Source: Sphingomonadaceae bacterium
GTDB taxonomy: Bacteria; Pseudomonadota; Alphaproteobacteria; Sphingomonadales; Sphingomonadaceae
Length of the DNA stretch: 64,000 nt
Assembly (NCBI GenBank): GCA_947473355.1
Contig: CANJCQ010000011.1
Coordinates: forward strand, 404 to 64,403
Reading direction: 5' to 3'
The notes under the pieces: generated by a model
What the model saw: only the letters and a program-made list of their open reading frames with translations
The model's database searches: none
Told to the model about the DNA's origin: nothing
Program-made: the position numbers and the translations under genes
Part shown: piece by piece, positions 1 to 64,000 of the stretch
How positions within the stretch are numbered: position 1 is the stretch's first letter
Layout of the letters: every line of letters starts with the position of its first letter

Positions 1-245
1 TCAAAGTACGAATAGCCGGCAGGCTCCCTATGTGAAATCCACATTATGTCGCTCGGCCAGTCCGGATGCTTTGCATGGAGTTGCAAGCCATTATGGATAT
101 TGATCGTACCAGGGGCCAGTTTGGCCTGTTGCAACAAGTGGCAGACCTGCGAGAGGGGTGCGAGCAGATCGAGATCGATGTCCATCTCAAGCACATTGGG
201 AGCAAGCAGATCCCGATTGATGAAGTGCTTTGATGCTTTCTCCAT
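1..245 (-). CDS. Hypothetical protein, partial (runs off the window start)
   Basis: Open minus-strand frame from ATG at 245 (MEKASKHFINRDLLAPNVLEMDIDLDLL...WPSDIMWISHREPAGYSYF) with no stop before position 1. No family recognised; not in the ORF track. Confidence 0.35.
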   Translation of the reverse strand, partial: MEKASKHFINRDLLAPNVLEMDIDLDLLAPLSQVCHLLQQAKLAPGTINIHNGLQLHAKHPDWPSDIMWISHREPAGYSYF

Positions 246-368
246 GATCAGTGAGCCTACCGCACTCCCCAGGCCTATGGTAAGTTCCCTGCGGGTTGAC
301 TTTGGGTACGACCACCCTTAACGGCCCGGCTTCAAGTTTTTGCGGCACCATTGCCGCCCGAGGGTATC

Positions 369-494
369 ATGAAGATTCGCAACAGCCTCAAGTCGCTCAA
401 GGGCCGCCATCGCGACAACCGCGTGATTCGCCGCCGTGGCCGCACTTATGTGATCAACAAGACCAATCGCCGCTTCAAGGCGCGCCAGGGTTGA
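369..494 (+). CDS. rpmJ: 50S ribosomal protein L36, type B (Zn-independent)
   Basis: [41 protein letters not shown], 41 aa, the typical alphaproteobacterial L36. Below the ORF-track length cut-off. Confidence 0.97.
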
Positions 495-520
495 TTCGCT
501 GAGTCCCCGGGGAATCGGGG

Positions 521-1156
521 ATGTCTGACATGACTGGTTCAGTTTTTGCCCCGGTCTCGGCGGTCGTTTTCGATGTTGGCCGGGTAATGGTGCAATGGGA
601 TTTGCGCTTCCTGTTCGGCAAGCTGATCGACGACCCCGCGGAGCTCGACTGGTTTCTTGCCAATGTTGTCACCGAACAGTGGCATTTCCAGCATGATGCG
701 GGCCGACCGCTCGCCGAGATGGTTCCCGAGCGAATCGCCGAGTTTCCCGCTTACGCTTCCCAGATCGAGGCCTATGCCTCCCGCTTCAATGAAACCGTGC
801 CGGGGCCAGTGCCGGGCACGATTGAACTGGTGGAGACCCTGCACGGCGCAGGAGTGCCGCTCTATGCGATCACCAATTTCGGAGCCGAATTCTGGGAGTG
901 CTTTCGCCCGGAATGGCCGGTGTTCGATCGTTTTGGCGATATCGTAGTCTCAGGCGTCGAGAAGATCGCCAAGCCCGATCCGGCGATTTACGCCCTGGCG
1001 GCAAAGCGTTTCGGCCATGCGCCGGGCGCGATGCTGTTTATCGATGACAATCTCGCCAATATCACATCTGCGCGGGCCTGTGGCTGGCAGGCGCATCACT
1101 TCCGCGATGCAGCCTGCCTGGCCGAAGACCTGCGTGAACGCGGTCTGATCGGTTAG
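521..1156 (+). CDS. HAD-superfamily phosphatase/hydrolase
   Basis: Motif I FDVGRV, motif II TNF, KPDPAIY and motif IV FIDD. Confidence 0.9.
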   Translation: MSDMTGSVFAPVSAVVFDVGRVMVQWDLRFLFGKLIDDPAELDWFLANVVTEQWHFQHDAGRPLAEMVPERIAEFPAYASQIEAYASRFNETVPGPVPGTIELVETLHGAGVPLYAITNFGAEFWECFRPEWPVFDRFGDIVVSGVEKIAKPDPAIYALAAKRFGHAPGAMLFIDDNLANITSARACGWQAHHFRDAACLAEDLRERGLIG

Positions 1157-1216
1157 ATATTTGTTGCCGCGTCGTTATTCGCGAAAAACCGGTTCCCACT
1201 TTTTCGCACGACGCTA
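1154..1216. repeat. Short palindromic intergenic element (Bru-RS/RIME/CIR-like) spanning stop codon to stop codon
   Basis: Minus strand TAG-CGTCGTGCGAAAAAGTGGGAACCGGTTTTTCGCGAATAACGACGC-GGCAACAAATATCTAA. Nested inverted repeats with an AAGTGG-N2-ACCGGTT core recalled from alphaproteobacterial intergenic repeats. Confidence 0.65.
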
Positions 1217-1561
1217 ACCCGCCCCGTTGCAACGCGTCAGCTGTTCGGCGCTGAGTGCGCCTTGTGGCGTAGCAAAGCTGGCGATGGGCCCGAACTTGCG
1301 CGCGATTTTGATGCATACTGCCTGAGCTCGTGCCCCGTCTGCCGGGGCAGTGCAGCGTTCACCCTCACAGCGCCATATTGCGCCATCGACAATTTCGCGG
1401 CGCGGCGCAGCGAGCGGTGTGACGAGTACGGCAGCATAGGCGCCCGTTGCCGCCGCGCGGGCCGGAGCGGTGGTTACGGAAAAGCTGGCAAAGGTTCCTG
1501 CGAGCGCCAGTGCTGCGGTAATCAGGGCGCGCGGCAGGCTCCGCGCAATTGCGGTTGTCAT
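1214..1561 (-). CDS. Small secreted four-cysteine protein (CC_3452-like family)
   Basis: Signal peptide MTTAIARSLPRALITAALALAG..APARA, then WRCEGERC...AVC..IARKFG...L.RCN pattern. Start chosen at ATG 1561, which follows AAGGAG. Confidence 0.7.
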   Translation of the reverse strand: MTTAIARSLPRALITAALALAGTFASFSVTTAPARAAATGAYAAVLVTPLAAPRREIVDGAIWRCEGERCTAPADGARAQAVCIKIARKFGPIASFATPQGALSAEQLTRCNGAG

Positions 1562-1722
1562 GGGTGTTCTCCTTGAACTTTCACATTGCCCAGCCTGGAC
1601 CTGGGGAGGACAGGCTGAATTGCATTGCGAATCACAACCCATATAACTAGATTGCAACTTGCAACTGGAAATTCAAAATTTTTGGCGACGCACAGCGACA
1701 GGTTGCGCTAGACTGGATCACG

Positions 1723-2181
1723 ATGGAAAAATTATGTGACAATCTCGAGGAATGCGGCCTGCCCAGCGCGCTCGAAATGGTGGGGGATCGCTGGTCCTTC
1801 ATGATCCTGCGGGCGACTTTCAATGGCCTGTGCCATTTTGAGGAATTCCTCAATGTGCTCGGTATTGCGCGCAATATTCTCGCCAACCGGCTCTCGCGGC
1901 TGGTCGAAGACGGCATCATGCAGCGCGAGCAGATGGCGGACGATCGCCGCAAGGTCGAATATCGCCTGACCGAAAAGGGTGTCGACCTGCTGCCGGCGCT
2001 GCTCGCATTGCGTCAATGGGGTGAGAAATATGGCCTCGGTGTGCCGTCGAACCCGGTGCTCGCCGACCGGCGCGATAACCTGGCCATCGCCCCGATCCGC
2101 ATCCACGCCGCCGATGGTCGCGAAATCGGCTGGCACGAGCTGCAATGGCGCGACAAAAGCGAGCTGGGCAAGCAGGGCTAG
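1723..2181 (+). CDS. HxlR-family winged-helix transcriptional regulator
   Basis: ALEMVGDRWSFMILR...FEEF...GIARNILANRL..LVEDGI...VEYRLTEKG. Confidence 0.92.
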   Translation: MEKLCDNLEECGLPSALEMVGDRWSFMILRATFNGLCHFEEFLNVLGIARNILANRLSRLVEDGIMQREQMADDRRKVEYRLTEKGVDLLPALLALRQWGEKYGLGVPSNPVLADRRDNLAIAPIRIHAADGREIGWHELQWRDKSELGKQG

Positions 2182-3164
2182 GGTGCCGTGCAGATCGCGA
2201 CTGTTGAAGGTCCTTCGCCAACCGGAATAGTGGCAAGCGTTGCCAATGTTGCCGTGTCAATAATCGACACTGAATTGCCGTAGGGCCGCATGAACATTGC
2301 CTGCCGCCCGTCAGCGGTCAGAGCGATATAGCCTGGCAATTTGCCTGCATCGGCAATGTTCAGCGCTCGGCCACTGTCAAGATCGATCTGGCTGACATTG
2401 CCGGCATAGACATTGGTGACATAGATGCTGCGGAAGTCCGGAGCGAAGGCCATGCCGTTGGGCCCGGCCTCGGTCTTGATCGAGCGGACCAGGGTGTTGG
2501 TCGCGGTATCGATCACGCCGATATTGTCCGATTTGACGTGGCCAACATAGGCAAGGCGGCCATCTGGCGCCATCAGCACGTTGAACGGATAGGCATCAAG
2601 CGAGATAGTGGCCACGACAGTGCCGCTCTCGACGTCGAACACTGACATCGATTTTGCCAACAGGTTGCCGATATAGGCACGCTTGCCGTCGGGGGTCAGC
2701 GCGAGGCGCTCGGGCTGGGCCTGAAGCGGCACTATGGGCCCCAGCGTTCCCGTAGCCAGCTCGATCACCTGCACTGCGCCCGGCATATGGATGGTCTCGC
2801 CCAGCAAAGTCACCACCAGCCGCTTGCCGTCCGGCGTGAAGGCCATGCCAGAAGGCTTGGGGGCACCGGTCTTGATCGTGGCAACGACGTTGTCGCTGGT
2901 GGGATCGATGGCCGAGATCGTGCCCTCGGTGCTGTTCGCGACATAGAGCCGTGAGCGGTCAGGGCTGAATGTCGGGTTCACCGGATGCTTGTCGACCGCG
3001 ATCGTCTGGATCACGCGCCGGGTGGCAAGATCGATCACCGAAACCGAAGCGGAGCCCGAATTGACGACATAGGCCTTGCCCGCACAGCCCGGGCCCTTGG
3101 CGGCGGGACTGGCGGCAAGGGTGCTGGCGATCAGCATGACTGACAGGGCTAATTGCATCGACAT
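2178..3164 (-). CDS. Secreted YncE/YVTN-repeat beta-propeller protein
   Basis: Signal peptide MSMQLALSVMLIA; repeated AYVVN/LYVAN/TPDGKR/SVIDLAT blades. Confidence 0.88.
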   Translation of the reverse strand: MSMQLALSVMLIASTLAASPAAKGPGCAGKAYVVNSGSASVSVIDLATRRVIQTIAVDKHPVNPTFSPDRSRLYVANSTEGTISAIDPTSDNVVATIKTGAPKPSGMAFTPDGKRLVVTLLGETIHMPGAVQVIELATGTLGPIVPLQAQPERLALTPDGKRAYIGNLLAKSMSVFDVESGTVVATISLDAYPFNVLMAPDGRLAYVGHVKSDNIGVIDTATNTLVRSIKTEAGPNGMAFAPDFRSIYVTNVYAGNVSQIDLDSGRALNIADAGKLPGYIALTADGRQAMFMRPYGNSVSIIDTATLATLATIPVGEGPSTVAICTAP

Positions 3165-3366
3165 GGCAGGGTTCCTCTCGTGCGGCAGGAGCTCCGTCCC
3201 GTCCATCTGCAAGCAAGCTATCAACCGAATCGATGCAGTAAAAGCCCGAAGATTCGGGACCATCTGCCCGCGCCTGTCAATTTGCCCCTTTCATGCAGTC
3301 CAAGCTTGCGGCAGACTATGAGCCATAGAGGCCCGTAAAGTGCTTCAGCCCGGAAGGAATCAAAGC

Positions 3367-4584
3367 ATGCAGACCATCGCCGAACTCGACCTGCCCCATC
3401 TGGAAATGGACAAGCCCGAGTTCGGGCAGGACCCTTTGCCGCGCTTCGCCGAGGCGCGAGCGCAGCATCCTTGGCTCGCCACGTCGTCGCTGGGTCTGGT
3501 GATCACCGAGCACAAGGCCATGCGCGAGCTGTTCGGGCGCGATGAAGAGCTGCGCCCACCCTACAAGGATGTCGTCGCACTGCTGGGACAGGAGGGAACT
3601 ACCTGGGGCCGTTTCACCGAGGAGCAGCTGATCTCGCTGCCGGTCGATCAGCACAAGTTCCTGCGCGATACCTTTGCCGCCAAGTTCACCCCGCGCTTCG
3701 CCAACCAGATGCGCCCCTTGATGCAGGCAACGATTTCCCGCCTGCTCGACGAATGGGCGCCCAAGGGCAGCTTCGATTTCGAGCTCTTCGCCTCGCACTT
3801 CCCGATCTCGGTGATGTTTGCGCTTGTAGGCGCGCCGCAGGAGGGGATTGCGCTGCTGCGTGACGATCTGGAGGTGATCGGCCTTGCACATTCCTATCAG
3901 CTCGACCTGTTCCCGCGCATCCAGGAAGGCATGGTGCGGATCGACCAGTTCGTGCAGCGCATCATCGCCGAACGCCGCGCGGCCCCGCACGATACCGTCG
4001 AGGACATGCTCGACCTGCTGATCGAAACCAGCGACACTGGCAACGTCAATCACCGCCAGCTGGTCGATCTGATCATGTTCTTCTTTATCGCCGGCTATGA
4101 CACATCGAAGAACGTACTGACCTACACGATGTACACCCTGCTCGACCATCCCGAGATCTATGCGCGCTGCGCTGATGATCTCGACTATTGCCGCAAGGTC
4201 ATCGAGGAAGCACTGCGCTGGTTCAATCCTTCCACCGTGGCCCGCTTCGTTGACAAGGAATTCGAATATCGCGGCGTGACTTTCCCCAAGGATCAGATGC
4301 TGTTCTTCCCGCTGAGCATCTCAGGCCGCGATCCGGGCTCATTTCCGGATGCCGACACTTTCAATCCCGACCGGGTAAACGATCCCAACAACCGCCAACT
4401 CGCATTCGCGCTCGGAAAGCACATGTGCCTTGGCCAATATATCGCCCGCACCCAGTTGCAGGAGGCGCTGCACCAGGTCGCCCAGCGGCTCAGGAATCCG
4501 CGCATGACCGGTGAGGTCGGCTGGCGTCCATTTTTCGGCGCCTGGGGTCTGAAAGGCCTGCCGATTGAATTCGACGCCGCCTGA
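3367..4584 (+). CDS. Cytochrome P450
   Basis: I-helix AGYDTS, K-helix EEALR, heme motif FALGKHMCLG. Confidence 0.96.
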   Translation: MQTIAELDLPHLEMDKPEFGQDPLPRFAEARAQHPWLATSSLGLVITEHKAMRELFGRDEELRPPYKDVVALLGQEGTTWGRFTEEQLISLPVDQHKFLRDTFAAKFTPRFANQMRPLMQATISRLLDEWAPKGSFDFELFASHFPISVMFALVGAPQEGIALLRDDLEVIGLAHSYQLDLFPRIQEGMVRIDQFVQRIIAERRAAPHDTVEDMLDLLIETSDTGNVNHRQLVDLIMFFFIAGYDTSKNVLTYTMYTLLDHPEIYARCADDLDYCRKVIEEALRWFNPSTVARFVDKEFEYRGVTFPKDQMLFFPLSISGRDPGSFPDADTFNPDRVNDPNNRQLAFALGKHMCLGQYIARTQLQEALHQVAQRLRNPRMTGEVGWRPFFGAWGLKGLPIEFDAA

Positions 4585-4590
4585 CCCGGT

Positions 4591-4935
4591 TCAGACGATC
4601 CGCCGCACTTCGTCGCCGAATTCTTCGTAGACCAGGAACTGCAGATCGTCGGTGTTGATCGCGTCGGTCATGAATATCTCGCCGCTGTTTGCTCGTTCGC
4701 TGAGCGCACCAAATGGCACGGCCCAATCATCCGCTGAATATTCGTAGATCGCGCAATATGGGTATGCCGGCATCTCTTCGCTGAGTTTGCCGGAAAGCTT
4801 GAAGCGCCGAGCTGACGTAAAACCGGGCGTGGCGATGACTTCGCCGAGATGCCGGTTCTGATACCAGTCGTTATATTCGTCTTCGCGGCCCTCGTGCGGC
4901 TGGGAAAAGACGATCATCTTGAAGTTCTTTGCCAT
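4591..4935 (-). CDS. EthD/DUF4286-like dimeric alpha-beta barrel protein
   Basis: EDEYNDWYQNRHL.EV...PGF.SARRF pattern. Confidence 0.7.
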   Translation of the reverse strand: MAKNFKMIVFSQPHEGREDEYNDWYQNRHLGEVIATPGFTSARRFKLSGKLSEEMPAYPYCAIYEYSADDWAVPFGALSERANSGEIFMTDAINTDDLQFLVYEEFGDEVRRIV

Positions 4936-4937
4936 AT

Positions 4938-5501
4938 TCAGCTCCCCGGATTGAACTCTGCCCGCTTGTTGACCAGCGGACGAATGTAAGAGGCATCGCC
5001 GCCATCGCGCGCCGGCACGCCATTCAGCTCAAGCCCCGGAATCTCGCCCAGCGGGCTGCCCATCGCGGGGACCATGCTGGTCCATTCGACAAAATTGTTG
5101 CGCATGACCATGCCCCATTTCCCGTCGCGGCGCTCGAAGCGGTCGATATAGCGCCCGCCCGCCAGCAGGTTGTTTTCGCCCATGCAGCCCACGAAGAAGT
5201 AATAGGTCTCGGCATGCGCCTCGTCGCCAGAGATGTCGCAGGTCATCTGGTGCAGCTTGTGCAAGGTGGTGGTGTACATGTCCGCCTGGAAAGCGGCGGC
5301 CCAGTCATAGAGATCGGCGGGTTTGCCCACGAAGGGCCCGGCGGTGACCACGGAATCGGCATGGAAGCCGCTCAGGAACAGCTCCTTGTCGCAGCGATCA
5401 GTGCCGCGGCTCTGGCGGACCAGGCATTCGTAGATTTCCTGCTTGTCGAGCAGCGCGTCGAGTTTCGCTTGCCTGTCCATTGTACCTCTCCTGTCCGTCA
5501 A
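4938..5501 (-). CDS. SnoaL/NTF2-like family protein
   Basis: DKQEIYECLVR..RG.DR.D...GGRYIDRFERRDGKW pattern. Confidence 0.85.
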   Translation of the reverse strand: MTDRRGTMDRQAKLDALLDKQEIYECLVRQSRGTDRCDKELFLSGFHADSVVTAGPFVGKPADLYDWAAAFQADMYTTTLHKLHQMTCDISGDEAHAETYYFFVGCMGENNLLAGGRYIDRFERRDGKWGMVMRNNFVEWTSMVPAMGSPLGEIPGLELNGVPARDGGDASYIRPLVNKRAEFNPGS

Positions 5502-6367
5502 ACCGGCTGCCAGATCGGCCCGCCGCGCGCATCGCGCGCCGAAGGGATCACGCGGCCGTCGATGTCGGTAATGCCATAATCCTGCGCGACTTCTGTGGTG
5601 ATGAAAGTCCCGCCCGAACGCTTCATGATTTCGGGATCGGCGGTCAAGGCAGCGATCACCCGGCCGGGGTGCTCAACCGAGCTGCCGGTCATGCTGGTGA
5701 TCGAACTGGTCATCTTCTCTTTCGACTGCGCCAGATTGTAATGCGCCTTCTCGGTCAGCGTCAGACCCTGCCACAGCGAGATCGAAGCGACATTGTGCTC
5801 CTTCAATTCGATCGCCATGTCGCGCGCCATCCGGTCGACGGCGGTCTTGGCGGTCCCAAAGACCACACCGAAGGTGTAGGTGACCCCGACAAAGCCCGAG
5901 ATGGCAACGATCAGGCCCGTCTTGTGGGGCACCATCAAGGGCGCGGCATGCCAGGCCGCGACGAAGCTGGAACGCACCCCGACCTGCCACATCTCGAGGT
6001 TGGACAGCGGCTTCTCCCAGAACTTCTCCGGCTCGATCAGATCGTCGCTGAGGGTGAAGGCATTGTTGACCAAAATGTCGAGCTTGCCCTGCTCACGCCG
6101 CACCTGCTCGAAAAGGGCTGCGACCTGCTCGTCGTTGCCATGATCGCAGGCAACAGCAATACCCCTTCCGCCGCTGTTCTTGCCGCGCTCGGTGCATTCC
6201 GCCGCGGTTTCGCCGACCGTGCCGGGAAGGTAATAGGTGCCTGGCGTCACGGTGCGCCCGGTCACATAGACAGTCGCACCCTGCTCCGCGAGCACCAGTG
6301 CGATGCCGCGACCGATCCCCCGGCTTGCACCGGTTACAACTGCTACCTTGCCTGTAAGCGGGGCCAT
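5498..6367 (-). CDS. Short-chain dehydrogenase/reductase (DHRS1-like)
   Basis: TGASRGIG Rossmann motif, LVNNA. The catalytic position reads FGTAK rather than YxxxK. Confidence 0.9.
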   Translation of the reverse strand: MAPLTGKVAVVTGASRGIGRGIALVLAEQGATVYVTGRTVTPGTYYLPGTVGETAAECTERGKNSGGRGIAVACDHGNDEQVAALFEQVRREQGKLDILVNNAFTLSDDLIEPEKFWEKPLSNLEMWQVGVRSSFVAAWHAAPLMVPHKTGLIVAISGFVGVTYTFGVVFGTAKTAVDRMARDMAIELKEHNVASISLWQGLTLTEKAHYNLAQSKEKMTSSITSMTGSSVEHPGRVIAALTADPEIMKRSGGTFITTEVAQDYGITDIDGRVIPSARDARGGPIWQPV

Positions 6368-6450
6368 GATTTCCTCTCCGTACTAACGAATCCTGTTGCA
6401 GCGGGACTACACTGTGCGAATAGAATGGCAAGCAAGCGCGGGAGAGAACG

Positions 6451-7464
6451 ATGAGCGGCAAACTGACTTTCGGCTACATTTACGACTTTCGCAATCCGCC
6501 CCAATGGCACCGCGACTGGGCCTTGCATTATGCCGAACTGATCGACTTCGCGGCCTGGACCGAAGGTCAGGGCTTCGATGCCGCATGGTTCCCCGAGCAT
6601 CACATCGCCAGCGATGGCTATCTCCCCGCGCCGCTGATCGCCGCCACCGCAGTCGCCGCGCGGACCAGCAGCTTGCGGGTGGGCACGGCAGTGGCTCTGG
6701 CGCCGCTCTATAATCCGGTGCGCTTTGCCACCGAGTGCGCGGTGCTCGATTGCATTGCCGGCGGGCGGCTGGAAGTGACTCTCGCCATCGGTTATCGCCG
6801 CCGCGAGACCCAGGCTTTCGGCGTCGATTTCGCCAAGCGCGGCGCCATGTTCGACGAATTCCTCGAGATCGTCACCCGGCTCTGGGCGGGCGAGACCGTC
6901 AGTTTTGACGGCAAATTCTACCAGATCAAGGTAGCCAGCCTGATGCCGCCGCCGCCGCGCGGGCGCATTCCGCTCTATATCGGCGGCTTCGTGCCGAAAG
7001 CGATGGAGCGGGTGGCCAAGTGGGCGGACGGCTATTTCGGCAATGTGGAGGCCGCCCCGCTCTATCTCGACAAGCTCAAGGCGGCGGGGAAGGATGTTTC
7101 GCGGGCCAGCATGCGCCTGCCCGAACTGTTTACAGTGGTCGCGCAAGACAAGGCACAGACCTGGGAAGAGCTGGCCCCGCATTTCCACCACGTCAACAAC
7201 ACCTATGGCGATATGGCAGCGGAAGATCAGGCGCTGGGCGTATCCGGTGATCGCGGACTGGAGACGATGAGCCTGGAGGCCTTCAAGGCATCGGGGATCA
7301 TGCGGGTACTTTCGCCGGGCGAGGCTATCGATCTGTTCCGGGGAATGCAGGATCGCGCGCCGGTCGATCACGTGATGCTGGGCATTCCGCCGGGCCTGCC
7401 GTCTGCGCGGTTCAAGCCCTATGCCGAGCTGTTTGCGCGGGAGGTTATTCCGGCGTTTGCGTGA
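6451..7464 (+). CDS. LLM-class flavin-dependent oxidoreductase
   Basis: GFDAAWFPEHH, LRVGTAVALAPLYNPVRFA.E.AVLD...GRL motifs. Confidence 0.92.
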   Translation: MSGKLTFGYIYDFRNPPQWHRDWALHYAELIDFAAWTEGQGFDAAWFPEHHIASDGYLPAPLIAATAVAARTSSLRVGTAVALAPLYNPVRFATECAVLDCIAGGRLEVTLAIGYRRRETQAFGVDFAKRGAMFDEFLEIVTRLWAGETVSFDGKFYQIKVASLMPPPPRGRIPLYIGGFVPKAMERVAKWADGYFGNVEAAPLYLDKLKAAGKDVSRASMRLPELFTVVAQDKAQTWEELAPHFHHVNNTYGDMAAEDQALGVSGDRGLETMSLEAFKASGIMRVLSPGEAIDLFRGMQDRAPVDHVMLGIPPGLPSARFKPYAELFAREVIPAFA

Positions 7465-7492
7465 GCGGTGAGGGGAGAAACCTCCCCACTTG

Positions 7493-7603
7493 CCGTCATC
7501 CCCGCGAAGGCGGGGACCCATCACCTGCCATTGCGCCACGCACTAACGCTCTCGTTGTGCGACCATCTTCGGAGTTGGGTCCCCGCTTTCGCGGGGATGA
7601 CGG
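7493..7603. repeat. Palindromic doublet, family A copy 1
   Basis: CCGTCATCCCCGCGAAGGCGGGGACCCA (7493-7520) inverted with TGGGTCCCCGCTTTCGCGGGGATGACGG (7576-7603), one mismatch. Lies between convergent genes. Confidence 0.92.
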
Positions 7604-7621
7604 GGGGCAGATGCGAACGGC

Positions 7622-8602
7622 TCAAGGCTCAACGTAGCGGTTGACCTCGCCGATCTTCTTGCCGTCCTCGAAATAACCCAGCCCATAGTCGCCGCGAATG
7701 GTTGAGCGGATGGTGCGACGCTCGTATCTGGCGTCGCTGCCTTCCACTGCATGGAGCATGCGACTGTTGTCCCAGATCACCATGTCAGTCGGCTTCCATT
7801 GGTGCCAATAGGCGCTGGTACCCTTGCCGAGCTTGTTCAGCGTGTGGCAGATCTCGTCATAGAGCTTGTCGCCCTCGGGGGTCTCGTCGTGCTCGATGCC
7901 GACGGCCATCCATGGTGCGAGGTGTAGCACTTTCTCGCCGGTCTTGCGGGTCCAGACCGCCGGATGCATCGCGCGGGGGAAGATCGCGACTTCCTTGAGC
8001 AGCTGCGGTGTTGACCTATTCTCGCTGACTGCCTTGAAATTCACCCCATACTTCTGCTTCGAAAGCCGCGTGTCGAGCGTGTATACGATGTTCTTGCCTT
8101 CGATCCTGTCGCGCAGTTCCCTGGGGAATTGGCGATAGGTTTCAATCCCGTCCATGAAGCCGGTGCGGCCATGGGTCGGGGCATTGATCGGGCAGCGCAG
8201 AATGCCGGCGTAGTTGAGCTCGTCATTATAGCAGTGGTCGAAATGCCAGGGGGAAAAGCGCGCCAGCAACTGGCCATCGACTTCGACAATACCGTCACCC
8301 GTGTCGGCCTCGCCGTCCTTGGGCTGATAATGCATGTCGATCACTCCGGCCGCATCTTCCTCGGCAGTGCGCGGCGTGGTTGAGGTCGGGTGATCCTTAA
8401 GCGGGCCGAACACCTTGCTGAGCTCGACATGCATCTTGTTCGATTGCTCGATGTTCTCGAACACGATCATGCCGCGATCCTCGAACAGCGAGCGCAGCTT
8501 GGCGCGCACCGCTTTGTCCTGGACATTTTCCAGCGTGACGCCTTCGACGCGGGCGCCGAACGAAAGATCGTCCTGCAGGGCGCTGATTTTGAGTTCGGTC
8601 AT
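7622..8602 (-). CDS. TauD/TfdA-family Fe(II)/2-oxoglutarate dioxygenase
   Basis: WHFD (HxD) and WDNSRMLHA motifs. Confidence 0.92.
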   Translation of the reverse strand: MTELKISALQDDLSFGARVEGVTLENVQDKAVRAKLRSLFEDRGMIVFENIEQSNKMHVELSKVFGPLKDHPTSTTPRTAEEDAAGVIDMHYQPKDGEADTGDGIVEVDGQLLARFSPWHFDHCYNDELNYAGILRCPINAPTHGRTGFMDGIETYRQFPRELRDRIEGKNIVYTLDTRLSKQKYGVNFKAVSENRSTPQLLKEVAIFPRAMHPAVWTRKTGEKVLHLAPWMAVGIEHDETPEGDKLYDEICHTLNKLGKGTSAYWHQWKPTDMVIWDNSRMLHAVEGSDARYERRTIRSTIRGDYGLGYFEDGKKIGEVNRYVEP

Positions 8603-8780
8603 GCCACATTCTCCCATTTGGCTGCCTCTACACCCCGGAATTCCGGCGGCACGGGCGCTGCTATGGCGCTATCTAAGTGCAGCAAAGCTGCCCAAGTCAA
8701 TGGCCGAATTGGGGCGAACCGTGCATTTCGTCACAGATCGCTTGTATTCGCCGCCTGCCTCGGCTGGTATCTGCCTCGCC

Positions 8781-9341
8781 ATGACCCAAGCTCAATATCT
8801 CTCAGGCCGCATGTTGCTGGCCATGCCCGGCATGGGCGACCCGCGCTTCGCCCGCGCGGCGATTGCGCTTTATGTACACGACGAGAACGGGGCCTTCGGG
8901 GTTGGCGTCGGGCATCTGCGCAGCGGGGTGAGCTTGCATGAGTTGATGCGCGAACTCGACATTGATCCGGGTGTTGCCCCCGATTGTCCGATCCACGACG
9001 GCGGACCGGTCGAGCCCGGGCGCGGCTTTGTCCTGCATTCGCCCGATTGGGATAGCGAAGACACGCTGATGGCCCCGCCGCTCGGCGGCCTTTCCGCTTC
9101 GCTCGACATATTGCGTGCGATTGCCGAGGGGCATGGACCCGCCAAGTGGATGGTCGCGCTCGGCTATGCCGGCTGGGTGCCGGGCCAGCTCGACATGGAA
9201 ATGCGCCACCACGGCTGGTATGCGGCTGAAGGTCGAAGCGGCGTGCTGTTCGATCATCCGGCGGAGCGCCGCTGGGAAGCGGCATGGCGCGCCGAAGGGA
9301 TCGATCCGGCGCTGCTGGCGAGTGAAACCGGGAGGGCATGA
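8781..9341 (+). CDS. YqgE/AlgH (DUF179) family protein
   Basis: LLAMPGMGDPRF, GGPVEPGRGFVLH, LGYAGW..GQL..E motifs. Confidence 0.92.
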   Translation: MTQAQYLSGRMLLAMPGMGDPRFARAAIALYVHDENGAFGVGVGHLRSGVSLHELMRELDIDPGVAPDCPIHDGGPVEPGRGFVLHSPDWDSEDTLMAPPLGGLSASLDILRAIAEGHGPAKWMVALGYAGWVPGQLDMEMRHHGWYAAEGRSGVLFDHPAERRWEAAWRAEGIDPALLASETGRA

Positions 9342-9901
9342 TGGAAGATCACGAAGTGCGGGTGCCGCCGCTGGAAGTGGCGGAATTCAGCGAGGAACAG
9401 GCCGCACTGGTGGGGAGATGGTCTCACCTCAATTTCTCGCGTGTGCTGGTGCGCCATCCCGCGCTTTATCGCGCCTTCATGCCCTATATCGCGCAGGTCA
9501 TTCCCGGCTCGACGCTTCCGCCGCGCGATCGCGAAGTGCTGGTGGTCCGCACTCTGGCGCTGGGCGGCGATGTTTATGAGGCGCACCACCATGTCCAGAT
9601 CGCACTCAAGGCCGGGATGAGCGAGGCTGATATTGCGGCAGTTCGCGCGGCCGATGCCGGTCTGTCGGAATGGGATCAGGTGCTGGTGCGCGCGGCGGAC
9701 GAGCTGGTGCAGCGGCAGAAGCTGAGCGACGCCAGCTGGGACTTGCTCGGCCAGCGCTATTCGCGAGAGCAGTGCATGGAAGTGGTCTTCCTTGTCGGCT
9801 GCTATAATGTCATGGCGATGCTGACCAACAGCTTCGGGATAGCGCTTGAAAGCGACCCCGAAGCCGATGCGAAGCTCAAGGCCATGCGGCAATATACCTG
9901 A
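9338..9901 (+). CDS. Carboxymuconolactone decarboxylase (CMD/AhpD-like) family protein
   Basis: LPPRDRE...R......YE..HH...A..AG pattern. Confidence 0.82.
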   Translation: MMEDHEVRVPPLEVAEFSEEQAALVGRWSHLNFSRVLVRHPALYRAFMPYIAQVIPGSTLPPRDREVLVVRTLALGGDVYEAHHHVQIALKAGMSEADIAAVRAADAGLSEWDQVLVRAADELVQRQKLSDASWDLLGQRYSREQCMEVVFLVGCYNVMAMLTNSFGIALESDPEADAKLKAMRQYT

Positions 9902-9915
9902 TTCGGAGAGTGTGA

Positions 9916-10737
9916 ATGAGCCTGACCACCCGTGACCTGTCCCCCGCCATCGGCAGCGAGGTCATCGCCGATGCGGCCAGCCTGCTCAGCGGCAGTCTGG
10001 CCGCCGAAATCAAGGCCAAGCTGACCGAGCGCGGGGTTTTGCTGTTCCGCGACGTCCATTTTGATGATGAAGAGCTCAATGCTTTTGCCGCCAGCGTCTC
10101 GCCGATCGACAACCAGGACGAGAAGGGCAATTTCAAGGTGACCATGGACGCCGAAATCAATCCGATGGCGCTGATCCTCTATGGCACCCGCGCCTGGCAC
10201 ATGGACCGGCTCGACACAGCGTTGCCGCCGCTCGGTACCTTGCTGTCGCCAAGGGTGCTGTCGCTGGAGGGTGGCGAAACTGAATTCGCCAATACCTATG
10301 CGGCTTACGAGGCGCTGTCCGACGAGGACAAGGCATTGATTGAGGACCTGGAAGTCGAGCACACCACGGCCAACCAGCTGCGCAACGTAGAACTTCCCGC
10401 CGGGCTCGAACAGATTGTCGACCAGCTGGGCATGGGCACCTCGCGCATCCATCCGCTGGTCTGGCGGCATCGTTCGGGTCGCAAGTCGCTGGTGCTCGGC
10501 TGGACCGCCACCCGCGTCGTTGGCATGGATCCGGCGGAAGGCGACGCCCTGATCGCGCGGCTGATCGCTCATGCCGAACAGCCACAGTTCACCTATCGCC
10601 ACCACTGGCGGATGGGCGACGTGGTGATGTGGGACAACACCGGGACGATGCACCGGGTCCAGCCCTTCGAGCAGGGCAGCAAGCGCTATCTCCACCGGGT
10701 GACGCTCGCGGGCGAGGAGCCGCTGGTCGCAGCGTAA
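9916..10737 (+). CDS. TauD/TfdA-family dioxygenase
   Basis: WHMD, GGETEFAN, WDNTGTMHR motifs. Confidence 0.93.
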   Translation: MSLTTRDLSPAIGSEVIADAASLLSGSLAAEIKAKLTERGVLLFRDVHFDDEELNAFAASVSPIDNQDEKGNFKVTMDAEINPMALILYGTRAWHMDRLDTALPPLGTLLSPRVLSLEGGETEFANTYAAYEALSDEDKALIEDLEVEHTTANQLRNVELPAGLEQIVDQLGMGTSRIHPLVWRHRSGRKSLVLGWTATRVVGMDPAEGDALIARLIAHAEQPQFTYRHHWRMGDVVMWDNTGTMHRVQPFEQGSKRYLHRVTLAGEEPLVAA

Positions 10738-10774
10738 GTTCTCCTCCCGCACAGGGTCCCTACCCAACCATCAT

Positions 10775-10914
10775 CGTCACCCTGAACTTGTTTCAAGGTC
10801 CATTTTTCCTCGCACGCGGAGCTTGGTAATCAAGAGTAAACCTCGCGGTTGGGGTTTGTCCTGCTGGCTCCGGGCGCGCGGCATGATGGACCATGAAACA
10901 AGTTCAGGGTGACG
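10775..10914. repeat. Palindromic doublet, family B copy 1 (140 bp)
   Basis: CGTCACCCTGAACTTGTTTCAAGGTCCAT (10775-10803) inverted with ATGGACCATGAAACAAGTTCAGGGTGACG (10886-10914); 82-bp spacer. Confidence 0.92.
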
Positions 10915-11025
10915 AAAATGGGGTTGGTGGATCGCAGCCCTGTCGCAGCATCGTTGGGATTGCACTGGCCTGCCATCGACCTATAGTTTCAAGTCAAACA
11001 ACCAAGCAATTTGGAGAGGAAACCC

Positions 11026-12609
11026 ATGCCCCAGCCCGCCGCGCGCTATATTGCCCCGCCCGCCACGCTCGCAGAGGGCTGGACGCTCGCCCGTCTGACC
11101 CCGCCCAGCCGCCTCCACGGCGCCAATGGCCTGCGCACCGGCAAGGACGGGCTGATCTATGTGGCGCAGGTCTGCGGCAGCCAGGTTTCGGCGGTCAATC
11201 CCGACACTGGCGACATTACCACGATCAGTCCGATGGGCGGCGGCATCACCGGGCCGGACGATCTGGCCTTTGACGATGAGGGCAATCTCTATTGCACCGA
11301 GATCACCACCAACAGGCTCTCCGTGCTGCATCCCGATGGCACCACGCGGGTGCTCAACGGCGATGTTCCGGTCGCCAATCCAGTGACGGTCTACCAGAAC
11401 CGGGTGATCGCCGGCGAGCTGCGTATGGGCGGACAAATCCGCGAATTCGACCGCTCCACCGGCGCCGCGCGGGTGATCCTGGCCGATGTGCCGATGCCCA
11501 ATGCCTTCGAGGTCGGCCCCGATGGCAAGCTCTATTTCCCCGCGCAGGGTGCCAACGAAATCTGGCGGGTCAGCCTCGATGGCGGCGCACCGGAAGTGGT
11601 GGCGAAGGACCTTGGTGTTCCCGACTCGGTCAAATTCGATGCGCAGGGCTTCATCATTTCGACCCAGGTCGGCTCGGGGCAAGTGCTGCGCATTGATCCA
11701 CGCAGCGGCGAGAAGACCTTGCTGGCCCAGCTCTCGCCCGGCCTCGACAACTGCACGCTGGTCGGCGACCGGCTGTTCGTCTCGCACATCACCGGCGAGC
11801 TCCATGAAATTCTGGGCGACGGCAAGACCCGCGCAGTGATCGACAACGGCTTCCAGTGGCCGATGGGAATCGGCGTCAATGAGGCTGGCACGGTCTATGT
11901 CGGTGATGGCATGTTTGCCTACATGATCGCGCCGGGCCAGGCGCGGCAGCTGGCGGGAACCTTGTTCGGCGGCATGTTCCCCGGCTTCATGCGCGGCGTG
12001 GCTTCTGCAGGCGGCGACTCCTGGGTGGTGACCACCGCCAACGGCACGGCCGCGCGCTGGACCCCGGGCAGCGAGCCCGAACTGCTCGCGCATGGCCTCG
12101 AACGCGCCATGGGCATCGCTGCCGGGCCGGGCGGGGCAGTGGCCTTTGCCGATCAGGATACCGGCAAGGTGATGCTGTCGTCGGGCGGCGAATTGAGCGA
12201 ACTGGCCTCCGGGCTCGACAAGCCCACCGGCGTGGCCTTTGGCAGCGACGGCACGGTCTATGTCGCTGAAGCGGGGCGGGTGTCGAAGATTTCGGGCGGC
12301 AAGGCTGTGGCAGTCATCGACGGCCTCGGCGATCCGCAAGGCATCGCCGTGTCGGGCGGCAAGCTCTATGTGCTCGATGTCGCGGCCAAGCAGGTGATCG
12401 AATGCGATCTGGCAAGCGGCGCCCACAGCGTGATCGCAGCGGGGCTCCCCGTCGGCGCACCAGCGGGGGTCGTGGCTCCCGCCCTCGGCGGGGTCGGCGA
12501 CATGTGCGGGCCAATGACGTCCTTCGCCGGGCTGGCCGCAGGCGCGGATGGTTCGCTTTACCTTTCGGGTGATGCCGAAGGGAGCGTGCTCAAATTGTCA
12601 GCGGGGTGA
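11026..12609 (+). CDS. SMP-30/gluconolactonase/LRE-family beta-propeller protein (probably two propellers)
   Basis: GANGL, GPDDLAFD, PNAFEVGPDG, PDSVKFD, DNCT blades; ATG 11026 follows GGAGAGG. Confidence 0.82.
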   Translation: MPQPAARYIAPPATLAEGWTLARLTPPSRLHGANGLRTGKDGLIYVAQVCGSQVSAVNPDTGDITTISPMGGGITGPDDLAFDDEGNLYCTEITTNRLSVLHPDGTTRVLNGDVPVANPVTVYQNRVIAGELRMGGQIREFDRSTGAARVILADVPMPNAFEVGPDGKLYFPAQGANEIWRVSLDGGAPEVVAKDLGVPDSVKFDAQGFIISTQVGSGQVLRIDPRSGEKTLLAQLSPGLDNCTLVGDRLFVSHITGELHEILGDGKTRAVIDNGFQWPMGIGVNEAGTVYVGDGMFAYMIAPGQARQLAGTLFGGMFPGFMRGVASAGGDSWVVTTANGTAARWTPGSEPELLAHGLERAMGIAAGPGGAVAFADQDTGKVMLSSGGELSELASGLDKPTGVAFGSDGTVYVAEAGRVSKISGGKAVAVIDGLGDPQGIAVSGGKLYVLDVAAKQVIECDLASGAHSVIAAGLPVGAPAGVVAPALGGVGDMCGPMTSFAGLAAGADGSLYLSGDAEGSVLKLSAG

Positions 12610-12613
12610 GGCA

Positions 12614-13222
12614 GTGGCCCGCATCGAAACCATTGAGCGCCTCACCGAGCTGATCCCCGATCCCAGCGCAATCGCCGGGGCAAAGGTTCTCGACCACCTC
12701 GACGATCAGGCGCTCGCCTTCATCGCGCGCAGCCCTTTTCTGGTCGTGGCGACCGAAAACGAGACCGGGCTCGATCTCAGCCCCAAGGGCGATGATCCCG
12801 GATTCGTCCATGTGCTGGATGGCAGGACGCTGCTGGTGCCCGAGCGTAACGGCAACCAGCTCAAGATGGGCCTGCGCAATATTCTCGCCAATGGCCGCAT
12901 CGGGCTGATGTTCTTCCGCCCGGCCACTGGTGACGTGCTGCGCGTGGTCGGCCGGGCCGAGCTGTTCGATGATGCCGACCTGTGCGAGCGGCTGACCAGC
13001 CATGGCAAACCGGCAATTCTGGCGATCAAGGTCGCCATCGACCGAGCCTTCTTCCACTGCCCCCGCGCCATCCTGCGCGCGCAACTTTGGAAGCCGGAAA
13101 GCTGGGATGCGCCCGAACCGGTCAGGATGGGCAAGATCTACGCGTCAGCGCTGGCCCGTCCCGAAATCGAGGAATATATCGATACGATCGGCGAGGAGCG
13201 CAACGACGAGCTGTGGATTTGA
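12614..13222 (+). CDS. Pyridoxamine-5'-phosphate oxidase-like FMN-binding protein (MSMEG_1061-like)
   Basis: FIARSPFLVVAT, DLSPKGD.PGFV, PERNGN, N.RIGL.F, AFFHCPRA.LRA.LW; GTG start at 12614. Confidence 0.85.
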   Translation: MARIETIERLTELIPDPSAIAGAKVLDHLDDQALAFIARSPFLVVATENETGLDLSPKGDDPGFVHVLDGRTLLVPERNGNQLKMGLRNILANGRIGLMFFRPATGDVLRVVGRAELFDDADLCERLTSHGKPAILAIKVAIDRAFFHCPRAILRAQLWKPESWDAPEPVRMGKIYASALARPEIEEYIDTIGEERNDELWI

Positions 13223-13251
13223 AGATTGAGGACTTGGCATCGGCACCAATA

Positions 13252-13311
13252 TTGCGCAATAAAATGCGTATCAGCTTGACTTGGTCAAGAGTTTGCGCAA
13301 TATGATGCGCA
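13252..13311 (+). promoter_or_regulatory. Putative hicAB promoter with operator repeats
   Basis: Direct repeats TTGCGCAATAAAATGCGTA (13252-13270) and TTGCGCAATATGATGCGCA (13293-13311) flank the palindrome CTTGACttgGTCAAG, which contains a TTGACT -35-like box. Confidence 0.55.
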
Positions 13312-13328
13312 CTATCTGAGGCTTTGAA

Positions 13329-13511
13329 ATGGGCAGCAGCCGCGACCTGATCAAAGATCTCGAAAAGGCGGGGTGGTCGCTCGACCGGGTATCAGGCAGC
13401 CACCACATTTTTGTGAAACATGGCAAGTTGTCGATTTTCGTTCCGCACCCGAGGGCCGATCTAGGCCGGGGCATTGAGCATGCATTGCGCAAGGCAGCGG
13501 GCCTCAAGTAG
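13329..13511 (+). CDS. hicA: HicA-family mRNA interferase toxin
   Basis: 60 aa; GW...R.SGSHHIF.K...VPHP..DL. Confidence 0.92.
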   Translation: MGSSRDLIKDLEKAGWSLDRVSGSHHIFVKHGKLSIFVPHPRADLGRGIEHALRKAAGLK

Positions 13512-13537
13512 CAAAGCCTTGTTGAAGGATCGAGCTT

Positions 13538-13942
13538 ATGACGATTTATTTTGCGGAACTTCATGTTGATGCAGAGGGGATTGGTTTTTCGATTCCCGAT
13601 CTCCCGGGCTTTGCCGCACATTATCAAGGTGAAGATATTGCCACTGCCGTCAGGATGGCGGAAACGGTCTTGCGCGACTGGATTGCTTCCAACGCCGATC
13701 GAGGGATCGAAATTCCACCTGCGCGCGCGATTTTTGAAGTGGGTTCCGAACTTCGCAAGGAAATCGGCAATGAGACTGAATTGGCGCTCATTGGTCTGCG
13801 CGCCCGCTTTCCTGCCCGGCGCGCCTTGCGGGTTAATCTCAGCATCGATGAGCGGACACTGGCTACAATCGACGAGAAAGCGGCTGCCCGGGCTATGACT
13901 CGTTCGGCGTTTTTGGTCGAGGCGGCGATGGCTTTTGATTGA
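13538..13942 (+). CDS. hicB: HicB-family antitoxin with C-terminal ribbon-helix-helix
   Basis: IPDLPG motif and RVNLSIDERTLATIDEKAAARAMTRSAFL; directly after hicA. Confidence 0.92.
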   Translation: MTIYFAELHVDAEGIGFSIPDLPGFAAHYQGEDIATAVRMAETVLRDWIASNADRGIEIPPARAIFEVGSELRKEIGNETELALIGLRARFPARRALRVNLSIDERTLATIDEKAAARAMTRSAFLVEAAMAFD

Positions 13943-13972
13943 GCGCCAAACGCCCTTGCTTTCCTGCCAGCC

Positions 13973-15388
13973 CTATTTCTCCCACTTCCCGTCGAACAGC
14001 CGCGGCACGCTCATCCCCATGTATTCCGCGAGGTTGCGGTGGAGGTTGATGACCTTCTGCTCCTGATGCGGATTGGGCATGGGCCCACGGAAGCCGCTTG
14101 ATTTCATGCCCTTCTGGACGAATTCCATATTGCCGAAATCCTGCGCCAGCACCGAGCCCCAGTTCTCGCCGGTCGGCTCGGCATGGACCCATTCAGTCTC
14201 CGGCTCTCCGCCTTCGGGATAGCGTTCAAGCGCATAGCTTTCGAAAATGCACTTGCCCGGATCATCGCCATAGGGGCGGACCCGGTAGGCGGGGCCGGCA
14301 AAGGTCACGCCGTGCAGGATGTTCTGGTTGGGGAAAATGCCCCAGGCGAGGCCGGATTCGGCGCGGATTTCCGGCGGAATCTCGGGCCAGATCACTCCGC
14401 GTGCGGCATCGTCGCGCTTGGCGGATTCCTGCCAGTGGGCGATCACTTCGGCGGGCGTTGCATCTTCCGGCAATTCGTCCTTGAGGCGGCTCGCTGCATT
14501 GACAAGTACTTCGGTGGAAGCGGTGAAATTGACCGTTTCGTAGTTTTCGCGGATCAGCTCGTAGGTCGAGACGCGGGCATCGTCGCCCTTGCCGGCGCGC
14601 ACAGTGCCCGAGCTTTCTGCCATCTTGAACTGATCTTCGCGGGTGTCATAGAGGCTGACCGAATGCAGGCCATATTGCTTTGAGGCGGCATAATAGTCGC
14701 CATAAGCCAGCAATTGCGTGTGGGTTCCGGCGACGTGATAGGGCTCGAGGAATGCCTCGATCGCCACTTTCCAGTTGCACGGATAGACCGCCCACTGGCG
14801 CCACTTGTAGCACATCTTGTCGATCTCGAAATATTCGAGAATTTCCCCGGCGCGGCCCAGCCATTCCTTCAGCGAAACTGAGGCCGGGTCCATGTTGATA
14901 TAAATGAAGCCGGCCCAGGTATCGACCTTGACCTCCGACAGGCAGGTGTTCTCAGGGGTCAGAATGTCGTGCCAGTCCTGCGGATCGAGGATGTAGGTGT
15001 TCTTGCCGTCGAGATCATAGGTCCAGCCGTGGAAGCCGCAGACGAAGTTCTTGCGCATATTGCCGCGCACCGAGTGGACGCCATCCGGCACCGAGATCAG
15101 CTGGCGGCCGCGATGCGGGCAGACGTTGTGGAAGGCCTTGAGCGTGCCATCGTCCTTGCGCAGGACAATGATCGATTCGTCGGCGACATTGTAAGTCAGC
15201 CAGTCGCCGGGATTGGGCAGGTCGGTCTCACGTTCGACCATCTGCCAGATTTTCGGCCACAGCTGCTTTTTCTCTGCCTCGAGATATTCGCGGCTGAGGA
15301 AGGCCTCGGTGGGATAGGTGACCTGCCGTTCCTTATCCATATCTTCGGCAGTGATGTTCTGCGGGCCAAATTTGGACATCTCGTTCAT
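13973..15388 (-). CDS. Rieske non-heme iron oxygenase, alpha subunit
   Basis: Rieske motifs CPHRG and CGFHGW; NWKVAIEAFLEPYHVAGTH and QD mononuclear Fe ligands. Confidence 0.94.
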   Translation of the reverse strand: MNEMSKFGPQNITAEDMDKERQVTYPTEAFLSREYLEAEKKQLWPKIWQMVERETDLPNPGDWLTYNVADESIIVLRKDDGTLKAFHNVCPHRGRQLISVPDGVHSVRGNMRKNFVCGFHGWTYDLDGKNTYILDPQDWHDILTPENTCLSEVKVDTWAGFIYINMDPASVSLKEWLGRAGEILEYFEIDKMCYKWRQWAVYPCNWKVAIEAFLEPYHVAGTHTQLLAYGDYYAASKQYGLHSVSLYDTREDQFKMAESSGTVRAGKGDDARVSTYELIRENYETVNFTASTEVLVNAASRLKDELPEDATPAEVIAHWQESAKRDDAARGVIWPEIPPEIRAESGLAWGIFPNQNILHGVTFAGPAYRVRPYGDDPGKCIFESYALERYPEGGEPETEWVHAEPTGENWGSVLAQDFGNMEFVQKGMKSSGFRGPMPNPHQEQKVINLHRNLAEYMGMSVPRLFDGKWEK

Positions 15389-15462
15389 GGCGTTCTCCTC
15401 AACCTCTCGCCAAACTCTCGCTTGCGCCGGGCGATTACTACTTAGACCGACCTAACCATCAT

Positions 15463-15602
15463 CGTCACCCTGAACTTGTTTCAGGGTCCATTTCTCCGCA
15501 CCTCCAGAGCTCGGCTTGCATCACCAGGCCTCGAGGTTTGCTTCTGTCGTCATGGCACCTTGCTGGCTGCGTGATGGACCCTGAAACAAGTTCAGGGTGA
15601 CG
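15463..15602. repeat. Palindromic doublet, family B copy 2 (140 bp)
   Basis: Perfect 29-bp inverted repeat CGTCACCCTGAACTTGTTTCAGGGTCCAT (15463-15491) / (15574-15602); 82-bp spacer. Confidence 0.93.
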
Positions 15603-15625
15603 AAAACGAGAAGCTAGTGGAGTGC

Positions 15626-17455
15626 TCAGCTCAATTCCAGACCTTCCAGCTTGCCGTCTGCCCGCCAGTCGCCGAGCATCTTCTGGAACATATCCCAGCC
15701 CAGACCATAGGCGCGGAAGAGCTGCCAGGGGGCACCTTTCTGGCCTTCGTTGCTGAAGTAGCTGGGGGTGCATTCGGCCTGAAAGGCGGTGGTGTCCATC
15801 TCGACTTCGGCGAAGTGCTTTTCGTAAGTCGCCTGAGCCTCGGCGCTGGGTTCGGCGACTATCTTGCCCCGGCGTAGCGTTTCGCCAAGGATATAGGCCG
15901 AATGCTCGCACTGCTTGCCGAACTGCTCGGTGACCGAGCCGTTCAGCGCGCCCTGGATATAGCCGATGACGAACAGGTTGGGGAACCCACGCGCCATGTT
16001 GCCTTGGAAGGTATGGGGACCATCGCGCCAGAAGTCATAGAGCGACTTGCCACCGCGGCCATTGATCGCCTCGAAGCCCCAGCGCTTTTCAAGCTCGCTT
16101 GAAACCTCGAAGCCCGAGGCGAAGATGATGCAATCGACTTCGTAATCCACCCCGTCCTGCCGGAAGCCCGTCTCGGTGATCTGCTCGAGACCCTGTGTCC
16201 CGGAGGTGTCGATCAGGTGCACGTTTGGCTGGTTGAAGCAGGGGTAGAAAGTGTCGCTGGAAAGCGGCCGCTTGCACAGGAAGCGGTAATAGGCCTTGAG
16301 TCTTTCAGCCTTCACTGGGTCCTTGATCGTTGCATCGACCCGGCGGCGGAAGCGTTCCATCACCTGATAATCGACCACTTCGCGGCGCTCCATGAATTCT
16401 TCCATGGTGCCCGAGGTCATCGGTTCGGCGGCATTCCACGCGGCGAGGTTGCGGTTGATCTCGGTCCAGAAATCGCAGACCAGATCCTCCTCGGCGGGCA
16501 TCGGCACTTCCTGGGCATAGCGCTGGAAATTGGCGATGCGCTCTTTCTGCCAGCCGGGCTGGAGGCTCTTCAGCCAGGCCTCGTCGGTCAGCGGATTGGG
16601 CCGGGTATCGACGCAGCTCGGCGTGCGCTGGACGACATAGAGCTCCTTGCAATATTGCGCGAGGTGGGGGACCGCCTGGATCGCGGTCGCGCCGGTGCCA
16701 ACAATGGCAACGCGCTTGTCCTTGAGTTTGCTCAGCTCCGGGTTTTCGCAGCTACCGCCGGTGTAATCATATTCCCAGCGTGAAGTGTGGAACATCTTGC
16801 CCTTGAACTTCGCGATGCCATTGATCCCCGGCAGCTTGGGCATGTTGAGCACGCCCTGGCCCATGATCACGAAGCGCGCGCGGATATCGTCACCGCGATC
16901 AGTCTTGACGTGCCAGCGCTGGATCGCTTCGTCCCAAATCAGCGAGGTGATCAGGGTATGGAACAGCGCCTGATCGGCAAAGCCATGCTTTTCGGCCATC
17001 AGGCGGATGTAGCCCATGATCTCCGGCCCCGGTGCGAAGCGGCGCGAGGGCATGAAGCCGGTCTCTTCGAGCAGCGGCAGGTAGCAGTATGATTCGTTGT
17101 CGCACTGGATGCCGGGATAGCGGTTCCAGTACCATACCCCGCCGAAATCTCCGGCGTGGTCGATATTGCGGAACGAGGTCACGCCCTGCTGCTTGAGGTA
17201 ATATCCGGCCATAACCCCGGAGAAGCCGGCGCCGAGCACGGCGACATCAATCTCCTCGACGATGGGTTCGCGCGGGGCCACGGCCATGTAGGGATCGTGG
17301 TTATAGAGATCGTGCAGATCGCCCGGGCCGTCATTGATATATTGCGCGCCCGCCTTGGGGTTCAGGCGCTTGTCGCGCTCGGCATAATATTTCGCGCGCA
17401 GGGCCGGGATATCGATCTCATCGCGCGGCGGTACGTCGGTGACCTGGCAGTCCAT
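15626..17455 (-). CDS. Baeyer-Villiger (type I) flavin monooxygenase
   Basis: GAGFSG, GGVWYWNRYPG, BVMO fingerprint FKGKMFHTSRW, second Rossmann motif GTGATA. Confidence 0.95.
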   Translation of the reverse strand: MDCQVTDVPPRDEIDIPALRAKYYAERDKRLNPKAGAQYINDGPGDLHDLYNHDPYMAVAPREPIVEEIDVAVLGAGFSGVMAGYYLKQQGVTSFRNIDHAGDFGGVWYWNRYPGIQCDNESYCYLPLLEETGFMPSRRFAPGPEIMGYIRLMAEKHGFADQALFHTLITSLIWDEAIQRWHVKTDRGDDIRARFVIMGQGVLNMPKLPGINGIAKFKGKMFHTSRWEYDYTGGSCENPELSKLKDKRVAIVGTGATAIQAVPHLAQYCKELYVVQRTPSCVDTRPNPLTDEAWLKSLQPGWQKERIANFQRYAQEVPMPAEEDLVCDFWTEINRNLAAWNAAEPMTSGTMEEFMERREVVDYQVMERFRRRVDATIKDPVKAERLKAYYRFLCKRPLSSDTFYPCFNQPNVHLIDTSGTQGLEQITETGFRQDGVDYEVDCIIFASGFEVSSELEKRWGFEAINGRGGKSLYDFWRDGPHTFQGNMARGFPNLFVIGYIQGALNGSVTEQFGKQCEHSAYILGETLRRGKIVAEPSAEAQATYEKHFAEVEMDTTAFQAECTPSYFSNEGQKGAPWQLFRAYGLGWDMFQKMLGDWRADGKLEGLELS

Positions 17456-17595
17456 GTTATTCCTCTCGAATCGTTGACCCGTCTATGCTTTCGTCATGCC
17501 GTGCTGTCCACTTGTATAGCGGGACAGGACAGGCTCTAGGCAATTGCCCGGCGCTGTGCAAAGTGGCGCGAAACAGGCGTGAGAGGATCGAGAGC

Positions 17596-18489
17596 ATGAC
17601 GGCAATCAGGGGCAAGGCGGCTGTGGTCACCGGCGGTGGCAGCGGTATCGGCGCTGGGCTGGCCAAGGAACTGGCGCGGCAGGGCGCGAGCGTGGCTGTG
17701 ACTGACATCTTACTCGCCAATGCACAGAAGGTGGCCGATCAGATCAATGCCAGCGGCGGCAAGGCGGTCGCCATTCAGTGCGATGTTTGCGACCGGGCTT
17801 CGATCAACGAGATGCGCGATAAGGCCGTGGCGGCATTCGGGGCGATCCAGCTGCTCTTCGCCAATGCCGGGGCGACCAGCTTCGATCCGCTGATGGAAAT
17901 GTCTGACGAAGACGTCGACTGGATCCTCACCGTTAATCTGCACGGGGTGATGAACACTACACGCGCCTTCCTGCCGGGCATGATGGAAGCAGGCGAAGGG
18001 CATGTCTGCGCCACGGCTTCGATGGCCGGACTGCTGCCGGGCTGGATTCCGGTGCATGTGCCCTATTCGGCGGCCAAGGCCGGGATCATCGGCATGATGA
18101 TGAACGTGGCGCTGGAACTGAAGCCTTACAACATTCACACGACAAGCTATTGCCCGGGCGGCGTTGCCAGCGGGATGAAGGCCAACAATGCCACCTATCG
18201 CCCCGCCATGTTCGGCGGTCCGGGCGAGGGCGAGGTCCATGTCGGCGAGGTCAATCACGAGCAGACCAGCCTGGCCTTCTTCCACCCGGATTCGGTTGCG
18301 CCGATGGTGCTCGATGCGGTGCTGAACAACCGCGCCTTCGTGTTTGATCATCCCGAGCAGCGCGATCTGTTCCGCGAGACTTATGCCTCGGTGGTCGAGG
18401 AATGTTATGACGCAGCGGAGGCCTGGGAGCGCGATCATGGGCGGCCTGAGGCCAATCCCCATGGGGCGAAGCTGGTGAGCGGGGATTGA
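17596..18489 (+). CDS. Short-chain dehydrogenase/reductase
   Basis: TGGGSGIG, ANAG, YSAAK. Confidence 0.93.
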   Translation: MTAIRGKAAVVTGGGSGIGAGLAKELARQGASVAVTDILLANAQKVADQINASGGKAVAIQCDVCDRASINEMRDKAVAAFGAIQLLFANAGATSFDPLMEMSDEDVDWILTVNLHGVMNTTRAFLPGMMEAGEGHVCATASMAGLLPGWIPVHVPYSAAKAGIIGMMMNVALELKPYNIHTTSYCPGGVASGMKANNATYRPAMFGGPGEGEVHVGEVNHEQTSLAFFHPDSVAPMVLDAVLNNRAFVFDHPEQRDLFRETYASVVEECYDAAEAWERDHGRPEANPHGAKLVSGD

Positions 18490-18520
18490 GCGTCCGCAGC
18501 AAGCGTTCCAAAATGCTATC

Positions 18521-18628
18521 CGTCATCCCCGCGCAAGCGGGGACCTATCACCGGGGTTGGCGGCCTGATCGAAGCATTGTGCAAGACGCGCCGTAACGAG
18601 ATGGGTCCCCGCTTGCGCGGGGATGACG
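18521..18628. repeat. Palindromic doublet, family A copy 2
   Basis: CGTCATCCCCGCGCAAGCGGGGACCTATC (18521-18549) inverted with GATGGGTCCCCGCTTGCGCGGGGATGACG (18600-18628). Lies between convergent genes. Confidence 0.92.
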
Positions 18629-18661
18629 AGGGTTTTATTTCGCGCGTCAGGCCGACTGCCC

Positions 18662-19921
18662 CTACACAGCTCCAAACGCCCCTGCCGCCTCGGCAATCGC
18701 CTCATACACGGCCCCAAGATCCTCTTCTGAAATGCAATAGGGCGGCATGACGTAGACCTTGTTCCCCAGCGGGCGTAGCAGCAGGCCGCGTTCGAGGAAG
18801 AATGCCTTCAGCTTTGGTCCGACATCCGCGAGATAACCCGCATCCCCGCTCGCCAGATCGATCGCGATCATCGTGCCGCACTGGCGCGGGTTCAACAGAC
18901 CGGGAACTTTCGCCAGTCCTGCCAGCCCTTCCGTCTGTCGCGCGGCCAGTGTGGCGATACGCTCCAGCACCGGTTCATCGCGCCACACGTCGAGGTTCGC
19001 CAGGGCCGCCGCGCAATTGATGGGATTGGCGGTGTAGCTGGAGGAGTGGAAGAACTGCTGTGAGCGGTCTTGCGAGAAGTGCGCATCGTAGATCGGCGGG
19101 CTGGCTAGCGTCACTGCCAGAGGGACGGCGCCGCCGGTCAGGCCTTTCGACAGGCACATGATATCCGGCACCACGTCTGCCTGTTCGCAGGCAAACAGCG
19201 TGCCGGTGCGGCCCCAGCCTGTCATCACTTCGTCGGCAATGAACAGCACGCCGTGCTTCGCGCAGATCGCGTGCATCGCCGCGAGGATGTGGGGCGGATA
19301 GATCAGCATGCCGCCGGAGCCGAGGATCAAGGGCTCGACGATGAAGGCGGCAGCATCGCCCTGTTTGCAGGCCGTTTCCAGCGCATCGAGCGTTTCCTGC
19401 TCCGCCCCCGCAGCGGGGTAGGGCACCGAGGTCACATCGAACAGCAGCGGCTGATAGGCCTTGGTGAACACCCCGCGCTCGCCGACCGACATGCCGCCGA
19501 AAGTGTCGCCGTGATAGGAGTGTTGCATCACGATCATGCGGTGGCGCGGCTCGCCCCGGTTAGCCCAAAAACCAAGCGCCATTTTCAGCGCGACTTCGAC
19601 TGCGGTCGAGCCGCTGTCCGAATAGAACACGTGATCGAGCGGGCGAGGGGCGATTTCCACCAGACGGCGTGCAAGCTCTTCGGCGGGTTCGTGGGTCCAG
19701 CCGGCGAAGATGATCTGGTCGAGCTTTTCAGCCTGTGCCCGGATCGCGGCGACGATCTTCGGGTGGCAGTGGCTGTGGGTGGTGACCCACCAGCTGGAAA
19801 TGGCGTCGATAATTCGCTTTCCGTCGGCGGTGTGCAGCGCCGCGCCTTGCGCGCTGGTGACCAACGGGATCGGCTCTTCGAGGCCGTGCTGGGTGAAGGG
19901 GTGCCAGACCGGGGAGGTCAT
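18662..19921 (-). CDS. bioA: Adenosylmethionine-8-amino-7-oxononanoate aminotransferase
   Basis: [51 protein letters not shown]. Start overlaps the bioD stop. Confidence 0.96.
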
Positions 19922-20559
19922 GCGAAGGCCTTCAGGTCGATCTGGGCGGCGAAGGCTGCGCGAAGATTTTCGGCAGTCAGCGGATCGAGATGGGGCAAGC
20001 GGCCGAGATGGCGCACAGCGCCGATGCGGGGGATGGCCTCCTCGGCAACTGGCTCGGCATGGCCCGAAAAGGCCACGCCCAGCACTGCGACACCCCGCGC
20101 GCGCAGGGCTTCGAGCGAAAGCAGGGTGTGGTTGATCGTGCCCAGCGCCGTGCGCGCCACCAGCACGACGGGCAGGCCCCAGCACGCGAAGAGGTCGGCG
20201 GCAAGAAGGCCCCCATTGGCATCGGCGCCAAAGGGCACCAGCACCCCGCCGGCACCTTCGACTACCAGCGGGCCGTCGCCATCGGGCAGGGTCAGCCGCG
20301 CCGGATCGATCGTCACCCCGTCAATCCGGGCGGCCGCATGCGGCGAACACGGCGTGTTGAGGCGATAGGCCTCGGGCAGCACCAATGCCTTGCCGCCGCT
20401 GAGCCGTGCGACCGTCTCGCTGTCCGTCTCGCCGTCCAGACCCGCCTGCACCGGCTTCCAGTAGCGCGCGCCCAGATGCGCGGCGAGACCAGCGGCGAAC
20501 ACAGTCTTGCCGACATCGGTGTCGGTGCCGGTGATGGCAAAGCGGCGGGGTCCGTTCAT
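19918..20559 (-). CDS. bioD: Dethiobiotin synthase
   Basis: [34 protein letters not shown]. Confidence 0.96.
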
Positions 20560-20674
20560 CACGCCGCTATGCCGCTGACTGGCGCGTGCGTCGAGGGCAA
20601 GCTGTCTGATTGTGACGAAGTAGCGTCAAATGGTACGATTGCGTACAACGCAAAGCTAACCGCGTTAATTGCAT

Positions 20675-20713
20675 TTGTGCAATGCGGCGCGTTCCATATG
20701 CTGCACTGCACAA
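20675..20713. promoter_or_regulatory. Putative PhaR-type operator (inverted pair)
   Basis: TTGTGCAATGCGGCG-N9-TGCTGCACTGCACAA. The right half is the exact reverse complement of 40689-40703 and fits the alphaproteobacterial PhaR consensus TGCRNYGCASMA as recalled. Confidence 0.5.
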
Positions 20714-20759
20714 CGAAGGATGTCGAGGCGATCTGAAACCCTCCCCAAAGGAATTCATC

Positions 20760-21056
20760 ATGCGCCGTTCGCTTATTGCACTCACTGCCGCTTTCGCTCT
20801 CACCGTTCCGGGCATCGCCCTCGCCGATGCGCCTGAGCCGATCAGCTTCGTCCACAATGGCGTCGAATACAGCTATACCATCGCCCAGCAAGGCGAGGCC
20901 CGCGTGCTCACCGGCGCTGCCAACCACGGCGCCGTGCCTTTCCGTCTTCGGGTATCGGGAAAGCGCGTTTCGGGCACCTTCAATGGTCAGCCGATCGAAT
21001 TCTCGCTGCGCGATGTGCAGCACCAGCAAGGCATCGTCATCGTCGCTGCACGCTGA
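20760..21056 (+). CDS. Small secreted hypothetical protein
   Basis: Signal peptide MRRSLIALTAAFALTVPGIALA; beta-rich mature part; SD-like AAGGA upstream; followed by a terminator hairpin. Confidence 0.75.
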   Translation: MRRSLIALTAAFALTVPGIALADAPEPISFVHNGVEYSYTIAQQGEARVLTGAANHGAVPFRLRVSGKRVSGTFNGQPIEFSLRDVQHQQGIVIVAAR

Positions 21057-21079
21057 AATCTGACACCGGACACGAATGC

Positions 21080-21103
21080 GGGGGCGCTCTGCGGAGTGCC
21101 CCC
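21080..21103. terminator. Probable bidirectional terminator hairpin
   Basis: GGGGGCGCTC-TGCG-GAGTGCCCCC between convergent genes. Confidence 0.65.
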
Positions 21104-21121
21104 ATTATCTCAGGCGTTTCT

Positions 21122-22162
21122 TCATGCTATCCCCGGCAGCAGCCCGGCCGCAGGATTGCGATCACCCATGAAGCTGCGGTGCATGTCGTAGGGGTAGACC
21201 AGCGGCAGGGCGCTAGCTTGATCGAGCCGGGCCATTTCCGCGTCAGACAGTGACCATGTCGAGGCGCCCAGGTTGTCTTCCAGCTGGGCCATGGTCCGCG
21301 CGCCGACGATGATCGAGGCGACCCCGGCCTTGCGCGCCAGCCAGTTCAGCGAAACCTGACTCAGGCTCTTGCCGCGTTCGCCCGCTATGGCCGCGACCAC
21401 ATCGACTACTCCACGCGTAAATTCATTGTCCATCGCCGGAAGGCTGCCGCGACCGCCGAGCCGGGTGCCGCTTGCGTCCCCGCCGCTGCGGAACTTGCCC
21501 GAGAGGAAGCCCGAGGCCAGCGGGCCCCAGATCAGTGCGCCCAGCCCTTCATTCACCCCCAGCGGCAGCAATTCATTCTCGGCATTGCGGTCGAGCAGTG
21601 AATAGCGGATTTGCTGACTGATATAGCGAGTGAGGCCGAGCTTGTCCGAAGTCGCCAGCGCGCGCATCTTGGTCCAGCCGGCGTGATTGGACGAGCCGAT
21701 ATAGCGCACCTTGCCGCTGCGCACGAGATCGTCGAGCGCGCGCAGCGTCTCCTCCGGCGGCACGATCAGGTCCTGGTTGTGGATCTGGTAAAGGTCGATG
21801 TAATCGGTGCCGAGCCGTTTCAGGCTGGCATCGCAGGCCTCAATGATGTGCTTGCGGCTGGCGCCCAAATCGTTGACCCCGGGCCCCATGCGGGCAAGGC
21901 ACTTGGTGGCGATCAGCACCTGTTGCCGGATCGGCTTCAGCACTTCGCCGAGCAACTCTTCCGACTGGCCACTGGTGTAAACGTCAGCAGTGTCGAACAG
22001 GTTGACGCCCATATCGAGGCAGCGGGCGATCTGGGCGCGCGCGTCCTCGCCCTTGGTGTTGCCCACGGTCTTGTAGATGCCCGAGCCGTCGCCGAAGGTC
22101 ATCGCCCCGAAGCTGAACGCCGATACCTTGAGGCCGCTGCGGCCGAGCAGGCGATATTCCAT
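21122..22162 (-). CDS. Aldo/keto reductase
   Basis: LGRSGLKVS, FDTADVY, IATK, DYIDLYQIH, GKVRYIGSSN. Confidence 0.94.
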   Translation of the reverse strand: MEYRLLGRSGLKVSAFSFGAMTFGDGSGIYKTVGNTKGEDARAQIARCLDMGVNLFDTADVYTSGQSEELLGEVLKPIRQQVLIATKCLARMGPGVNDLGASRKHIIEACDASLKRLGTDYIDLYQIHNQDLIVPPEETLRALDDLVRSGKVRYIGSSNHAGWTKMRALATSDKLGLTRYISQQIRYSLLDRNAENELLPLGVNEGLGALIWGPLASGFLSGKFRSGGDASGTRLGGRGSLPAMDNEFTRGVVDVVAAIAGERGKSLSQVSLNWLARKAGVASIIVGARTMAQLEDNLGASTWSLSDAEMARLDQASALPLVYPYDMHRSFMGDRNPAAGLLPGIA

Positions 22163-22244
22163 GACTATTCAACTCCCCAATTACTGCGCCACTTGAGCCA
22201 CAAAAGCGCAACCTGCGCAATTAGGGGAAGCCCTTGGGGCTCCG

Positions 22245-22685
22245 TTAAGGGCTGGGCATGCTCTCGCCCGGCTGCATGATTTCAAACACATTGCCGTCCG
22301 GATCGCGGCAATAGGCGGCGCGCATGGAGCCGCCGTTGAAGGTCTGCAGCCGGCCATGGATCGGCACGCCTGCGGCCTTGAGCTTGTCAAAGGTCACCTG
22401 GACATCGTCGACAGTCAGCCCGAAGTGCGAAATGCCCCGGTCGCTGACCGGGTAGGCGGGATCCTTGGGCTTGCTATCCGCGAACTCGAACAGCTCGAGC
22501 CACAGATTGCCGCCTGCGATCATGCACATGCGGCCATGCACTTCGGGAATGTCCATGATTTCGGAGAACTGCGGCCCGCTGAACGGAAATGGATCGCCGA
22601 GCGGCTCCATGCCGAACATCTCGCGGTAGAAAGCCATTGAGCGGTCGAGGTCGGTGACCGATATGCCGACGTGATTGAATTTCAT
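22245..22685 (-). CDS. VOC (glyoxalase/bleomycin resistance) family protein
   Basis: NHVGISV.DL.RS..FY, HFGL.V, Y.RDPDGN.FE. Confidence 0.9.
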   Translation of the reverse strand: MKFNHVGISVTDLDRSMAFYREMFGMEPLGDPFPFSGPQFSEIMDIPEVHGRMCMIAGGNLWLELFEFADSKPKDPAYPVSDRGISHFGLTVDDVQVTFDKLKAAGVPIHGRLQTFNGGSMRAAYCRDPDGNVFEIMQPGESMPSP

Positions 22686-22729
22686 GGGTTATCTCCAAGT
22701 GCAACCTACACAATAATCGCCATAACTCG

Positions 22730-22888
22730 CTCCTCTCCCCTTGCGGGAGAGGAAAGTGCAGCTTGCGGACTTGTCCGCTAGCGTAGCTTGGAGAGGGGGC
22801 CGCGAGGAACGTAGCTCGCCCCCTCTCCAACTACGGCTAGGCAACAAGTTGCCAAGCCTTCGTATCCTCTCCCGCGAGGGGAGAGGAG
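22730..22888. repeat. Compound palindromic element, family C copy 1 (159 bp)
   Basis: Terminal arms CTCCTCTCCCCTTGCGGGAGAGGA / TCCTCTCCCGCGAGGGGAGAGGAG with internal hairpins (GCGGACTTGTCCGC, GCAACAAGTTGC, GAGAGGGGGC..GCCCCCTCTC). Collinear with 52623-52806 in reverse orientation. Confidence 0.9.
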
Positions 22889-22913
22889 TGGTTTGTTCTC
22901 GTCGGCTTCCGCA

Positions 22914-23756
22914 TCAAAGCGCCCGAGAAGTTCGGAAGTGTTCAAGGACTTGCGCGCCATTCGGCCCCGCGGTCATCGCCGGGATGGCGCTGCCGCGCGT
23001 GGCGATCAGCACGTCGTCCACCGCGAAGCTCTTGCCGCCTGCCTCGATCGATCCTTCCATCACCAGCGCGCCATAGGCATCGCCGCGCGTGCAGGCCGCG
23101 ATGTTCTCGCCCGGCGCCAGATGGGTGAGGCGGACATGGCCGCGATCGGGATCACCCGGATCGCCGAGCTCCCACGACCAGCCAGGCGCCAGCTTGCTCT
23201 TCCACATGCCGTCCGCCCCTTCGAGCGACAGGCTGGAGTTGCCCTCGTTGCGCTTGTTGACCCCCTCGCGCGGCTTGATCACATGATTGCCCAAGCGCAG
23301 GGTCGGGTGGTCGTGGTATTCGGGGCCATAGCCGCCGGGCGACAGCGCGACATCGGCGAATATCTCCAGCAGGCGGCATCCCGAGGGGCCGATCAGCAAG
23401 GGGCCATATTCGATCGACGGCGCAGCGACGAAGACATCGCCGGGCTGCATATACCAGTCGCCGATCATGCAGCCACCCTCGACTATGACGACGACCGTCC
23501 AGCAATCGTGCCAGTGCATCGGCCACAACTGATTGGGCGGCATGCGGATATCGGGCACCAGCATCTGGAAACTATCGCTGGCTTCACCCAGCATGATGCT
23601 CTCGCTCCAGGTCTGGCCGCCGGGGATTTCATTGGTGACCACGTTGTCCGGCCCCGCCTTGCCGCCGGGATAGAGCCGCCGCAGCGTCACGCCGGGGGCG
23701 ATCTCCTCGACATGAAAGGGTTTCTCCGGGACCATCGATCGGACTGGGGCGTTCAT
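22914..23756 (-). CDS. Cupin-fold (ChrR-like) protein of unknown function
   Basis: P.HWHD.WT....VEGG...G....QPGD....P....YGP cupin pattern; a second degenerate cupin in the C-terminal half. Confidence 0.6.
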   Translation of the reverse strand: MNAPVRSMVPEKPFHVEEIAPGVTLRRLYPGGKAGPDNVVTNEIPGGQTWSESIMLGEASDSFQMLVPDIRMPPNQLWPMHWHDCWTVVVIVEGGCMIGDWYMQPGDVFVAAPSIEYGPLLIGPSGCRLLEIFADVALSPGGYGPEYHDHPTLRLGNHVIKPREGVNKRNEGNSSLSLEGADGMWKSKLAPGWSWELGDPGDPDRGHVRLTHLAPGENIAACTRGDAYGALVMEGSIEAGGKSFAVDDVLIATRGSAIPAMTAGPNGAQVLEHFRTSRAL

Positions 23757-23822
23757 GGTTCACTCTCCTTGGGCGGCTCTTGTGGCCTGATGCCGCATCA
23801 TGGCCTGCTGTTGAGACAAGAA

Positions 23823-23879
23823 TCAATGGGAGATTGAACTTCAAAGGGAGATTGACAGGGCCGCCTGCTCCCGCACTAT
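23823..23879 (+). promoter_or_regulatory. Tandem operator overlapping a sigma70-type promoter of the hydantoinase cluster
   Basis: TCAATGGGAGATTGA (23823-23837) and TCAAAGGGAGATTGA (23841-23855). The second overlaps TTGACA (23852-23857); CACTAT at 23874-23879. Confidence 0.55.
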
Positions 23880-23924
23880 GCGCTCAACAAGGCAGGGCCA
23901 CCAAAGCGCCCGCCGGGGAGAGCA

Positions 23925-26069
23925 ATGGCAGACCGCGATATCCTGATCGGCGTCGATGTCGGCGGCACATTCACCGATGCCGTGGTGATGGTCGGCGGCG
24001 CGAGCTTCCGCGCCAAATCGCCCAGCACCTATCCCGAGATCGGGCGCGGGGTGCTGGCGGCTTGCGAGCTGGCGGCGCGCGCATCGGGGCAGGAACTGGC
24101 CGAGCTGCTGCCGCGCGTTAAGAAATTCGGGCTGGGGACGACGGCCGTGACCAATGTCATCGCCACCCGCACGGGGCTGAAGACCGGGCTCGTGACCACC
24201 AAAGGCTTCGAGGAAACCCTGCGGCTCGCGCGCGGGCGCACCAGTGAGCAGGATGGCTGGCTGATGCCGGTCGATGCACTGGTCGAGGCGCGGGCGATTG
24301 TCGGGATCGACGAGCGGATCGACCGGGACGGCGGAGTGCTCAAAGCACTCGATCCGGCCGATGTGGTCAGGGCCGGACGCTATCTGGCCGATGAGGTCGG
24401 GGTGGAGAGCATCGCCGTCTCCTTCCTGTGGTCGTTCCTCAACGAGGACCATGAGCGAGAGGCGGCGCGGCTGTTGCGGGAGGCTTTGCCGGGAATGCCG
24501 ATCTCCTCCGGGGTCGAACTGCGCCCGGTGATCCGCGAATATGAACGCACCACGCTTGCCGTGCTCAATGCCTATGCCACCGGCGCCTATCGCGGGGTCG
24601 ACGGCTTAGCTGCGCAATTGCGCGAGGCCGGCCTCGCCGCGCCTGTGCTGCTCTGCCATTCGGGCGGCGGTGCGATTTCGGTCGAACAGGCGCGCGAGCA
24701 GCCGGTGTGGCTGGCGGCTTCCGGCCCGGCGGCAGGGGTTGCCGCAGCGGCGCGGATTGCGCGCGATGCGGGCGAGGACAAAGTTTTGACCTGCGATCTG
24801 GGCGGCACATCCTTCGATGTCGCGCATCTGGCGGATGGCGCCCCGGCGCGCACCCAGCGCGGCGACCTGATGGGGTTCTGGACAGCGCTACCGCGTGTCG
24901 ATGTCGAATCAGTGGGCGCGGGCGGCGGGTCGCTGGCCTGGATCGATGAACGCTCAATGCTGCGGGTCGGGCCAAGGTCGGCGGGCTCCTCGCCGGGGCC
25001 AGTTTGTTATGGGCGGGGCGGTACACAGGTGGCGCTGACCGATGCCTTGCTGGTGCTCGGCTATATCGATCCGGCGCGGTTTCTGGGTGGCACCATGGTG
25101 CTCGACCGCGAGGCGGCGTTGGCCGCTTGCGGCAAGCTGGGCGAGGCGCTGGGGCTGGATGCTGTCGATGCCGCCTGGGGCGTGCGCGAGATTGCTGTGG
25201 CCGAGATGGTCAAGGCGGTGCGAGCGCGGCTATCCAATCATGCGCTGGCTGCGGCGGAGCATTGTTTGGTGAGCTATGGCGGCTGTGGCGCGCTGTTTGC
25301 GGCGGAAGTGGCGAAGCTGGCGGGCATCCCCCGCGTGCTGGTTCCGGAGCTGGCCTCGGTGCTTTCCGCCTATGGCGCGGCGACGATGGATATCCGGCGC
25401 GAGCGGTTGACCACCTTGCTGATGAAGCTGCCGGGCGATGCGGATCAGATCGACCGCACTTTCGCCGCCCTGCGCGAAGCCGTGTGGCAGGATCTTGCGG
25501 CGGACGGCGTCGCGGAAGCAGACCGCGAAGTGCGCTTCGAGCTTGATATGCGCTGGTTCTTGCAGCGCTGGGAGCTGACCATTGCCGTGCCGGGCGAGCC
25601 GGTGCTGGGCGATGGCGGGGCCCAGGCCGAGGCCCTGTTCCGCGCCGAGTATCTGCGGCGGTTTGGCGCGGCATCGACGACGACTTCGGGGATTGTCGAG
25701 CTGGTCGGGATCAGGGCTGTGGGGGTTGGGCGGATGGAGGACGAAATCCTCCCCGAGCTTGCTCGGGGAGGGGGACCGCCCGCGCAGCGGGTGGTGGAGG
25801 GGAATCCGCAAAGTACCCCTCCGTCATCGCTGCGCGATGCCACCTCCCCGAGACAAGCTCGGGGAGGATCAAGCGAGCGTCCGGTCAGCCTCAGGCGTTC
25901 GCACCCGTCCGAACCTATCGAAGTTCACGACACTGCCACCCTCGCCCCCGGCGACCACTTCACCGGTCCGGCGCTGGTCGATTCATCGGACACGACAATC
26001 TGGGTGCCCAAGGGTATGACGGCCCGAGTCGATCCGAACCGCACTCTGGTTATCGAGGTCTGCACATGA
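23925..26069 (+). CDS. Hydantoinase/oxoprolinase A subunit (ATP-binding; AcxA/ApcC-like)
   Basis: GVDVGGTFTD, GTTAVTN, TTKGF.E, SGPAAG, DLGGTSFD, GAGGGS, GP.SAGS.PGPVCYG, SAYG. Contains an in-frame palindromic insert. Confidence 0.93.
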   Translation: MADRDILIGVDVGGTFTDAVVMVGGASFRAKSPSTYPEIGRGVLAACELAARASGQELAELLPRVKKFGLGTTAVTNVIATRTGLKTGLVTTKGFEETLRLARGRTSEQDGWLMPVDALVEARAIVGIDERIDRDGGVLKALDPADVVRAGRYLADEVGVESIAVSFLWSFLNEDHEREAARLLREALPGMPISSGVELRPVIREYERTTLAVLNAYATGAYRGVDGLAAQLREAGLAAPVLLCHSGGGAISVEQAREQPVWLAASGPAAGVAAAARIARDAGEDKVLTCDLGGTSFDVAHLADGAPARTQRGDLMGFWTALPRVDVESVGAGGGSLAWIDERSMLRVGPRSAGSSPGPVCYGRGGTQVALTDALLVLGYIDPARFLGGTMVLDREAALAACGKLGEALGLDAVDAAWGVREIAVAEMVKAVRARLSNHALAAAEHCLVSYGGCGALFAAEVAKLAGIPRVLVPELASVLSAYGAATMDIRRERLTTLLMKLPGDADQIDRTFAALREAVWQDLAADGVAEADREVRFELDMRWFLQRWELTIAVPGEPVLGDGGAQAEALFRAEYLRRFGAASTTTSGIVELVGIRAVGVGRMEDEILPELARGGGPPAQRVVEGNPQSTPPSSLRDATSPRQARGGSSERPVSLRRSHPSEPIEVHDTATLAPGDHFTGPALVDSSDTTIWVPKGMTARVDPNRTLVIEVCT
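25746..25869. repeat. Family C palindromic element inserted in frame within the hydantoinase A gene
   Basis: ATCCTCCCCGAGCTTGCTCGGGGAGG ... CCTCCCCGAGACAAGCTCGGGGAGGAT terminal inverted repeats; translated as ILPELARGGGPPAQRVVEGNPQSTPPSSLRDATSPRQARGG. Confidence 0.85.
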
Positions 26070-28216
26070 ATTATCACGCCAGCCGCACCGATGATCCCAT
26101 CGCGCCCGAGTTGCTGCGTTCGCGGCTGGAAGCCATCGGGCAGGAGGCAGGGGCCGCCGTCCAGCAGACGGCGATCTCGCCGATTGTCACCGAGAGCAAG
26201 GACTATTCGGTCACCATCCTCGATGCCGCAGGCTCTGTGATTTCTGCCTATGGCCTGATCGAGATTCATTATGGCGCGGTAATGCATGCGGTGCGCTCGA
26301 CGATAAAGGTGCACGGCGACTCCATTGCCGCTGGCGATGTGTTCCTCGCCAACGATCCGCATTCGGGCGGGGGCCTGCATCCGCAGGACGTGGTGATCCA
26401 GCGGCCGGTGTTTGAAGGTGGCAAGCTGGTCGCATGGGTTGCCCTGGCGGCGCACATGATGGACATGGGCGGCATGGTGCCCGGCTCCTCCGCCGTGGCG
26501 GCGACCGAGTGTTATCAAGAGGCGCTGCGCTTGCCGCCCGTCCGGCTGATCCGGCAGGGGGTGGAGTGCGACGACATCTGGAACATCTTCCGGATCAATG
26601 TGCGCAGCTCCGACCTCATCGAAATGGACATGCGCAGCCTTGTGATTGGCGGCGCGGTGGCCGAGGCCAAGCTTATCGAGCTGATCCGCGACATGGGCTT
26701 TGCGGCCTTCCAGTCGGCCAGCAGTGCGCTGCTCGCCGGGGTCGAGCGGGTGCTGCGCGAGCGTATCTCGCTGCTGGAGGACGGGCACTATTTCTCCACG
26801 GCCTGGATCGAGTGGGGCGGCGACGTGATGCGCATGCCCTGCACCATGGAAGTGCGTGGGCACAGGCTGATCTTCGATCTCACCGAAGCCCCGCCGCAGG
26901 TGCCGAGCTTCATCAATTCCAAGGAATACATCATCCGCGCCCAGATCGGCCCGCGCATGCGCCAATTGCTCGCGCCCGGCCTGCCGTTCAATCAGCCAGT
27001 GCTCGATATTGTCGAGATCATTTCCAAGCCCGGCACTTTGGTCAATTCGGTCAGTCCGGCGCCAATTGCCGCCGCGCATATGGATGCGGCGATGGCAGTG
27101 TTCACTGCGGCCGGCCAATGCATGCAGATGGCGCTGCATGCTTCGAAAAGCGCGATGGAGCGCGATCGGACGACTTCGCCGGCGCTCGCCGCCTATGGCA
27201 CTGGGCGCTGGACCTATCTCGATCATTTCGGCACGCGGCGGGTCTATACGCTGATCGATGGTGCTTTCTCTGGCAGTCCGGCGGGCGGCGAGATGGACGG
27301 GCTCGATATCAAGAGCAGCCAGACACCCGGCGGAAACCAGCTCGAATTCGCCGATGTCGAGATCCTCGAGTCAAGCTATCCGCTGCTGTTCCACGAACGG
27401 CGGGCGACGACCGGCGAGCATGGCTATGGCAAGTATCGCTCGGGCGCGGGCTGTCAGGAGAGCTTCAGCGCGCATAACACCGAGACGCTTGTCGGCAACA
27501 TGACCGGCACACGGGCGTGGTTCCCCACCGGGGGCAGCGCGGGCGGCATGCCGGGCGCCTGCATGCGCTATTTCGTCCACCGTGCGGGGGGAGAGACCGA
27601 AAAGGTCGATATCCATCAGGTCGGCCTCGCGCTCGCCCCAGGCGATGTGTTCGAGATGTTTTGCGCGAGCGGCGGCGGGTACGGTGATCCGCTTGATCGT
27701 GACGCCGAGGCCGTAGCGCGCGATCTCGCCGAGGACCGGGTCGCGCCGGAGATTGCCCGCGAGATTTACGGTGCGGTGCTGGATGCCAAGGGCGGTGTCG
27801 ATTCAGTTGCTACCGAAGCCCGGCGGGCCGAGCTGCGCCAGCAGCGGCTGCGCGATGCCGCGCCGCCGGTGCGACCTGCGCCCGATCTGGCCCCCAATTT
27901 GTCATGGGGCGACGAACCCGCATTTCCGCTCTATCCAGGCGTGATCCAGCGTGGCAATCTGGCGCTGTCGGAATATTCTGGCGCCGTGCTCGCCGTGGCG
28001 CCGGATAGCTGGCTGGATGGGTGCCCGGTGCTCGACATGGCGATTGACGATCGGGCCGGGGGCACTATCGCACGTGCCCATCTGGATCCGGCGAGCGGCC
28101 GGATGCTGTTCGTCGATGTAATCCGCAAGGGCGATGGCCCGAGCATTGAATGCCGCCCCGACAGATGGGCGAAAGCAGGACATAACCTGCCAAGAAACGA
28201 AGGAGAGAAAGCATGA
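26066..28216 (+). CDS. Hydantoinase/oxoprolinase B subunit (metal-binding) with C-terminal extension
   Basis: TAISPIVTESKDYS, GDVFLANDPH.GG.LHPQD, AHMMDMGG..PGS, YQEALRLPP, GGGYGDPL.R; ATGA overlap with subunit A. Confidence 0.93.
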   Translation: MNYHASRTDDPIAPELLRSRLEAIGQEAGAAVQQTAISPIVTESKDYSVTILDAAGSVISAYGLIEIHYGAVMHAVRSTIKVHGDSIAAGDVFLANDPHSGGGLHPQDVVIQRPVFEGGKLVAWVALAAHMMDMGGMVPGSSAVAATECYQEALRLPPVRLIRQGVECDDIWNIFRINVRSSDLIEMDMRSLVIGGAVAEAKLIELIRDMGFAAFQSASSALLAGVERVLRERISLLEDGHYFSTAWIEWGGDVMRMPCTMEVRGHRLIFDLTEAPPQVPSFINSKEYIIRAQIGPRMRQLLAPGLPFNQPVLDIVEIISKPGTLVNSVSPAPIAAAHMDAAMAVFTAAGQCMQMALHASKSAMERDRTTSPALAAYGTGRWTYLDHFGTRRVYTLIDGAFSGSPAGGEMDGLDIKSSQTPGGNQLEFADVEILESSYPLLFHERRATTGEHGYGKYRSGAGCQESFSAHNTETLVGNMTGTRAWFPTGGSAGGMPGACMRYFVHRAGGETEKVDIHQVGLALAPGDVFEMFCASGGGYGDPLDRDAEAVARDLAEDRVAPEIAREIYGAVLDAKGGVDSVATEARRAELRQQRLRDAAPPVRPAPDLAPNLSWGDEPAFPLYPGVIQRGNLALSEYSGAVLAVAPDSWLDGCPVLDMAIDDRAGGTIARAHLDPASGRMLFVDVIRKGDGPSIECRPDRWAKAGHNLPRNEGEKA

Positions 28217-29898
28217 GCGATCTGGATCTGGTCATTCGCGGCGGTACTGTGGTCGATGGCACCGGCACTGAGGGTTACACAGCCGATGTCGGCATTGCCG
28301 GAGGCAAGATCGCCGAAATCGGCAAGATCGCGCCCGGCTCTGCACGCGTCATCGAGGCCGAGGGGCATATCGTCTCGCCCGGCTTCATCGATGGCCACAC
28401 GCACATGGACGCCCAGATGCACTGGGACCACCTCGGCACCAATTCGGTGTGGCATGGTGTCTCGACCGTGGTGATGGGCAATTGCGGCTTTTCCATCGCG
28501 CCGATGCGCAAGGGCAAGCAGGCGCTGGTCGCACGCAGTCTCGAGCGGGCCGAGGACATTTCCGGCGCGGCGATGGCAGCGGGGATCGATTTCTCCTGGG
28601 AGAATTACGACCAGTACCTTGATGTCGTCGATAAGCTGCCCAAGGGGATCAACCACGCGGCATATGTCGGCCACTCGGCGCTGCGCACTTTTGTGATGGG
28701 CGAGCGCGCTTTCGAAGAGGAAGCCAATGCCGACGATCTGGCGGCGATGACCGCTGAGCTGGCGCGCGGGCTCGATGCCGGTGCGATGGGCTTTTCAACC
28801 TCGCGCAGCCTTGCGCACCTGACTTCGGACGACAAGCCGGTCGCCTCGCGGCTGGCGACCCGCGAGGAAGTGGCCTCGCTGGTCGGCTCAATGAAGGGCC
28901 GCAAGGGCGCAGTGTTCGAGCTGGCGCATGAAATCCTGCTGCCGGGCGATCTCGATGGCGATGCCTACTGGAACTGGCTCAGGGACCTCACCATCTCGTC
29001 GGGCGTGGCCACCACCTACGGCGTGCTCGGACGTTTCGCGCCCACCCAAATCGACTATATCGACGGCGTCAGGGCAGCTGGCGGACGGATGTTTGGGCAA
29101 ACCCATAGCCGGGGGGTCAGCTCGCTGTTCTCGTTCCGCACCGCCTTTTTCTTTGATTCGCAGCCCGTGTGGAAAGAGTTGCGCAAGCAGCCGCTCGAAA
29201 TGCAAAAGGCCCAGCTGGCCGATCCTGCGACCCGCGCGGCGCTGATCGCGGCGGTTGACAATGCCCAGTATGGCCAGGCCTCGGGCGCGGAAGGCAAGCC
29301 GCCGGAATGGGATGCCTTCTACTATTTCGACAAGCCAATGCCGCCTTATCGCACCTTGGCGGAATTGGCGGCGGAGCGCGGCGCCAGCCATCCGCTCGAA
29401 GTGCTGTTCGACCTCGCCATCGAGACCGACATGCACGCGCTGTTCATGCAATACCTCACCCAGGCCTCGGACGAGGAAGCGGTGCGGGTGATGCGCCATC
29501 CCAGCTCGATCATGACTTTTTCGGACTCGGGCGCGCATGTCAGCCAGATCGCCGACGGCTCGATCCAGACGCACCTGCTTGCCTATTTCTGCCGCGACAA
29601 GCAGCTGCTTTCGATCCCCGAAGCCGTGCAGATGATGACCAGCCGCGCCGCAAATGCCTGGGGCTTTTCCGATCGCGGCGTGCTGGCGGCAGGCATGGCG
29701 GCGGACGTCAACATTTTCGATCCGGCAACCGTCGGCCCGGAAATGCCGGAGGTGGTGCATGACCTTCCGACCGGCGCGCGGCGCTTCTCGCAGCGGGCCA
29801 AGGGCTTCCGGGCGACTGTGGTCAATGGTCAGGTGCTGACTGAAAACGGGGTGCATACCGGGGCCTTGCCAGGGCAATTGTTGCGGCGGCGGGATTGA
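28213..29898 (+). CDS. N-acyl-D-amino-acid deacylase family amidohydrolase
   Basis: VIRGGTVVDGTG, PGFIDGHTHMD, GNCG, SDSGAH, G.AADVN.FD. Confidence 0.92.
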   Translation: MSDLDLVIRGGTVVDGTGTEGYTADVGIAGGKIAEIGKIAPGSARVIEAEGHIVSPGFIDGHTHMDAQMHWDHLGTNSVWHGVSTVVMGNCGFSIAPMRKGKQALVARSLERAEDISGAAMAAGIDFSWENYDQYLDVVDKLPKGINHAAYVGHSALRTFVMGERAFEEEANADDLAAMTAELARGLDAGAMGFSTSRSLAHLTSDDKPVASRLATREEVASLVGSMKGRKGAVFELAHEILLPGDLDGDAYWNWLRDLTISSGVATTYGVLGRFAPTQIDYIDGVRAAGGRMFGQTHSRGVSSLFSFRTAFFFDSQPVWKELRKQPLEMQKAQLADPATRAALIAAVDNAQYGQASGAEGKPPEWDAFYYFDKPMPPYRTLAELAAERGASHPLEVLFDLAIETDMHALFMQYLTQASDEEAVRVMRHPSSIMTFSDSGAHVSQIADGSIQTHLLAYFCRDKQLLSIPEAVQMMTSRAANAWGFSDRGVLAAGMAADVNIFDPATVGPEMPEVVHDLPTGARRFSQRAKGFRATVVNGQVLTENGVHTGALPGQLLRRRD

Positions 29899-29943
29899 GC
29901 CTGCCCTTTCGCCTGCAGGAGTTGTCGCGTAGCCCACAACCCT

Positions 29944-30039
29944 CGTCATTCCCGCGTAAGTGGGAACCTATCTTCAGCGCTATCGGTTTGCGCGAGCATC
30001 AAGATCAGGAGCTGGGTCCCCGCTTTCGCGGGGATGACG
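29944..30039. repeat. Palindromic doublet, family A copy 3
   Basis: CGTCATTCCCGCGTAAGTGGGAACCTATC (29944-29972, degenerate) inverted with TGGGTCCCCGCTTTCGCGGGGATGACG (30013-30039). Confidence 0.85.
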
Positions 30040-30058
30040 CTGATTTTTGGACAAACAC

Positions 30059-31072
30059 ATGAAACTCAACGCCGTCATCTCCAGCGCCCCCACCCGCGAT
30101 CTCGCCGTGCTCGCCGCGCGGCTGGAGGGCAGCGGCTGCGACGGGCTCTATTTCGCTGAGCTGGGCCACGATCCCTTCGTCGGCGCGGCAGTGGCTTCGA
30201 CCGGCAGCAGCAAGCTCACCCTGGGCACTGGCATTGCCCTTGCCTTCCCGCGCGGGCCGGTGCCGCTGGCCTACACGGCGCATGATCTGAACACCGGTTC
30301 TGGCGGCAATTTCGTGCTCGGCCTCGGACCGCAGGTGCGCGCGCATATCGAGCGGCGCTTTGGCATGGTGTGGAATGAACCAGTAGCGCGAATGCGCGAG
30401 CTGGTGCTGGCTATCCGCGCGGTGTGGGCTTGCTGGGCCAGCAATGGACCGCTGGCTTTCGACGGTGAATTCTACAAGTTGAACCTGATGCCGCCCAACT
30501 TCCGCCCCGAGCCAACTTCTCACGCGCCGCCGCCGATTTGCCTCGCCGCAGTCGGCCCGAGGATGTCGGAGATGGCGGGCGAAGTGGCAGACGGGCTGTT
30601 CATCCATGCCTTTGCCACGTCGGCCTATGTGCAGAACGTTATCCTGCCGGCAGTCGAGCGCGGGCTGGCCAAGTCCGGGCGGACGCGCAAGGACTTCCAG
30701 CTGATCTATTCGGGCTTCATCGCCGATGGCGCCAGTCCGAAAGAGATCGCGGAAGCGCGCAGTTCGGTCGCCTTCTATGCCTCGACCAAGGACTATCGCG
30801 GCGTGCTCGATCAGCACGGCATCGGCGACTTGCAGCCGAAGCTCCAGCAGATGACCCGCGAGGGCAAATGGAAGGACATGGCAGCGCTGATATCCGACGA
30901 GGTGCTGGATCTGTTCTGCGTCACTGGCGCGCCCGATGAAATTGGCGCGGGGCTTGGCGCGCGCTGGACCGGGCTGGCGGATCAGATTTCACTGAATGTC
31001 GACTATTGGAACACCCACCAGGACAACCCGCTCTGGACAGCGGCGGCGGAAAAGTTGAGGCTGATCGCCTGA
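30059..31072 (+). CDS. LLM-class oxidoreductase resembling the MSMEG_2256/TIGR03617 (predicted F420-dependent) subfamily
   Basis: AELGHDPF, IALAFPRGP..LAY.A.DL, F.LGLG.QVRAHIERRFG..W..PV.RMRE, AFYAST..YR.VL..HG. Confidence 0.75.
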   Translation: MKLNAVISSAPTRDLAVLAARLEGSGCDGLYFAELGHDPFVGAAVASTGSSKLTLGTGIALAFPRGPVPLAYTAHDLNTGSGGNFVLGLGPQVRAHIERRFGMVWNEPVARMRELVLAIRAVWACWASNGPLAFDGEFYKLNLMPPNFRPEPTSHAPPPICLAAVGPRMSEMAGEVADGLFIHAFATSAYVQNVILPAVERGLAKSGRTRKDFQLIYSGFIADGASPKEIAEARSSVAFYASTKDYRGVLDQHGIGDLQPKLQQMTREGKWKDMAALISDEVLDLFCVTGAPDEIGAGLGARWTGLADQISLNVDYWNTHQDNPLWTAAAEKLRLIA

Positions 31073-31097
31073 GTCAAAAGCAGATTGGGAAGAGACA

Positions 31098-32027
31098 ATG
31101 CCAGGTATGCCGGTTGCCCACATCAGCTGGGCCATCGCCGACAATGCGGATCGCAAGCCCTGCGACCAGTGGCTGATCGACACTTTCGGCGCCGAAGTGG
31201 TCTATGAAATGCTGATGACCCCGGAGGCCGAGAAGATGGGCCTCGACCGGGAAGAGACGCTGATGATGGTCGGCGATACCATGATCATCCCGATCGCGCC
31301 TGCCCCGTCCGGCCCGGCTGGCGATGCCCCTACCGGTCAGATGCTGCGCCGCAATGCGGGCAAAATGCGCTGGCTGGGTCTGGCGCTCAAGGTGGCGGAC
31401 CTCAAGGCCGCCGCCGCGTGGTTTCAGGCCAAGGGCTTCAAGCTGCATTTCGATCCCGGCATGGAGGAGATCTATTTCCTCGTCGGGCGCAAGCAGGCGC
31501 TGGGCGTGCGGCTCGAGATCCTCGCAACCGACCTTCCCAACGATCCGCGCCAGAAGGCGGGATGGAACCCGATGCGCTGGCGCGATTATCATCCACTGGG
31601 GATCGAAGGGCTGCAATCGATCGGCGTCTCCGCCACCACACTTGCTGCGGCGCGCGAATGCTTTGGCGAGCGGCTGGAGCTGGCTGAACTGGGCCAGCGC
31701 GATCTGCCGGGCGAGGGCGCGGACTGTGTCGCCTTCGATCTCGGCGACACAGTGATTGAGGCCATGGTGGCAGTGGGCGACGATTCGCCGCTGAGCTGGC
31801 ATGCGAACGAGGTGCAGGGAATATATTGCCTGACCTTCAAGGTGAAGAGGGCTGCGTCAGCGGCGGACTATCTCAAGGGCAAGGGATACGAACTGGTCGG
31901 CGACACTGCCACCCGCTTCGCCATTGTTCCCAGGCAGGCGCAGGAGCGGCTGATCTTTTTCACTGAAATCGAAGTGCCGGATTACCCGTCGCTAGGATCG
32001 AAACTGTTGCAGCCCGCCCAGTTTTAG
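31098..32027 (+). CDS. Two-domain VOC-family protein
   Basis: HISWA...LALKVADL and GLQSIGV...LTFKV VOC-like halves. Confidence 0.65.
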   Translation: MPGMPVAHISWAIADNADRKPCDQWLIDTFGAEVVYEMLMTPEAEKMGLDREETLMMVGDTMIIPIAPAPSGPAGDAPTGQMLRRNAGKMRWLGLALKVADLKAAAAWFQAKGFKLHFDPGMEEIYFLVGRKQALGVRLEILATDLPNDPRQKAGWNPMRWRDYHPLGIEGLQSIGVSATTLAAARECFGERLELAELGQRDLPGEGADCVAFDLGDTVIEAMVAVGDDSPLSWHANEVQGIYCLTFKVKRAASAADYLKGKGYELVGDTATRFAIVPRQAQERLIFFTEIEVPDYPSLGSKLLQPAQF

Positions 32028-32054
32028 GCCCGATCCGAACGGGAGGGAGTGAAG

Positions 32055-33293
32055 ATGAAACAGCAGCGCCTCACCATTATCTCCTCCGATTGCCATGCCG
32101 GTCCCCAGCGGATGGCCGATTTCCGGCCCTATATCGAAGCGGCGCACCTTCCAGCCTTCGACGACTATTGCGCCCGGATCGAGGCTTTCGAGCGCGACGT
32201 GGGCAGCGGGCTCACCGGCGGCGGGGCGACCTCGACCGGCGAGGAGGGACTGTGGGACGCGGCAGTGCGCACGCGCTGCCTCGATGGCGACGGAGTCGCC
32301 GCCGAAGTGATCTTTGCCCAGGGCTCAGTGCCCTTTGCCGCCTATCCGGCAGTAGGCGGCGGGCGCAAGGTCGAATTCCGGGCCAGCCCCGCGCAAATCG
32401 CGGCCGGATGCCGCGCCTATAACCGCTGGCTGGCCGACCTGTGCTCAAGCGATCCGAGGCGCCATCTCGGCATCGCCCGGGTGCCGCTGCCCGATGTCGC
32501 TGCGGCGGTCGAGGAAGTGGAGCTTGCGGCAAAGCTGGGCCTGCGCGGCGGAGTGCATCTACCGCCGGTCACTTCCGCCGAGGCCATGCCCTATTTCAAC
32601 GATCCGATGTATGAGCCGTTCTGGGCGGCCTGCGCGGCCAATCACATGGTTCTAAACATGCATGGCGGGGCCAATCTGGTCTATGGCACCGGCCCGGAAA
32701 GCTATGCCATGACGCTGGCCGAAGTCGACTGGCTGAGCCACCGCGGGCTCTCGTATCTGATCTTCTCGGGCGTGTTTGAACGCTACCCCGATCTGCACCT
32801 CGCCATGACCGAGCAGCGCTGCCACTGGGTCCACCAGCTGCTCGACGATTTCGATTCGGTCTATGCCCACATCGATGTCTTCGGCTCGAACCGGCATCTG
32901 CCGCGCAAGCCCAGCGAATATTTCCGCGAGCATTGCTTCATCGGCGCCAGCTTCCTGTCGCGGCCCGAATGCGATGCGCGCGCAGAAGTAGGCAATGCGT
33001 GCTTCATGTGGGGCTCGGACTATCCGCATATGGAGGGCACCTGGCCCTATACCAATGCGGCGCTGCGCTATGCCTTCGGCGGCGGGGTTTCGTCGCTGGA
33101 GCTTGGCGCGATGCTCGCGGGCAATGCCGCGCGTTGCTACCGGATCGACCTCGCCGAGCTGCAGCCGATCGCGGACCGGATCGGCCCGACGGAGGCAGAC
33201 TTGCGCGAGCCGATTGACATCTTGCCCGGCGAGGGGCCCAATGAGAAGCCAGTGCGATCATGGGCGTTCCGACGCCACGGCGCCTGGCACTGA
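32055..33293 (+). CDS. Amidohydrolase_2-family metallo-hydrolase/decarboxylase
   Basis: IISSDCH, YNRWLAD.C, MHGG, GVFERYP.L, MWGSDYPH.EGTWP. Confidence 0.9.
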   Translation: MKQQRLTIISSDCHAGPQRMADFRPYIEAAHLPAFDDYCARIEAFERDVGSGLTGGGATSTGEEGLWDAAVRTRCLDGDGVAAEVIFAQGSVPFAAYPAVGGGRKVEFRASPAQIAAGCRAYNRWLADLCSSDPRRHLGIARVPLPDVAAAVEEVELAAKLGLRGGVHLPPVTSAEAMPYFNDPMYEPFWAACAANHMVLNMHGGANLVYGTGPESYAMTLAEVDWLSHRGLSYLIFSGVFERYPDLHLAMTEQRCHWVHQLLDDFDSVYAHIDVFGSNRHLPRKPSEYFREHCFIGASFLSRPECDARAEVGNACFMWGSDYPHMEGTWPYTNAALRYAFGGGVSSLELGAMLAGNAARCYRIDLAELQPIADRIGPTEADLREPIDILPGEGPNEKPVRSWAFRRHGAWH

Positions 33294-33310
33294 TAAAGGG
33301 AGAGAGACCG

Positions 33311-34129
33311 ATGCAATTCCGCCCACTGCATCCCGAATTCGGCGCCGAGGTGATCGGCTTCGACATTGAAGCGGGCCGCGATCCGGCTGATATTGCCGCA
33401 TTGCAGGCCGCCTATGATCGCCATTCGATCCTGCTGTTTCGCGGGAGCGAGCACCTTTCGCACGAGCGCCATATCGAGGTCGCATCGTGGTTCGGCCCGC
33501 CCTCGCCAGTCGATAACAGCGGCAAGGGCGATTATGTCTCGGTGCTGCATAACCGCGATCCGGCGGGCTCGATGCAGCTGCCGTTCCACTGCGACCTGAC
33601 CTATACCCAGTATCCGATCAAGGCGATCTGCCTGCAGGCGATCGAGCTGCCTGGCAGCCCTACCGCGACCACCTTTGTCAGCAATGAGGCCAACTGGAAG
33701 ACGCTGCCGGACGAAATGAAGCAGCGGCTCGAAGGGCTCAGCCTGCGCCATGTCCATATCTCGAACGTCAAGGAATACGACTGGCCGCCGTTCATCGCCG
33801 ACCATCCGCTTAAATTCCCCAATCCGCGCACCGGCGAACCGATGCTGCTGATCACCGAACACCACGCCACCCGGATTAACGAACTGGATGAAGCGGAAAG
33901 CCAGGCACTGATCGAGCAGCTGTTCGCGCACAGCTATGCGCCCGGGCGGCTCTATGACCACGTCTGGCAGCTGAACGACGTGCTGATGTGGAACAACCTC
34001 GCAGTGCAGCACGCCCGGCGCGAACACAGCGACTATGCAGGCGGCCCGCGCGCGCTGCAGCGGGTGGCGCTGTGCGAGGAAACGCTGCAGGACTCGATTG
34101 ATCGTGCAAGGGCGCAGCAAGCGGCTTAA
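33311..34129 (+). CDS. TauD/TfdA-family dioxygenase
   Basis: FHCD (HxD), WNNLAVQHAR. Confidence 0.92.
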   Translation: MQFRPLHPEFGAEVIGFDIEAGRDPADIAALQAAYDRHSILLFRGSEHLSHERHIEVASWFGPPSPVDNSGKGDYVSVLHNRDPAGSMQLPFHCDLTYTQYPIKAICLQAIELPGSPTATTFVSNEANWKTLPDEMKQRLEGLSLRHVHISNVKEYDWPPFIADHPLKFPNPRTGEPMLLITEHHATRINELDEAESQALIEQLFAHSYAPGRLYDHVWQLNDVLMWNNLAVQHARREHSDYAGGPRALQRVALCEETLQDSIDRARAQQAA

Positions 34130-34171
34130 GCCTTACTTCCCCTCTTCCCCGAAACCGCAAGGAACATCACC

Positions 34172-34411
34172 ATGCCCACTCCCGATATGCCCCAGAAGGC
34201 TCCCTATCCCGTCGCCGTCGAGGCGGGGAAAAGCTATTACTGGTGCGCCTGCGGCAAGAGCGCCAGCCAGCCGTTCTGCGATGGTTCGCATAAAGGCAGC
34301 GAATTCGCGCCGACCAAGTTCACTGCCGAGGAAAGCAAGACAGTCTATTTCTGCGGCTGCAAACAGAGCGGCAACGGCGCCCTGTGCGACGGATCTCACC
34401 AGAAGCTCTAG
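34172..34411 (+). CDS. CDGSH iron-sulfur domain protein (two motifs)
   Basis: WCACGKS..QPFCDGSH and FCGCKQS.N..LCDGSH. Confidence 0.95.
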   Translation: MPTPDMPQKAPYPVAVEAGKSYYWCACGKSASQPFCDGSHKGSEFAPTKFTAEESKTVYFCGCKQSGNGALCDGSHQKL

Positions 34412-34492
34412 GCCTCTTGCCTCTCCCGCGCATTTAGTTCAGCTTACGAACAAATGACTCGCCGCAGGGCGGGTGCAAGCGAGGAGAGAGCC

Positions 34493-36124
34493 ATGCAGAT
34501 TTCACGTCGCGGTTTCGCCCTTGGCACTCTGGCTGCAGCAGCGACTGCGCCAGATGCCATGGCCCGGCCCAGGCCCTTGCGCCGACGCGAACCAGTGGCC
34601 GAGACCCGCCACGGCAGGGTTCGCGGCATGGTGCAGGGCGGCATCTATGAATTCCACGGCATTCCCTATGGCGCGCCGACCGGCGGGGCTGCCCGCTTCC
34701 TGCCGCCGAGGCAGCCCGAAGCCTGGGCCGGCGTCAAGGACTGCATGGCCTGGGGGCCGCTCGCCCCGCAAGGCGCCTCGACTGCCAATCCGGCAGGCGG
34801 GCTGGGCGCCGACATGGCCAAATATTTTGGCTCGGCAGATGGCATCTCTCCCACGATCAGCGAGGATTGCCTGACGCTCAGCGTCTATACGCCCGCCTTG
34901 CGCGATGGCGCCAAGCGGCCGGTGATGGTGTGGATTCACGGCGGCGGTTTCTCTATCGGCGGCTCGGCGGGCCCGCGCACCACCGGCACGAATATCGCGG
35001 CGCGGCAGGGCGTGGTCACCGTGTCGATGAACCACCGGCTCGGCGCGATGGGCTATGCCTATCTCGGGGCCTTGCACGATGATTTCGCGCATAGCGGCAA
35101 TCAGGGCCAGCTTGACCTGATCCTCGCCCTGCAATGGGTGCATGACAATATCGAGGCCTTCGGCGGCGATCCGGCGCGGGTGATGATCCACGGCGAGAGC
35201 GGCGGTGGCGGCAAGATCGGCACCTTGCTCGGCATGTCCGGCGCCTCGGGGCTGTTTCACCGCGCAACCCTGCAGAGCGGCTCGGCCAACCGTGTGCCGT
35301 CAAAGGAGTTGGCGGCGCAAACTGCTGAGGAGCTGCTCAGAGAACTGGGCATTGCGCCGGGCGACTTCCGCAAGTTGCAGGAGCTGCCGTGGAAGCAGAT
35401 CGTCGATGCGCAATCGAAGATGGAATTCCGCGCCATGACCCAGCCCGGCGCGCGGCGCGGCTTTGTGCCGACTTCAGGCACGGCGGAATTGCCGCTCAAT
35501 CCGATCGATGCAGTGGCGAGTGGCTCAGCGCCGGTTCCGGTCATGATCGGCTGCACCAGGCACGAAGCAGCATTGTTCCTGGCGGCGGGCGGGCTCAGGT
35601 CGGATAAAGTGACTGCTGATATCTTGCGCCAGCGCATGGCTGTTCTGTTCCCTGGCAGGGCCGAAGAAGCCCTTGCCGGATACAAGGCGATCGATCCCAA
35701 GGCCACGCCCGGCGACTTGCTGATCCGCGCCATGTCGGACACCACGCGCTATGCGGGTATCGAGCTTGCCGAAGCCCATATCAAGGGCGGCAAGGGCGGA
35801 ACCTGGCAATATCTGTTCTCCTGGGAAAGCCCGGTCCTGCCCTATATGCACTCCGGTCATGGCATCGACGGCTCGTTCTATTTCGACAATACCGAAGCCA
35901 TCCCCATCGCCACTGGCAATGCCGGCGCGCGGCTGATTGCGGCGCGGGCCAGCGCCGCCTTCGCCAGCTTCGCGCGGACCGGCAATCCTTCGACCCGCGC
36001 GCTAGCATGGCCGCAATATTCGCTGGCGCGGCGCGAGACGATGGTCTGGAATATGCCGCCCAGGGTCGAAAGCGATCCTCTGGGCGCAGAGCGGCAGCTG
36101 CGGACGCGGCTGGCGGCGGCTTGA
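34493..36124 (+). CDS. Tat-exported type-B carboxylesterase
   Basis: SRRGFALG twin-arginine signal, SEDCL, WIHGGGF, GESGGG nucleophile elbow. Confidence 0.93.
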   Translation: MQISRRGFALGTLAAAATAPDAMARPRPLRRREPVAETRHGRVRGMVQGGIYEFHGIPYGAPTGGAARFLPPRQPEAWAGVKDCMAWGPLAPQGASTANPAGGLGADMAKYFGSADGISPTISEDCLTLSVYTPALRDGAKRPVMVWIHGGGFSIGGSAGPRTTGTNIAARQGVVTVSMNHRLGAMGYAYLGALHDDFAHSGNQGQLDLILALQWVHDNIEAFGGDPARVMIHGESGGGGKIGTLLGMSGASGLFHRATLQSGSANRVPSKELAAQTAEELLRELGIAPGDFRKLQELPWKQIVDAQSKMEFRAMTQPGARRGFVPTSGTAELPLNPIDAVASGSAPVPVMIGCTRHEAALFLAAGGLRSDKVTADILRQRMAVLFPGRAEEALAGYKAIDPKATPGDLLIRAMSDTTRYAGIELAEAHIKGGKGGTWQYLFSWESPVLPYMHSGHGIDGSFYFDNTEAIPIATGNAGARLIAARASAAFASFARTGNPSTRALAWPQYSLARRETMVWNMPPRVESDPLGAERQLRTRLAAA

Positions 36125-36149
36125 TGTTCAAAAACAAAGGCAGGGTAGA

Positions 36150-37646
36150 ATGACTATGAAAACAGGGCGCAAGATAATGGCGGCGCTCGCTCTGGCGAGC
36201 CTGTGGCTGCCTGCCCTGGCCAGCGCCGAAACGGCAGTGCCTGTCGCCGTCCCCGGCAAGCCAACCTTGATGCTGGGCGCTTTCGATCTGGCGACCTTGG
36301 GCTATCAGACCGAAGAGTATTTCCTCTCGGGCACGGCGACGAGCTACAAGTTGCCATCCGCGCCGACTGCGGACGGCCGGTGGAATGCAGTGGCAGATGC
36401 CTCCGCGCCCTATACGACCCGCTTCGTGGTGATCCGTCCCTCCGATCCGGCGAAGTTCAACGGTACCTTGCTGGTCGAATGGCTCAATGTCACTGCCGGG
36501 CAGGATACGCCCGCCGACTGGATGGTGGCACACCGCGTGATGCTGCGCCGGGGCTATGCCTATGTTGCGGTCTCGGCGCAGAAGGTGGGCGTGGAGGGCG
36601 GCAACACGGCGATGGGCCAGCCCGCCGTGCCGCTCAAGAAGAGCAATCCGGAGCGATATGGCAGCCTGTCGCATCCAGGCGACGCCTTCAGCTTCGATAT
36701 CTATTCGCAGGTTGGCGCGGCCTTGAAGGCGGCGGGCGGAAAAGGCGCGCTCGGCCCGCTCGCGCCGCGCAAGGTGCTGGCTATCGGCGAATCGCAATCC
36801 GCAGCTTACCTGACCACCTATGTCAACGCGGCCGACCCCTTGGCAAAGGTCTACGATGGCTTCCTGATCCATTCGCGCTTTGGCAGTGCAGCCTCGATCG
36901 AGGGCACGCCGATGCGCGGCTCTGCGGCGGGCTATCCCGATTTCGTCCGCTTCCGCCCCGATCTGCGCGTTCCCGTCATGACCTTCATTTCCGAGACTGA
37001 CCTGCTGGGCAGCCGCCTCTCGGGCTATCACGGCGCGCGCCGGGCGGATGATCGCCACTTGCGGGTCTGGGAAGTCGCCGGGACGGCCCATGCCGATAAC
37101 TACCTGTTCATGGGCGCCTTCCAGGATTCCGGCTCAATGCCGATTGCCGATCTGGCCAAGGTGTTCCGCCCGGCGACGATGTCGATGGCAGGCAAGGTTG
37201 AAAAGCCGTTCAACGAGGGCATGCCGCATCACTATGTCATGCAGGCTGCGCTGGCGGCGATGGACGGCTGGCTGAAGACCGGGCGCCCGCCCACCAGCAC
37301 CGCGCCGCTGATGCTCGATCCGGCTACCAAGCCCGGCGATCCGCCCGCGCTGTTGCATGACGCCAATGGCCTCGCGCGCGGCGGGGTGCGCTCGCCCTGG
37401 GTCGATGTGCCGACCTTGCGGCTGACCGGCAAGGGTGATCCCAATTCGTTCATCGGCATGCTGGCAGGCAGCGGCGACCCGTTCGACAAGGCCACGCTCG
37501 CCCGGCTCTATCCCGGCGGCAAGGCGGATTATCTGCGCCGCTTCACTCGCTCGCTCGATACAGCGATCCGCGCCGGGCATTTGCTGCGCGAAGACCGGCA
37601 GGAAATTCTGGACATCGCTGCCATCAACTTCGATGCTGCCTCTTGA
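36150..37646 (+). CDS. Secreted alpha/beta-hydrolase-domain protein
   Basis: Signal peptide; TRFVVIRP.DP.KFNGT.LVEW.NVTAG; GESQSA; WEVAGTAHAD. Confidence 0.82.
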   Translation: MTMKTGRKIMAALALASLWLPALASAETAVPVAVPGKPTLMLGAFDLATLGYQTEEYFLSGTATSYKLPSAPTADGRWNAVADASAPYTTRFVVIRPSDPAKFNGTLLVEWLNVTAGQDTPADWMVAHRVMLRRGYAYVAVSAQKVGVEGGNTAMGQPAVPLKKSNPERYGSLSHPGDAFSFDIYSQVGAALKAAGGKGALGPLAPRKVLAIGESQSAAYLTTYVNAADPLAKVYDGFLIHSRFGSAASIEGTPMRGSAAGYPDFVRFRPDLRVPVMTFISETDLLGSRLSGYHGARRADDRHLRVWEVAGTAHADNYLFMGAFQDSGSMPIADLAKVFRPATMSMAGKVEKPFNEGMPHHYVMQAALAAMDGWLKTGRPPTSTAPLMLDPATKPGDPPALLHDANGLARGGVRSPWVDVPTLRLTGKGDPNSFIGMLAGSGDPFDKATLARLYPGGKADYLRRFTRSLDTAIRAGHLLREDRQEILDIAAINFDAAS

Positions 37647-37670
37647 TCATAGGCAGGGGGATTACGGCGA

Positions 37671-38435
37671 ATGATGGCTCCATCGGATATGACCGGCAAA
37701 GTCGCGCTGGTCACGGGCGCGGCGGCTGGCCTCGGGCAAGCGACGGCGATCCGCCTGGCCGAAGTCGGCGCTAGCGTTGCAATCGTCGATATTGCGGATG
37801 CGGGCCTCGCCGAGACGGCCAAGGCGATCGAAGCGCTGGGCTGCGCGGTGCTGGTCCTGCCGCTCGACCTGTCAAACCGTGCCAATTGCCGCGCGGTGGT
37901 CGAGCAGACGGTGGCCAAGTTCGGCCGGCTCGATGCGCTGTGCAGTGTCGCGGGCGTGATGCTGGTTGGCGAGACTGCGGACTATAGCGATCACGACTGG
38001 GACCTTACCCTTGCAGTGAACCTCACCGCGCCCTTCGTCCTCGCCCGTGCAGCGATCCCGCATTTGCTTGAGGCCAAAGGGGCGATCGTCAACGTCACCA
38101 GCTGCGCCGCCTTCCAGGGCCAGGCCTACTTCGCCGCCTATTGCGCAACCAAGTCCGGTCTCACCAACATGACCAAGGCGCTTGCCATGGAATTCCAGCA
38201 CCAGCCGATCCGGGTCAACGCAGTTGCGCCAGGAGGCATGATGACCGGGCTCGCTGCCGGCATGGCGAAAATCATGCATCTCGACCAGTCGCTCATCGGC
38301 AAGATTCCCTCGGCCCGGCCGGAGCTGTGCGAGATCGAGGATGTGGCCGAATGCGTCGCCTTCCTCGCCACCGATGCGGCGCGAGGCTATCATGGCTCGT
38401 GCGTGCAGATCGATGCCGGAGTGACGGCGGGGTAG
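37671..38435 (+). CDS. Short-chain dehydrogenase/reductase
   Basis: TGAAAGLG, YCATK, IRVNAVAPG. Confidence 0.93.
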   Translation: MMAPSDMTGKVALVTGAAAGLGQATAIRLAEVGASVAIVDIADAGLAETAKAIEALGCAVLVLPLDLSNRANCRAVVEQTVAKFGRLDALCSVAGVMLVGETADYSDHDWDLTLAVNLTAPFVLARAAIPHLLEAKGAIVNVTSCAAFQGQAYFAAYCATKSGLTNMTKALAMEFQHQPIRVNAVAPGGMMTGLAAGMAKIMHLDQSLIGKIPSARPELCEIEDVAECVAFLATDAARGYHGSCVQIDAGVTAG

Positions 38436-38443
38436 CGGAGCTT

Positions 38444-39751
38444 TCAGCCCCGCCCGATGCCGACATAGTCAAAACCAGCCGCGCGCATGTCTTCCGGCTC
38501 ATAGACATTGCGCAGATCGACCAGCAGCGGCGCGCGGGCGAGCTGCTTGATCCGGGCGAAATCGAGCGCTCGGAAGGCATCCCATTCAGTGACGATGACC
38601 ACCGCGTCCGCATGTTCGATCGCGGCATAGGCGTCTTTCATCATGGCGACGCCCGGCATCATCGGCCCGGCCAGCTCCATGCCTTCGGGATCATAGGCAG
38701 TGACTTCGACCCCGGCATCGATCAGCGTCTGGGCGATGGCCAGCGAGGGGGAGTCGCGCATGTCGTCGGTGTTTGGTTTGAAGGTGAGGCCCAGCAGCGC
38801 GACTCTTTTGCCGCGCACGTCGGATGCACCCAGCGCCTCGATGACCTTGCGGCCCATCGCGCGCTTGCGGCTGTCGTTGACCTTGACCACCGCCTCGACG
38901 ATCCGCAGCGGGCTACCAAAGTCTTCAGCGGTCTTGAGCAGGGCCAGCGTATCCTTGGGAAAGCAGCTGCCGCCATAGCCCGGCCCGGCATGGAGGAATT
39001 TCGAACCGATGCGGCCATCAAGGCCGACCCCGCGCGCCACGTCCTGCACATCGGCGCCCGATTTTTCGCAAAGATCGGCTATCTCGTTGATGAAAGTGAT
39101 CTTGGTCGCAAGGAATGCGTTGGCGGCATATTTGATCAGCTCGGCGCTGCGCCGTGAGGTGAACTGGATCGGTGCCTTGTTGAGGAACAGCGGGCGATAG
39201 ACTTCGCTCATCACGCCGCGCGCCCATTCGTCATCACTGCCGATGACGATACGGTCGGGCCGCTTGAAATCGGCAATCGCCGCGCCTTCGCGCAGAAATT
39301 CCGGGTTCGAAGCGACGGCATAGCGCACTTTCGTGCCCGAATCGGCAATGATCCGCTCAACTGCATCGCCGGTGCCCACCGGCACGGTCGATTTGGTGAC
39401 CACTACAGCCGGGTGATCCAGATGCTGGCCGACTTCCTCGGCCACGGCATGGACAAAGGACAGATCGGCATGGCCGTCGCCACGCCGCGAAGGGGTGCCC
39501 ACGGCAATGAAGATCGCGCCCGCTCCGGAGATGCCTGCTGGCAGGTCAGTGGTGAAGGTGAGGCGGCCCGACATGGCATTGCGGCGCACCAGTTCTTCCA
39601 GACCCGGCTCGTAAATCGGCATTTCGCCTGCCTGAAGCCGGGCGATCTTGCCGGGATCCTTGTCGATGCAGACGACATCGTGGCCGAAATCGGCAAAGCA
39701 CGCGCCTGATACCAGCCCGACATAGCCCGAGCCGACCATCGCAATCTTCAT
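38444..39751 (-). CDS. ugd: UDP-glucose 6-dehydrogenase
   Basis: GSGYVGLV, IAVGTP, KSTVPVGT, NPEFLREG, GYGGSCFPKD, FKPNTDDMR. Confidence 0.96.
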   Translation of the reverse strand: MKIAMVGSGYVGLVSGACFADFGHDVVCIDKDPGKIARLQAGEMPIYEPGLEELVRRNAMSGRLTFTTDLPAGISGAGAIFIAVGTPSRRGDGHADLSFVHAVAEEVGQHLDHPAVVVTKSTVPVGTGDAVERIIADSGTKVRYAVASNPEFLREGAAIADFKRPDRIVIGSDDEWARGVMSEVYRPLFLNKAPIQFTSRRSAELIKYAANAFLATKITFINEIADLCEKSGADVQDVARGVGLDGRIGSKFLHAGPGYGGSCFPKDTLALLKTAEDFGSPLRIVEAVVKVNDSRKRAMGRKVIEALGASDVRGKRVALLGLTFKPNTDDMRDSPSLAIAQTLIDAGVEVTAYDPEGMELAGPMMPGVAMMKDAYAAIEHADAVVIVTEWDAFRALDFARIKQLARAPLLVDLRNVYEPEDMRAAGFDYVGIGRG

Positions 39752-39764
39752 CTAAAATCCCCTT

Positions 39765-40562
39765 TCATGCCGCAGCGATTTCGCATGCGACCCTGCCATC
39801 AATCATATCCGTGGAAATCAGCCAGCGCGCAGAGCCTTCCAGCACCAGCGCGGTCAGCCGGTTGCTGGAATAGGCGCCGGTATCGATACCGATGCGGTTG
39901 CTGCGAATCACCGGCATTGGCGAAATGCTATGGCCATGAACGATTACAAATCCGTGATCGCCGCCATGGCCGAGGAATGGCTCGCGGATCCAGTGCAGGT
40001 CGGTCGGGCTCTGATCCTCGATGCTCACACCGGGGGCAATTCCGGCGTGGACGAAGCAATAGTCGCCGATCACCACGCTGTCCTCGAAGCTGCGGATGAA
40101 GTCGAGGTCGGCAGCGGGAACCGCCTCGCGCATCATCGCCTGGCCCTGTGCCAGATCTGCCGCGTTCCAGCACGCCTCATCGAGCGGATAGGACAGGATC
40201 GTTTCGCGACCACCATAGCGCAGGAAGTGGCGAAACAGCTCGAGATCCTCGCCGCAGCGCAGGAACATTTCCTCGTGGTTGCCGCAAAGTATGCGAACCC
40301 TGCGCCGCGCTTTCAGCTCTCGGGCGGCGGCGATGACACCGGCGCTGTCCGGCCCGCGATCAATCAGATCACCGAGCAGCACGATCGTGGTTCGCGCGGG
40401 GGAGCGGCTCTTGTCGTCCGCTTCGATGGCCATGATCAGGGCATCGAACAGGTCGCGCCGACCGTGGATATCGCCCACGGCATAGATTCGCGTTTCCGCC
40501 GGAACCGATGGAAGCGGCGTCGCGGGATGCGGCCGGAAGAGTTTGCTGAGCTTTTCAAACAT
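39765..40562 (-). CDS. Metallophosphoesterase (PPP-type Ser/Thr phosphatase-like)
   Basis: GDIHG, LGDLIDRG, GNHE, FVHAG, VHGH, IGIDTG. Confidence 0.93.
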   Translation of the reverse strand: MFEKLSKLFRPHPATPLPSVPAETRIYAVGDIHGRRDLFDALIMAIEADDKSRSPARTTIVLLGDLIDRGPDSAGVIAAARELKARRRVRILCGNHEEMFLRCGEDLELFRHFLRYGGRETILSYPLDEACWNAADLAQGQAMMREAVPAADLDFIRSFEDSVVIGDYCFVHAGIAPGVSIEDQSPTDLHWIREPFLGHGGDHGFVIVHGHSISPMPVIRSNRIGIDTGAYSSNRLTALVLEGSARWLISTDMIDGRVACEIAAA

Positions 40563-40688
40563 AAAGGATCGCCGCGCCGGGCTATAAGCGTGCCCCGGCG
40601 CGGTCACAAGGTGCGGAGCGACTGGAGGCGGAGTGTTGCATAAAGCACACACCTGAATGACGCATTGCGACCTGCGCGGTTTTTCCTC

Positions 40689-40716
40689 TTGTGCAGTGCA
40701 GCAAAACGATGCAGCA
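40689..40716. promoter_or_regulatory. Putative PhaR-type operator upstream of the TorF-like porin
   Basis: TTGTGCAGTGCAGCA followed by a partial copy TGCAGCA; the 15-mer is identical to 20699-20713 in reverse. Confidence 0.5.
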
Positions 40717-40807
40717 AGGGGGTGCATTCGTGAGATGTCACCCGAAAATGAGGTGCACAGCGAATTCGCAGGTGGGACGATGCAGTATTAACCGTGAGGG
40801 AATAACT

Positions 40808-41611
40808 ATGCTTACATCCATGCGCGGCCTTTTGGCCGCAACACTTCTCGCCGGCAGCAGCTTTGCCGCCATGCCCGCTCTGGCTGACGAATCCGATCCG
40901 CCGAGCGATGTGACGATCACCGGCAGCGCCGCGATCGTTTCGCAATATCGTTTCCGCGGGCTTGCCCAGTCGGACAACAAGCCTGCCGTCCAGGCCGCGA
41001 TGACTGTCGCGCACAAGTCGGGTTTCTACCTTTCGGCATGGGGCTCGAGCGCCAGCGCCGGTGCCGGTCCGATCAACATCGGTGGCACTGAAATCGATAT
41101 CTACGGCGGCTGGACCAAGGGTCTCGGCGATAGCGGCTTCACTGTCGACATCGGCGGCTATGGTTACATCTATCCCGGCGCGCCGCTCGGCAACTATTAC
41201 GAGATCTATGGCTCGGTCGCCAAGACCTTCGGCCCGGCCACTGCCAAGATCGGCGTCTATGTCGCCCCCGACCAGGAAGTGTTCAACTACAACTGGACCT
41301 CGACCAAGCGCAGCAATCTCTATCTCTATGGCGACCTCGGCGCCGGCATTCCGGGCACTCCGCTGACTGTCCACACCCACCTTGGCTACACTGACGGCGG
41401 CTTCGCCTGGGCCAAGAACTATCTCGACTACAACGTTGGCGTCAGCGCCAAGTGGAAGGCCCTGACCTTCGACGTCTCGGTGGTGGGCACCAATGTCGGC
41501 AAGTCAGACATCAACAAAGGCTTTGCCTGCGCCAACAACGCGGCCTGCATCGAATATAACCGTCGCATGTCGAAGACGACGGTTGTCGGTTCCATCACCG
41601 CAAGCTTCTGA
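40808..41611 (+). CDS. TorF-family putative outer-membrane porin
   Basis: Signal peptide; VSQYRFRGL.QSD..PAVQ, GFY..AWGS, EID.YGG, C-terminal ITASF. Confidence 0.88.
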   Translation: MLTSMRGLLAATLLAGSSFAAMPALADESDPPSDVTITGSAAIVSQYRFRGLAQSDNKPAVQAAMTVAHKSGFYLSAWGSSASAGAGPINIGGTEIDIYGGWTKGLGDSGFTVDIGGYGYIYPGAPLGNYYEIYGSVAKTFGPATAKIGVYVAPDQEVFNYNWTSTKRSNLYLYGDLGAGIPGTPLTVHTHLGYTDGGFAWAKNYLDYNVGVSAKWKALTFDVSVVGTNVGKSDINKGFACANNAACIEYNRRMSKTTVVGSITASF

Positions 41612-41631
41612 TTTTTAGATTCAGGGGGAAC

Positions 41632-41672
41632 AGGCCCCGCTCTCCGAAAGGGGGGGGCGGGGCCTTTCTTTT
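41632..41672 (+). terminator. Rho-independent terminator
   Basis: AGGCCCCGCTCTCC-GAAA-GGGGGGGGCGGGGCCT followed by a T-rich tract. Confidence 0.8.
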
Positions 41673-41678
41673 GGCTGT

Positions 41679-42437
41679 TTACCGCAGGTAAAAATCAATC
41701 GTCGTCACCACCCGCACCCGCTTGAATGGAGAATCGGGTGCGCCGCCGCCGCCGCCTTCGCTGTCGCCATCGCGCGGGGCAATCGAGAAATAGCCCTGGC
41801 TGGCGCTCTTGATTGAGCCCACCGAAGTGCCGCTGTCCTTGGCAAACTGTTCCGCGGAAGCGCGCGCGTCCTTGGTTGCCTGAGCGATCATCGCGGGCTT
41901 GAGCGCGCCCAGCCCGGTGAACTTGTAGCTCATGCCCGAGCCATCCTCCAGCACCACGCCTCTGCGAACCAGATCGAACTGGCGCCGCGCCGCTTCCTGC
42001 GCGCGTTTGATGTCGTTCGAGCGCAGGGTCATGTTCTGCCGCACGGTGACTTCCTGCACGCCGTTGTTGGAATATTGCGACACATTTACCCCGGCAGGCT
42101 GCAGGGCCTCGGCGGGAAAGCCGAGCTCGCGGAAATAGGCGCGGATCGCTTCGCTGTCCTGTTCGGCATCAGCCTGGGCCGTGGCAAGATCGCCGGCCTT
42201 GGCTGAATAGGACAGCGACCAGGTGGCAAGATCGGCCGTGACATCCCGCTCGGCCAGCCCGCGCACGGTGACCGAGCGATCCGCCTCGCGGGCGCGGACC
42301 AGACCATTGCCCAGCAGATAGCCGCCGACGACAAGCCCGAGGGTCAGCACCCCGGCGCTGGCCAGCCAGCGGCGGGTGGTTGCATCGGCGAAGAAGGCTC
42401 TGGCGGAAGAGGCTGTATAGGGGTTAGTGTCGGTCAT
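41679..42437 (-). CDS. SIMPL (DUF541) domain protein
   Basis: R.VTVRGLAER.V.ADLA.W, A..DAR..A.QFA.DSG..VG.I..A.QG, K.VRVVTT. Confidence 0.9.
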   Translation of the reverse strand: MTDTNPYTASSARAFFADATTRRWLASAGVLTLGLVVGGYLLGNGLVRAREADRSVTVRGLAERDVTADLATWSLSYSAKAGDLATAQADAEQDSEAIRAYFRELGFPAEALQPAGVNVSQYSNNGVQEVTVRQNMTLRSNDIKRAQEAARRQFDLVRRGVVLEDGSGMSYKFTGLGALKPAMIAQATKDARASAEQFAKDSGTSVGSIKSASQGYFSIAPRDGDSEGGGGGAPDSPFKRVRVVTTIDFYLR

Positions 42438-42534
42438 GACGGGGCGTCCCTGGTTGCAAGAACAAGGCATGCGCCGGACAAGCTTTCTGCACGATGAACC
42501 GTGCACTATGCGCGATGAATGGAGCCACAAGAAC

Positions 42535-42957
42535 GTGACCAAATACCTCCACACCATGATCCGGGTCAGCGATCCCGAGGCCACGATCCGCTTTTTCGAC
42601 CTCATCGGCGTCAAGGAATTCCGTCGCTATGAGAATGCACCGGGGCGCCACACGCTGATCTTCCTTGCCGTGCCGGGCGAAGAAAAGACGGCTAATGTCG
42701 AGCTGACCCATAACTGGGACCCGGAAGACTACCAGGGCGGCCGCAACTTCGGCCACCTCGCCTATGGGGTGGAGAATATCTATGACACCTGCCAGAAGCT
42801 GGCCGATGCCGGCGTAACCATAAACCGCCCCCCGCGCGATGGGCGCATGGCCTTCATCCGGACGCCGGATGCGATTTCAATCGAGCTGTTGCAGATCGGG
42901 GAAAGCCTGCCGTCGCAGGAGCCATGGGCGTCTTTGGCGAATGTGGGGGAATGGTAG
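42535..42957 (+). CDS. gloA: Lactoylglutathione lyase (glyoxalase I)
   Basis: YLHTMIRV, ELTHNWD, GRNFGHLAY, RPPRDG.MAF.R.PD.ISIELL; GTG start. Confidence 0.9.
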   Translation: MTKYLHTMIRVSDPEATIRFFDLIGVKEFRRYENAPGRHTLIFLAVPGEEKTANVELTHNWDPEDYQGGRNFGHLAYGVENIYDTCQKLADAGVTINRPPRDGRMAFIRTPDAISIELLQIGESLPSQEPWASLANVGEW

Positions 42958-42959
42958 GG

Positions 42960-44150
42960 TCAATCGCCCCCCCGCCCTGCCAGCCTTAACACCCCGAACC
43001 CCGCCACAGCCGAAACCAGCGACCCTGCCAACACGCCCAGTTTAGCCTGCTCGACCAGTTCCGGATTTGCCGGGAAGGCCAGCGCGGCGATGAACAGGCT
43101 CATGGTGAAGCCCACGCCGCAGAGCAGCGCCATACCCCATAGCTGCGCCCAGCTTGCCCCGTCCGGGCGCTGGGCGAGCCGCAGGTGGCAGGCGGCCCAG
43201 ATGGCGCCGAAAATGCCGAGCTGCTTGCCCAGCACCAGACCGGCGGCGACGGCGAGCGGGAGGGGCGAGGTGAGGCTGTGGCCGCCATTCCCGCCCAGTT
43301 CCGTCCCGGCGTTGGCGAGGGCGAACAGGGGCAGGATCAGGTAGGTGACCCAGGGCGCCAGTGCGTGTTCCATATGGAGCAGCAGGCTGTGGCCCTGCTT
43401 GTCGAGCCGCATCGGGATGGCGAGGGCTGCCGCGACTCCGGCGACAGTGGCGTGGACGCCTGAGTGCAGGGAGCACAGCCAGGTCAGTATCGCGAGCGCG
43501 GCATAGCTCCAGCCGTTGCCGATACGCAGGCGGCCCGAGGCCAGCATCAGGGCGAGGCAGGCTGCGGCACCAGCCAACCACAGCAGGTCAATGCCCTTGG
43601 TATAGACCAGCGCAATGATCGCCACTGCGCCGATGTCATCAACGATTGCGATGGTCAGCAGCAGCAGGCGAAGCGCGGGCGGGGCGCGGCGGCCAAGCAG
43701 CGCAAGCACGCCAACGGCAAAGGCGATGTCGGTCGCCGCCGGGATCGCCCAGCCTGGGCGCAGGGCCGGATCGCCGCCGCTCACCGCCAGGTAGACAAGC
43801 GCCGGAACTGCCATGCCCGCGATTGCCGCGATGACCGGCAGCCGCCGCCGCGCCGGGCTGGCCAGCTCGCCGTCCAGCATCTCGCGCTTGATCTCAAGCC
43901 CGACGGCGAAGAAGAACAGTGCCATGGCCGCGTCGTTGATCCAGGCATGGACATCGCCCAGATGGGCGATCGGTGTCCACTCCAGCGCCCCATGCAGCAC
44001 AGCGTGATAGGCATGCGCGGCGGGCGAATTGGCGAGCAGCAGCGCCAGTATGGCCGCCGCAATCAGCAGCAGTCCCGCCCCGGCCTCGCCATGCGCCGCG
44101 CGGCGCAGCGCGGCGGCGATATGGTTGGCGAAATGGCGGTGTTGCGGCAT
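42960..44150 (-). CDS. nhaA: Na+/H+ antiporter NhaA
   Basis: WINDA.MA.FFF.VGLEIKRE, GWAIP.ATDIAFA, AIVDD, LHSGVHAT, FALANAG, CGVGFTMS.FI. Confidence 0.96.
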   Translation of the reverse strand: MPQHRHFANHIAAALRRAAHGEAGAGLLLIAAAILALLLANSPAAHAYHAVLHGALEWTPIAHLGDVHAWINDAAMALFFFAVGLEIKREMLDGELASPARRRLPVIAAIAGMAVPALVYLAVSGGDPALRPGWAIPAATDIAFAVGVLALLGRRAPPALRLLLLTIAIVDDIGAVAIIALVYTKGIDLLWLAGAAACLALMLASGRLRIGNGWSYAALAILTWLCSLHSGVHATVAGVAAALAIPMRLDKQGHSLLLHMEHALAPWVTYLILPLFALANAGTELGGNGGHSLTSPLPLAVAAGLVLGKQLGIFGAIWAACHLRLAQRPDGASWAQLWGMALLCGVGFTMSLFIAALAFPANPELVEQAKLGVLAGSLVSAVAGFGVLRLAGRGGD

Positions 44151-44179
44151 GGCGGAGCGCTCCTGACGGCGGCCATGCA

Positions 44180-44194
44180 TTAACCATAGCTGAA
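44180..44194 (+). promoter_or_regulatory. Possible CtrA site upstream of the NfrB-like gene
   Basis: TTAACCAT (CtrA half-site variant) extended as TTAA-N7-TGAA. Confidence 0.4.
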
Positions 44195-44259
44195 ACGTTT
44201 GCAAATCGCTGCAAAAGCAATAGGTTCGATTCGTGGGTGAGACCGGGTGGCTTTGCTGA

Positions 44260-45687
44260 ATGCTGGCCGATTTGACGCTGAGAGGAATGGCGCAGGTGCT
44301 GCGCTGGCTGCTCGTGGCAGAACACGAGCTGTTGCTTTTTGCCACATTCTGGTTTATTCTCAGTGCGATAGATGAAGCTGCGATCGATTTCTCGTGGATC
44401 TGGCTGCGGCTGGGTGGTCGCGGGCATGCTGCCCTTGTGCCTCTGGCACTGGCAGAATCGCCCCTGCTCGGCCGTGCAGCGATTCTCGTGCCGGCCTGGC
44501 ATGAGGACGAAGTGATCGGTCATATGATCACGCATACGCTGAAGGCCTGGACCCAGCGCGATTTCGTGCTCTATGTCGGCGTCTATCGCAACGATCCGGC
44601 AACACTGGCTGCGGCGAGCGTGGCGGCAGGCGGCGATCCGCGCATTCGCCTGGTGGTCAATGCTGCCCATGGCCCGACCACCAAGGCCGATTGTCTCAAC
44701 CGGCTCTACGCAGCGCTGCGCGCCGATGAAGCCCGCAGCGGCCTGATGTATCGCAACATCATCATGCACGATGCCGAGGACATGGTGCATCCCGCCGCGC
44801 TGGCGGTGATGGACCGGGCGCTGGCCGAGGTCGATTTTGTGCAGCTGCCGGTCCGGCCCGAACCGCAACCGGCATCGCTGTGGATTGCCGGGCACTATTC
44901 GGACGAATTTACCGAGGCCCATGCCAAGTCGCTGGTGGTGCGTGATGCGCTGGGCGCGGCGATCCCGGCGGCTGGCGTCGGCTGCGGCTTTTCGCGCGAA
45001 GCGCTCGCCAGTCTGGCGCGGCTGCGCATGGCAACGGGCGAATCGGGACCTTTCGCTTCGGAATGCCTGACCGAGGACTATGAGCTGGGCTTGCTGGTAG
45101 CCCGCGATGGTGGCCGCAGCCGGTTCCTGCGGATGCGCGATGCAGACGGAAATCTTGTCGCCACGCGCAGTTATTTCCCCTCGACCCTGGAAACCGCCGT
45201 GCGGCAGAAGGCGCGCTGGATACACGGGATTGCCCTGCAGGGCTGGGAGCGGCTGGGCTGGAGCGGGCGTCCGGTCGAAATCTGGATGGCACTGCGCGAT
45301 CGCCGCGGTCCTTTGACTGCGGTAGTGCTGGCTGCTGCCTATCTGCTGCTGGTGATCGAGGCGATTCTTGGCGCGGCGCGGCTGGCGGGCTGGCAGGACT
45401 GGCTGGCACCCAATCCGGCGCTGCGTTTCATGATCGCGATGAGCTTCGTCAGCTTCATGTGGCGCGCCGCCATGCGGTTTGCTTTCACCACGCGCGAATA
45501 TGGCGTGATGGAGGGACTGCTGGCAGTGCTGCGCATTCCGGTTGCCAATGTCATTTCGATCATGGCGGGGCGTCGCGCGCTGATCGCCTATATCCGCACT
45601 TTGAGTGGCGGCGAGGTGAGCTGGGACAAGACCAGGCACGGCAGTAACCACCCGTCGTTGATCGATGCCGAGGCGAGGGCAGCATGA
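44260..45687 (+). CDS. NfrB-like (phage N4 adsorption protein B family) membrane GT2 glycosyltransferase, lacking the C-terminal c-di-GMP domain
   Basis: VPAW.E..VI, GPTTKADCLN, HDAED, QLPV, DEF.EAH.K, P.AGVG, LTEDY.LG, RQK.RW..GI..QGW; 475 aa. Confidence 0.82.
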   Translation: MLADLTLRGMAQVLRWLLVAEHELLLFATFWFILSAIDEAAIDFSWIWLRLGGRGHAALVPLALAESPLLGRAAILVPAWHEDEVIGHMITHTLKAWTQRDFVLYVGVYRNDPATLAAASVAAGGDPRIRLVVNAAHGPTTKADCLNRLYAALRADEARSGLMYRNIIMHDAEDMVHPAALAVMDRALAEVDFVQLPVRPEPQPASLWIAGHYSDEFTEAHAKSLVVRDALGAAIPAAGVGCGFSREALASLARLRMATGESGPFASECLTEDYELGLLVARDGGRSRFLRMRDADGNLVATRSYFPSTLETAVRQKARWIHGIALQGWERLGWSGRPVEIWMALRDRRGPLTAVVLAAAYLLLVIEAILGAARLAGWQDWLAPNPALRFMIAMSFVSFMWRAAMRFAFTTREYGVMEGLLAVLRIPVANVISIMAGRRALIAYIRTLSGGEVSWDKTRHGSNHPSLIDAEARAA

Positions 45688-46925
45688 TGGGCCGCTTTTC
45701 CCGGCGCGGACAGCCGCTGGTGGCGCTGGTCATGGTGCTCGGCGGCTGGGTTTCGGCGCGGGCGATGATGTGGGACCCGGCGGCCGTTCCGTCTGTCGCG
45801 CTGCCGGTGCGTAGCGCCGTTGCGGCGCTGGCCATTCCCGCAGAGGGGCTGCGGCCTGCGTCGGCAAGGCCCGATGCTGCTTCGCCGGCAGGTATGTCGG
45901 TGCCGGGCGACCTTGGCATGGACGAAGCTGGCATGCTGGCTGACCCGCCGGACCAGACGATCGCGGCCTCTTCCAGCATTGCGAGCCAGCCCGAGCCCGG
46001 GCCGCTGACTTCATCGGTGCCCGCGACTGCTTCCGCCTCGCTCATCGAACCGCCGCGAATGTCGCGGCAATTCGTGGCACAGCCGCCGAGGCCGGTCGTC
46101 ATGCCGGTGCCCCAGGCCGTCGCTGCCGGGCACCACCTGCTGTGGATGGCGGCTCTGTCGCAAATTCCGATGCCCGCCACGCTGCTGGCTATGCCTGACC
46201 CGGCGCCTGCACCAGTTCCGTTCTACCCCGCCGGATCGCAGCCACTTGGCGCTGGCAAGCCTGGTGCCAACCGCTGGTCGGTCGATTCGTGGGTGTTGTG
46301 GCGCAGCGGCAGCAATGCGGCGCTGTCAGGCGGGCTGCTGATCCCCAGCTATGGCGCGAGCCAGGCAGGCGCGGTGTTGCGCTACCGGCTTGCGCCGGGA
46401 AGCAAGCTTCGCCCCAATGCCTATCTTCGCACCACCGCTGCTCTCAATGGTTCGAGTGAGCGCGAGGTGGCGGTGGGACTCGCACTGCGGCCGATTTCAC
46501 GGTTGCCGGTCTCGCTGCAAGGCGAAGCGCGCTACACCAGCACGCCCACCGGCCACACCTTGCGCCCGGCCGTGCTGGCGGTGACCGAATTGCCGCCCTT
46601 TGCGCTGCCGCTCGGCCTGCGCGGCGAGGTCTATGGCCAGGCGGGCTATGTCGGCGGCAAATTTGCGACTGGCTTTGCCGATGGCCAACTGCGGGTCGAC
46701 CGCCGACTGGCGCAGCTGGGCAAGGCCGATCTGCGGCTGGGCGGCGGGGCCTGGGGCGGGATCCAGAAAGGCGCCTCGCGGTTTGATGCCGGCCCTTCGC
46801 TCACCATAGGCCAGCCGCTCGGCGGCCCGGCCTCGATCAGGCTCGGCGCGGACTGGCGGTTCCGGGTCGCAGGCAAGGCGGCGCCGGGCTCCGGCCCTGC
46901 CGTGACGCTTTCCGCAGGATTCTAG
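45684..46925 (+). CDS. Probable outer-membrane beta-barrel protein (NfrA C-terminus-like) with Pro/Ala-rich N-terminal region
   Basis: ATGA-coupled to the GT; hydrophobic N-terminus; amphipathic strands (SQAGAVLRYRL, YGQAGYVG, GGGAWGG.Q, ADWRFRVAG); C-terminal LSAGF. Confidence 0.6.
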   Translation: MMGRFSRRGQPLVALVMVLGGWVSARAMMWDPAAVPSVALPVRSAVAALAIPAEGLRPASARPDAASPAGMSVPGDLGMDEAGMLADPPDQTIAASSSIASQPEPGPLTSSVPATASASLIEPPRMSRQFVAQPPRPVVMPVPQAVAAGHHLLWMAALSQIPMPATLLAMPDPAPAPVPFYPAGSQPLGAGKPGANRWSVDSWVLWRSGSNAALSGGLLIPSYGASQAGAVLRYRLAPGSKLRPNAYLRTTAALNGSSEREVAVGLALRPISRLPVSLQGEARYTSTPTGHTLRPAVLAVTELPPFALPLGLRGEVYGQAGYVGGKFATGFADGQLRVDRRLAQLGKADLRLGGGAWGGIQKGASRFDAGPSLTIGQPLGGPASIRLGADWRFRVAGKAAPGSGPAVTLSAGF

Positions 46926-46974
46926 CGCGTCTTTGCTTCCTTCCTCTGCGCCTGTCGGCTAGACGGGTCGCAGG

Positions 46975-47889
46975 ATGGATGTTTACCTCCCGATCGCCAA
47001 TCTTTCGGTCAACGGCCTGTTCATCGTCCTTTTGGGCGCGCTGACCGGGCTGCTGTCCGGCATGTTCGGCGTCGGCGGCGGTTTCCTGACCACACCGCTG
47101 CTGATTTTCTATGGCGTTCCCCCCACTGTGGCAGCGGCATCGGCCGCCAGCCAGGTGACCGGTGCGAGCATTTCAGGGGTTTTTGCGCATCACCGGCGCG
47201 GCGGGGTCGATACCAAGATCGGCCTGGTGATGGTGGCGGGCGGGGTGATCGGCACTGGCATTGGCACCCTGCTGTTCCGCCTTCTCCAGCAACTCGGCCA
47301 AATCGATACAGTGATCAATGTGCTCTATGTGCTGCTGCTGGGTTCGATCGGGATCATCATGGCGCGCGAGAGCCTTGAGACGCTGCGGGCGCAGCGATCA
47401 GGCACGCCGATCAAGGCCCGCAAGCGCCGGCATCATCCGCTGGTTGCCAGCCTGCCGATGCGCTGGCGGTTCTATCGCTCCGGGCTCTACATCTCGCCGC
47501 TGGCGCCGCTGCTGCTGGGCATGGCGACAGGCGTGCTGACCATGCTGATGGGCATTGGCGGCGGCTTCGTGCTGGTTCCGGCCATGCTCTATATTCTGGG
47601 CATGAGTGCCAGTGTGGTGGTCGGCACTTCGCTGTTTCAGATTCTGTTCGTCACCATGGCCACAACCATGATGCATGCCCTGACCACCAAGGCAGTCGAT
47701 ATCGTGCTGGCGGTGCTGCTGCTGATCGGGTCAGTAACCGGCGCGCAGGTCGGTGCGCATTTTGCGCAGAAGGCGCGGCCCGAATATCTGCGGCTGGCCC
47801 TGGCGGCGATTGTCCTGCTGGTCGCGCTGCGGCTGGCACTTGGTCTGGGCTATCGCCCGGACGAGATTTTTACGGTGATCGTTCAGTGA
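46975..47889 (+). CDS. TauE/SafE-family membrane protein
   Basis: G.LSG.FGVGGGFL.TP and G.GGGF..VP repeats; multiple TM segments. Confidence 0.92.
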   Translation: MDVYLPIANLSVNGLFIVLLGALTGLLSGMFGVGGGFLTTPLLIFYGVPPTVAAASAASQVTGASISGVFAHHRRGGVDTKIGLVMVAGGVIGTGIGTLLFRLLQQLGQIDTVINVLYVLLLGSIGIIMARESLETLRAQRSGTPIKARKRRHHPLVASLPMRWRFYRSGLYISPLAPLLLGMATGVLTMLMGIGGGFVLVPAMLYILGMSASVVVGTSLFQILFVTMATTMMHALTTKAVDIVLAVLLLIGSVTGAQVGAHFAQKARPEYLRLALAAIVLLVALRLALGLGYRPDEIFTVIVQ

Positions 47890-48638
47890 GGGTGTTGCTC
47901 GCGCTGCTGGCCTTGCTGCTGCTGGGAGGCGCGCGCGATCCCATTCTGGTGCCCGAGATATCGCAACACGAAGTGCAGGTTCGCCAGGGCTTTACCGGAG
48001 CGGAGCTGTTACTGTTCGGCGCCATTCTCAGCCCGGATGGCACCCGCGCCGGGCAGGATTATGACATTGTGGTCGTGCTCAAGGGGCCCAGTAATCCCGT
48101 CGCGCTGCGCGAGAAGCGCAAGATGGCGGGCATCTGGCTCAATGCCGCAAGCATGGAGCTTCACTCGGTCCCGTCCTATTTCGCCGTGGCATCGACCCGC
48201 CCGATCAGCAAGATCGTCGATAACAAGACTGCCGCGATCTATGAGCTTGGCCTGCCCTGGCTGCAATTGTCGCCGACCGGCGCGATCGATCCCAAGGCGC
48301 AGAGCCACTTTGCGGCGGGACTGGTTGATCTGATGAGCCGCAAGGGGCTCTATCAGCAGAGCCAGGCCGGGGTCACTGTCAAGGAACAGGTGCTTTATCA
48401 GGCACGCATGGTCCTGCCCTCCAGCGTTGTGACCGGGCGATATACCGCCGAGACATTTGCGATCACCCATGGCCGGGTGGTCGCTTCGGCGGTGAGCACA
48501 GTCGAAGTGCGAAAATTGGGCTTCGAAGGCGCTATTGCGCAGTTCGCCCAGTCCTATTCGTTCCTCTACGGCTTGCTGGCGATCGGCATTGCAGTGGTGA
48601 TGGGCTGGCTGGCAGGACGGGTGTTCGCGCTGGTGTGA
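47886..48638 (+). CDS. TIGR02186-family conserved protein
   Basis: GFTGAELLLFGAI, DIVVV.KGP, R.K.K.AGIWLN, C-terminal TM; coupled to TauE as is usual in alphaproteobacteria. Confidence 0.85.
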   Translation: MRVLLALLALLLLGGARDPILVPEISQHEVQVRQGFTGAELLLFGAILSPDGTRAGQDYDIVVVLKGPSNPVALREKRKMAGIWLNAASMELHSVPSYFAVASTRPISKIVDNKTAAIYELGLPWLQLSPTGAIDPKAQSHFAAGLVDLMSRKGLYQQSQAGVTVKEQVLYQARMVLPSSVVTGRYTAETFAITHGRVVASAVSTVEVRKLGFEGAIAQFAQSYSFLYGLLAIGIAVVMGWLAGRVFALV

Positions 48639-48686
48639 CATTGGCTTGGCTGGCTGCATCGACACTGGTTGCAAAGACAGCGGGGT

Positions 48687-48702
48687 TTAGGCTGAAATTA
48701 AC
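48687..48702 (+). promoter_or_regulatory. Possible CtrA box upstream of the HerA-like ATPase
   Basis: TTAG-N7-TTAAC, one mismatch from TTAA-N7-TTAAC. Confidence 0.4.
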
Positions 48703-48755
48703 ATCTCTGGCGTAGCACTGCGGCTCAGATCCTCGGATAAGAGCAGCCTCGGCAC

Positions 48756-50447
48756 ATGTCAGATATGAGCACGCAGAATTTCAATTCGCTGAGGATGGCA
48801 TCCGCCCGAGACCTTGGCGGAAACGAAAATGCGCCTGCCATTGACAGGTCGATGGAGCCGATCGGCATCGTGCTTGAGATTGCCGGTGGGGGCAGCCAGA
48901 TTGCTATCGATCTTCACCGGCTGACCGAATGCGCCAGCAGCACTGACCCTTCGATTGCGCAGGCCGGGCAGGTCGGCAGCCAGGTCAAGATCAAGGTGGG
49001 ACGTGGCTGGCTGCTGGCCACTGTGCGCAACCAGAAGCAGGATGCAGCAACGCCAGGCGGCATTCTGGCCGCCGCAGATTTCCTTGGCGAAGGCGATGAA
49101 GAGCGCCTGACCGGGCGGCTGCACGGATTTCACCGCGGCGTTACCCGTTATCCGATCCCCGGCGCGCTGGTCTATCCGGCGACGACCAGCGACCTGCGCC
49201 AGATCTATGCCAGCGACGGGCGCAACCTTATCCAGATCGGCACGGTCCACCCGACCAACGACATTCGCGCCGGGCTCTATATCGATGCCATGCTCGGCAA
49301 GCACTTCGCCTTGCTCGGCTCGACCGGCACTGGCAAATCGACCAGTGCCGCGCTGATCCTGCATCGTATCTGCGAGACTGCTCCCGAAGGCCATATCATC
49401 ATGGTCGATCCGCACGGCGAATATGCAGCAGCCTTCCGCAATACCGGCCTGATCTTCGACGTTTCCAATCTGCAGATGCCCTATTGGCTGATGAATTTTG
49501 AAGAGCATTGCGAAATCATGCTCACTTCCTCGGGCAACAGCCGCATGGAAGATGAGGATATTCTCGCCAGGTGTCTGTTGATGGCGCGTCAGAAGGGTCG
49601 TCATGTCGAAGGACTCGGCAAGATAACCGTCGATTCGCCGGTGCCCTATCTGCTGTCCGACCTCTCGACGGTCCTCAACAATGAAATGGGCAAGCTCGAC
49701 AAGGCGACGACCACGGCTCCCTTCATGCGGATCAAGTCCAAGCTCGATGAGCTAAAGGGCGATCCGCGCTATCAGTTCATGTTCTCAGGCATGCTGGTCG
49801 GCGATACCCTGGCCGAGTTCATCTCCAAGATTTTCCGCATGCCCGCGCGCGGCAAGCCGATTTCGATCATCGACGTTTCTGGCGTGCCGAGTGAAGTCAC
49901 CTCGACCGTGGTTGCCGTGCTCAGCCGGCTGGTCTTCGATTTCGCTGTCTGGGCGCGTGAGGAGAAGACCCGGCCGATCCTGCTGGTCTGCGAAGAGGCG
50001 CATCGCTATGTGCCCAACGAGAAGAACGCCGATGGCTCGTCGGTCGGCAAGATCCTGTCGCGGATCGCCAAGGAAGGCCGCAAATACGGCGTTTCGCTGG
50101 GCCTGATCACCCAGCGCCCGTCTGATCTGGCCGAAGGTGTGCTGTCGCAATGCGGCACGATCATCGCCATGCGGCTCAACAACGAGCGCGATCAGGCCTT
50201 CGTCAAGGCAGCCATGCCTGAAGGCGCGCGTGGCTTCCTCGATTCGATCCCGGCCTTGCGCAATCGCGAATGCATCATCTGCGGCGAAGGCGTTTCGGTG
50301 CCGATCCGCGCGGTGTTCGATGATCTTGAGGAATTCAAGCGGCCGGCCTCCGAAGACCCGTCTTTCGTCGATCTGTGGAACAGCACCGGCGGCGAAGAAG
50401 AAATGGTCGATCGCACCGTCCAGCGCTGGCGCGCGCACGGCAGGTAA
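48756..50447 (+). CDS. HerA/FtsK-superfamily ATPase (DUF87-type)
   Basis: N-terminal HAS-barrel-like region, Walker A GSTGTGKS, DPHGEY, EEAHRY, AKEGRKYG, TQRPS, LSQC.T. Confidence 0.92.
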   Translation: MSDMSTQNFNSLRMASARDLGGNENAPAIDRSMEPIGIVLEIAGGGSQIAIDLHRLTECASSTDPSIAQAGQVGSQVKIKVGRGWLLATVRNQKQDAATPGGILAAADFLGEGDEERLTGRLHGFHRGVTRYPIPGALVYPATTSDLRQIYASDGRNLIQIGTVHPTNDIRAGLYIDAMLGKHFALLGSTGTGKSTSAALILHRICETAPEGHIIMVDPHGEYAAAFRNTGLIFDVSNLQMPYWLMNFEEHCEIMLTSSGNSRMEDEDILARCLLMARQKGRHVEGLGKITVDSPVPYLLSDLSTVLNNEMGKLDKATTTAPFMRIKSKLDELKGDPRYQFMFSGMLVGDTLAEFISKIFRMPARGKPISIIDVSGVPSEVTSTVVAVLSRLVFDFAVWAREEKTRPILLVCEEAHRYVPNEKNADGSSVGKILSRIAKEGRKYGVSLGLITQRPSDLAEGVLSQCGTIIAMRLNNERDQAFVKAAMPEGARGFLDSIPALRNRECIICGEGVSVPIRAVFDDLEEFKRPASEDPSFVDLWNSTGGEEEMVDRTVQRWRAHGR

Positions 50448-50450
50448 CGC

Positions 50451-51878
50451 TTACTCGGCGAACGCAGGCGCTGCTGACATGCTCTGCCCCTTGCGCCAGC
50501 TGCCGTGCAGGTAATAGGCGATACCCATCAGGGCTGAGGTGCTGCCGCTGGCCATGAACGACCACCAGATCGCATCCGAGCCATAGTGCGGATAGAGCCC
50601 GAAGCCGACGCTCATCCGCACCAGGATGATCGAGAATACCATGATCAAAAACGGTGCCACCACGGCCCCGTTGGCACGCACGATCGAGGTTATCACCATC
50701 GAAATGCCCATCGGCACGAAGGTCCAGCCGATTAGCAGGTTGATATGTTCGCCAATCGGTATGGCCATGCTGCCCAGCGGCAGGAACAGGCCGAGCAGCA
50801 GATGGTCCGCCAGCAGCACCACCAGCACCAGCACCCCGGTCATCACGACATTGGTGATCACCCCTGTGCGCGCAATCATGCCGATCCGGTCCCAGCGGCC
50901 CGCGCCGATATTCTGCGCCGCCATGGCGCTGACCGCGCTGCCCACCGCGAATGCGGGCATCTGGATATAGCCATACATCTGGTTGACCGCATTATAGGCG
51001 GCGGCGGTATCCACCCCTTCACGGTTGATCAGCCCCATCATCACCACGCCCGATAGCGACATCACCACCATCGACAGCCCCATCGGCACGCCGATCACCA
51101 GCACTGGCTTCAGATGCGCCCAATCGGGGATCAGCAGTGCCCATTCCTTGCCGCGCAGCCGGATCGGCAGATCGAGCGCATAGATCCGCCAGAGGATGAA
51201 GACGAGGCAGATCAGATTGGTCACCACACCGGCCCAGGCCGCGCCGGGCAGGCCGAGCTTGGGTATGGGGCCAAGCCCGAGGATGAAGATCGGATTGAGC
51301 AGCACCGAGAAGACCAGATTGAGCACCGTGGTCCAGAACGGCGTTGCCGCATCGCCGATCCCGCGCAAGGCCGATTGCAGCAGCACGGTCATGAACACCA
51401 GCGGCACACCGATGAAGACCACATGCAGAAATGATGCGGCGAAGTGCATCGCTGCAGGAGGCGTCGCCATGGCCCGCAGGATCGGCGGGGCAAGAGAGCC
51501 GCCAAACAAGGCGATCACCAGCCCGATGATCATGAAAGCGCCCGTGGTCGCGCCGATAGTATGGCGCACTTCTGACAGATCGCCGCGCCCCTTGGCCTGG
51601 CCGATCAGGATGGTGGAGGCCATGCTGAGACCGAACACGCTGGAAAAGATCGCGAACATCACGAAAGTGGCAATGCCCGCCGCAGCGAAGGCTTCTTCGC
51701 CGAGAAACTTGCCGACATAGATCGCGCTGATCGAGCCGTTTAGTGATTGCAGCACATTGCCGCCCAGCGTTGGCAAAGTGAACAACAGCAGCGTACGCGC
51801 GACCGGACCTTGCGTCAGGTCACCGCGTGCAGGCCGCGCCGCCATGTCGGCTTCGTCAAAGGGAATGGCTTCGCTCAC
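50451..51878 (-). CDS. MATE-family efflux transporter
   Basis: DLTQGPV.R.L..F.LP, RG.GD..TP, GAAWA, GQA.G and AQN.GAG repeats; about 12 TM. Confidence 0.92.
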   Translation of the reverse strand: MSEAIPFDEADMAARPARGDLTQGPVARTLLLFTLPTLGGNVLQSLNGSISAIYVGKFLGEEAFAAAGIATFVMFAIFSSVFGLSMASTILIGQAKGRGDLSEVRHTIGATTGAFMIIGLVIALFGGSLAPPILRAMATPPAAMHFAASFLHVVFIGVPLVFMTVLLQSALRGIGDAATPFWTTVLNLVFSVLLNPIFILGLGPIPKLGLPGAAWAGVVTNLICLVFILWRIYALDLPIRLRGKEWALLIPDWAHLKPVLVIGVPMGLSMVVMSLSGVVMMGLINREGVDTAAAYNAVNQMYGYIQMPAFAVGSAVSAMAAQNIGAGRWDRIGMIARTGVITNVVMTGVLVLVVLLADHLLLGLFLPLGSMAIPIGEHINLLIGWTFVPMGISMVITSIVRANGAVVAPFLIMVFSIILVRMSVGFGLYPHYGSDAIWWSFMASGSTSALMGIAYYLHGSWRKGQSMSAAPAFAE

Positions 51879-52618
51879 GTGCCCCTCGTGTCGCCATAGA
51901 GGTGGATATGCAAGCGGTCGGAGAGGTTAAATTCATGTTCCGAACAAATTTGTGCCAGCCAGCGGGAGCGCGATTGCAGGGTTTCGCTGTCGCGGCCTTC
52001 GGGCATCAGCCAGATGCGCTGCGATGGAATGGCATGGGCCTGCTGGAGGGATAACACTTCGGTGAGGTCATCAGGGGTGGCGATCACGAATTTGAACATG
52101 GCGCGCGGGTCGGCTGACCAGGCGGCGAGGCGCTCGGGGATCAGGGCCAGCTCTGCGGGGTTGCCGCTGTGCGCCAGCTTGGGGCTGACGTTGTACTGGT
52201 GGATCAGCATATCGAGCGCGCGCGGCGGGGCGACGGTGCCGTTGGTTTCGACCTCGATGTGCCATGACGACTCTGGGGGGGGCAGCAGAGCGATCATGCG
52301 GGCGAGAGCAGGGGCCTGAAGCAGCGGCTCGCCGCCGGTCACGACGAGGCGGCGGGGCCTGAGCGCGGCTATGCGGGCAGCGGCGTCCTCTTCGCTGAGC
52401 GTGACCTGGTTGGCCTTGCGTTCGAAGGTCAAGGCATCGCGGTGGGGGTGGTTGTTGCCTTCGAAACGCCAGGTGTAGGCGGTGTCGCACCAGACACAGG
52501 CGAGGTTGCAGCGCGACAGGCGGATGAAGGTGCTGGGCCGCCCGGCGGAGGGGCCTTCGCCCTGCAGCGAGGCGAACACTTCGGGTTCGCCGGGGGTCTG
52601 GGTGGCGAGGGTCAGCAT
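51875..52618 (-). CDS. queE: 7-carboxy-7-deazaguanine synthase (radical SAM)
   Basis: SLQGEG...G....F.RL..CNLACVWCDT, VTGGEPLLQ, ETNGT, VSPK, RLH..L.G...G. Confidence 0.93.
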   Translation of the reverse strand: MLTLATQTPGEPEVFASLQGEGPSAGRPSTFIRLSRCNLACVWCDTAYTWRFEGNNHPHRDALTFERKANQVTLSEEDAAARIAALRPRRLVVTGGEPLLQAPALARMIALLPPPESSWHIEVETNGTVAPPRALDMLIHQYNVSPKLAHSGNPAELALIPERLAAWSADPRAMFKFVIATPDDLTEVLSLQQAHAIPSQRIWLMPEGRDSETLQSRSRWLAQICSEHEFNLSDRLHIHLYGDTRGT

Positions 52619-52622
52619 CCTG

Positions 52623-52806
52623 CCTCCCTTCCCCCTTGATGGGGGAAGGATACGAAGCCTTGGTGCCGCAGGCGCCTAGGCGCAGTTGGATCGGGGTGAG
52701 CGTGCCGGAAGCGCAGCGTTTTGACGAGAGCACACCCCCACCCAACCTGCGCTAGGCGACAAGTCGCCAAGCTCCGGTATCCCTCTCCCATCGAGGGGGA
52801 GGAAGG
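52623..52806. repeat. Compound palindromic element, family C copy 2 (~184 bp), filling the valS-queE spacer
   Basis: CCTTCCCCCTTGATGGGGGAAGGATACGAAG..CTAGGCGCAGTTGGA..CCAACCTGCGCTAGGCGACAAGTCGCCAAGCT..TATCCCTCTCCCATCGAGGGGGAGG; collinear with the reverse complement of 22730-22888. Confidence 0.9.
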
Positions 52807-52817
52807 AAACGGCCCCA

Positions 52818-55800
52818 TCACCCCAACCGCGCCAAGGCGGCACCCAGCCGCTCGGCCTCCGCTGCATGCATGGCATGATCGGCGCGGGCCTTTTCGACTG
52901 CCTCGGGTTTGGCCTTTTCGACAAACGAAGGATTGTTCAGGCGGCCTTCGAGTGACTTGGCCTCCTTGGTGGAAACCTCCAGCGCCTTGGCGAGGCGGGC
53001 CTTTTCGGCGGCGATATCGACCACGCCTTCCAGCGGCACGATCAGGTTGGCGTCCCCTGCGCCGATTTGCATCGCCGCACCTTGCGGGGCCGAATCGAAA
53101 CGGATCGCCGAGAGCCGGGCCAGCCGGTCGATGGCGCCGGGATTGGCCTCGATGGTGGCGCGCGTCGCAGGGCTGGGATCGGACAGGTAGGCTTCGAGCT
53201 TGGCGCCCGGCGCGATGCCGAGCTCGTTCTTGGCAGTGCGCAGGTTGCCGACCAGCGCGATCAGCCATTCGACCTCGCGCTTGGCTGCGGGATCGACTGC
53301 AGCGCCCGGCTCGGGCCACTTGGCCGTAATCAGCGGATAGTCTGCCCGCTCGCCCAAGGCCCCCCACAGCTCCTCGGTGACGAAGGGCATGAACGGGTGC
53401 AGCATGACCAGGATCTGGTCGAGCACCCAGCCGGCGACTGCCTTGGTCTCTTCATCGAACGAACCCTTGATCAGTTCGATATACCAGTCGCAGAACTGGT
53501 CCCACACGAAGTGATAGATCGTATTGGCCGCTGCATCGAAACGCAGGTCGGCCATGGCCTTGTCGAGCGCCTCGAGCGTTTCGACGACTTCGCCGATGAT
53601 CCACTTGTTGACCGCCAGCGTGGCCGGGGGCGCGGCCAGCGATGAGCTCGCCCCGATCCCGTTCGACTGGCAGAACCTTGCGGCGTTCCACAGCTTGGTG
53701 GCAAAGTTGCGATAGCCTTCGACGCGGGCCTTATCCATCTTCACGTCGCGGCCCTGGCTTTCCATCGAGGCCATGAAGAAGCGCAGCGCGTCGGCGCCGT
53801 ATTCGTCGATTAGCACCAGCGGATCGTCGACATTGCCCTTGCTCTTGGACATCTTCTGACCATCGGCAGCGCGGACCAGGCCGTGCAGGTAGAGCCGTTT
53901 CCAGGGCACCTGGCCCTGATTGAAGTGCATCCCCTGCATCGCCATGCGGGCGCACCAGAAGAACAGGATGTCGAAGCCTGAGATCAGCAGGTCGTTGGGG
54001 TAGTGGCGGCCGAGCAAACCACTTTCAGTGCCCCCCAAACCCGCTCGTGCTGAGCTTGTCGAAGCACCGCTTTGTTCTTTGGGGCTGGGCGTGTGGGGCG
54101 AAGAAAAGGACGGACCTTCGACAAGCTCAGGGCGAGCGGGGTTTTGTTCCTTGGTTTCGTCCGGCCAGCCGAGCGTGGCGAAGGGCCACAGCGCGGAGGA
54201 GAACCAGGTGTCGAGGACGTCCTCGTCTCGCCAAAGGGGGATTTGCTTGTTCTTGAGTAACTTAAGAAATTCGCTCGATGCACTCGGATCATCTTCGAAC
54301 TTAGCGCCGTTCGCATTTCGTCCCTCAATCTCGACAATCCGTTCTGCGGCTGTCTTGTAGTGAACTCGAGCAAGTTCGGTTGCCTGTTCGAATGTTTCGG
54401 CAACAAAGACTGGGTTCTTACCCAAATCGGTCTTCCAACCAGCCAGCCCAAAAACTTCTGGCTGCCGTTCATCCCAAGTGGGCCCATACCAAGCCGGTAT
54501 CCTATGCCCCCACCACAATTGCCTACTCACACACCACGGCTGGATATTCTCCATCCAGTTGAAATATGTCTTCTCCCAGCTCTTGGGGACAATCTCGATC
54601 CGCCCGTCGCGCACGGCTTCGATCGGCGGCTTGGCCAAGGTCGCCGCATCGACATACCACTGGTCGGTCAGCCACGGCTCAATCACCACGCCGCCGCGGT
54701 CGCCATAAGGCGTCTGGATGACGCGGTCCTCAGCGTCCTTTTCGGTGACTTCGCCGTCCTTGGCCGTCACGCTGAAAGTCACCAGCTGGCCCAGCGCCTT
54801 CATCCGCTCGACCACCAGCTCGCGCGCGCCGTCTGTGCCGTCGCGGCGGAAGCGGTGCAGGCCCACGAATTCCGCCGGGATCATGCTGTCCGAGGTCTGG
54901 ACCACATTGGCCTCGGCATCGAACATATTGAGCATTTCGGCGGGTTTGAACCCGGCGCGCTTGCCAACCTCGAAGTCATTGAAATCATGCCCCGGCGTGA
55001 TCTTGACCGCGCCCGAGCCCAGTTCGGGATCGGCGTGTTCGTCGGCGACAATCGGAATACGTCGCCCGGTGATCGGCTGCTCGATAAATTTGCCGATGAC
55101 CGACTGGTAACGCGGGTCTTCCGCGTTCACCGCCACGGCCATATCGGCCAGCATCGTCTCGGGCCGGGTCGTCGCAACCACGATGTGATCCGCGCCGTTC
55201 GCCAGCTTCACGCCGTCCGCCAGCGCATAGCGGAAGTGCCAGAAGTGGCCTTTCACTTCCTGCGTTTCCACCTCAAGATCGCTGATCGCGGTCTTGAGCT
55301 TGGGGTCCCAGTTGACCAGCCGCTTGTCGCGATAGATCAGCCCTTGGTTGTAGAGATCGACGAAAACCTTGACCACTGCCTTGGTGAAATGCGGGTCCAT
55401 GGTGAACTGCTCTCTCGACCAGTCCATCGAGCAACCCAGCCGCCGCAGTTGCTGCGTGATCGTGCCGCCGCTTTCTTTCTTCCATTCCCACACCTTCTCG
55501 ATGAAGGCCTCGCGGGAATAGTTGGTGCGCTTGTCCTGCGCCGCTTCAAGCTGGCGTTCGACCACCATTTGCGTGGCGATGCCGGCGTGATCCGTGCCGA
55601 CCACCCACAGCGCATCCTTGCCGCGCAGGCGCTCATATCGCACGACCACGTCCTGCAAGGTGTTGTCCAGCGCATGGCCGATATGCAGGCTGCCTGTTAC
55701 ATTGGGCGGCGGGTTGACGATAGTGAAGGGCACAGCGTCAGGGCGATCCGGGCGGAACAGCCCGTTCGTTTCCCAGTGCGCATACCACTTCGCCTCGATC

Positions 55801-55841
55801 TGGGCGGGGTCGAATGTCTTGTCTAAAGGCGTTGAACTCAT
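52818..55841 (-). CDS. valS: Valine--tRNA ligase, with two atypical internal segments
   Basis: [59 protein letters not shown]-terminal coiled coil. Confidence 0.98.
54037..54143. repeat. PELVEG-type palindromic doublet inserted in frame within valS
   Basis: AAACCCGCTCGTGCTGAGCTTGTCGAAG (54037-54064) inverted with CTTCGACAAGCTCAGGGCGAGCGGGTTT (54116-54143), 2 mismatches in 28. Confidence 0.88.
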
Positions 55842-55959
55842 GGGGCGGCGCTTTGCCAGTGGTGCGGCGGACGCGCAACCCATCCCGGTCCCCCACCTGT
55901 CTGCAGCTTAGGAGTTACCCTTGCCGAGGCGCTCATTTTCCCGCATCACTCCCCCCGCA

Positions 55960-57072
55960 ATGCGCGAATGGGCAGACTTCACTTTCGAGAACGGGGACAA
56001 GGGGGCAACGGTGGTTGCCCTGACAGGCCCCTTGCGCATCTCGACGATCGGCGATCTCGATCGCCGGCTTGAGGCTCTCGAAGACAAGGTCGACCGGCTC
56101 GATCTCAGCCAGGCCACCGATATCGACACTGCAGGGGCCTGGATCGCCTGGCGGTTTTCCCGCGACTGGCAGGCCGAGCTGACCGGTGCCAGCGACAAGG
56201 CGCAGCGGTTGATCGCTGCGGTCAGCCAGGCGCGCGGCGACGACGAGGCGGAGGCTGAGCACGAGGGACCGCTGGTGATAACCAGCGGTTGGCTGGGCAA
56301 GAACATCCTGGGCGCCTGGCATGGGGCATACAAGATAATCGGCTTCCTGGGCGAAGTGATGATCGCGCTCGGCAGCTTGCTGGTTCATCCCGGCCGGTTT
56401 CGCGCCAAGGCGATGGTCCACCAGATGGAGCTGGTCGGGGTGAACTCGCTCGGGATCATCGGATTGATGAGCTTTCTGGTTGGCATTGTCATCGCCCAGC
56501 AGGGCGCGGTGCAGCTGCGCGAATTCGGCGCGGAGATGCTGACCATCAATCTCACTGGCCGGATTTCGCTGCGTGAGCTGGGGATCCTGATGACTGCGAT
56601 CATGGTCGCGGGCCGCTCGGGTTCGGCCTTCGCGGCGCAGATCGGCACGATGAAACTGACCGAAGAAATCGACGCCATGCGCACCATCGGGGTCTCCCCG
56701 ATGGAAGCGCTGGTGGTTCCCCGCGTGCTGGCGGCAATGCTGATGATGCCGCTGTTGGGGTTTTTCGCATCACTCTGCGCGATCATCGGCGGCGCGGTGA
56801 TCTCGGCCTTCCAGATCGGCATTCCCTTCTTTATTTTCCTCACCCGCATCCAGGAAGTGGTGCCGCTGCACGATTTCTGGGTCGGCATCATCAAGGCGCC
56901 GGTGTTCGGTCTGATCATCGCAGTCTCCGGCTGCTATAATGGCATGCAGGTCAAATCGAATTCCGAGGAAGTGGGCCTGCGCACGACCATGGCCGTGGTG
57001 GCGGGAATATTCATGGTCATAGTGCTCGACGCCTTCTTTGCAGTGTTCTTCAGCGAAGTGGGGCTGGGATGA
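55960..57072 (+). CDS. mlaE: MlaE-family ABC permease with N-terminal STAS-like domain
   Basis: LRELG...TAI..AGRSGSAFAA.IGTMK..EEIDA....G..P. Confidence 0.92.
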   Translation: MREWADFTFENGDKGATVVALTGPLRISTIGDLDRRLEALEDKVDRLDLSQATDIDTAGAWIAWRFSRDWQAELTGASDKAQRLIAAVSQARGDDEAEAEHEGPLVITSGWLGKNILGAWHGAYKIIGFLGEVMIALGSLLVHPGRFRAKAMVHQMELVGVNSLGIIGLMSFLVGIVIAQQGAVQLREFGAEMLTINLTGRISLRELGILMTAIMVAGRSGSAFAAQIGTMKLTEEIDAMRTIGVSPMEALVVPRVLAAMLMMPLLGFFASLCAIIGGAVISAFQIGIPFFIFLTRIQEVVPLHDFWVGIIKAPVFGLIIAVSGCYNGMQVKSNSEEVGLRTTMAVVAGIFMVIVLDAFFAVFFSEVGLG

Positions 57073-57968
57073 GCACGGACGAGACTGGGGACTATCCGAT
57101 CATCATCGAAGGTCTGTGCAACGGCTTTGGTGACCAGCTGATTCACGAGAATCTATCGCTCAAGGTCCGGCGCGGTGAGATTCTGGGCGTGGTTGGCGGG
57201 TCCGGCACCGGCAAATCAGTGCTGATGCGCTCGATCATCGGCCTGCAACAGCCGCGCGGCGGTTCGATCAAAGTGTTCGGCAATGAAGTTGCTGACGGTA
57301 TCGACGCGCAGGAGAGCAAGGACATCCGCCCGCGCTGGGGCGTGCTGTTTCAGGGCGGGGCGCTGTTTTCGACTTTGACGGTCGAAGAGAATATCGAAGT
57401 GCCGCTGCGCCAGTTCTATCCCGAAATCAGCGATAATCTGCGCGGCGAAATCGCGCGCTTCAAGGTCAAGATCTCGGGCTTGCCCGAAGATGCGGCGTTC
57501 AAATATCCCAACGAGCTATCGGGCGGCATGAAGAAACGCGCGGGCCTGGCGCGGGCGCTGGCGCTCGATCCCGAGCTGCTGTTCCTCGACGAGCCGACCG
57601 CCGGCCTCGATCCGATCGGCGCTGCCACTTTTGACCAGCTGACCAGCGAATTGCAGGAAACTCTGGGGCTTACCGTGTTTCTGATCACCCATGATCTCGA
57701 TACGCTCTATGCGATCTGCGACCGTGTGGCGGTGTTGGCGGACAAGCAGGTGATCGCGGTAGGCACCATACCGGAATTGCTGGCGCTGGATCATCCGTGG
57801 ATCCAGGAATATTTCAATGGCCCGCGCGGTAGAGCCGCGCAAAGCAGTCAGGACCGTGGGCGAAAGGCAAAGGCACAACCCGATGTCGCCAAGGCTTTGC
57901 CGGATGTCGCCAAGGCTTTGCCTGGTGTCGCCAAGGCGATGGACAATTCACGAGAGTCAGGGGCATAA
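57069..57968 (+). CDS. mlaF: MlaF-family ABC ATP-binding protein
   Basis: GGSGTGKS, FQ.GALF, ELSGGM.KR, LDEPTAGLDP, ITHD. Confidence 0.93.
   Translation: MSTDETGDYPIIIEGLCNGFGDQLIHENLSLKVRRGEILGVVGGSGTGKSVLMRSIIGLQQPRGGSIKVFGNEVADGIDAQESKDIRPRWGVLFQGGALFSTLTVEENIEVPLRQFYPEISDNLRGEIARFKVKISGLPEDAAFKYPNELSGGMKKRAGLARALALDPELLFLDEPTAGLDPIGAATFDQLTSELQETLGLTVFLITHDLDTLYAICDRVAVLADKQVIAVGTIPELLALDHPWIQEYFNGPRGRAAQSSQDRGRKAKAQPDVAKALPDVAKALPGVAKAMDNSRESGA
57879..57941 (+). repeat. 21-bp in-frame tandem repeat (x3) in the mlaF 3' end
   Basis: CCCGATGTCGCCAAGGCTTTG / CCGGATGTCGCCAAGGCTTTG / CCTGGTGTCGCCAAGGCGATG = PDVAKAL PDVAKAL PGVAKAM. Confidence 0.9.
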
Positions 57969-57977
57969 GCCGGGACA

Positions 57978-58937
57978 ATGGAAACGCGCGCAAACAATGT
58001 TTTCGTCGGAGCAGTCACGCTGGCCCTGCTGGCGGGTCTGGCCGCATTTTTCGTCTGGATCGCCCGGCTGAACGAGGGCGATCAGAAGAAGTATGACATC
58101 TTCTTCAAGCAATCGGTCAATGGCCTGGTCAAGGGATCGCAGGTGACCTTCTCCGGCGTGCCGATCGGCAAGATCGAGACAATCGAATTGTGGCCCCGCG
58201 ATCCGAGCTTCGTCAAAGTGCGGATCAGCGTCGAAAAGGCGGTGCCGGTGCTGATCGGCACCACGGCGACGATGCAGAGCAGTTTCACCGGGAACGGCGA
58301 AATTCTGCTGGAAGGGGCGGTCAAGGGGGCCATGGCGATTGCCTGCCCGGACGAAAACCCCGAAACGCAGTGCCCCGAAGGCAAGCCGGTGATCCCCACA
58401 AAGCGCGGCGGGCTCGGCGCGATCCTCAACTCTGCGCCTTTGCTGCTCGATCGGCTGGCGACTCTGTCGGACCGGCTCAACACGCTGCTCTCGGACGACA
58501 ACCAGCTGGCCTTCAAGGGCATCCTCGCCAACACCAACCGGCTCACCGGCAGCCTTGCTGATGCTTCGCCCGAGGTAAAGACCACGCTGGCCGACTTGCA
58601 GGCAACGCTGAAGCAGGCGACCGTGACTCTGGCCAGTTTTGACAAGGTTGCCGGCTCGGCCAATACTTTGCTGGGCGATCAGGATGGATCGCTGGGGCGG
58701 GAATTGCGGACCACACTGCGCTCGGCGCAAGGTGCGGCCGACGAGCTCAAGGCGACCTTGAACGATGCCCGGCCTGCCACCCGGCAGCTTTCAGAGTCGA
58801 CCCTGCCCAGCGCCGATGCGGCGCTGCGCGAGTTGCGCGCGGCGACCCGGTCGCTTCGCGCCATCACCGAGAAGATCGACGAACAGGGAGCCGGGGCACT
58901 CACCGGCGGTTCGAAACTGCCGGATTTCAAGCCATGA
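57978..58937 (+). CDS. mlaD: MlaD/MCE-family protein
   Basis: METRAN...VG.V, N-terminal TM, V.GL.KGS.V.FSGV.IG.I MCE domain, long helical C-terminus. Confidence 0.92.
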   Translation: METRANNVFVGAVTLALLAGLAAFFVWIARLNEGDQKKYDIFFKQSVNGLVKGSQVTFSGVPIGKIETIELWPRDPSFVKVRISVEKAVPVLIGTTATMQSSFTGNGEILLEGAVKGAMAIACPDENPETQCPEGKPVIPTKRGGLGAILNSAPLLLDRLATLSDRLNTLLSDDNQLAFKGILANTNRLTGSLADASPEVKTTLADLQATLKQATVTLASFDKVAGSANTLLGDQDGSLGRELRTTLRSAQGAADELKATLNDARPATRQLSESTLPSADAALRELRAATRSLRAITEKIDEQGAGALTGGSKLPDFKP

Positions 58938-59548
58938 TGTTCAGGAAGACTATTGGAAGCGCCATGCCTGGCATGCGCAATATCGCTGCTTTGGTCGCAC
59001 TCGCATTGCTTGCCGGCTGTATCAGTCTTGGCGGCAAGGCCCCCAAGCTGCTGATCGGATTGACCTCTGACAAGTCTCCAGCGGCTGGCGCCATGGCTGG
59101 CGGAAAGATCGGCGAGGCGCTGGTCGTGCTCGATCCGCAGGTTGATCGCAAGCTCGATGTGCTGCGGATTGCAGTGCAGGTCAATGCGACCGAGATCGCC
59201 TATCTCAAGGATGCGACCTGGGTCGAGCGCCCGGCCCGCCTGATGCGCCACCTCCTCGCCGAGACGATCCGTGCCAAGGGGCAGCATCTGGTGCTGGAGG
59301 CCAGCGATGATGTTAACGGCAGCAGGCAGACCCTGGTAGGCCGGCTGATCGACATGGGCTATGACGCGCGCAGCCAATCGGTGGTGGTGCGCTATGATGC
59401 CCTGCGCAGCAATGCCAAAGGCGAAATCGAGGCGCGCCGGTTCGAGGCTGTGGTGCCAGGCATTTCGGCGACGAGCGAGGCCGTGGCCCCGGCGCTGAAC
59501 CGGGCGGCGAACGATGTAGCGGGGCAGGTGGCGGACTGGGTCGGCTAA
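58934..59548 (+). CDS. ABC-type transport auxiliary lipoprotein (PqiC-like)
   Basis: Lipobox LAGC; Y...A.W.E.P..L; last gene of the mla operon. Confidence 0.85.
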   Translation: MMFRKTIGSAMPGMRNIAALVALALLAGCISLGGKAPKLLIGLTSDKSPAAGAMAGGKIGEALVVLDPQVDRKLDVLRIAVQVNATEIAYLKDATWVERPARLMRHLLAETIRAKGQHLVLEASDDVNGSRQTLVGRLIDMGYDARSQSVVVRYDALRSNAKGEIEARRFEAVVPGISATSEAVAPALNRAANDVAGQVADWVG

Positions 59549-59554
59549 GCCCCT

Positions 59555-60358
59555 TCAACCGCTCGGGATTGCCGCCAGGGCTGCCATGATCTGCTGTCGT
59601 CGCTGCGGGGCGCGGGTCACTTCCAGCATCGCACTCAGGCTGCTGCGGGCAGCAATAAAATCCTGATGTTGCAACTGCATGCGGGCAAGCTGCCACCAGA
59701 CCTCGCCATGGCCGGGCGCTATCAGAGCCATGCGCTCATAGAGCGTCATTGCCCTGGCCGCATCGCCCGCCGCTTCGGCCCGGCTCGCCTGGTTCTGTAG
59801 CAGGCGAACCAGGACCGTGCGATTGGAAGCAGGCTCCAGATATTCGGGACGCAGGGCCGCGCCTGGCCCGGTGAACTGCCGGATAAGCGTCTCGAGCTGC
59901 TGCTCATCGAGCTGGCTTCCCCCGTGGAAGGGATCGATCACAACGAAAGGTTCGCCCCCGATGCGGACCAGCACATGCCCCGGCGTGTTGAGCACAGAGG
60001 CTGCCCAGCCCAGCCGCCGGGCCGCAGCAACATAGAGCACCGAAAGACTGACCGGCAGGCCCTGCTTGCGATCGAGCACCCTGATGAGATCGGCATTGAG
60101 CGGCGCGTCATAGCTCGCTGCATCGCCAGTGAAGCCATATTCAGAAGCGAACACCCGCGCCAGAGCCTGTGCCTGTGTGCCCGGAGTCTGTGCATCGGCG
60201 CCGACAGATTCGAGGCGGGCCCCGATTTCCTGCAACAGATCGAGATAGGGATCCAGATCGACGCCGTCATGATCAAGCTCACTCAGCGCAAGGGCTGCCA
60301 GATCGAGTTCGATTTCCTCGTCGTCGAGCAGGCCGAGTTCAGTGATGTCGTCGATCAT
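59555..60358 (-). CDS. SirB1/YchA-like transglutaminase-fold protein with TPR
   Basis: F.G....Y....N..L..VL.R.QGLP.SL...Y...ARRLG, PGH.LVR, IDPFH.G. Confidence 0.87.
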   Translation of the reverse strand: MIDDITELGLLDDEEIELDLAALALSELDHDGVDLDPYLDLLQEIGARLESVGADAQTPGTQAQALARVFASEYGFTGDAASYDAPLNADLIRVLDRKQGLPVSLSVLYVAAARRLGWAASVLNTPGHVLVRIGGEPFVVIDPFHGGSQLDEQQLETLIRQFTGPGAALRPEYLEPASNRTVLVRLLQNQASRAEAAGDAARAMTLYERMALIAPGHGEVWWQLARMQLQHQDFIAARSSLSAMLEVTRAPQRRQQIMAALAAIPSG

Positions 60359-61074
60359 TGGGGCTCTGCCTGCCGCGCCAACGCCGCGAAGTGCATCGCG
60401 CCCGCAAATTCCGCCAGCCGCCGCGCGCGCAAAGCTTCGGCTTCGGCATCCTTGCCCCACAGTTCGGCCTGCCAGTCTTCCTCCAGATTGGCGGCGCTCC
60501 ACAGCATGTCGGCATCGGCAGCGCCAATGCCATTGGGCTCGATTGCCGCCAGCGCGACGACCAGCGAAGCGGCGAGGCTGGCGAGGGTGTGGAGCGCGGC
60601 GAGATTGTAACTGTCCTGAGCCTCCAGCGCTCTGGCCATCCGGGCCAGCGTGGCATCGGGTTGCGGGTGGTGGATCACCCCGCTGATCCGCTCGAAATGT
60701 ACATCCCAGCGCTGTTCCGCTGCGTTCAGCAATGGTTCCCAGACTTCGAGCTGGCGTGGATAGAGCGCCGCATCGGGTTCGGCGCGATAGCACAGCGTGT
60801 CGGTCTCGGCGAAGCGGAGTACAGCGGCGATCACTGTCGCTCGATCTGGCCCGGCGATGTCGATGGCATAGTCGGCGAGGTCGCGGAAGCGGAACCTGGC
60901 GGCATCGATTTCCTCGCCCTGGCCCGCCCATTCCGCCGCCATGGCCTCGGCCAGCGCGCGGGTGGGCACCACCTGCGGCTGGCCCATGGCGGTCTTGATG
61001 CCTCGGAGGTCGAGCAGCACCCGCCAACCAGAATCGTCCGGCGCGACCGTAACGTCCTTGTAAAAGCGTTTCAT
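60355..61074 (-). CDS. ATP12-family chaperone
   Basis: MKRFYK.V, LD.R..KT, A.A.A.EW..Q, D.LCYRA, EEDWQ...WG.D.EA. Confidence 0.93.
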   Translation of the reverse strand: MKRFYKDVTVAPDDSGWRVLLDLRGIKTAMGQPQVVPTRALAEAMAAEWAGQGEEIDAARFRFRDLADYAIDIAGPDRATVIAAVLRFAETDTLCYRAEPDAALYPRQLEVWEPLLNAAEQRWDVHFERISGVIHHPQPDATLARMARALEAQDSYNLAALHTLASLAASLVVALAAIEPNGIGAADADMLWSAANLEEDWQAELWGKDAEAEALRARRLAEFAGAMHFAALARQAEPQ

Positions 61075-61322
61075 CGAGGCGGCGATTTCCAGCGGCGGGC
61101 GAGGATTACCGGCATGATGAATGCGTCGAAAATGCCGACCACGGCCAGCACATATCCAGCAACCCCGGGCAGCGGGACTATGCCCTGGATGATCAGGATC
61201 CCGAACACGAACAGGGCCACGCCAAACAATCGCATGACCTGCAGGACCATGAAGCGCTGTTTTGCCAGACTATCGGGCGCGGGGGCGGGTGCAGGCTCGC
61301 CGCTGAGCGGATCGTAGGTCAT
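61071..61322 (-). CDS. Small two-TM membrane protein
   Basis: AKQRF.....MRL.G, two hydrophobic helices, LARRWKSP; overlaps both neighbours by 4 bp. Confidence 0.75.
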   Translation of the reverse strand: MTYDPLSGEPAPAPAPDSLAKQRFMVLQVMRLFGVALFVFGILIIQGIVPLPGVAGYVLAVVGIFDAFIMPVILARRWKSPPR

Positions 61323-61969
61323 AGTCCCAGTATCTCCCCAAGTTCTGACGGGTTTGCCGCAACGCTTGCGGCCCCCGCAACAATCAGTTTGCGCGGGGCG
61401 TGATAGCCCCATTCGACGCCAATGCCGCGCACCGCGGCGGCTTCGGCCATGTGCATGTCGAACACAGTGTCGCCGATCATCACTGCCTCATGCGGCTCTG
61501 CCCCGGCTTCCAGCAGTGCGGCTTCCAGCATGGCGGGGTGCGGTTTGGAGGGGTGGTCGTCGGCGGTTTGCAGCGTGACGAAATGGCCCGACAGGCTGTG
61601 CGTGGCCAGGCAATGCTCCAGTCCGCGCCGCGACATGCCGGTGGCGACGCCCATCAGCCAGCCAGCCCCGCGCAGCCCATCAAGCAGTTCCGCCATCCCG
61701 GCAAACAGCGGCTGTTGCAACTCGCCCGATTGCCGCGCGGCGCGGAACGCCCGTTTGTAGGCTTCGGTCAACGCGGCATTCTGCTCCGCTTCCGCCTCGG
61801 GCAGCAAGGTGCGGATCGCCTGCGGCAGGCTGAGCCCGACCGCGCGGCGAATGCCGTTGCGCGGCGGCAAGGGCAGGCCGAACTCGCTGAACGCCTGCTC
61901 CATCGCGGCGCAGATGGAGGCCTGGCCGTCGATCAAAGTGCCGTCGCAATCGAACACCGCCAATTTCAC
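61319..61969 (-). CDS. HAD-IA family hydrolase (phosphoglycolate phosphatase-like)
   Basis: FDCDGTLID, VATG, SKPHP.M, MIGDT.FD. Confidence 0.92.
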   Translation of the reverse strand: MKLAVFDCDGTLIDGQASICAAMEQAFSEFGLPLPPRNGIRRAVGLSLPQAIRTLLPEAEAEQNAALTEAYKRAFRAARQSGELQQPLFAGMAELLDGLRGAGWLMGVATGMSRRGLEHCLATHSLSGHFVTLQTADDHPSKPHPAMLEAALLEAGAEPHEAVMIGDTVFDMHMAEAAAVRGIGVEWGYHAPRKLIVAGAASVAANPSELGEILGL

Positions 61970-62580
61970 GGGGCACCCTTATGCTGGGCAAAAGCCCGCA
62001 TCAGCTCGGCTATGGCGGTCGATCCCTCCGCTTCCAGTCCGTCGGCGGCGCGCTGGCCTTCGCCAAGCGGTTTGTTCTGGCTGAGCTTGAAAGTCGGCCG
62101 CCAGGCCTGCACTTCCAGTTCAAAGCCGGTGATTGCGCCGAGCAACGACTGCAGTTTCTCTTCGGGCATCTTGTCCATGGTCCAGGGCTTGCCTGCCTCG
62201 ATGCGTGCCTCCTGCCGGGCGGTGAGCGCTTCGAGCTGGGCCCTCAGCGCGTCCGCTTCGATCCGCCGTACCGGGCCTTCGAGTTCCAGCGCCAGATAGT
62301 TCCAGGTCGGCACTTGCGCGGGGTCTTCGTAGTAGCGCGGGCTGACATAGCTGTCCGGGCCGTTGAGCACGAACAGCCCGGTCCTTCCGTCGATGTGCTT
62401 CGTCAGGGCGTTACCGCGCGCGAGATGGAACTGCAGAGTGTCCCCGCTCCGCAGCACAGGCACATGCGCGACGCGCGGGCCATCGGGAGTTGCCGCGAAC
62501 ACCATGCCGAAGCCGATCTCGTCGATCAACGATTCGAGCAGTGCGCGGTCTTCATGGCGGAAAGCGGCGTTGGGATGCAT
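61966..62580 (-). CDS. PaiB-family FMN-binding protein
   Basis: AHVP, HLARGN, GP..YVSPR.Y, VPTWNY, KLSQNK. Confidence 0.92.
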   Translation of the reverse strand: MHPNAAFRHEDRALLESLIDEIGFGMVFAATPDGPRVAHVPVLRSGDTLQFHLARGNALTKHIDGRTGLFVLNGPDSYVSPRYYEDPAQVPTWNYLALELEGPVRRIEADALRAQLEALTARQEARIEAGKPWTMDKMPEEKLQSLLGAITGFELEVQAWRPTFKLSQNKPLGEGQRAADGLEAEGSTAIAELMRAFAQHKGAP

Positions 62581-63800
62581 CAGCGTTTGCCCCTCGGAGC
62601 CGCCGGATTTCGTGCCGCCGGTTTGCGCGCCGGGGTGGCTTTGGAGGATCTGGCCGGAGCGGCCTTGGCCTTGGGCGCCTTGTCAGGCACTTTTCCCGCG
62701 GGGCCCCTCTCGCCGCTCTTGCGCCCGCGCCGTTCGCCGCGCCGTTCCTTGCGGTATTGCTTGGCGTGGGCCTTGGCGGCCGCTTTCATTGCCTCGCGCG
62801 GCGGGGCTTTGGGGGCTTCCGGAATGTTCGCACCGTCCGCCTCGTCGAAGCCAAGCTGCACCATGCTGGCGGCGAAATGATCGGGCAGCGGGGCAACGAC
62901 ATCTAGCGGCGTTCCGTCCGGGTGGTCGATGATCAGGCGGCGCGCGTGGAGGTGCATCTTGCGGCTGATCGAGCCGGTCAGGAAGCTCTCGGGCCCGCCA
63001 TATTTGCCGTCGCCGACAATCGGATGGCCGATCGCCGCCATGTGGACGCGCAACTGGTGGGTGCGGCCGGTCAGCGGCTGCAATTCGACCCAGGCGGCGC
63101 GGTTGCCGGCCTGATCGATGACCCGGTAGCGGGTGCGCGCAGTCAGGCCTTCTCCGCTCTCATCGACCATCATCTTCTCGCCGCCGCTGCCAGGCTGCTT
63201 GGCTAGCGGCAGCTCGATCAGCCCGTCCGCGATATCGGGCACACCAGCGACCAGCGCCCAATAGATCTTGCGCGCCGAGCGAGCGGAGAAGCGCTTTGAG
63301 AAGTAGGCGGCGCTGCCGGGGGTGCGGGCGATGAGGAGGACGCCCGAGGTGTCCTTGTCGAGCCGGTGGACGAGGCGTGGGCGGGGGCCATCGAGCGCGA
63401 AAGCATCGAGCAGCCCATCGACATGCTCCTTGGTGCCGGTGCCGCCTTGCGTGGCGAGGCCCGGCGGCTTGTTGAGCACGATGGCGGCGCGGTCCTGGCA
63501 GAGGACCATGGCCTCGGCCTGGGCGATCTGGTCTTCGCTCAGTTCCTTGCGCGGGGCAGGGCCCTTGCGCTCGGGTGTCGCGCCGCCGGGGGGAACGCGC
63601 AGCACTTGCCCGGTGGCCAGCCGGTCCTCAGGCGCGGCGCGCTTGCCATCCAGCCGGATCTGCCCGGTGCGCGCCCAGCGGCTGACCGTGGCAAAGCCGA
63701 TCTGCGGCAGGTGACGCTTGAACCAACGGTCCAGCCGCACGCCGTCATCGTCGGCCTCGACGGTGAACTGGCGGACCTTCTCGTCGTCGCTCTGGGTCAT
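62580..63800 (-). CDS. rluC: RluA-family 23S rRNA pseudouridine synthase with S4 domain
   Basis: G.RLDRW, NKP.GL..QGG, HRLDKDTSG, TGRTHQLR.H, HPIVGD.KYG; basic C-terminal tail. Confidence 0.9.
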   Translation of the reverse strand: MTQSDDEKVRQFTVEADDDGVRLDRWFKRHLPQIGFATVSRWARTGQIRLDGKRAAPEDRLATGQVLRVPPGGATPERKGPAPRKELSEDQIAQAEAMVLCQDRAAIVLNKPPGLATQGGTGTKEHVDGLLDAFALDGPRPRLVHRLDKDTSGVLLIARTPGSAAYFSKRFSARSARKIYWALVAGVPDIADGLIELPLAKQPGSGGEKMMVDESGEGLTARTRYRVIDQAGNRAAWVELQPLTGRTHQLRVHMAAIGHPIVGDGKYGGPESFLTGSISRKMHLHARRLIIDHPDGTPLDVVAPLPDHFAASMVQLGFDEADGANIPEAPKAPPREAMKAAAKAHAKQYRKERRGERRGRKSGERGPAGKVPDKAPKAKAAPARSSKATPARKPAARNPAAPRGKR

Positions 63801-64000
63801 GCGCTGCCCCGAATCAGCGCCATGCCGGCAATCAGGCCGATGATGCCGCCTGCCAGCGAGGCCGCTACATAGAGCGCCGCTGCCGCCATTGCCCCGCGCT
63901 GCGCCAGGGTGACGACCTCCAGGCTGAAGGCGGAAAAGGTGGTGAAGCCGCCCAGCACCCCGACGCCGAGCAGCAGGCGCACGGATTCGTTGCCGCCTTG
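63797..64000 (-). CDS. crcB: Fluoride efflux channel FluC/CrcB, 3' part (5' end outside window)
   Basis: GVLGGFTTFSAFSLE signature; ATGA overlap with rluC. Confidence 0.92.
   Translation of the reverse strand, partial: QGGNESVRLLLGVGVLGGFTTFSAFSLEVVTLAQRGAMAAAALYVAASLAGGIIGLIAGMALIRGSA

Follow-up and report, generated by a model that had tools for sequence, protein, structure and literature searches.

Palindromic repeats between and within genes of a Novosphingobium genome: probable gene-less copies of nuclease-partnered hairpin repeats

What kind of repeats are the palindromes of this locus, and which enzyme, if any, acts on them? The window, i.e. the whole 64 000-nt stretch of DNA analysed, belongs to a Novosphingobium genome of 4.05 Mb. 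An earlier note had placed ten palindromes in it and had read them as non-autonomous repeats that depend on a trans-acting enzyme encoded elsewhere. Rechecking every site in the window, we saw that all ten palindromes are real:

1158-1215, no strand: separate 58-nt palindrome (GCGTCGT...ACGACGC), directly 3′ of the stop codon of ORF 521-1156
7493-7603, no strand: family A doublet, CGTC-tagged, heads outward, arms CGTCATCCCCGCGAAGGCGGGGACCCA of NTS/SRM type; convergent neighbours, a luciferase-like monooxygenase gene and a TauD-family dioxygenase gene
10775-10914, no strand: family B doublet, 140 nt, arms CGTCACCCTGAACTTGTTTCAGGGTCCAT, 3′ of a TauD-family gene, genes in tandem; the imperfect inverted repeat reaches out to 10768-10921
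15463-15602, no strand: family B doublet, arm complementarity 30/30, with a minus-strand gene on each side, 3′ of the ORF 15626-17455 stop codon
18521-18628, no strand: family A doublet between convergent short-chain dehydrogenase and class-III aminotransferase genes
22730-22888, no strand: family C22730 element, 159 nt (∼20 loci)
25746-25869, plus strand: family C25746 element, 124 nt (∼21 loci)
29944-30039, no strand: family A doublet, 96 nt, left arm degraded, between two plus-strand genes; the stop codon of ORF 28213-29898 is 46 nt before it
52623-52808, no strand: family C52623 element, ∼185 nt (∼29 loci), between the valS stop codon and the following minus-strand gene
54037-54143, minus strand: valS-type (B-related) doublet, arms CCGCTCGCCCTGAGCTTGTCGAAGG (∼19 loci)

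Repeat families in the genome

Genome-wide, palindromes of at least 10 families occupy 245 loci and 22 kb. Family A is represented by 66 arms (26 doublets and 14 singles) and family B by 76 arms (34 doublets and 8 singles), with heads pointing outward in every case; reversed arm patterns, used as a control, gave 0 matches. Arms in such numbers show that A and B elements did not arise by chance. Folded as ssDNA, the arms and the whole elements far exceeded shuffled sequences (z from −3.2 to −10.2), with the exception of the valS-type arm by itself (z = −1.6). The palindrome at 1158-1215 has 8 copies in the genome, where no partner gene of this family was identified.

The elements previously united as ‘family C’ fall into three distinct families, of which C22730 and C52623 are sisters; the C22730 arm combines two hairpins, one of them CCTCTCCCC/GGGAGAGG, with an additional G-tract. 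The spacer between paired arms, said to be variable, turned out not to be free: 29 of the 34 B doublets are 139–140 nt long. The arms are 90–93% identical, whereas the interiors are only ∼60–65% alike. The elements run ∼12 nt past CGTCA as a G-poor tract. The CGTCA head, singled out earlier as different from GTAG, is the CGTC tag described by Di Nocera et al. 2013 (PMC3733652). None of the Rfam families matched the repeats.

Location relative to genes

Within the window, intergenic copies do lie 3′ of a stop codon and divergent regions are empty, as had been claimed. Genome-wide the positional bias is strong and statistically significant, but ‘strict’ is too strong a word: divergent regions, depleted 3- to 5-fold, still hold 10 of the 201 intergenic copies, versus ∼50 expected by length. 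Copies lie a median of 25 nt past the upstream stop codon, and gaps between convergent genes are enriched in them. This is an already known REP pattern; the same bias is described for the CGTC REPs of S. wittichii (PMC3733652). Its most likely cause is selection that removes copies from promoters and reading frames, like that on other REPs; tolerance of the copies may be confined to transcribed DNA.

Both in-frame copies reported for the window were confirmed. The element at 25746-25869 is in frame within a hydantoinase/oxoprolinase-A-like ORF (23925-26069), encodes the peptide ...ILPELARGGGPPAQRVVEGN...PRQARGGS and splits the Hydant_A_C domain; the doublet at 54037-54143 is in frame within valS (52818-55883) and encodes a peptide that includes stretches of 15 and 14 residues. 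Most orthologues have nothing at the valS site. Across Sphingomonadales, 20 of 80 valS genes have an insert at one and the same codon position, and three or more repeat classes are represented among these inserts. Elsewhere in the genome, in-frame copies occur in ileS, glyS, lysK and other genes. Such copies would persist only in permissive protein loops.

Nuclease genes between the same arms

No nuclease partner gene is present within the window. Outside it, GIY-YIG and DUF559 genes flanked by the same arms were found, which is what the earlier note had predicted for the enzyme acting in trans. Family A arms at C41:18666 and 19050 bracket a 95-aa GIY-YIG ORF, family B arms at C33:24222 and 24624 bracket a 111-aa one, and a second B-type GIY-YIG gene is split by an IS over contigs C62 and C90; valS-type arms bracket a UPF0213/YhbQ-like GIY-YIG gene, C51:302-514. 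Judging by sequence, the A and B partners are Ssn-like, and that of the valS type resembles UPF0213/YhbQ proteins. Conservation includes the GIY-YIG Tyr, Tyr and Glu positions. Comparing 80 Ssn-B homologue loci from Sphingomonadales, we found a B arm upstream of the gene in 78 (mostly ∼49 nt from the start) and a second B arm at or just beyond the gene end in 77. With the search sequence that Chenal et al. 2025 (PMC11893778) published for SRMs (Ssn-related motifs), family A arms gave 59 matches, and 18 arms are identical to the NTS core CGTCATTCCCGCGMAVGCGGGAA; no B, valS-type or C29-type arm matched that search sequence. Pairing of an A/B arm with an Ssn-type GIY-YIG nuclease is known from the literature.

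All DUF559 genes of the genome (7 of 7) lie between inverted C/G-tract arms of C type. The C25746-family arms flank the genes C3:19225-19533 and C5:36305-36616, and the C52623-family arms flank C25:34506-34793; a DUF559 gene with exact C22730-type arms is absent from the assembly. Inverted repeats flank 62 of 71 DUF559 homologue loci in several phyla. Our literature search found no paper on the pairing of DUF559 nucleases with repeat arms; this pairing is the new part, the remainder being mostly of a known kind. VsrA of Caulobacter (Matthey et al. 2026, PMC12907096), likewise a PF04480 protein of an alphaproteobacterium and a DNA-damaging nuclease in vivo, has been read as a mismatch-repair enzyme tied to cytosine methylation, with no repeat partnership described. 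This interpretation of a Caulobacter DUF559 protein as a Vsr-like mismatch-repair nuclease speaks against our reading.

Arm counts in relatives

We considered 30 relatives, counting a gene as an Ssn-B orthologue at ≥65% identity. Six or more B arms were counted in 8 genomes, which include all same-genus genomes with an Ssn-B orthologue (5 of 5; p = 4e-4); ten or more C35-type arms were counted in 5 genomes, which include all genomes with a DUF_C35 orthologue (4 of 4; p = 2e-4). The orthologous genes are directly flanked by arms. The suggested correlation of copy number with a candidate enzyme is significant for Ssn-B and DUF_C35, yet imperfect: one genome (G029) lacks any GIY-YIG match despite 63 A arms, another (G001) lacks an Ssn-B orthologue despite 15 B arms, and a third (G017) has 23 C35-type arms with a DUF559 protein only 48% identical. 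Copy numbers range from 0 to 154 within one genus.

Interpretation and alternatives

The best explanation overall, to which we assign a probability of about 75%, is that the window carries stand-alone copies, devoid of genes, from two classes of hairpin repeat that have a nuclease partner; the arm-bracketed nuclease genes outside the window support the proposed non-autonomous system with an enzyme in trans. Class 1 (A, B and the valS insert) is made of CGTC-tagged REPs arranged as heads-out doublets, A being an NTS/SRM-type motif; each family has one or two units elsewhere with the same arms around a 95–111-residue single-domain GIY-YIG gene. Class 2, the three ‘C’ families, is made of C-tract/G-tract hairpins of the intrastrand-triplex-motif kind, whose arms bracket small genes for predicted DUF559 (Vsr-like PD-(D/E)XK) nucleases. 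The arms are shared, the arm–gene–arm layout is kept across many species, and arm counts co-occur with the gene. By analogy with Neisseria SsnA, each nuclease may bind its own hairpin on ssDNA and cut just beyond the head; such activity could keep the arms conserved and somehow seed or maintain the dispersed copies.

Nothing at the insertion sites points to movement today. Target-site duplications were absent from 32 of 34 B doublets and from 20 of 26 A doublets, and no empty sites were found. No recent copies were found: the only near-identical pair in the genome has its flanks in common and so resembles a segmental duplication more than a fresh insertion. GIY-YIG and PD-(D/E)XK enzymes are hydrolytic nucleases and hence unable alone to perform strand transfer.

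One could suppose that the repeats no longer move and serve the host as 3′-end transcript hairpins (termination or mRNA stability), protein-binding sites or ssDNA-restriction tags. The short distance to the upstream stop codon, the enrichment between convergent genes, arms far more conserved than interiors and the absence of recent copies agree with this. REPs are thought to work as RNA elements (PMC3733652), and in Neisseria nuclease restriction of incoming ssDNA was proposed, the NTS/SsnA pair modulating transformation (PMC11893778). We still consider it unlikely that a host role is the main one: a single valS codon position hit by three or more repeat classes requires repeated new insertions, copy numbers vary widely in one genus, a 3′-end role is not obvious for copies lying in frame in tRNA synthetase genes, and Rfam has no matching family. 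Less probable again is the reversed direction, in which the palindromes are pre-existing host repeats, cut as targets by homing-type selfish nuclease genes that inserted in their centre, so that the arms are not products of the genes. Homing endonucleases often have GIY-YIG and PD-(D/E)XK folds; each gene sits exactly between two arms resembling an ordinary doublet, gene-bearing copies number only one or two per family, and arms are numerous in some genomes that lack the gene. However, the fixed spacing in most of the 80 species, with the second arm overlapping the gene end, indicates that the arm–gene–arm unit is inherited as one piece; neighbouring genes common to the four closest relatives indicate mostly vertical descent, and arm counts are higher where the gene is present.

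The remaining two possibilities call for a transposase. Mobilization in trans by RAYT-type HUH tyrosine transposases, among the earlier note's candidates, could draw on the REPIN-like doublet layout (PMC3116915) and on two intact PF01797 genes plus one fragment in the genome. These RAYT-like genes are flanked by an unrelated motif, GCACTGTCACCGTAA, in few copies; their score of 73.8 is below the NCBIfam REP-transposase cut-off of 80, the head is CGTCA rather than GTAG, and in no species did Di Nocera et al. (PMC3733652) see a tyrosine transposase beside CGTC repeats. We regard this origin as very improbable. Slightly less credible still are ordinary MITEs of an insertion sequence with a DDE transposase: long terminal inverted repeats, the constant length of B and multi-copy IS elements at contig ends would suit them, but target-site duplications are mostly missing, the IS ends are unrelated in sequence, and longer units with these ends encode only nucleases, never a transposase.

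Relation to known systems

With the Ssn system (PMC11893778), whose GIY-YIG nucleases act on ssDNA, our repeats share a hairpin, a small single-domain GIY-YIG gene and an inverted hairpin, as well as numerous solo copies; Sphingomonadaceae were named by Chenal et al. The B, valS-type and C29-type arms are outside the SRM pattern with an equal layout, the valS-type partner is nearer to UPF0213/YhbQ proteins, and one genome holds at least five GIY-YIG units with four arm types, their activity being predicted from sequence. The paper of Di Nocera et al. (PMC3733652) describes a CGTC head, a 7–8 bp stem, a 4–5 nt loop and a CCA-like tail, an alphaproteobacterial host, units paired in opposite orientation that lie near stop codons where ORFs are unidirectional or convergent, and, in Sphingomonadales, copies inside tRNA synthetase genes, all as seen here; it divides the repeats into CGTC-1 to CGTC-4 and reports no dedicated enzyme, whereas here a nuclease gene of each family is bracketed by its own arms.

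The likeness to REPINs and their HUH enzymes holds for the layout and not for the enzyme. Like REPIN/RAYT systems (Bertels and Rainey 2011, PMC3116915), ours have inverted doublets forming long hairpins, a low-copy enzyme gene between the same repeats, dispersed non-autonomous copies and, as far as tested, largely vertical inheritance; the partner, unlike the HUH enzyme, is a hydrolytic GIY-YIG or PD-(D/E)XK protein. The C-type arms follow the C-tract, loop, G-tract, loop, G-tract order of the intrastrand triplex motifs TMECO/BoxC/PIT (Holder et al. 2015, PMC4666352), for which no mobility gene was associated, in contrast to the DUF559 genes bracketed here and at most homologous loci. The strict TMECO consensus has 5 sites in the genome, two of them being the arms that flank the DUF559 gene C92:3509-3823; all three C families of the window have an additional hairpin and are expanded forms that do not fit this strict consensus.

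Rickettsia palindromic elements (RPE) are also in-frame palindromes in essential genes, as are our copies in the synthetase genes, and RPE-4 and RPE-6 are CGTC repeats according to PMC3733652. The host order and the families are different; here several unrelated repeat classes have entered valS at an identical codon position, each in other lineages.

Repeat families in the genome

All ten palindromes described in the earlier note were located at the positions it gave. In the whole draft genome (4.05 Mb in 141 contigs, 62% G+C) a census with 15 query sequences standing for 12 families confirmed dispersed repeats: 245 loci covering 22.3 kb. Family A comprised 66 arms, with 26 heads-out doublets among 40 loci and a modal doublet length of 96 nt; family B comprised 76 arms, with 34 doublets among 42 loci, 29 of the 34 being 139-140 nt long. 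The family of the valS insert (a B-related doublet lying in frame in valS at window 54037-54143) had ∼19 loci. The palindromes lumped in the earlier note as a single 'family C' fell into three families, C22730, C25746 and C52623, of ∼20, ∼21 and ∼29 loci.

An arm is a hairpin in single-stranded DNA: CGTCA, a 7-bp stem, a 4-nt loop and CCCA in family A; CGTCA, an 8-bp stem, a 5-nt loop and CCAT in family B. Entire elements fold into long hairpins (z = -8 to -10 versus shuffles). The 12 nt beyond each CGTCA head are strongly G-poor; therefore, the units are longer than the earlier note had them. Identity among copies was 90-93% in arms and 60-65% in interiors. Only one pair of near-identical copies was present in the genome; as its flanks are common to both copies, this pair looks like a segmental duplicate. 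No target-site duplications were found at element ends, and an Rfam search of the elements gave no family at gathering thresholds.

Five B doublets occur within 9 kb of contig C4 (C4:50118-59198), spaced by ∼2.1-2.3 kb, with a sixth at C4:29117. A palindrome of another kind was also seen in the window:

Window 1158-1215: 58-nt palindrome, GCGTCGTTATTCGCGAAAAACC...TTTTTCGCACGACGC; 8 copies in the genome, mostly right after stop codons

It had no CGTCA head, no partner gene that we could find and no Rfam match.

Relation to known repeats

The super-family of CGTC-tagged REPs was defined in 2013; its members, mostly from Alphaproteobacteria, are mostly paired units with CCA tails and a bias to convergent and unidirectional locations (PMC3733652). 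Intragenic copies were described as well, some of them in Erythrobacter and Sphingopyxis genes for tRNA synthetases, and no dedicated transposase was found by Di Nocera et al. (PMC3733652). The CGTC member of Neisseria, NTS, is a substrate of SsnA, a GIY-YIG nuclease of 94 residues that binds and cleaves it in single-stranded form and is encoded between copies of its own repeats; the Ssn-repeat pairing is widespread, Sphingomonadaceae included (PMC11893778).

Families A and B share with the CGTC REPs the CGTC tag, the hairpin, the CCA-type tail and pairing in opposite orientation, as well as the tandem and convergent placement of copies. The stems of 7 bp (A) and 8 bp (B) are slightly shorter than the published range of 8-9 bp; the loops of 4 nt (A) and 5 nt (B) agree with the published 4-5 nt. 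The published SRM search sequence, HGTCWYN(0-2)YYVSBRHN(0-5)WNVSBRGN(0-2)RNCYNB, matched both A arm variants (59 matches inside A loci), and 18 A arms were identical to the NTS core. The same search sequence had no match in family B, valS-type or C29-type arms (the A-like arms of contig C29). Families A and B are members or near variants of the system known since 2013 and 2025; the B, valS and C29 types are SRM-like in layout, yet are not SRMs by the published definition. A lone doublet of another CGTCA-headed hairpin type (CGTCACCCCGGACTTGATCCGGGGTCCAG), which fits the SRM search sequence, is located at C5:51461-51541.

GIY-YIG genes between repeat arms

The window contig, C11, had no match to PF01541, PF04480 or PF01797. 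The earlier note had named a nuclease flanked by the same arms as a candidate mobilizer, and such genes, of both GIY-YIG and DUF559 type, were indeed present elsewhere in the genome, between A, B, valS-type, C25746 and C52623 arms. The GIY-YIG genes were as follows:

Contig C41: GIY-YIG ORF, 95 aa, between A arms
Contig C33: GIY-YIG ORF, 111 aa, between B arms, adjoining an ordinary B doublet
Ends of contigs C62 and C90: second B-type GIY-YIG gene, split by an insertion sequence
Contig C29: GIY-YIG gene with an in-frame TAG, between A-like arms
Contig C51: UPF0213/YhbQ-like GIY-YIG gene, between arms of the valS-insert family

On C41, C33, C51 and C29 the repeats on either side of the gene are inverted. 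Both the 95-aa and the 111-aa protein have a single domain, with PF01541 spanning nearly the full length; in this they resemble the Ssn nucleases (cd10448), which are single-domain GIY-YIG proteins of ∼94 residues. In the alignment of intact copies the Tyr, Tyr and Glu positions of the GIY-YIG domain were conserved; these residues probably correspond to Y6, Y17 and E64 of the Neisseria protein. The nearest PDB entries were UPF0213 proteins, at a better score for the valS-type partner (E = 4e-11) than for the A-type protein (E = 1e-5); we know of no solved structure of an Ssn protein. The arm-gene-arm design extends beyond the SRM pattern, to the hairpins of family B and of the valS type. The question of Di Nocera et al. 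(2013), which enzyme serves the CGTC repeats, is answered for this genome, following the Ssn work of 2025. Descent of the gene-less doublets from such units by deletion is not claimed: B-doublet interiors compared with B-unit ends scored weakly above shuffles (0.63 versus 0.56).

At C25:6196-6405, directly following nrdR, a YhbQ-like GIY-YIG domain without visible arms shares an open frame of 363 residues with a SpoU-like methyltransferase. Identical copies of an insertion sequence lie at C11:64735-64883 (just beyond the window end) and at ∼10 other contig ends, where they cause contig breaks; one of these copies is that which splits the second B-type GIY-YIG gene across C62 and C90.

DUF559 genes between C-tract/G-tract arms

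Intrastrand triplex motifs of the TMECO/BoxC kind have the order C-tract, loop, G-tract, loop, G-tract, and no linked mobility gene was found for them (Holder et al. 2015, PMC4666352). The same order of tracts is present in the C arms of the window; however, the three C families are expanded variants with no match to the strict TMECO consensus, CCCTCNCCC N3-6 GGGNGAGGG N3 GGGNGAGGG. Five exact matches to this consensus exist in the genome, two of them flanking a DUF559 gene on contig C92.

All seven DUF559 genes of the genome are flanked by inverted C-tract/G-tract arms, and every arm type also occurs as a separate dispersed family, with 2 to ∼42 loci. The DUF559 genes on contigs C3 and C5 are bracketed by C25746-type arms, and one on C25 by C52623-type arms; a DUF559 gene with exactly C22730 arms was not found in the assembly. 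Among homologues in other genomes, flanking inverted repeats of the same plan were present at 62 of 71 usable loci, from Alphaproteobacteria, Dehalococcoidia, Gastranaerophilales and others.

The sole functional study of an alphaproteobacterial DUF559 protein read it as a Vsr-like repair nuclease (PMC12907096). Every such gene here (7/7), and most homologues elsewhere, sit between triplex-type arms with dispersed solo copies, and we found no paper tying DUF559 to dispersed repeats; of the results given here, it is this pairing of the C families with DUF559 that looks undescribed. A widespread, unexplained class of repeats and a domain of unknown function each gain a testable partner by it.

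A C25746-family element is situated directly upstream of uvrC (C67:12747-12873) and is fused with it in frame in the longest ORF.

Conservation and co-occurrence in related genomes

Considering 80 loci with homologues of the B-type nuclease (Ssn-B) from ∼80 Sphingomonadales species, we saw a B arm upstream of the gene in 78 loci, mostly ∼49 nt before the start, and a B arm at or just beyond the gene end in 77. Only the four closest relatives share the genes flanking the Ssn-B locus; hence, descent of the unit appears to be mostly vertical within the genus, with contexts differing further away.

The number of arms per genome among the 30 nearest genomes varied from 0 to 154 (A) and from 0 to 45 (B). 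Copy number was associated with presence of the nuclease gene, though with exceptions and in statistics that ignore phylogeny. Six or more B arms occurred in eight genomes, and these eight included every same-genus genome with an Ssn-B orthologue (five genomes; p = 4e-4, phylogeny ignored). Ten or more C35-type arms occurred in five genomes, which included all four with an orthologue of DUF_C35, the DUF559 protein of the C35 arm type (p = 2e-4, phylogeny ignored); C35-type arms abut these orthologous genes. One of the exceptions, genome G029, carries 63 A arms and has no GIY-YIG match.

In none of the Novosphingobium genomes and MAGs compared did ValRS exceed 79% identity to that of the source genome; therefore, the organism is a Novosphingobium-like member of Sphingomonadales. 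A search for empty sites gave none: at one A locus tested the 30 nearest genomes had no synteny, the sole match of an exact-protein search was the same strain with the element present, a further search had no match, and a metagenome scan with ValRS yielded nothing closer than 75% identity.

Position of repeats relative to genes

In the window every intergenic copy is preceded by a stop codon and the divergent regions hold none. The strict positional bias claimed in the earlier note holds within the window; genome-wide, it is not strict. With our rough gene calls (3,667 ORFs, 88% coding), 133 intergenic copies were tandem, 58 convergent and 10 divergent. The 10 divergent copies compare with ∼33 expected by region count (p = 6e-7) and ∼50 expected by length (p = 3e-14); several of the ten cases are nuclease units themselves or involve doubtful ORFs. 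Convergent regions were enriched in copies. In tandem regions the median copy lies 25 nt past the upstream stop and 61 nt before the next start. The bias is strong, and it is an already published pattern of the CGTC repeats of Sphingomonas wittichii (PMC3733652).

Repeats inside protein-coding genes

The valS insert of the window has a length of 36-38 residues and is located just before the conserved RHYPND motif. Among 80 Sphingomonadales orthologues, 59 have a 12-13-residue segment at this position and 20 have palindrome-derived inserts there, with 24-68 extra residues. Three or more repeat classes, with many families, are represented among the inserts; most are DUF559-type and four are valS-type. 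Their presence at one position means that insertion took place independently several times, that the site is preferred, or both.

In a hydantoinase/oxoprolinase ORF the second in-frame copy of the window divides the Hydant_A_C domain in two. In-frame internal copies were also seen in the following ORFs, judged by eye to be ileS (two copies), glyS, lysK, an addB-like gene, selB and a CoA-transferase gene:

C53:15817-19062, ORF with in-frame copy
C58:15219-17774, ORF with in-frame copy
C99:9887-11557, ORF with in-frame copy
C24:10325-13432, ORF with in-frame copy
C5:23370-25187, ORF with in-frame copy
C64:16105-18456, ORF with in-frame copy

These copies resemble the palindromic elements of Rickettsia. 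The recurrence of in-frame copies in valS and other tRNA synthetase genes bears on the role of repeats in shaping proteins.

Possible mechanism and alternative explanations

The observation of a multi-family palindrome system is confirmed, and its interpretation as non-autonomous repeats served in trans is largely borne out, with partner nucleases lying between the same arms. We propose that DUF559, a Vsr-like PD-(D/E)XK domain, is a third class of repeat-partnered enzymes after HUH RAYTs and GIY-YIG Ssn; each DUF559 paralogue would recognize its own C-tract/G-tract (triplex-type) hairpin family, each of the seven DUF559 units, and of the GIY-YIG units (at least five), would maintain its own repeat population, and these populations together would repeatedly colonize one permissive ValRS loop. 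To this reading, taken as a whole, we assign a probability of roughly 0.5. If true, it accounts for long-unexplained BoxC/TMECO-type repeats across bacteria. With about a dozen nuclease-repeat pairs, this one genome allows direct comparison of specificity.

By analogy with Neisseria, each nuclease may bind its own hairpin on single-stranded DNA and cut a few nucleotides beyond the head. A heads-out doublet would then be cut once at either outer boundary, on opposite strands; the cleavage site may be reflected in the 12 nt next to the heads, which are G-poor and biased by position. As hydrolytic enzymes, GIY-YIG and PD-(D/E)XK nucleases lack the ability to join DNA; copying would fall to host repair or replication.

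The evidence in hand consists of the common arms, the conserved layout, the co-occurrence and a conservation that is far stronger in arms than in interiors. One could speculate that the repeats are kept for a role in the host, which we consider unlikely; that nuclease genes home into palindromes already in existence appears more doubtful still. A MITE of the DDE type was rejected, as neither target duplications nor a parent IS sharing the element ends were found, and the longer units all encode nucleases. Mobilization by a RAYT, as in REPINs, was rejected too: the head is CGTCA, not of GTAG type, and the PF01797 genes of this genome are flanked by another motif, GCACTGTCACCGTAA, present as low-copy repeats. 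Two such genes are intact:

C43:35515-36183, RAYT-like (PF01797) gene
C63:2393-3094, RAYT-like (PF01797) gene

Both are similar to the 'TIRYT' genes described by Di Nocera et al. (PMC3733652). Upstream of the second, at C63:1907-2115, there is a dispersed repeat of ∼200 nt, unrelated to the palindromes, with ∼14 copies of 78-88% identity.

What the first reader, a model, noticed from the sequence alone, without database searches (positions are those of the whole stretch)
25746..25869. Palindromic element translated in frame as a linker of the hydantoinase A subunit
A 124-bp element with near-perfect 26-27-bp terminal inverted repeats sits inside the open frame and encodes ILPELARGGGPPAQRVVEGNPQSTPPSSLRDATSPRQARGG. 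It lies between IRAVG and RPVSL, where these proteins normally have a flexible linker. It is related to the intergenic family C elements (CCTC(T)CCC..GGG(A)GAGG arms). This is RPE-style creation of new protein sequence from selfish DNA.
Basis: partly seen in the sequence, partly recalled or inferred. Interest (0 to 1): 0.62.

Follow-up and report, generated by a model that had tools for sequence, protein, structure and literature searches.

The report
Palindromic repeat translated inside hydantoinase linker
A 124-base selfish DNA hairpin repeat, a gene-less relative of small nuclease-carrying cassettes, is read through in frame as a floppy 41-residue loop of an intact enzyme gene in a Novosphingobium genome. 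Related strains carry other versions of the repeat, or none, at exactly the same spot.

Summary
Window 25746-25869 is a 124-nt palindromic element (26/27-nt terminal inverted repeats; fold -97.6 kcal/mol, z -8.6). It lies in frame in hyuA (23925-26069) and encodes residues 608-648.

It is one of about 13 copies in this genome; the other 12 are intergenic. Its arms match those flanking a DUF559 (Vsr-like) nuclease gene on contig C5, so it is an ORF-less derivative. Each half has a TMECO/BoxC-like block order (CCTCCCC / GGGGAGG / mirror GGAGGGG) with extra hairpins.

AlphaFold2 leaves only the insert disordered (pLDDT <50 at 609-639; pTM 0.87). hyuA is under purifying selection in both lineages that carry this insert (dN/dS 0.05).

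Distant orthologues, and three lineages nested inside the clade, keep a ~54-residue linker region without the element. Ten close relatives (nine in frame, one truncated) carry variants of the element there, and each variant replaces the linker core.

Between two lineages with dS 0.45, the element is the most conserved 124 nt of the 5.2-kb alignment, and all its differences lie in loops or repair a stem pair.

Verdict: an RPE-like in-frame insertion from a different, DUF559-associated repeat family. How it moves is inferred. Expression could not be checked.

The parts
23925..26069 (+). hyuA-type gene (hydantoinase/oxoprolinase A-like subunit, 714 aa), the host of the element
   Evidence: Pfam Hydant_A_N, Hydantoinase_A and Hydant_A_C. 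PDB sequence relatives 6YRA and 7HK5. Fold match to acetone/acetophenone carboxylase and caprolactamase subunits, TM 0.76-0.82. dN/dS 0.05-0.13.
25746..25869 (+). 124-nt palindromic mosaic element, translated in frame as residues 608-648
   Evidence: It is the most conserved 124-nt window of the 5.2-kb alignment with L021. pLDDT <50 at residues 609-639.
25746..25771 (+). Left terminal hairpin T1 (AT-CCTCCCC-GAGCttGCTC-GGGGAGG): pyrimidine block plus purine block
   Evidence: Conserved in all 12 aligned copies.
25772..25802 (+). Module S1: GGGACC, a variable perfect hairpin, then GGT-GGAGGGG (the mirror of GGGGAGG)
   Evidence: 14 such units in the genome with 11 different hairpin inserts. The module occurs in 66 of 151 genomes of the family, with 0 hits for the reversed control.
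25803..25815 (+). Central variable loop. In cassette relatives a DUF559 gene sits at this position.
   Evidence: Alignment of copies. Cassette at C5:36218-36700. Three of the 5 differences from L021 lie here.
25816..25842 (+). Module S2: CCCCTCC-GTCA, a variable hairpin, then TGCCA (a type-2 unit read on the minus strand)
   Evidence: 22 type-2 units with 19 different hairpin inserts.
25843..25869 (+). Right terminal hairpin T2 (CCTCCCC-GAGacaaGCTC-GGGGAGG-AT)
26066..28216 (+). hyuB-type gene, start overlapping the hyuA stop (ATGA)
   Evidence: Pfam Hydantoinase_B, E 1.9e-109. Sequence.
22730..22888 (.).
   Evidence: Not among the BLAST hits. Similar arms flank the DUF559 gene at C25.

Best explanation
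The 124-nt stretch is an ORF-less copy of a dispersed palindromic repeat family of Sphingomonadaceae.

Anatomy: it is built from two inverted units. Each unit is a terminal hairpin (CCTCCCC..GGGGAGG), then a small variable hairpin, then the mirror block GGAGGGG. The block order is that of TMECO/BoxC intrastrand-triplex motifs. Longer relatives carry a DUF559 (Vsr-like) nuclease gene in the central loop.

Placement: a copy became fixed in the only permissive part of hyuA, the unconserved linker before the C-terminal beta domain. There it replaced about 18-19 ancestral codons with 41-43 new ones and kept the frame.

Consequence (inferred): the ribosome reads through it and makes a Pro/Gly/Ser/Arg-rich disordered surface loop that the enzyme tolerates.

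History: the filled linker has since been exchanged or re-colonised among related lineages, by local recombination, by module swapping, or by both. The element evolves as a nucleic-acid structure, not as a peptide.

Mobilisation (inferred): break-and-repair copying linked to the cognate DUF559 nuclease is the best guess. It is not classical transposition.
For: Shown directly:
- The palindrome and its frame.
- About 13 copies, the other 12 intergenic.
- The arms are nearly identical to those flanking the DUF559 gene at C5.
- All 7 DUF559 genes of the genome lie between inverted hairpin ends, and nuclease clades co-vary with end type.
- Y1 transposase genes are not flanked by these modules.
- The module occurs in 66 of 151 genomes and 53 of 112 genera of the family, with 0 control hits.
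- Of 102 homologues with both anchors found, only the eight element-bearing proteins in that search (P0001-P0005, P0007-P0009) have a markedly expanded linker; the truncated P0006 does not.
- Nearest empty orthologue: G023, 84% identity.
- Ten relatives (L021-L028, L036; L026 = L038) carry element variants at the same site, nine in frame and one truncated (L025).
- In a tree built without the linker, filled and empty alleles are interleaved inside a 100/100 clade.
- The 90 nt downstream of the element is closer among filled alleles than to their empty sisters (70% vs 56%; 75% vs 51%).
- AlphaFold2: pTM 0.87, with only 609-639 below pLDDT 50.
- dN/dS 0.05 at dS 0.45 between two filled lineages.
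- The element shows 5 of 124 differences, all in loops or repairing a stem pair. The flanking 40 nt show 6 and 15 differences. It is the most conserved window of 5.2 kb.
- No target-site duplication at hyuA or at the uvrC-upstream copy, whose closest relative is empty.
- No promoter-like or terminator-like site in the element and no Rfam match.
Against: - Transcription and translation of the insert were not shown.
- No nuclease activity, cut site or transposition intermediate is known for DUF559 cassettes. The nuclease could be a passenger.
- The history (one insertion spread by recombination, or several insertions) is not resolved. Most relatives are metagenome contigs, which can mis-thread repeats.
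- Nucleotide conservation above the synonymous rate is not expected for neutral junk. It may mean function, or recent element-limited copying.
- Triplex formation with a 25-nt structured second loop is untested.
Confidence: 0.8

Rival explanations
1. The element has been co-opted. Its DNA or RNA structure (long hairpin or triplex) is kept by selection for a role in the hyuAB operon, for example pausing translation, setting mRNA processing or stability, or binding a protein. The peptide is only a by-product.
For: - It is the most conserved 124 nt of the 5.2-kb alignment between lineages with dS 0.45, and the differences avoid the stems.
- An element at an orthologous intergenic site is retained in G000 and G023, with its hairpin preserved through changes on both arms.
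- Hairpin inserts vary but stay perfectly paired.
Against: - Sister lineages do well without it.
- The variants at the site differ in orientation, frame, loop length and unit type, so no single structure is conserved.
- No terminator or promoter features.
- Perfect palindromes can be kept by templated (quasi-palindrome) correction without selection (established knowledge).
- One relative (L025) has deleted part of it.
Confidence: 0.15
2. The linker is a true insertion hot spot. Related elements entered the same site independently at least three times, through a site- or structure-specific mechanism. The alternative is one insertion later spread by recombination.
For: - Filled alleles are interleaved with ancestral-type empty alleles in the tree.
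- There are at least three junction types, two orientations and two reading frames (P0009 reads DPPP; the others I/F/D-LP).
- P0006 and P0001 are sisters yet carry different element types.
Against: - Six alleles share the same left junction GAA|(A/T)TCCTCCCC, 11 nt after the Met codon.
- Filled alleles share the 90 nt downstream, which points to transfer of a filled segment.
- In every case the same ~18 codons are missing, an unlikely coincidence for independent events unless selection on linker length is strong.
Confidence: 0.3
3. The gene is decaying and the insert is one lesion of a pseudogene. Alternatively, the arrangement is an assembly chimera at a repeat.
For: - The genome is a 141-contig draft.
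- One relative (L026/L038) has a shortened hyuA (623 aa) and a truncated hyuB. Another (L025) has a deletion into the C-terminal domain.
Against: - The 714-aa frame is intact, with all three domains and start/stop overlap with hyuB.
- dN/dS is 0.05 against an independently assembled relative with the same insert.
- Nine other independent assemblies have an element at this site.
Confidence: 0.04

Closest known systems
Rickettsia palindromic elements (RPEs; Ogata et al. 2000 Science 290:347, as summarised in PMC10969869)
   Same: A palindromic repeat of about 100-150 bp inserted in frame in a metabolic gene. It is read through as an extra peptide in a place compatible with the fold, and the host ORF is preserved.
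   Different: - No sequence relation was detected.
- Only 1 of about 13 copies is inside a gene, whereas many RPE copies sit inside ORFs.
- The ends are triplex-motif-like hairpins.
- ORF-bearing relatives carry a DUF559 nuclease.
- The insert replaces target sequence.
TMECO / BoxC / PIT intrastrand-triplex repeats (Holder et al. 2015, PMC4666352)
   Same: - Block order: pyrimidine block, loop, purine block, loop, mirror purine block.
- Frequent inverted pairs made of two unit types.
- Loci that are unusually variable between close relatives.
- Strict TMECO motifs also occur in this genome, and two flank a DUF559 gene.
   Different: - The blocks are 7 nt, not 9.
- Loop 1 extends the stem (10-11 nt).
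- Loop 2 is a 20-30-nt hairpin instead of 3 nt, so the strict pattern is not met.
- The published elements are intergenic, and that paper found no mobility gene near them.
- This copy is translated.
REP/BIME and REPIN-RAYT systems
   Same: Short palindromic units assembled into mosaic inverted pairs, dispersed mostly between genes, without target duplications, and paired with a single-copy-type enzyme gene flanked by the same units.
   Different: The flanked gene is a DUF559/Vsr-like PD-(D/E)XK nuclease, not a Y1 transposase. The genome's Y1_Tnp genes are not flanked by these modules.
MITEs (for example Correia, ERIC and Nezha elements)
   Same: Small size, terminal inverted repeats, multiple copies, a long hairpin when folded as RNA, and occasional in-frame intragenic copies.
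   Different: No target-site duplication at the two sites examined. No parent insertion sequence with a transposase.

Membership tests
Rickettsia palindromic elements (RPE) | Dispersed palindromic repeat of about 100-150 bp that folds as a long hairpin | tested here: met
   124 nt, -97.6 kcal/mol, z -8.6; about 13 copies.
Rickettsia palindromic elements (RPE) | In-frame insertion that preserves the host ORF, at a structurally permissive site | tested here: met
   pLDDT <50 only at 609-639.
Rickettsia palindromic elements (RPE) | A large share of copies lies inside protein-coding genes | tested here: not met
   12 of 13 copies are intergenic.
Rickettsia palindromic elements (RPE) | Sequence homology to the RPE families of Rickettsia | not tested
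   No RPE consensus was at hand. Rfam gave no match. The host is a sphingomonad.
MITE | Terminal inverted repeats, size under about 300 bp, multiple copies | tested here: met
MITE | Target-site duplication flanking the element | tested here: not met
   No duplication at hyuA or at the uvrC-upstream site compared with the empty L043. The flanks read YAA|ATCC..GGAT|TTR, an extension of the inverted repeat.
MITE | Derived from an insertion sequence that encodes a transposase with the same ends | tested here: not met
   The ORF-bearing relatives encode DUF559. Y1_Tnp genes lack these ends. Other transposase families were not searched.
TMECO/BoxC intrastrand-triplex motif (Holder 2015) | Pattern CCCTCNCCC N3-6 GGGNGAGGG N3 GGGNGAGGG | tested here: not met
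   A regex over the genome gives 5 hits, none in the hyuA element.
TMECO/BoxC intrastrand-triplex motif (Holder 2015) | Three blocks: pyrimidine tract, complementary purine tract, mirror-repeat purine tract | tested here: met
   CCTCCCC / GGGGAGG / GGAGGGG on each strand, conserved in all 12 aligned copies.
TMECO/BoxC intrastrand-triplex motif (Holder 2015) | Forms a stable intrastrand triplex | not testable with these tools
   Needs CD/NMR or footprinting. The structured 25-nt second loop makes it uncertain.
REPIN-RAYT | A cognate Y1 (RAYT) transposase gene flanked by the repeat units | tested here: not met
   Three Y1_Tnp matches; their flanks lack the terminal hairpins. One lone GGTGGAGGGG word lies about 440 nt upstream of the C63 gene.
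DUF559-nuclease cassette with hairpin ends (a class seen repeatedly in this scan; I found no published description) | The same end modules flank a DUF559 gene elsewhere in the genome | tested here: met
   C5:36218-36700 has ATCCTCCCC-hp-GGGGAGGGGGACCGCCCGCGTAGCGGGTGGTGGAGGGG [DUF559] CCCCTCCGTCA-hp-TGCCACCTCCCC-hp-GGGGAGGAT. All 7 DUF559 genes are flanked.
DUF559-nuclease cassette with hairpin ends (a class seen repeatedly in this scan; I found no published description) | The nuclease mobilises the ends | not testable with these tools
   The only indirect support is that nuclease clades co-vary with end families.

The most novel reading that the evidence does not exclude
The element belongs to an undescribed class of mobile DNA. 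In this class a minimal DUF559/Vsr-like nuclease and its triplex/hairpin ends spread by break-and-repair copying, which overwrites the target segment instead of duplicating it. Unconserved protein linkers act as landing pads where copies are translated, repeatedly overwritten by sibling copies, and kept intact at the nucleotide level. This would explain the linker replacement, the turnover of variants at one codon position in sister lineages, and DNA conservation above the synonymous rate.
Probability: 0.25. Interest if true: 0.8.

Novelty: new variant of a known kind. Interest (0 to 1): 0.6.

Why it matters
It is a clean case, outside Rickettsia, of selfish palindromic DNA becoming part of a working enzyme, with empty and filled alleles at hand. 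It adds three points.

1. TMECO/BoxC-like triplex repeats have been described as intergenic and without a partner enzyme. Here they can be translated, and in this genome they are consistently paired with DUF559 nuclease genes.
2. One protein linker carries different variants of the repeat in sister lineages. Such linkers may therefore behave like intergenic spacers for repeat turnover.
3. The DNA encoding a disordered loop is the most conserved stretch of the operon. This is a warning for conservation-based inference of protein function. It also gives a testable handle on what maintains these repeats.

Tried and rejected
- Rfam scan of 22500-26300 at E<=1: no family.
- Promoter/terminator scan of 25500-26200: nothing, so the hairpin is not a terminator-like site.
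- The short motif CCTCCCCGAGC in the window: only the element's own four arms match exactly. The 1-mismatch hits are at chance level.
- In-frame copies of this family in other genes:
  - The long ORFs spanning other copies in G000 are read-through artefacts of high GC. The real genes start after the element.
  - The translated hits inspected in relatives (two of the three fetched: G023:C3 and G010:C108) are intergenic.
- Literature: 'DUF559' with 'palindromic', and 'Novosphingobium' with MITE, gave nothing relevant.
- RAYT association: rejected.
- Target-site duplication: sought at hyuA and at the uvrC-upstream site, none found. Divergence of the intergenic spacer prevents base-exact junction mapping at uvrC.
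- Strict TMECO membership: rejected by pattern.
Full report
**1. Observation**

The 124 nt at 25746-25869 read ATCCTCCCCGAGCTTGCTCGGGGAGG | GGGACCGCCCGCGCAGCGGGTGGTGGAGGGG | AATCCGCAAAGTA | CCCCTCCGTCATCGCTGCGCGATGCCA | CCTCCCCGAGACAAGCTCGGGGAGGAT. The ends are 26/27-nt inverted repeats that differ by one base, and each end is a hairpin on its own. The region folds at -97.6 kcal/mol, against -60.6 +/- 4.3 for shuffles (z -8.6).

Position 25746 opens codon 608 of ORF 23925-26069, so the element is read as ILPELARGGGPPAQRVVEGNPQSTPPSSLRDATSPRQARGG. The ORF carries the three hydantoinase/oxoprolinase A domains. Its stop overlaps the start of a Hydantoinase_B gene. The fold matches the acetone and acetophenone carboxylase, caprolactamase and N-methylhydantoinase subunits.

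**2. It is a repeat family**

The genome (4.05 Mb, 62% GC, 141 contigs; titles of related loci name Novosphingobium) holds about 13 full copies.

An alignment of 12 copies shows these parts:
- Constant: terminal hairpins T1 and T2, GGGACC..GGTGGAGGGG, and CCCCTCCGTCA..TGCCACC.
- Variable: two small hairpins, always well paired but different in sequence, and a central loop of 7-60 nt.

The genome holds 14 type-1 and 22 type-2 units, with 11 and 19 distinct hairpin inserts. All other copies are intergenic. ORFs that seem to span them are high-GC read-through, and the real genes start just after the element.

The type-1 module occurs in 66 of 151 sampled genomes and 53 of 112 genera of the family, with up to about 120 copies per genome. 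The reversed-pattern control gave no hits.

**3. What kind of repeat**

On each strand the order is CCTCCCC, loop, GGGGAGG, hairpin, GGAGGGG. That is a pyrimidine block, its purine complement and a mirror purine block. This is the logic of the TMECO/BoxC intrastrand-triplex motif (CCCTCNCCC N3-6 GGGNGAGGG N3 GGGNGAGGG; Holder et al. 2015, PMC4666352). Here the blocks are shorter and the second loop is long and structured, so the strict pattern is not met. Like TMECO pairs, the element joins two unit types in inverted orientation.

Holder et al. found no mobility gene near TMECOs. In this genome:
- All seven DUF559 (PF04480, Vsr-like) genes lie between inverted ends of this general kind.
- The gene at C5 has arms almost identical to the hyuA element.
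- The genes at C92, C8 and C35 have TMECO-type ends.
- The nucleases are only 25-54% identical, and they group according to end type.
- Y1 transposase genes are not flanked by these modules.

The hyuA element is therefore an ORF-less derivative of a DUF559 cassette. That the nuclease moves it is an inference. Earlier notes of this scan describe the same class in other genomes. I treated them as leads and re-tested the association here.

**4. Empty and filled alleles**

- Linker region (from the GxG after VELVGIRA to GPALVD): 51 aa in the truncated allele P0006, 53-59 aa in 45 homologues, and 72-83 aa in the eight element-bearing proteins P0001-P0005 and P0007-P0009 (counted from the row labels of the 54-row tree).
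- With a longer anchor (102 homologues with both anchors found): median 59 aa, and 77-88 aa in the same eight proteins P0001-P0005 and P0007-P0009.
- The nearest genome with the orthologue (G023, 84% identity) has the short linker ...MEGVE-QASAPKQSKPAAERAASP-IGTRPVSL.
- Ten relatives from independent assemblies carry a palindromic element at the same place. Nine are in frame and one is truncated (L025). They differ in terminal-loop type, unit types, loop length, orientation (P0009 is inverted) and reading frame.
- In every filled allele the element takes the place of the ~18-19-codon linker core, so it is not a pure insertion. The net gain over G023 is 22 residues.

In a tree built without the linker, a 100/100 clade contains these groups:
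- (P11 empty, (P5 filled, P12 empty))
- (P4 filled, P10 empty)
- ((P7, P8), (P9, (P2, (P1, P6)))), all filled

The empty linkers keep the ancestral R.A.P.G.R.V.L pattern, so they are not decayed elements.

The 90 nt downstream of the element is more alike among filled alleles than between a filled allele and its empty sister (70% vs 56%; 75% vs 51%). P6, the sister of P1, carries the P7/P8 type of element. P4 carries the P1/P2 type. The simplest reading is one or a few insertions, followed by lateral transfer of the filled segment and swapping of modules. Several independent hits at a hot spot remain possible.

**5. Effect on the protein**

AlphaFold2, run with a 66-sequence alignment, gives pTM 0.87 and mean pLDDT 85. 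The only segment below 50 is 609-639, between strand 591-602 and strand 650-654. The insert is therefore predicted to be a disordered loop.

hyuA is under purifying selection between P1 and P2, which both carry the insert (dN 0.022, dS 0.448, ratio 0.05). The ratio is 0.10-0.13 for more distant pairs.

**6. How the element itself evolves**

Between P1 and P2:
- The element shows 5 differences in 124 nt. Four lie in loops and one repairs a G-T pair to G-C. All five change the amino acid, and none is synonymous.
- Third-codon positions elsewhere in hyuA differ at 27%.
- The 40 nt to the left and right of the element show 6 and 15 differences.
- No 124-nt window of the 5.2-kb alignment is more conserved.

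An intergenic copy upstream of an acyl-CoA dehydrogenase gene is retained at the orthologous site in G000 and G023. One small hairpin there is changed on both arms.

So the constraint, or the copying process, acts on the nucleic acid and not on the peptide. Templated correction of quasi-palindromes (established knowledge) can explain the perfect hairpins. It does not explain the low divergence of the loops and blocks, which remains unexplained.

**7. Insertion chemistry**

No target-site duplication is seen at hyuA. None is seen at the uvrC-upstream copy either. Its closest relative (UvrC 93% identical) is empty, and in G000 the neighbouring stop codon reads TAA against TGA in the relatives. 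The flanks YAA|ATCC..GGAT|TTR merely extend the inverted repeat. This argues against a classical cut-and-paste MITE. It fits break repair or REP-like single-strand mechanisms, but no step of any mechanism is shown.

**8. Limits**

- Most relatives are metagenome contigs.
- Nuclease activity and triplex formation are untested.

**9. Verdict**

Three refinements apply: the element replaces linker sequence instead of adding to it, it belongs to a TMECO-like family associated with DUF559 nuclease genes, and it evolves under a nucleic-acid-level constraint with turnover at the site.

Noticed in passing
G000 contigs C92:3509-3823, C35:33164-33478, C8:52877-53194, C5:36305-36616, C25:34506-34793, C66:15802-16122, C3:19225-19533: All seven DUF559 nuclease genes of the genome sit between inverted hairpin or triplex-motif ends. 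Nucleases that share an end type are also the most similar to each other (47-54% against 25-35%).
   Followed up: partly
L025 (P0006), linker region: The closest relative on the tree carries a different element type. It is truncated on the right by a deletion that also removes the RPVSL...VHD strand of the C-terminal domain (linker region 51 aa). This fits the instability reported for triplex-motif loci.
   Followed up: partly
L026/L038 (P0007): In this MAG hyuA is called at 623 aa and hyuB is only 290 aa, followed directly by the amidohydrolase gene. The operon may be decaying there.
   Followed up: no
G000 C10:35913-36035 and L040:2520-2650 (G023): An element of the same family fills the spacer between a kinase-like gene and an acyl-CoA dehydrogenase gene at the orthologous site in both genomes. 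The terminal modules are nearly identical. One small hairpin stem is changed on both arms.
   Followed up: partly
G000 C67:12747-12873: The copy between a TonB-dependent receptor gene and uvrC abuts the receptor's stop codon. That codon is TAA here and TGA in the listed relatives with the same synteny, except L051 (TAA). The closest relative (L043) has an empty site.
   Followed up: partly
G000 C82:11555-11697: Another copy of the family lies immediately upstream of the start codon of a distant hyuA paralogue (33% identity).
   Followed up: no
window 7493-7603, 18521-18628, 10768-10921, 15462-15603, 54037-54143: At least three further palindromic repeat families occur in the window. One of them (54037-54143) was reported by an earlier follow-up to lie in frame in valS.
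   Followed up: no
G000 C3:18920-19640: A cluster made of a half element, a full 162-nt element and a DUF559 cassette in tandem. The DUF559 frame runs on into the right-hand end modules (...PPSRLRRATSPRQARGG).
   Followed up: partly
G000 C43:35821-36144 and C63:2471-2791: Two Y1-transposase-like genes are preceded by repeats containing TTACGGTGACA, possibly their own REP-like partners.
   Followed up: no

What the first reader, a model, noticed from the sequence alone, without database searches (positions are those of the whole stretch)
54037..54143. Palindromic element inserted in frame in the essential valS gene
Between LGWP and HYP, about 8 residues in E. coli-type ValRS as recalled, this enzyme has 52 residues. 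They include [36 protein letters not shown], encoded by a 107-bp doublet with 28-bp inverted arms. The arm core CTGAGCTTGTCGAAG is related to the intergenic family B core CTGAACTTGTTTCAG (PELVEG versus PELVSG). The insert lies in the catalytic Rossmann domain between DVLDTWFSS and GFDILFFW, upstream of KMSKS. An essential enzyme tolerating a translated repeat parallels Rickettsia RPEs but is little described in sphingomonads.
Basis: partly seen in the sequence, partly recalled or inferred. Interest (0 to 1): 0.74.

Follow-up and report, generated by a model that had tools for sequence, protein, structure and literature searches.

The report
Hairpin repeat translated inside valS loop
A selfish DNA hairpin repeat, whose full-length form carries a small nuclease gene, sits in frame in a surface loop of this bacterium's only valyl-tRNA synthetase gene, and the same loop has been hit again and again by different repeat families across the bacterial family.

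Summary
Window 54037-54143 is a 107-bp palindrome. It lies in frame in the only valS gene (52818-55883, minus strand) and adds about 45 residues (K578-G622) between LGWP and HYPN.

It is one of 26 inverted doublets of a dispersed REP-type hairpin repeat (core CTGAGCTTGTCGAAG). The core has 97 hits in the genome against about 7 expected by chance.

On another contig the same two arms enclose a 0.3-kb GIY-YIG nuclease gene. Orthologues of that gene carry the same core on both sides in 20 of 30 congeneric loci. The element therefore looks like a gene-less doublet of an Ssn/SRM-like (CGTC-REP-like) system, which is a published kind.

The insert is not an assembly artefact. The same insert occurs in two independent metagenome assemblies, and the nearest relative (89% identity) has an empty 16-residue loop.

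The new part is the scale of the pattern. About 23% of 200 sampled species of the family carry a hairpin insert in this same loop. These inserts come from at least seven repeat families, and a 119-sequence ValRS tree needs at least 32 changes of loop state.

The phenomenon itself is known from Rickettsia RPEs and from intragenic REPs catalogued in 2013. I rate this a new member of a known kind, of moderate interest.

The parts
52818..55883 (-). valS, the only valyl-tRNA synthetase gene of the genome (1021 aa). It has intact SLHIGH and KMSKS motifs and no stop or frameshift.
   Evidence: One search finds no second ValRS in the 99%-complete genome; the only other hits are paralogues at E 1e-25.
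54018..54152 (-). Segment inserted relative to the empty allele of the nearest relative. It is 132-135 nt and encodes K578-G622; the boundaries are uncertain by about one codon.
   Evidence: One search aligns the DNA with L081 (P0083, 89% identical, loop LGWPDETTLYQRHFPN). One search gives pLDDT below 50 and no secondary structure for residues 576-624.
54037..54143 (.). 107-bp palindrome: an inverted doublet of two REP-type hairpin units with their tags facing outward.
54116..54143 (-). REP unit 1 in the valS reading direction: tag AACCCCGCTCGCC plus hairpin CCTGAG-CTTGT-CGAAGG. It encodes [10 protein letters not shown].
   Evidence: The outer stem pairs covary among genomic copies (GCCCT/AGGGC versus GTGCT/AGCAC).
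54037..54064 (-). REP unit 2, inverted: CTTCGACAAGCTCAGCACGAGCGGGTTT. It encodes [10 protein letters not shown], the same frame as the C-terminal tail of the GIY-YIG protein in the full-length element.
54065..54115 (-). Spacer between the two units. Its own inverted ends (GTCCGTCCTTTTCTTCG / AAAGAACAAAGCGGTG) match the sub-terminal sequence of the full-length element. The centre varies, and its length changes by multiples of 3 among orthologues.

Best explanation
**What it is.** The palindrome is a gene-less inverted doublet of a REP-type hairpin repeat of the CGTC-REP / SRM kind. The full-length form of the same element is about 0.4 kb. It carries a roughly 100-aa single-domain GIY-YIG nuclease gene, resembling the published Ssn nucleases, between the same two inverted hairpins.

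**What happened (shown).** A doublet entered the short surface loop that joins the helix after DTWFSS to the beta-strand DLLISGFD of the ValRS Rossmann fold. The copy has no stop codon in the valS frame, and its net length is a multiple of three.

**How it is tolerated (inferred).** It is translated as a roughly 45-residue extension that is predicted to be disordered and that the enzyme tolerates. It has been inherited vertically in a small clade.

**How it moves (inferred, not shown).** The repeat family is spread, or at least maintained, through the activity of its cognate GIY-YIG nuclease on single-stranded hairpin DNA. The insertion chemistry is unknown.

**Why this loop (mixed).** It is shown that many hairpin-repeat families have landed in this same loop. 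I infer that this is mainly because it is one of very few places in an essential gene where an insert survives selection. Some preference for the DNA at this site may add to that.
For: **Repeat family**
- The core has 97 hits and forms 26 inverted pairs in the genome. Thirteen of these pairs have the same layout as the valS copy.
- Each arm is itself a hairpin whose stem covaries among copies.

**Full-length form**
- Contig C51:217-565 has the same arms around an ORF that matches PF01541 GIY-YIG at E 2.6e-15.
- Orthologues of that gene, 50-69% identical, carry the same core on both sides in 20 of 30 loci from the genus.
- Three other small GIY-YIG genes of this genome are each flanked by another REP family.
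- This gene-repeat architecture is published as Ssn/SRM (PMC11893778).
- None of the three Y1-transposase hits in the genome lies near this repeat.

**It is an insertion**
- The nearest relative (89% identity) and most congeners have a 16-aa loop.
- The same insert, with the same arm variants, is present in two independent metagenome contigs.

**It is translated**
- More than 100 insert-bearing ValRS sequences keep the frame and have no stop.
- Length differences among orthologues are multiples of 3.
- There is a single valS with intact motifs.

**It is disordered**
- Residues 576-624 have pLDDT below 50 and no secondary structure.

**The loop is a hotspot**
- 45-46 of 200 species carry an insert there.
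- Two of these inserts, checked in their own genomes, belong to dispersed families with at least 35 and at least 45 copies.
- The ValRS tree needs at least 32 changes of loop state.
Against: - No target-site duplication or clean insertion junction is visible. In one close sister pair, 7 nt of the empty allele are replaced rather than flanked. The insertion mechanism is therefore not shown.
- Nuclease activity, and any role of the GIY-YIG protein in moving the repeat, are untested. In Neisseria the published role of Ssn is restriction of incoming single-stranded DNA, not transposition.
- The C51 protein is only about 34% identical to the NTS-type paralogue of this genome. Its membership of the Ssn family (cd10448) could not be tested.
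- Translation of the insert and activity of the enzyme are inferred from sequence only.
- The structure model has moderate overall confidence (mean pLDDT 73).
Confidence: 0.8

Rival explanations
1. Assembly artefact: the palindrome was introduced into valS by misassembly of a repeat in a 141-contig draft.
For: The genome is a fragmented draft. Repeats are frequent causes of misjoins. Raw reads could not be examined.
Against: - The frame is exactly preserved through the insert.
- The same insert, with the same arm-specific variants (GTGCT...AGCAC) and the same flanks, is present in two independent metagenome assemblies from other projects.
- Dozens of other sphingomonad ValRS carry this family in this loop.
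Confidence: 0.02
2. The insert is removed before or after translation, like an intron, an excised RNA hairpin or an intein, so ValRS never carries the peptide.
For: The RNA would form a very stable hairpin (-75 kcal/mol for the 180-nt loop region). Some other GIY-YIG enzymes are encoded in mobile introns (general knowledge).
Against: - No Rfam intron or other family reaches its threshold.
- The 45-residue peptide is far too short to hold an intein's splicing domain.
- More than 100 orthologous inserts stay in frame and free of stops, although one of three frames of arm 1 contains TGA. That pattern is expected only if the insert is translated.
Confidence: 0.04
3. The loop is an actively targeted integration site. 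Hairpin-repeat families recognise a DNA feature of this place, or an earlier resident hairpin attracts the next one. Selection for tolerance alone does not explain the pattern.
For: - Occupancy is 23% across 112 genera, with at least 7 families.
- Very close sisters differ in occupant: P0003 versus P0038, and P0040 versus P0049, at about 0.04 substitutions per site.
- The flanking LGWP codons are nearly invariant at the DNA level.
Against: - No common target motif or duplication was found.
- Two other variable sites exist in the same protein, after RIPAWY and after ELIKP, as a tolerance filter would predict.
- Patchiness could also arise from recombination between alleles.
Confidence: 0.3
4. 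The insert has been co-opted. The peptide, or the mRNA or DNA hairpin, gives ValRS or the cell a selected function, such as regulation, a partner-binding site, or protection of valS from recombination with foreign DNA.
For: The insert has persisted through speciation in a clade. The arms are well conserved across genera. In Neisseria, Ssn cuts repeat-bearing incoming single-stranded DNA (PMC11893778).
Against: - Turnover is fast, and unrelated families replace one another.
- Most species have an empty loop.
- The central spacer is not conserved.
- The peptide is predicted to be disordered.
Confidence: 0.1

Closest known systems
Rickettsia palindromic elements (RPEs) inserted in frame in protein genes (Ogata et al. 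2000; cited from my own knowledge and through PMC3733652)
   Same: A dispersed palindromic repeat is translated inside essential genes. It sits in tolerated loops, is absent from orthologues, and is inherited vertically after insertion.
   Different: The host is free-living and high in G+C, and the repeat sequence is different. Here a nuclease-carrying full-length form is identifiable. One loop is also hit repeatedly by many families.
CGTC-tagged REPs and their intragenic copies (Di Nocera, De Gregorio and Rocco 2013, PMC3733652)
   Same: - The repeat is alphaproteobacterial and includes sphingomonads.
- It has a tag followed by a stem of about 8-9 bp and a 5-nt loop.
- Copies occur mostly as inverted dimers.
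- Intragenic dimers encode 20-30 residues.
- tRNA synthetases and DnaE2 are among the hosts.
   Different: - The tag here is CCGYYY (CCGTCT in some copies, CCGCTC in valS) rather than a clean CGTC.
- The stem holds a tandem G.A/A.G mismatch.
- This family and valS are not in their lists.
- They found no dedicated enzyme.
Ssn nucleases with NTS/SRM hairpin repeats (Chenal et al. 2025, PMC11893778)
   Same: A small single-domain GIY-YIG gene lies between inverted copies of a hairpin repeat that is dispersed in the genome. Each paralogue has its own repeat. Sphingomonads are named among the repeat-rich hosts.
   Different: The C51 protein is a distant paralogue, and its cd10448 membership is untested. 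The paper reports the repeats as rarely intragenic (2% in N. meningitidis) and does not describe translated copies in essential genes.
REPIN doublets with RAYT transposases
   Same: Two REPs in inverted orientation form a longer hairpin. The doublet is non-autonomous, and a single-copy partner gene is flanked by the same REPs.
   Different: The partner here is a GIY-YIG nuclease, not a Y1 HUH transposase. The Y1 genes of this genome are not next to this repeat.

Membership tests
In-frame 'protein-coding palindromes' (RPE-type phenomenon) | The insert is a copy of a repeat dispersed in the genome. | tested here: met
   97 core hits and 26 inverted pairs; about 7 hits expected by scaling the shuffles.
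In-frame 'protein-coding palindromes' (RPE-type phenomenon) | The host ORF stays open and in frame, and orthologues lack the insert. | tested here: met
   The empty allele occurs in the relative that is 89% identical.
In-frame 'protein-coding palindromes' (RPE-type phenomenon) | The insert lies in a surface loop and does not disturb the fold. | tested here: inconclusive
   It is predicted to be disordered (pLDDT below 50) and falls in a short loop of 1GAX. No coordinates were analysed and no experiment was done.
CGTC-tagged REPs (Di Nocera 2013) | An unpaired terminal tag CGTC (variants TGTC, CCTC). | tested here: inconclusive
   Copies carry CCGTCT, CCGTTT or CCGCTC before the stem. CGTC is present in some copies but not in the valS copy.
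CGTC-tagged REPs (Di Nocera 2013) | A stem of 8-9 bp with a loop of 4-5 nt, mostly arranged as inverted dimers. | tested here: met
   The unit is GCCCT-GA-G / CTTGT / C-GA-AGGGC with covarying outer pairs, and there are 26 inverted dimers. The stem contains a tandem G.A mismatch.
Ssn / SRM system (Chenal 2025) | A small single-domain GIY-YIG gene flanked on both sides by inverted copies of the dispersed hairpin repeat. | tested here: met
   C51 in this genome and 20 of 30 congeneric loci.
Ssn / SRM system (Chenal 2025) | The protein belongs to CDD family cd10448. | not testable with these tools
   No CDD library is available. The protein matches Pfam PF01541 only and has no NCBIfam hit.
Ssn / SRM system (Chenal 2025) | Site-specific cleavage of single-stranded DNA next to the repeat. 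| not testable with these tools
   This needs a biochemical assay.
Classical MITE (IS-derived) | Target-site duplication and a related IS with a transposase. | tested here: not met
   No duplication is seen at the junctions. The full-length relative encodes a GIY-YIG nuclease, not a known transposase.
REPIN / RAYT | The partner gene is a Y1 (HUH) transposase flanked by the REPs. | tested here: not met
   Three Y1_Tnp hits exist in the genome, and none has a family core within 600 nt.

The most novel reading that the evidence does not exclude
The LGWP-HYPN loop of ValRS is a true integration hotspot. Several unrelated hairpin-repeat families, including Ssn-type ones, share a targeting rule that recognises this DNA, or they replace one another at a resident hairpin. 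If so, hundreds of dated gain, loss and replacement events in a single essential gene across the Sphingomonadaceae would form a natural record from which the still unknown insertion mechanism of REP/SRM repeats could be read.
Probability: 0.3. Interest if true: 0.65.

Novelty: new member of a known kind. Interest (0 to 1): 0.45.

Why it matters
- It shows that the translated selfish palindromes first seen in Rickettsia are common in free-living sphingomonads and reach an essential aminoacyl-tRNA synthetase.
- It ties such an intragenic copy to a nuclease-carrying full-length element of the recently described Ssn type.
- It identifies one loop of ValRS that accepts 25-50 extra residues in about a quarter of the species. 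This is a natural map of a permissive site, useful for tagging or engineering ValRS.
- The many independent gains, losses and replacements at one site offer a way to study how REP-type repeats move, which is still unknown.

Tried and rejected
- **RNA families.** An Rfam search gave only long-hairpin noise far below threshold, so I rejected a known RNA element or intron.
- **NCBIfam.** It has no model for the C51 protein.
- **Target-site duplication.** Alignments of empty against filled alleles show none.
- **RAYT as partner.** Rejected, because the Y1 genes are not near this repeat.
- **Single ancient insertion with vertical descent only.** Rejected for the loop as a whole, because there are at least 7 families and at least 32 state changes. 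It does hold locally for the window, L079 and L080.
- **Literature.** Searches for a GIY-YIG link to REPs and for valS with palindromes found no description of this valS hotspot.

Full report
**1. The observation**

The window carries valS on the minus strand at 52818-55883 (1021 aa). Pfam finds the class I synthetase core, the anticodon-binding domain and the ValRS C-terminal arm. A whole-genome search finds no second ValRS. The genome is 99% complete, and its other matches are paralogues at E about 1e-25.

Inside the gene, the repeat finder reports an inverted repeat with arms 54037-54079 and 54101-54143. The arms are 43 nt long, 79% complementary and 21 nt apart. As single-stranded DNA the element folds better than all 200 shuffles (z = -5.07).

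The frame runs through it without a stop and reads ...[60 protein letters not shown].... T. thermophilus ValRS (1GAX) has LGWPEETEDLKAFYP at this place, and window residues 580-625 have no counterpart in it.

**2. It is a copy of a dispersed repeat**

The 15-nt core CTGAGCTTGTCGAAG occurs 97 times in the 4.05-Mb genome at up to 2 mismatches, 33 of them exact. Scaling from the shuffles gives about 7 expected.

The hits form 26 inverted pairs in two layouts. Thirteen pairs have the tags outside and about 66 nt between cores, like the valS copy. Thirteen have the tags inside.

An alignment of the valS-type copies gives this consensus:
- CCGYYYRCC-CTGAGCTTGTCGAAG-GGCTGTTCTTnTTCTTCG
- a variable centre
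- CGAAGAAnAAGGnCnGCC-CTTCGACAAGCTCAG-GGYRRRCGG

Each arm is itself a small hairpin, GCCCT-GA-G / CTTGT / C-GA-AGGGC. Its outer pairs covary among copies (GCCCT/AGGGC versus GTGCT/AGCAC). The unit is therefore a REP-type hairpin, and the 107-bp element is an inverted doublet.

**3. The full-length form carries a nuclease gene**

On contig C51 the same two arms lie 333 nt apart. They enclose an ORF that matches PF01541 GIY-YIG (E 2.6e-15). The tail of that protein, KEEKDDPSTSSGQTE, is read from the arm in the same frame as [14 protein letters not shown] in ValRS.

Three further small GIY-YIG genes of this genome are each flanked by inverted copies of another REP family. These include family B and an NTS-like CGTCATCCCCGCGAAAGCGGGGACCC.

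Across 60 congeneric genomes, orthologues of the C51 gene that are 50-69% identical have the same core on both sides, within about 20-150 nt, in 20 of the 30 loci fetched. The three Y1-transposase hits of the genome are not near this repeat.

This architecture is published. Chenal et al. 2025 (PMC11893778) describe Ssn, a family of small GIY-YIG nucleases that cut single-stranded DNA next to their own hairpin repeats (NTS/SRM). These nucleases are typically flanked by the repeats, and the paper names sphingomonads among the repeat-rich hosts. Di Nocera et al. 2013 (PMC3733652) had classed such repeats as CGTC-tagged REPs with no known enzyme. Earlier notes of this scan reached the same link. 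I tested it here for this family.

**4. It is a real insertion, inherited, and almost certainly translated**

In an alignment of ValRS from 29 related genomes, most have a 16-17-residue loop.

The nearest database relative, P0083, is 89% identical and reads LGWPDETTLYQRHFPN. At the DNA level the window has the same flanks plus 132-135 nt, about 54018-54152.

Two independent metagenome contigs carry the same insert at the same place, with the same arm variants. One is an ENA wastewater sample and the other a JGI sample. They differ from the window by indels of 9 and 18 nt in the centre.

More than 100 insert-bearing ValRS sequences keep the frame and lack stops, even though one frame of arm 1 contains TGA. 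That pattern is expected only if the insert is translated.

An AlphaFold2 model (mean pLDDT 73) gives residues 576-624 a pLDDT below 50 and no secondary structure. They lie between a helix at 566-572 and the strand at 632-635 that precedes GFD.

**5. The loop is a recurrent landing site**

I searched 200 species drawn evenly from 112 genera of the same family with the two flanks joined. Forty-five or 46 of them (23%) have a split match, and I fetched the DNA for these.

All have 25-50 extra residues in this same loop, and the DNA forms strong hairpins. The inserts fall into at least seven families:

| Family (peptide signature) | Cases |
|---|---|
| PELVEG...STSSARTG (the window's family) | 4 |
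| ELVSES...LKQVQDDE (family B) | 2 |
| PFASSEVE...STSLDTNG | 7 |
| PPRNGEVAARSADGG...PLHHP..GPPPRAGE | 7 |
| SPLPLAGGAGGG...PTPNPSRKREG | about 10 |
| PSPSGEGLGV...PPLKGRGL | about 10 |
| SSPSSCDGE...SPTQVVGED | 2 |

In two genomes checked, the valS insert is one of at least 35 and at least 45 dispersed copies in its own genome.

A ValRS tree of 119 sequences, built without the insert columns, needs at least 32 changes among the states 'this family', 'other insert' and 'empty'. Shuffled labels need 52. Very close sisters differ. P0003 carries this family and P0038 another. P0040 is empty and P0049 is filled. Each pair is about 0.04 substitutions per site apart.

Counts of changes cannot separate gains from losses, and recombination between alleles could contribute. 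Even so, seven families require at least seven independent insertions.

No target-site duplication or shared target motif was found.

**6. Other copies inside genes**

In this genome the same family also sits inside long ORFs that look like DnaE or DnaE2, FolC and a MiaB/RimO-type enzyme. DnaE2 is a host already listed by Di Nocera et al..

In other species ValRS has two more variable sites, after RIPAWY and after ELIKP in the anticodon-binding domain. Some of these hold hairpin-repeat peptides.

**7. Verdict**

The element is an in-frame, inherited, gene-less doublet of an Ssn/SRM-like REP family. It lies in a tolerated loop of the essential ValRS.

Both the phenomenon and the nuclease-repeat partnership are known. 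That is why I class this as a new member of a known kind.

What I could not find described is the repeated use of this one loop by many repeat families in about a quarter of the species of a bacterial family. Whether that reflects tolerance alone or real targeting is open. I give active targeting about 30%.

Noticed in passing
window 54240-54480 (valS residues about 468-549): There is a second variable insertion site right after RIPAWY. The window has about 54 more residues there than 1GAX, in a stretch of visibly lower G+C. Only part of the genus has an expansion there, and the sequences are unrelated between species. Another first-stage note already flags it.
   Followed up: partly
other species' ValRS (P0012, P0017, P0025, P0027, P0032, P0043), after CDWYLELIKP: A third site, in the anticodon-binding domain, also holds hairpin-repeat peptides. 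Examples are TVRAEPVEAPSFSS..ASTSSARTG and PPRDGEVAD..PLHHPADGPPPRAGE.
   Followed up: no
genome contigs C61:17450-17514, C8:55258-55344, C9:45838-45853: Copies of the same repeat family lie inside long ORFs that look like DNA polymerase III alpha (DnaE/DnaE2, 1186 aa), FolC (480 aa) and a MiaB/RimO-type radical SAM enzyme. I identified these by eye from flanking motifs and did not run them against Pfam.
   Followed up: partly
genome contigs C33:24322-24519, C41:18722-18970, C29:6239-6436: Three more small GIY-YIG genes are each flanked by inverted copies of a different REP family. These are family B, an NTS-like CGTCATCCCCGCGAAAGCGGGGACCC, and GTTCCCCCGCGAAGGCGGGGGCCTCAGG. The C29 gene has an internal stop. 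A fifth paralogue, on C25, has no such flanks.
   Followed up: partly
window 22378-22392: A lone degenerate copy of the core (TTGAGCTTGTCAAAG, 2 mismatches) is the only other hit in the window.
   Followed up: no
window 25746-25869: Another first-stage note reports a 124-bp palindromic element translated in frame in a hydantoinase A gene of the same window. I did not examine it.
   Followed up: no
protein P0002 (database MAG, named Croceibacterium sp.): This 779-aa 'partial ValRS' repeats the region from TLGWP to the C-terminal part twice, once with a hairpin insert and once with an empty loop. It looks like a chimeric assembly of two alleles.
   Followed up: no
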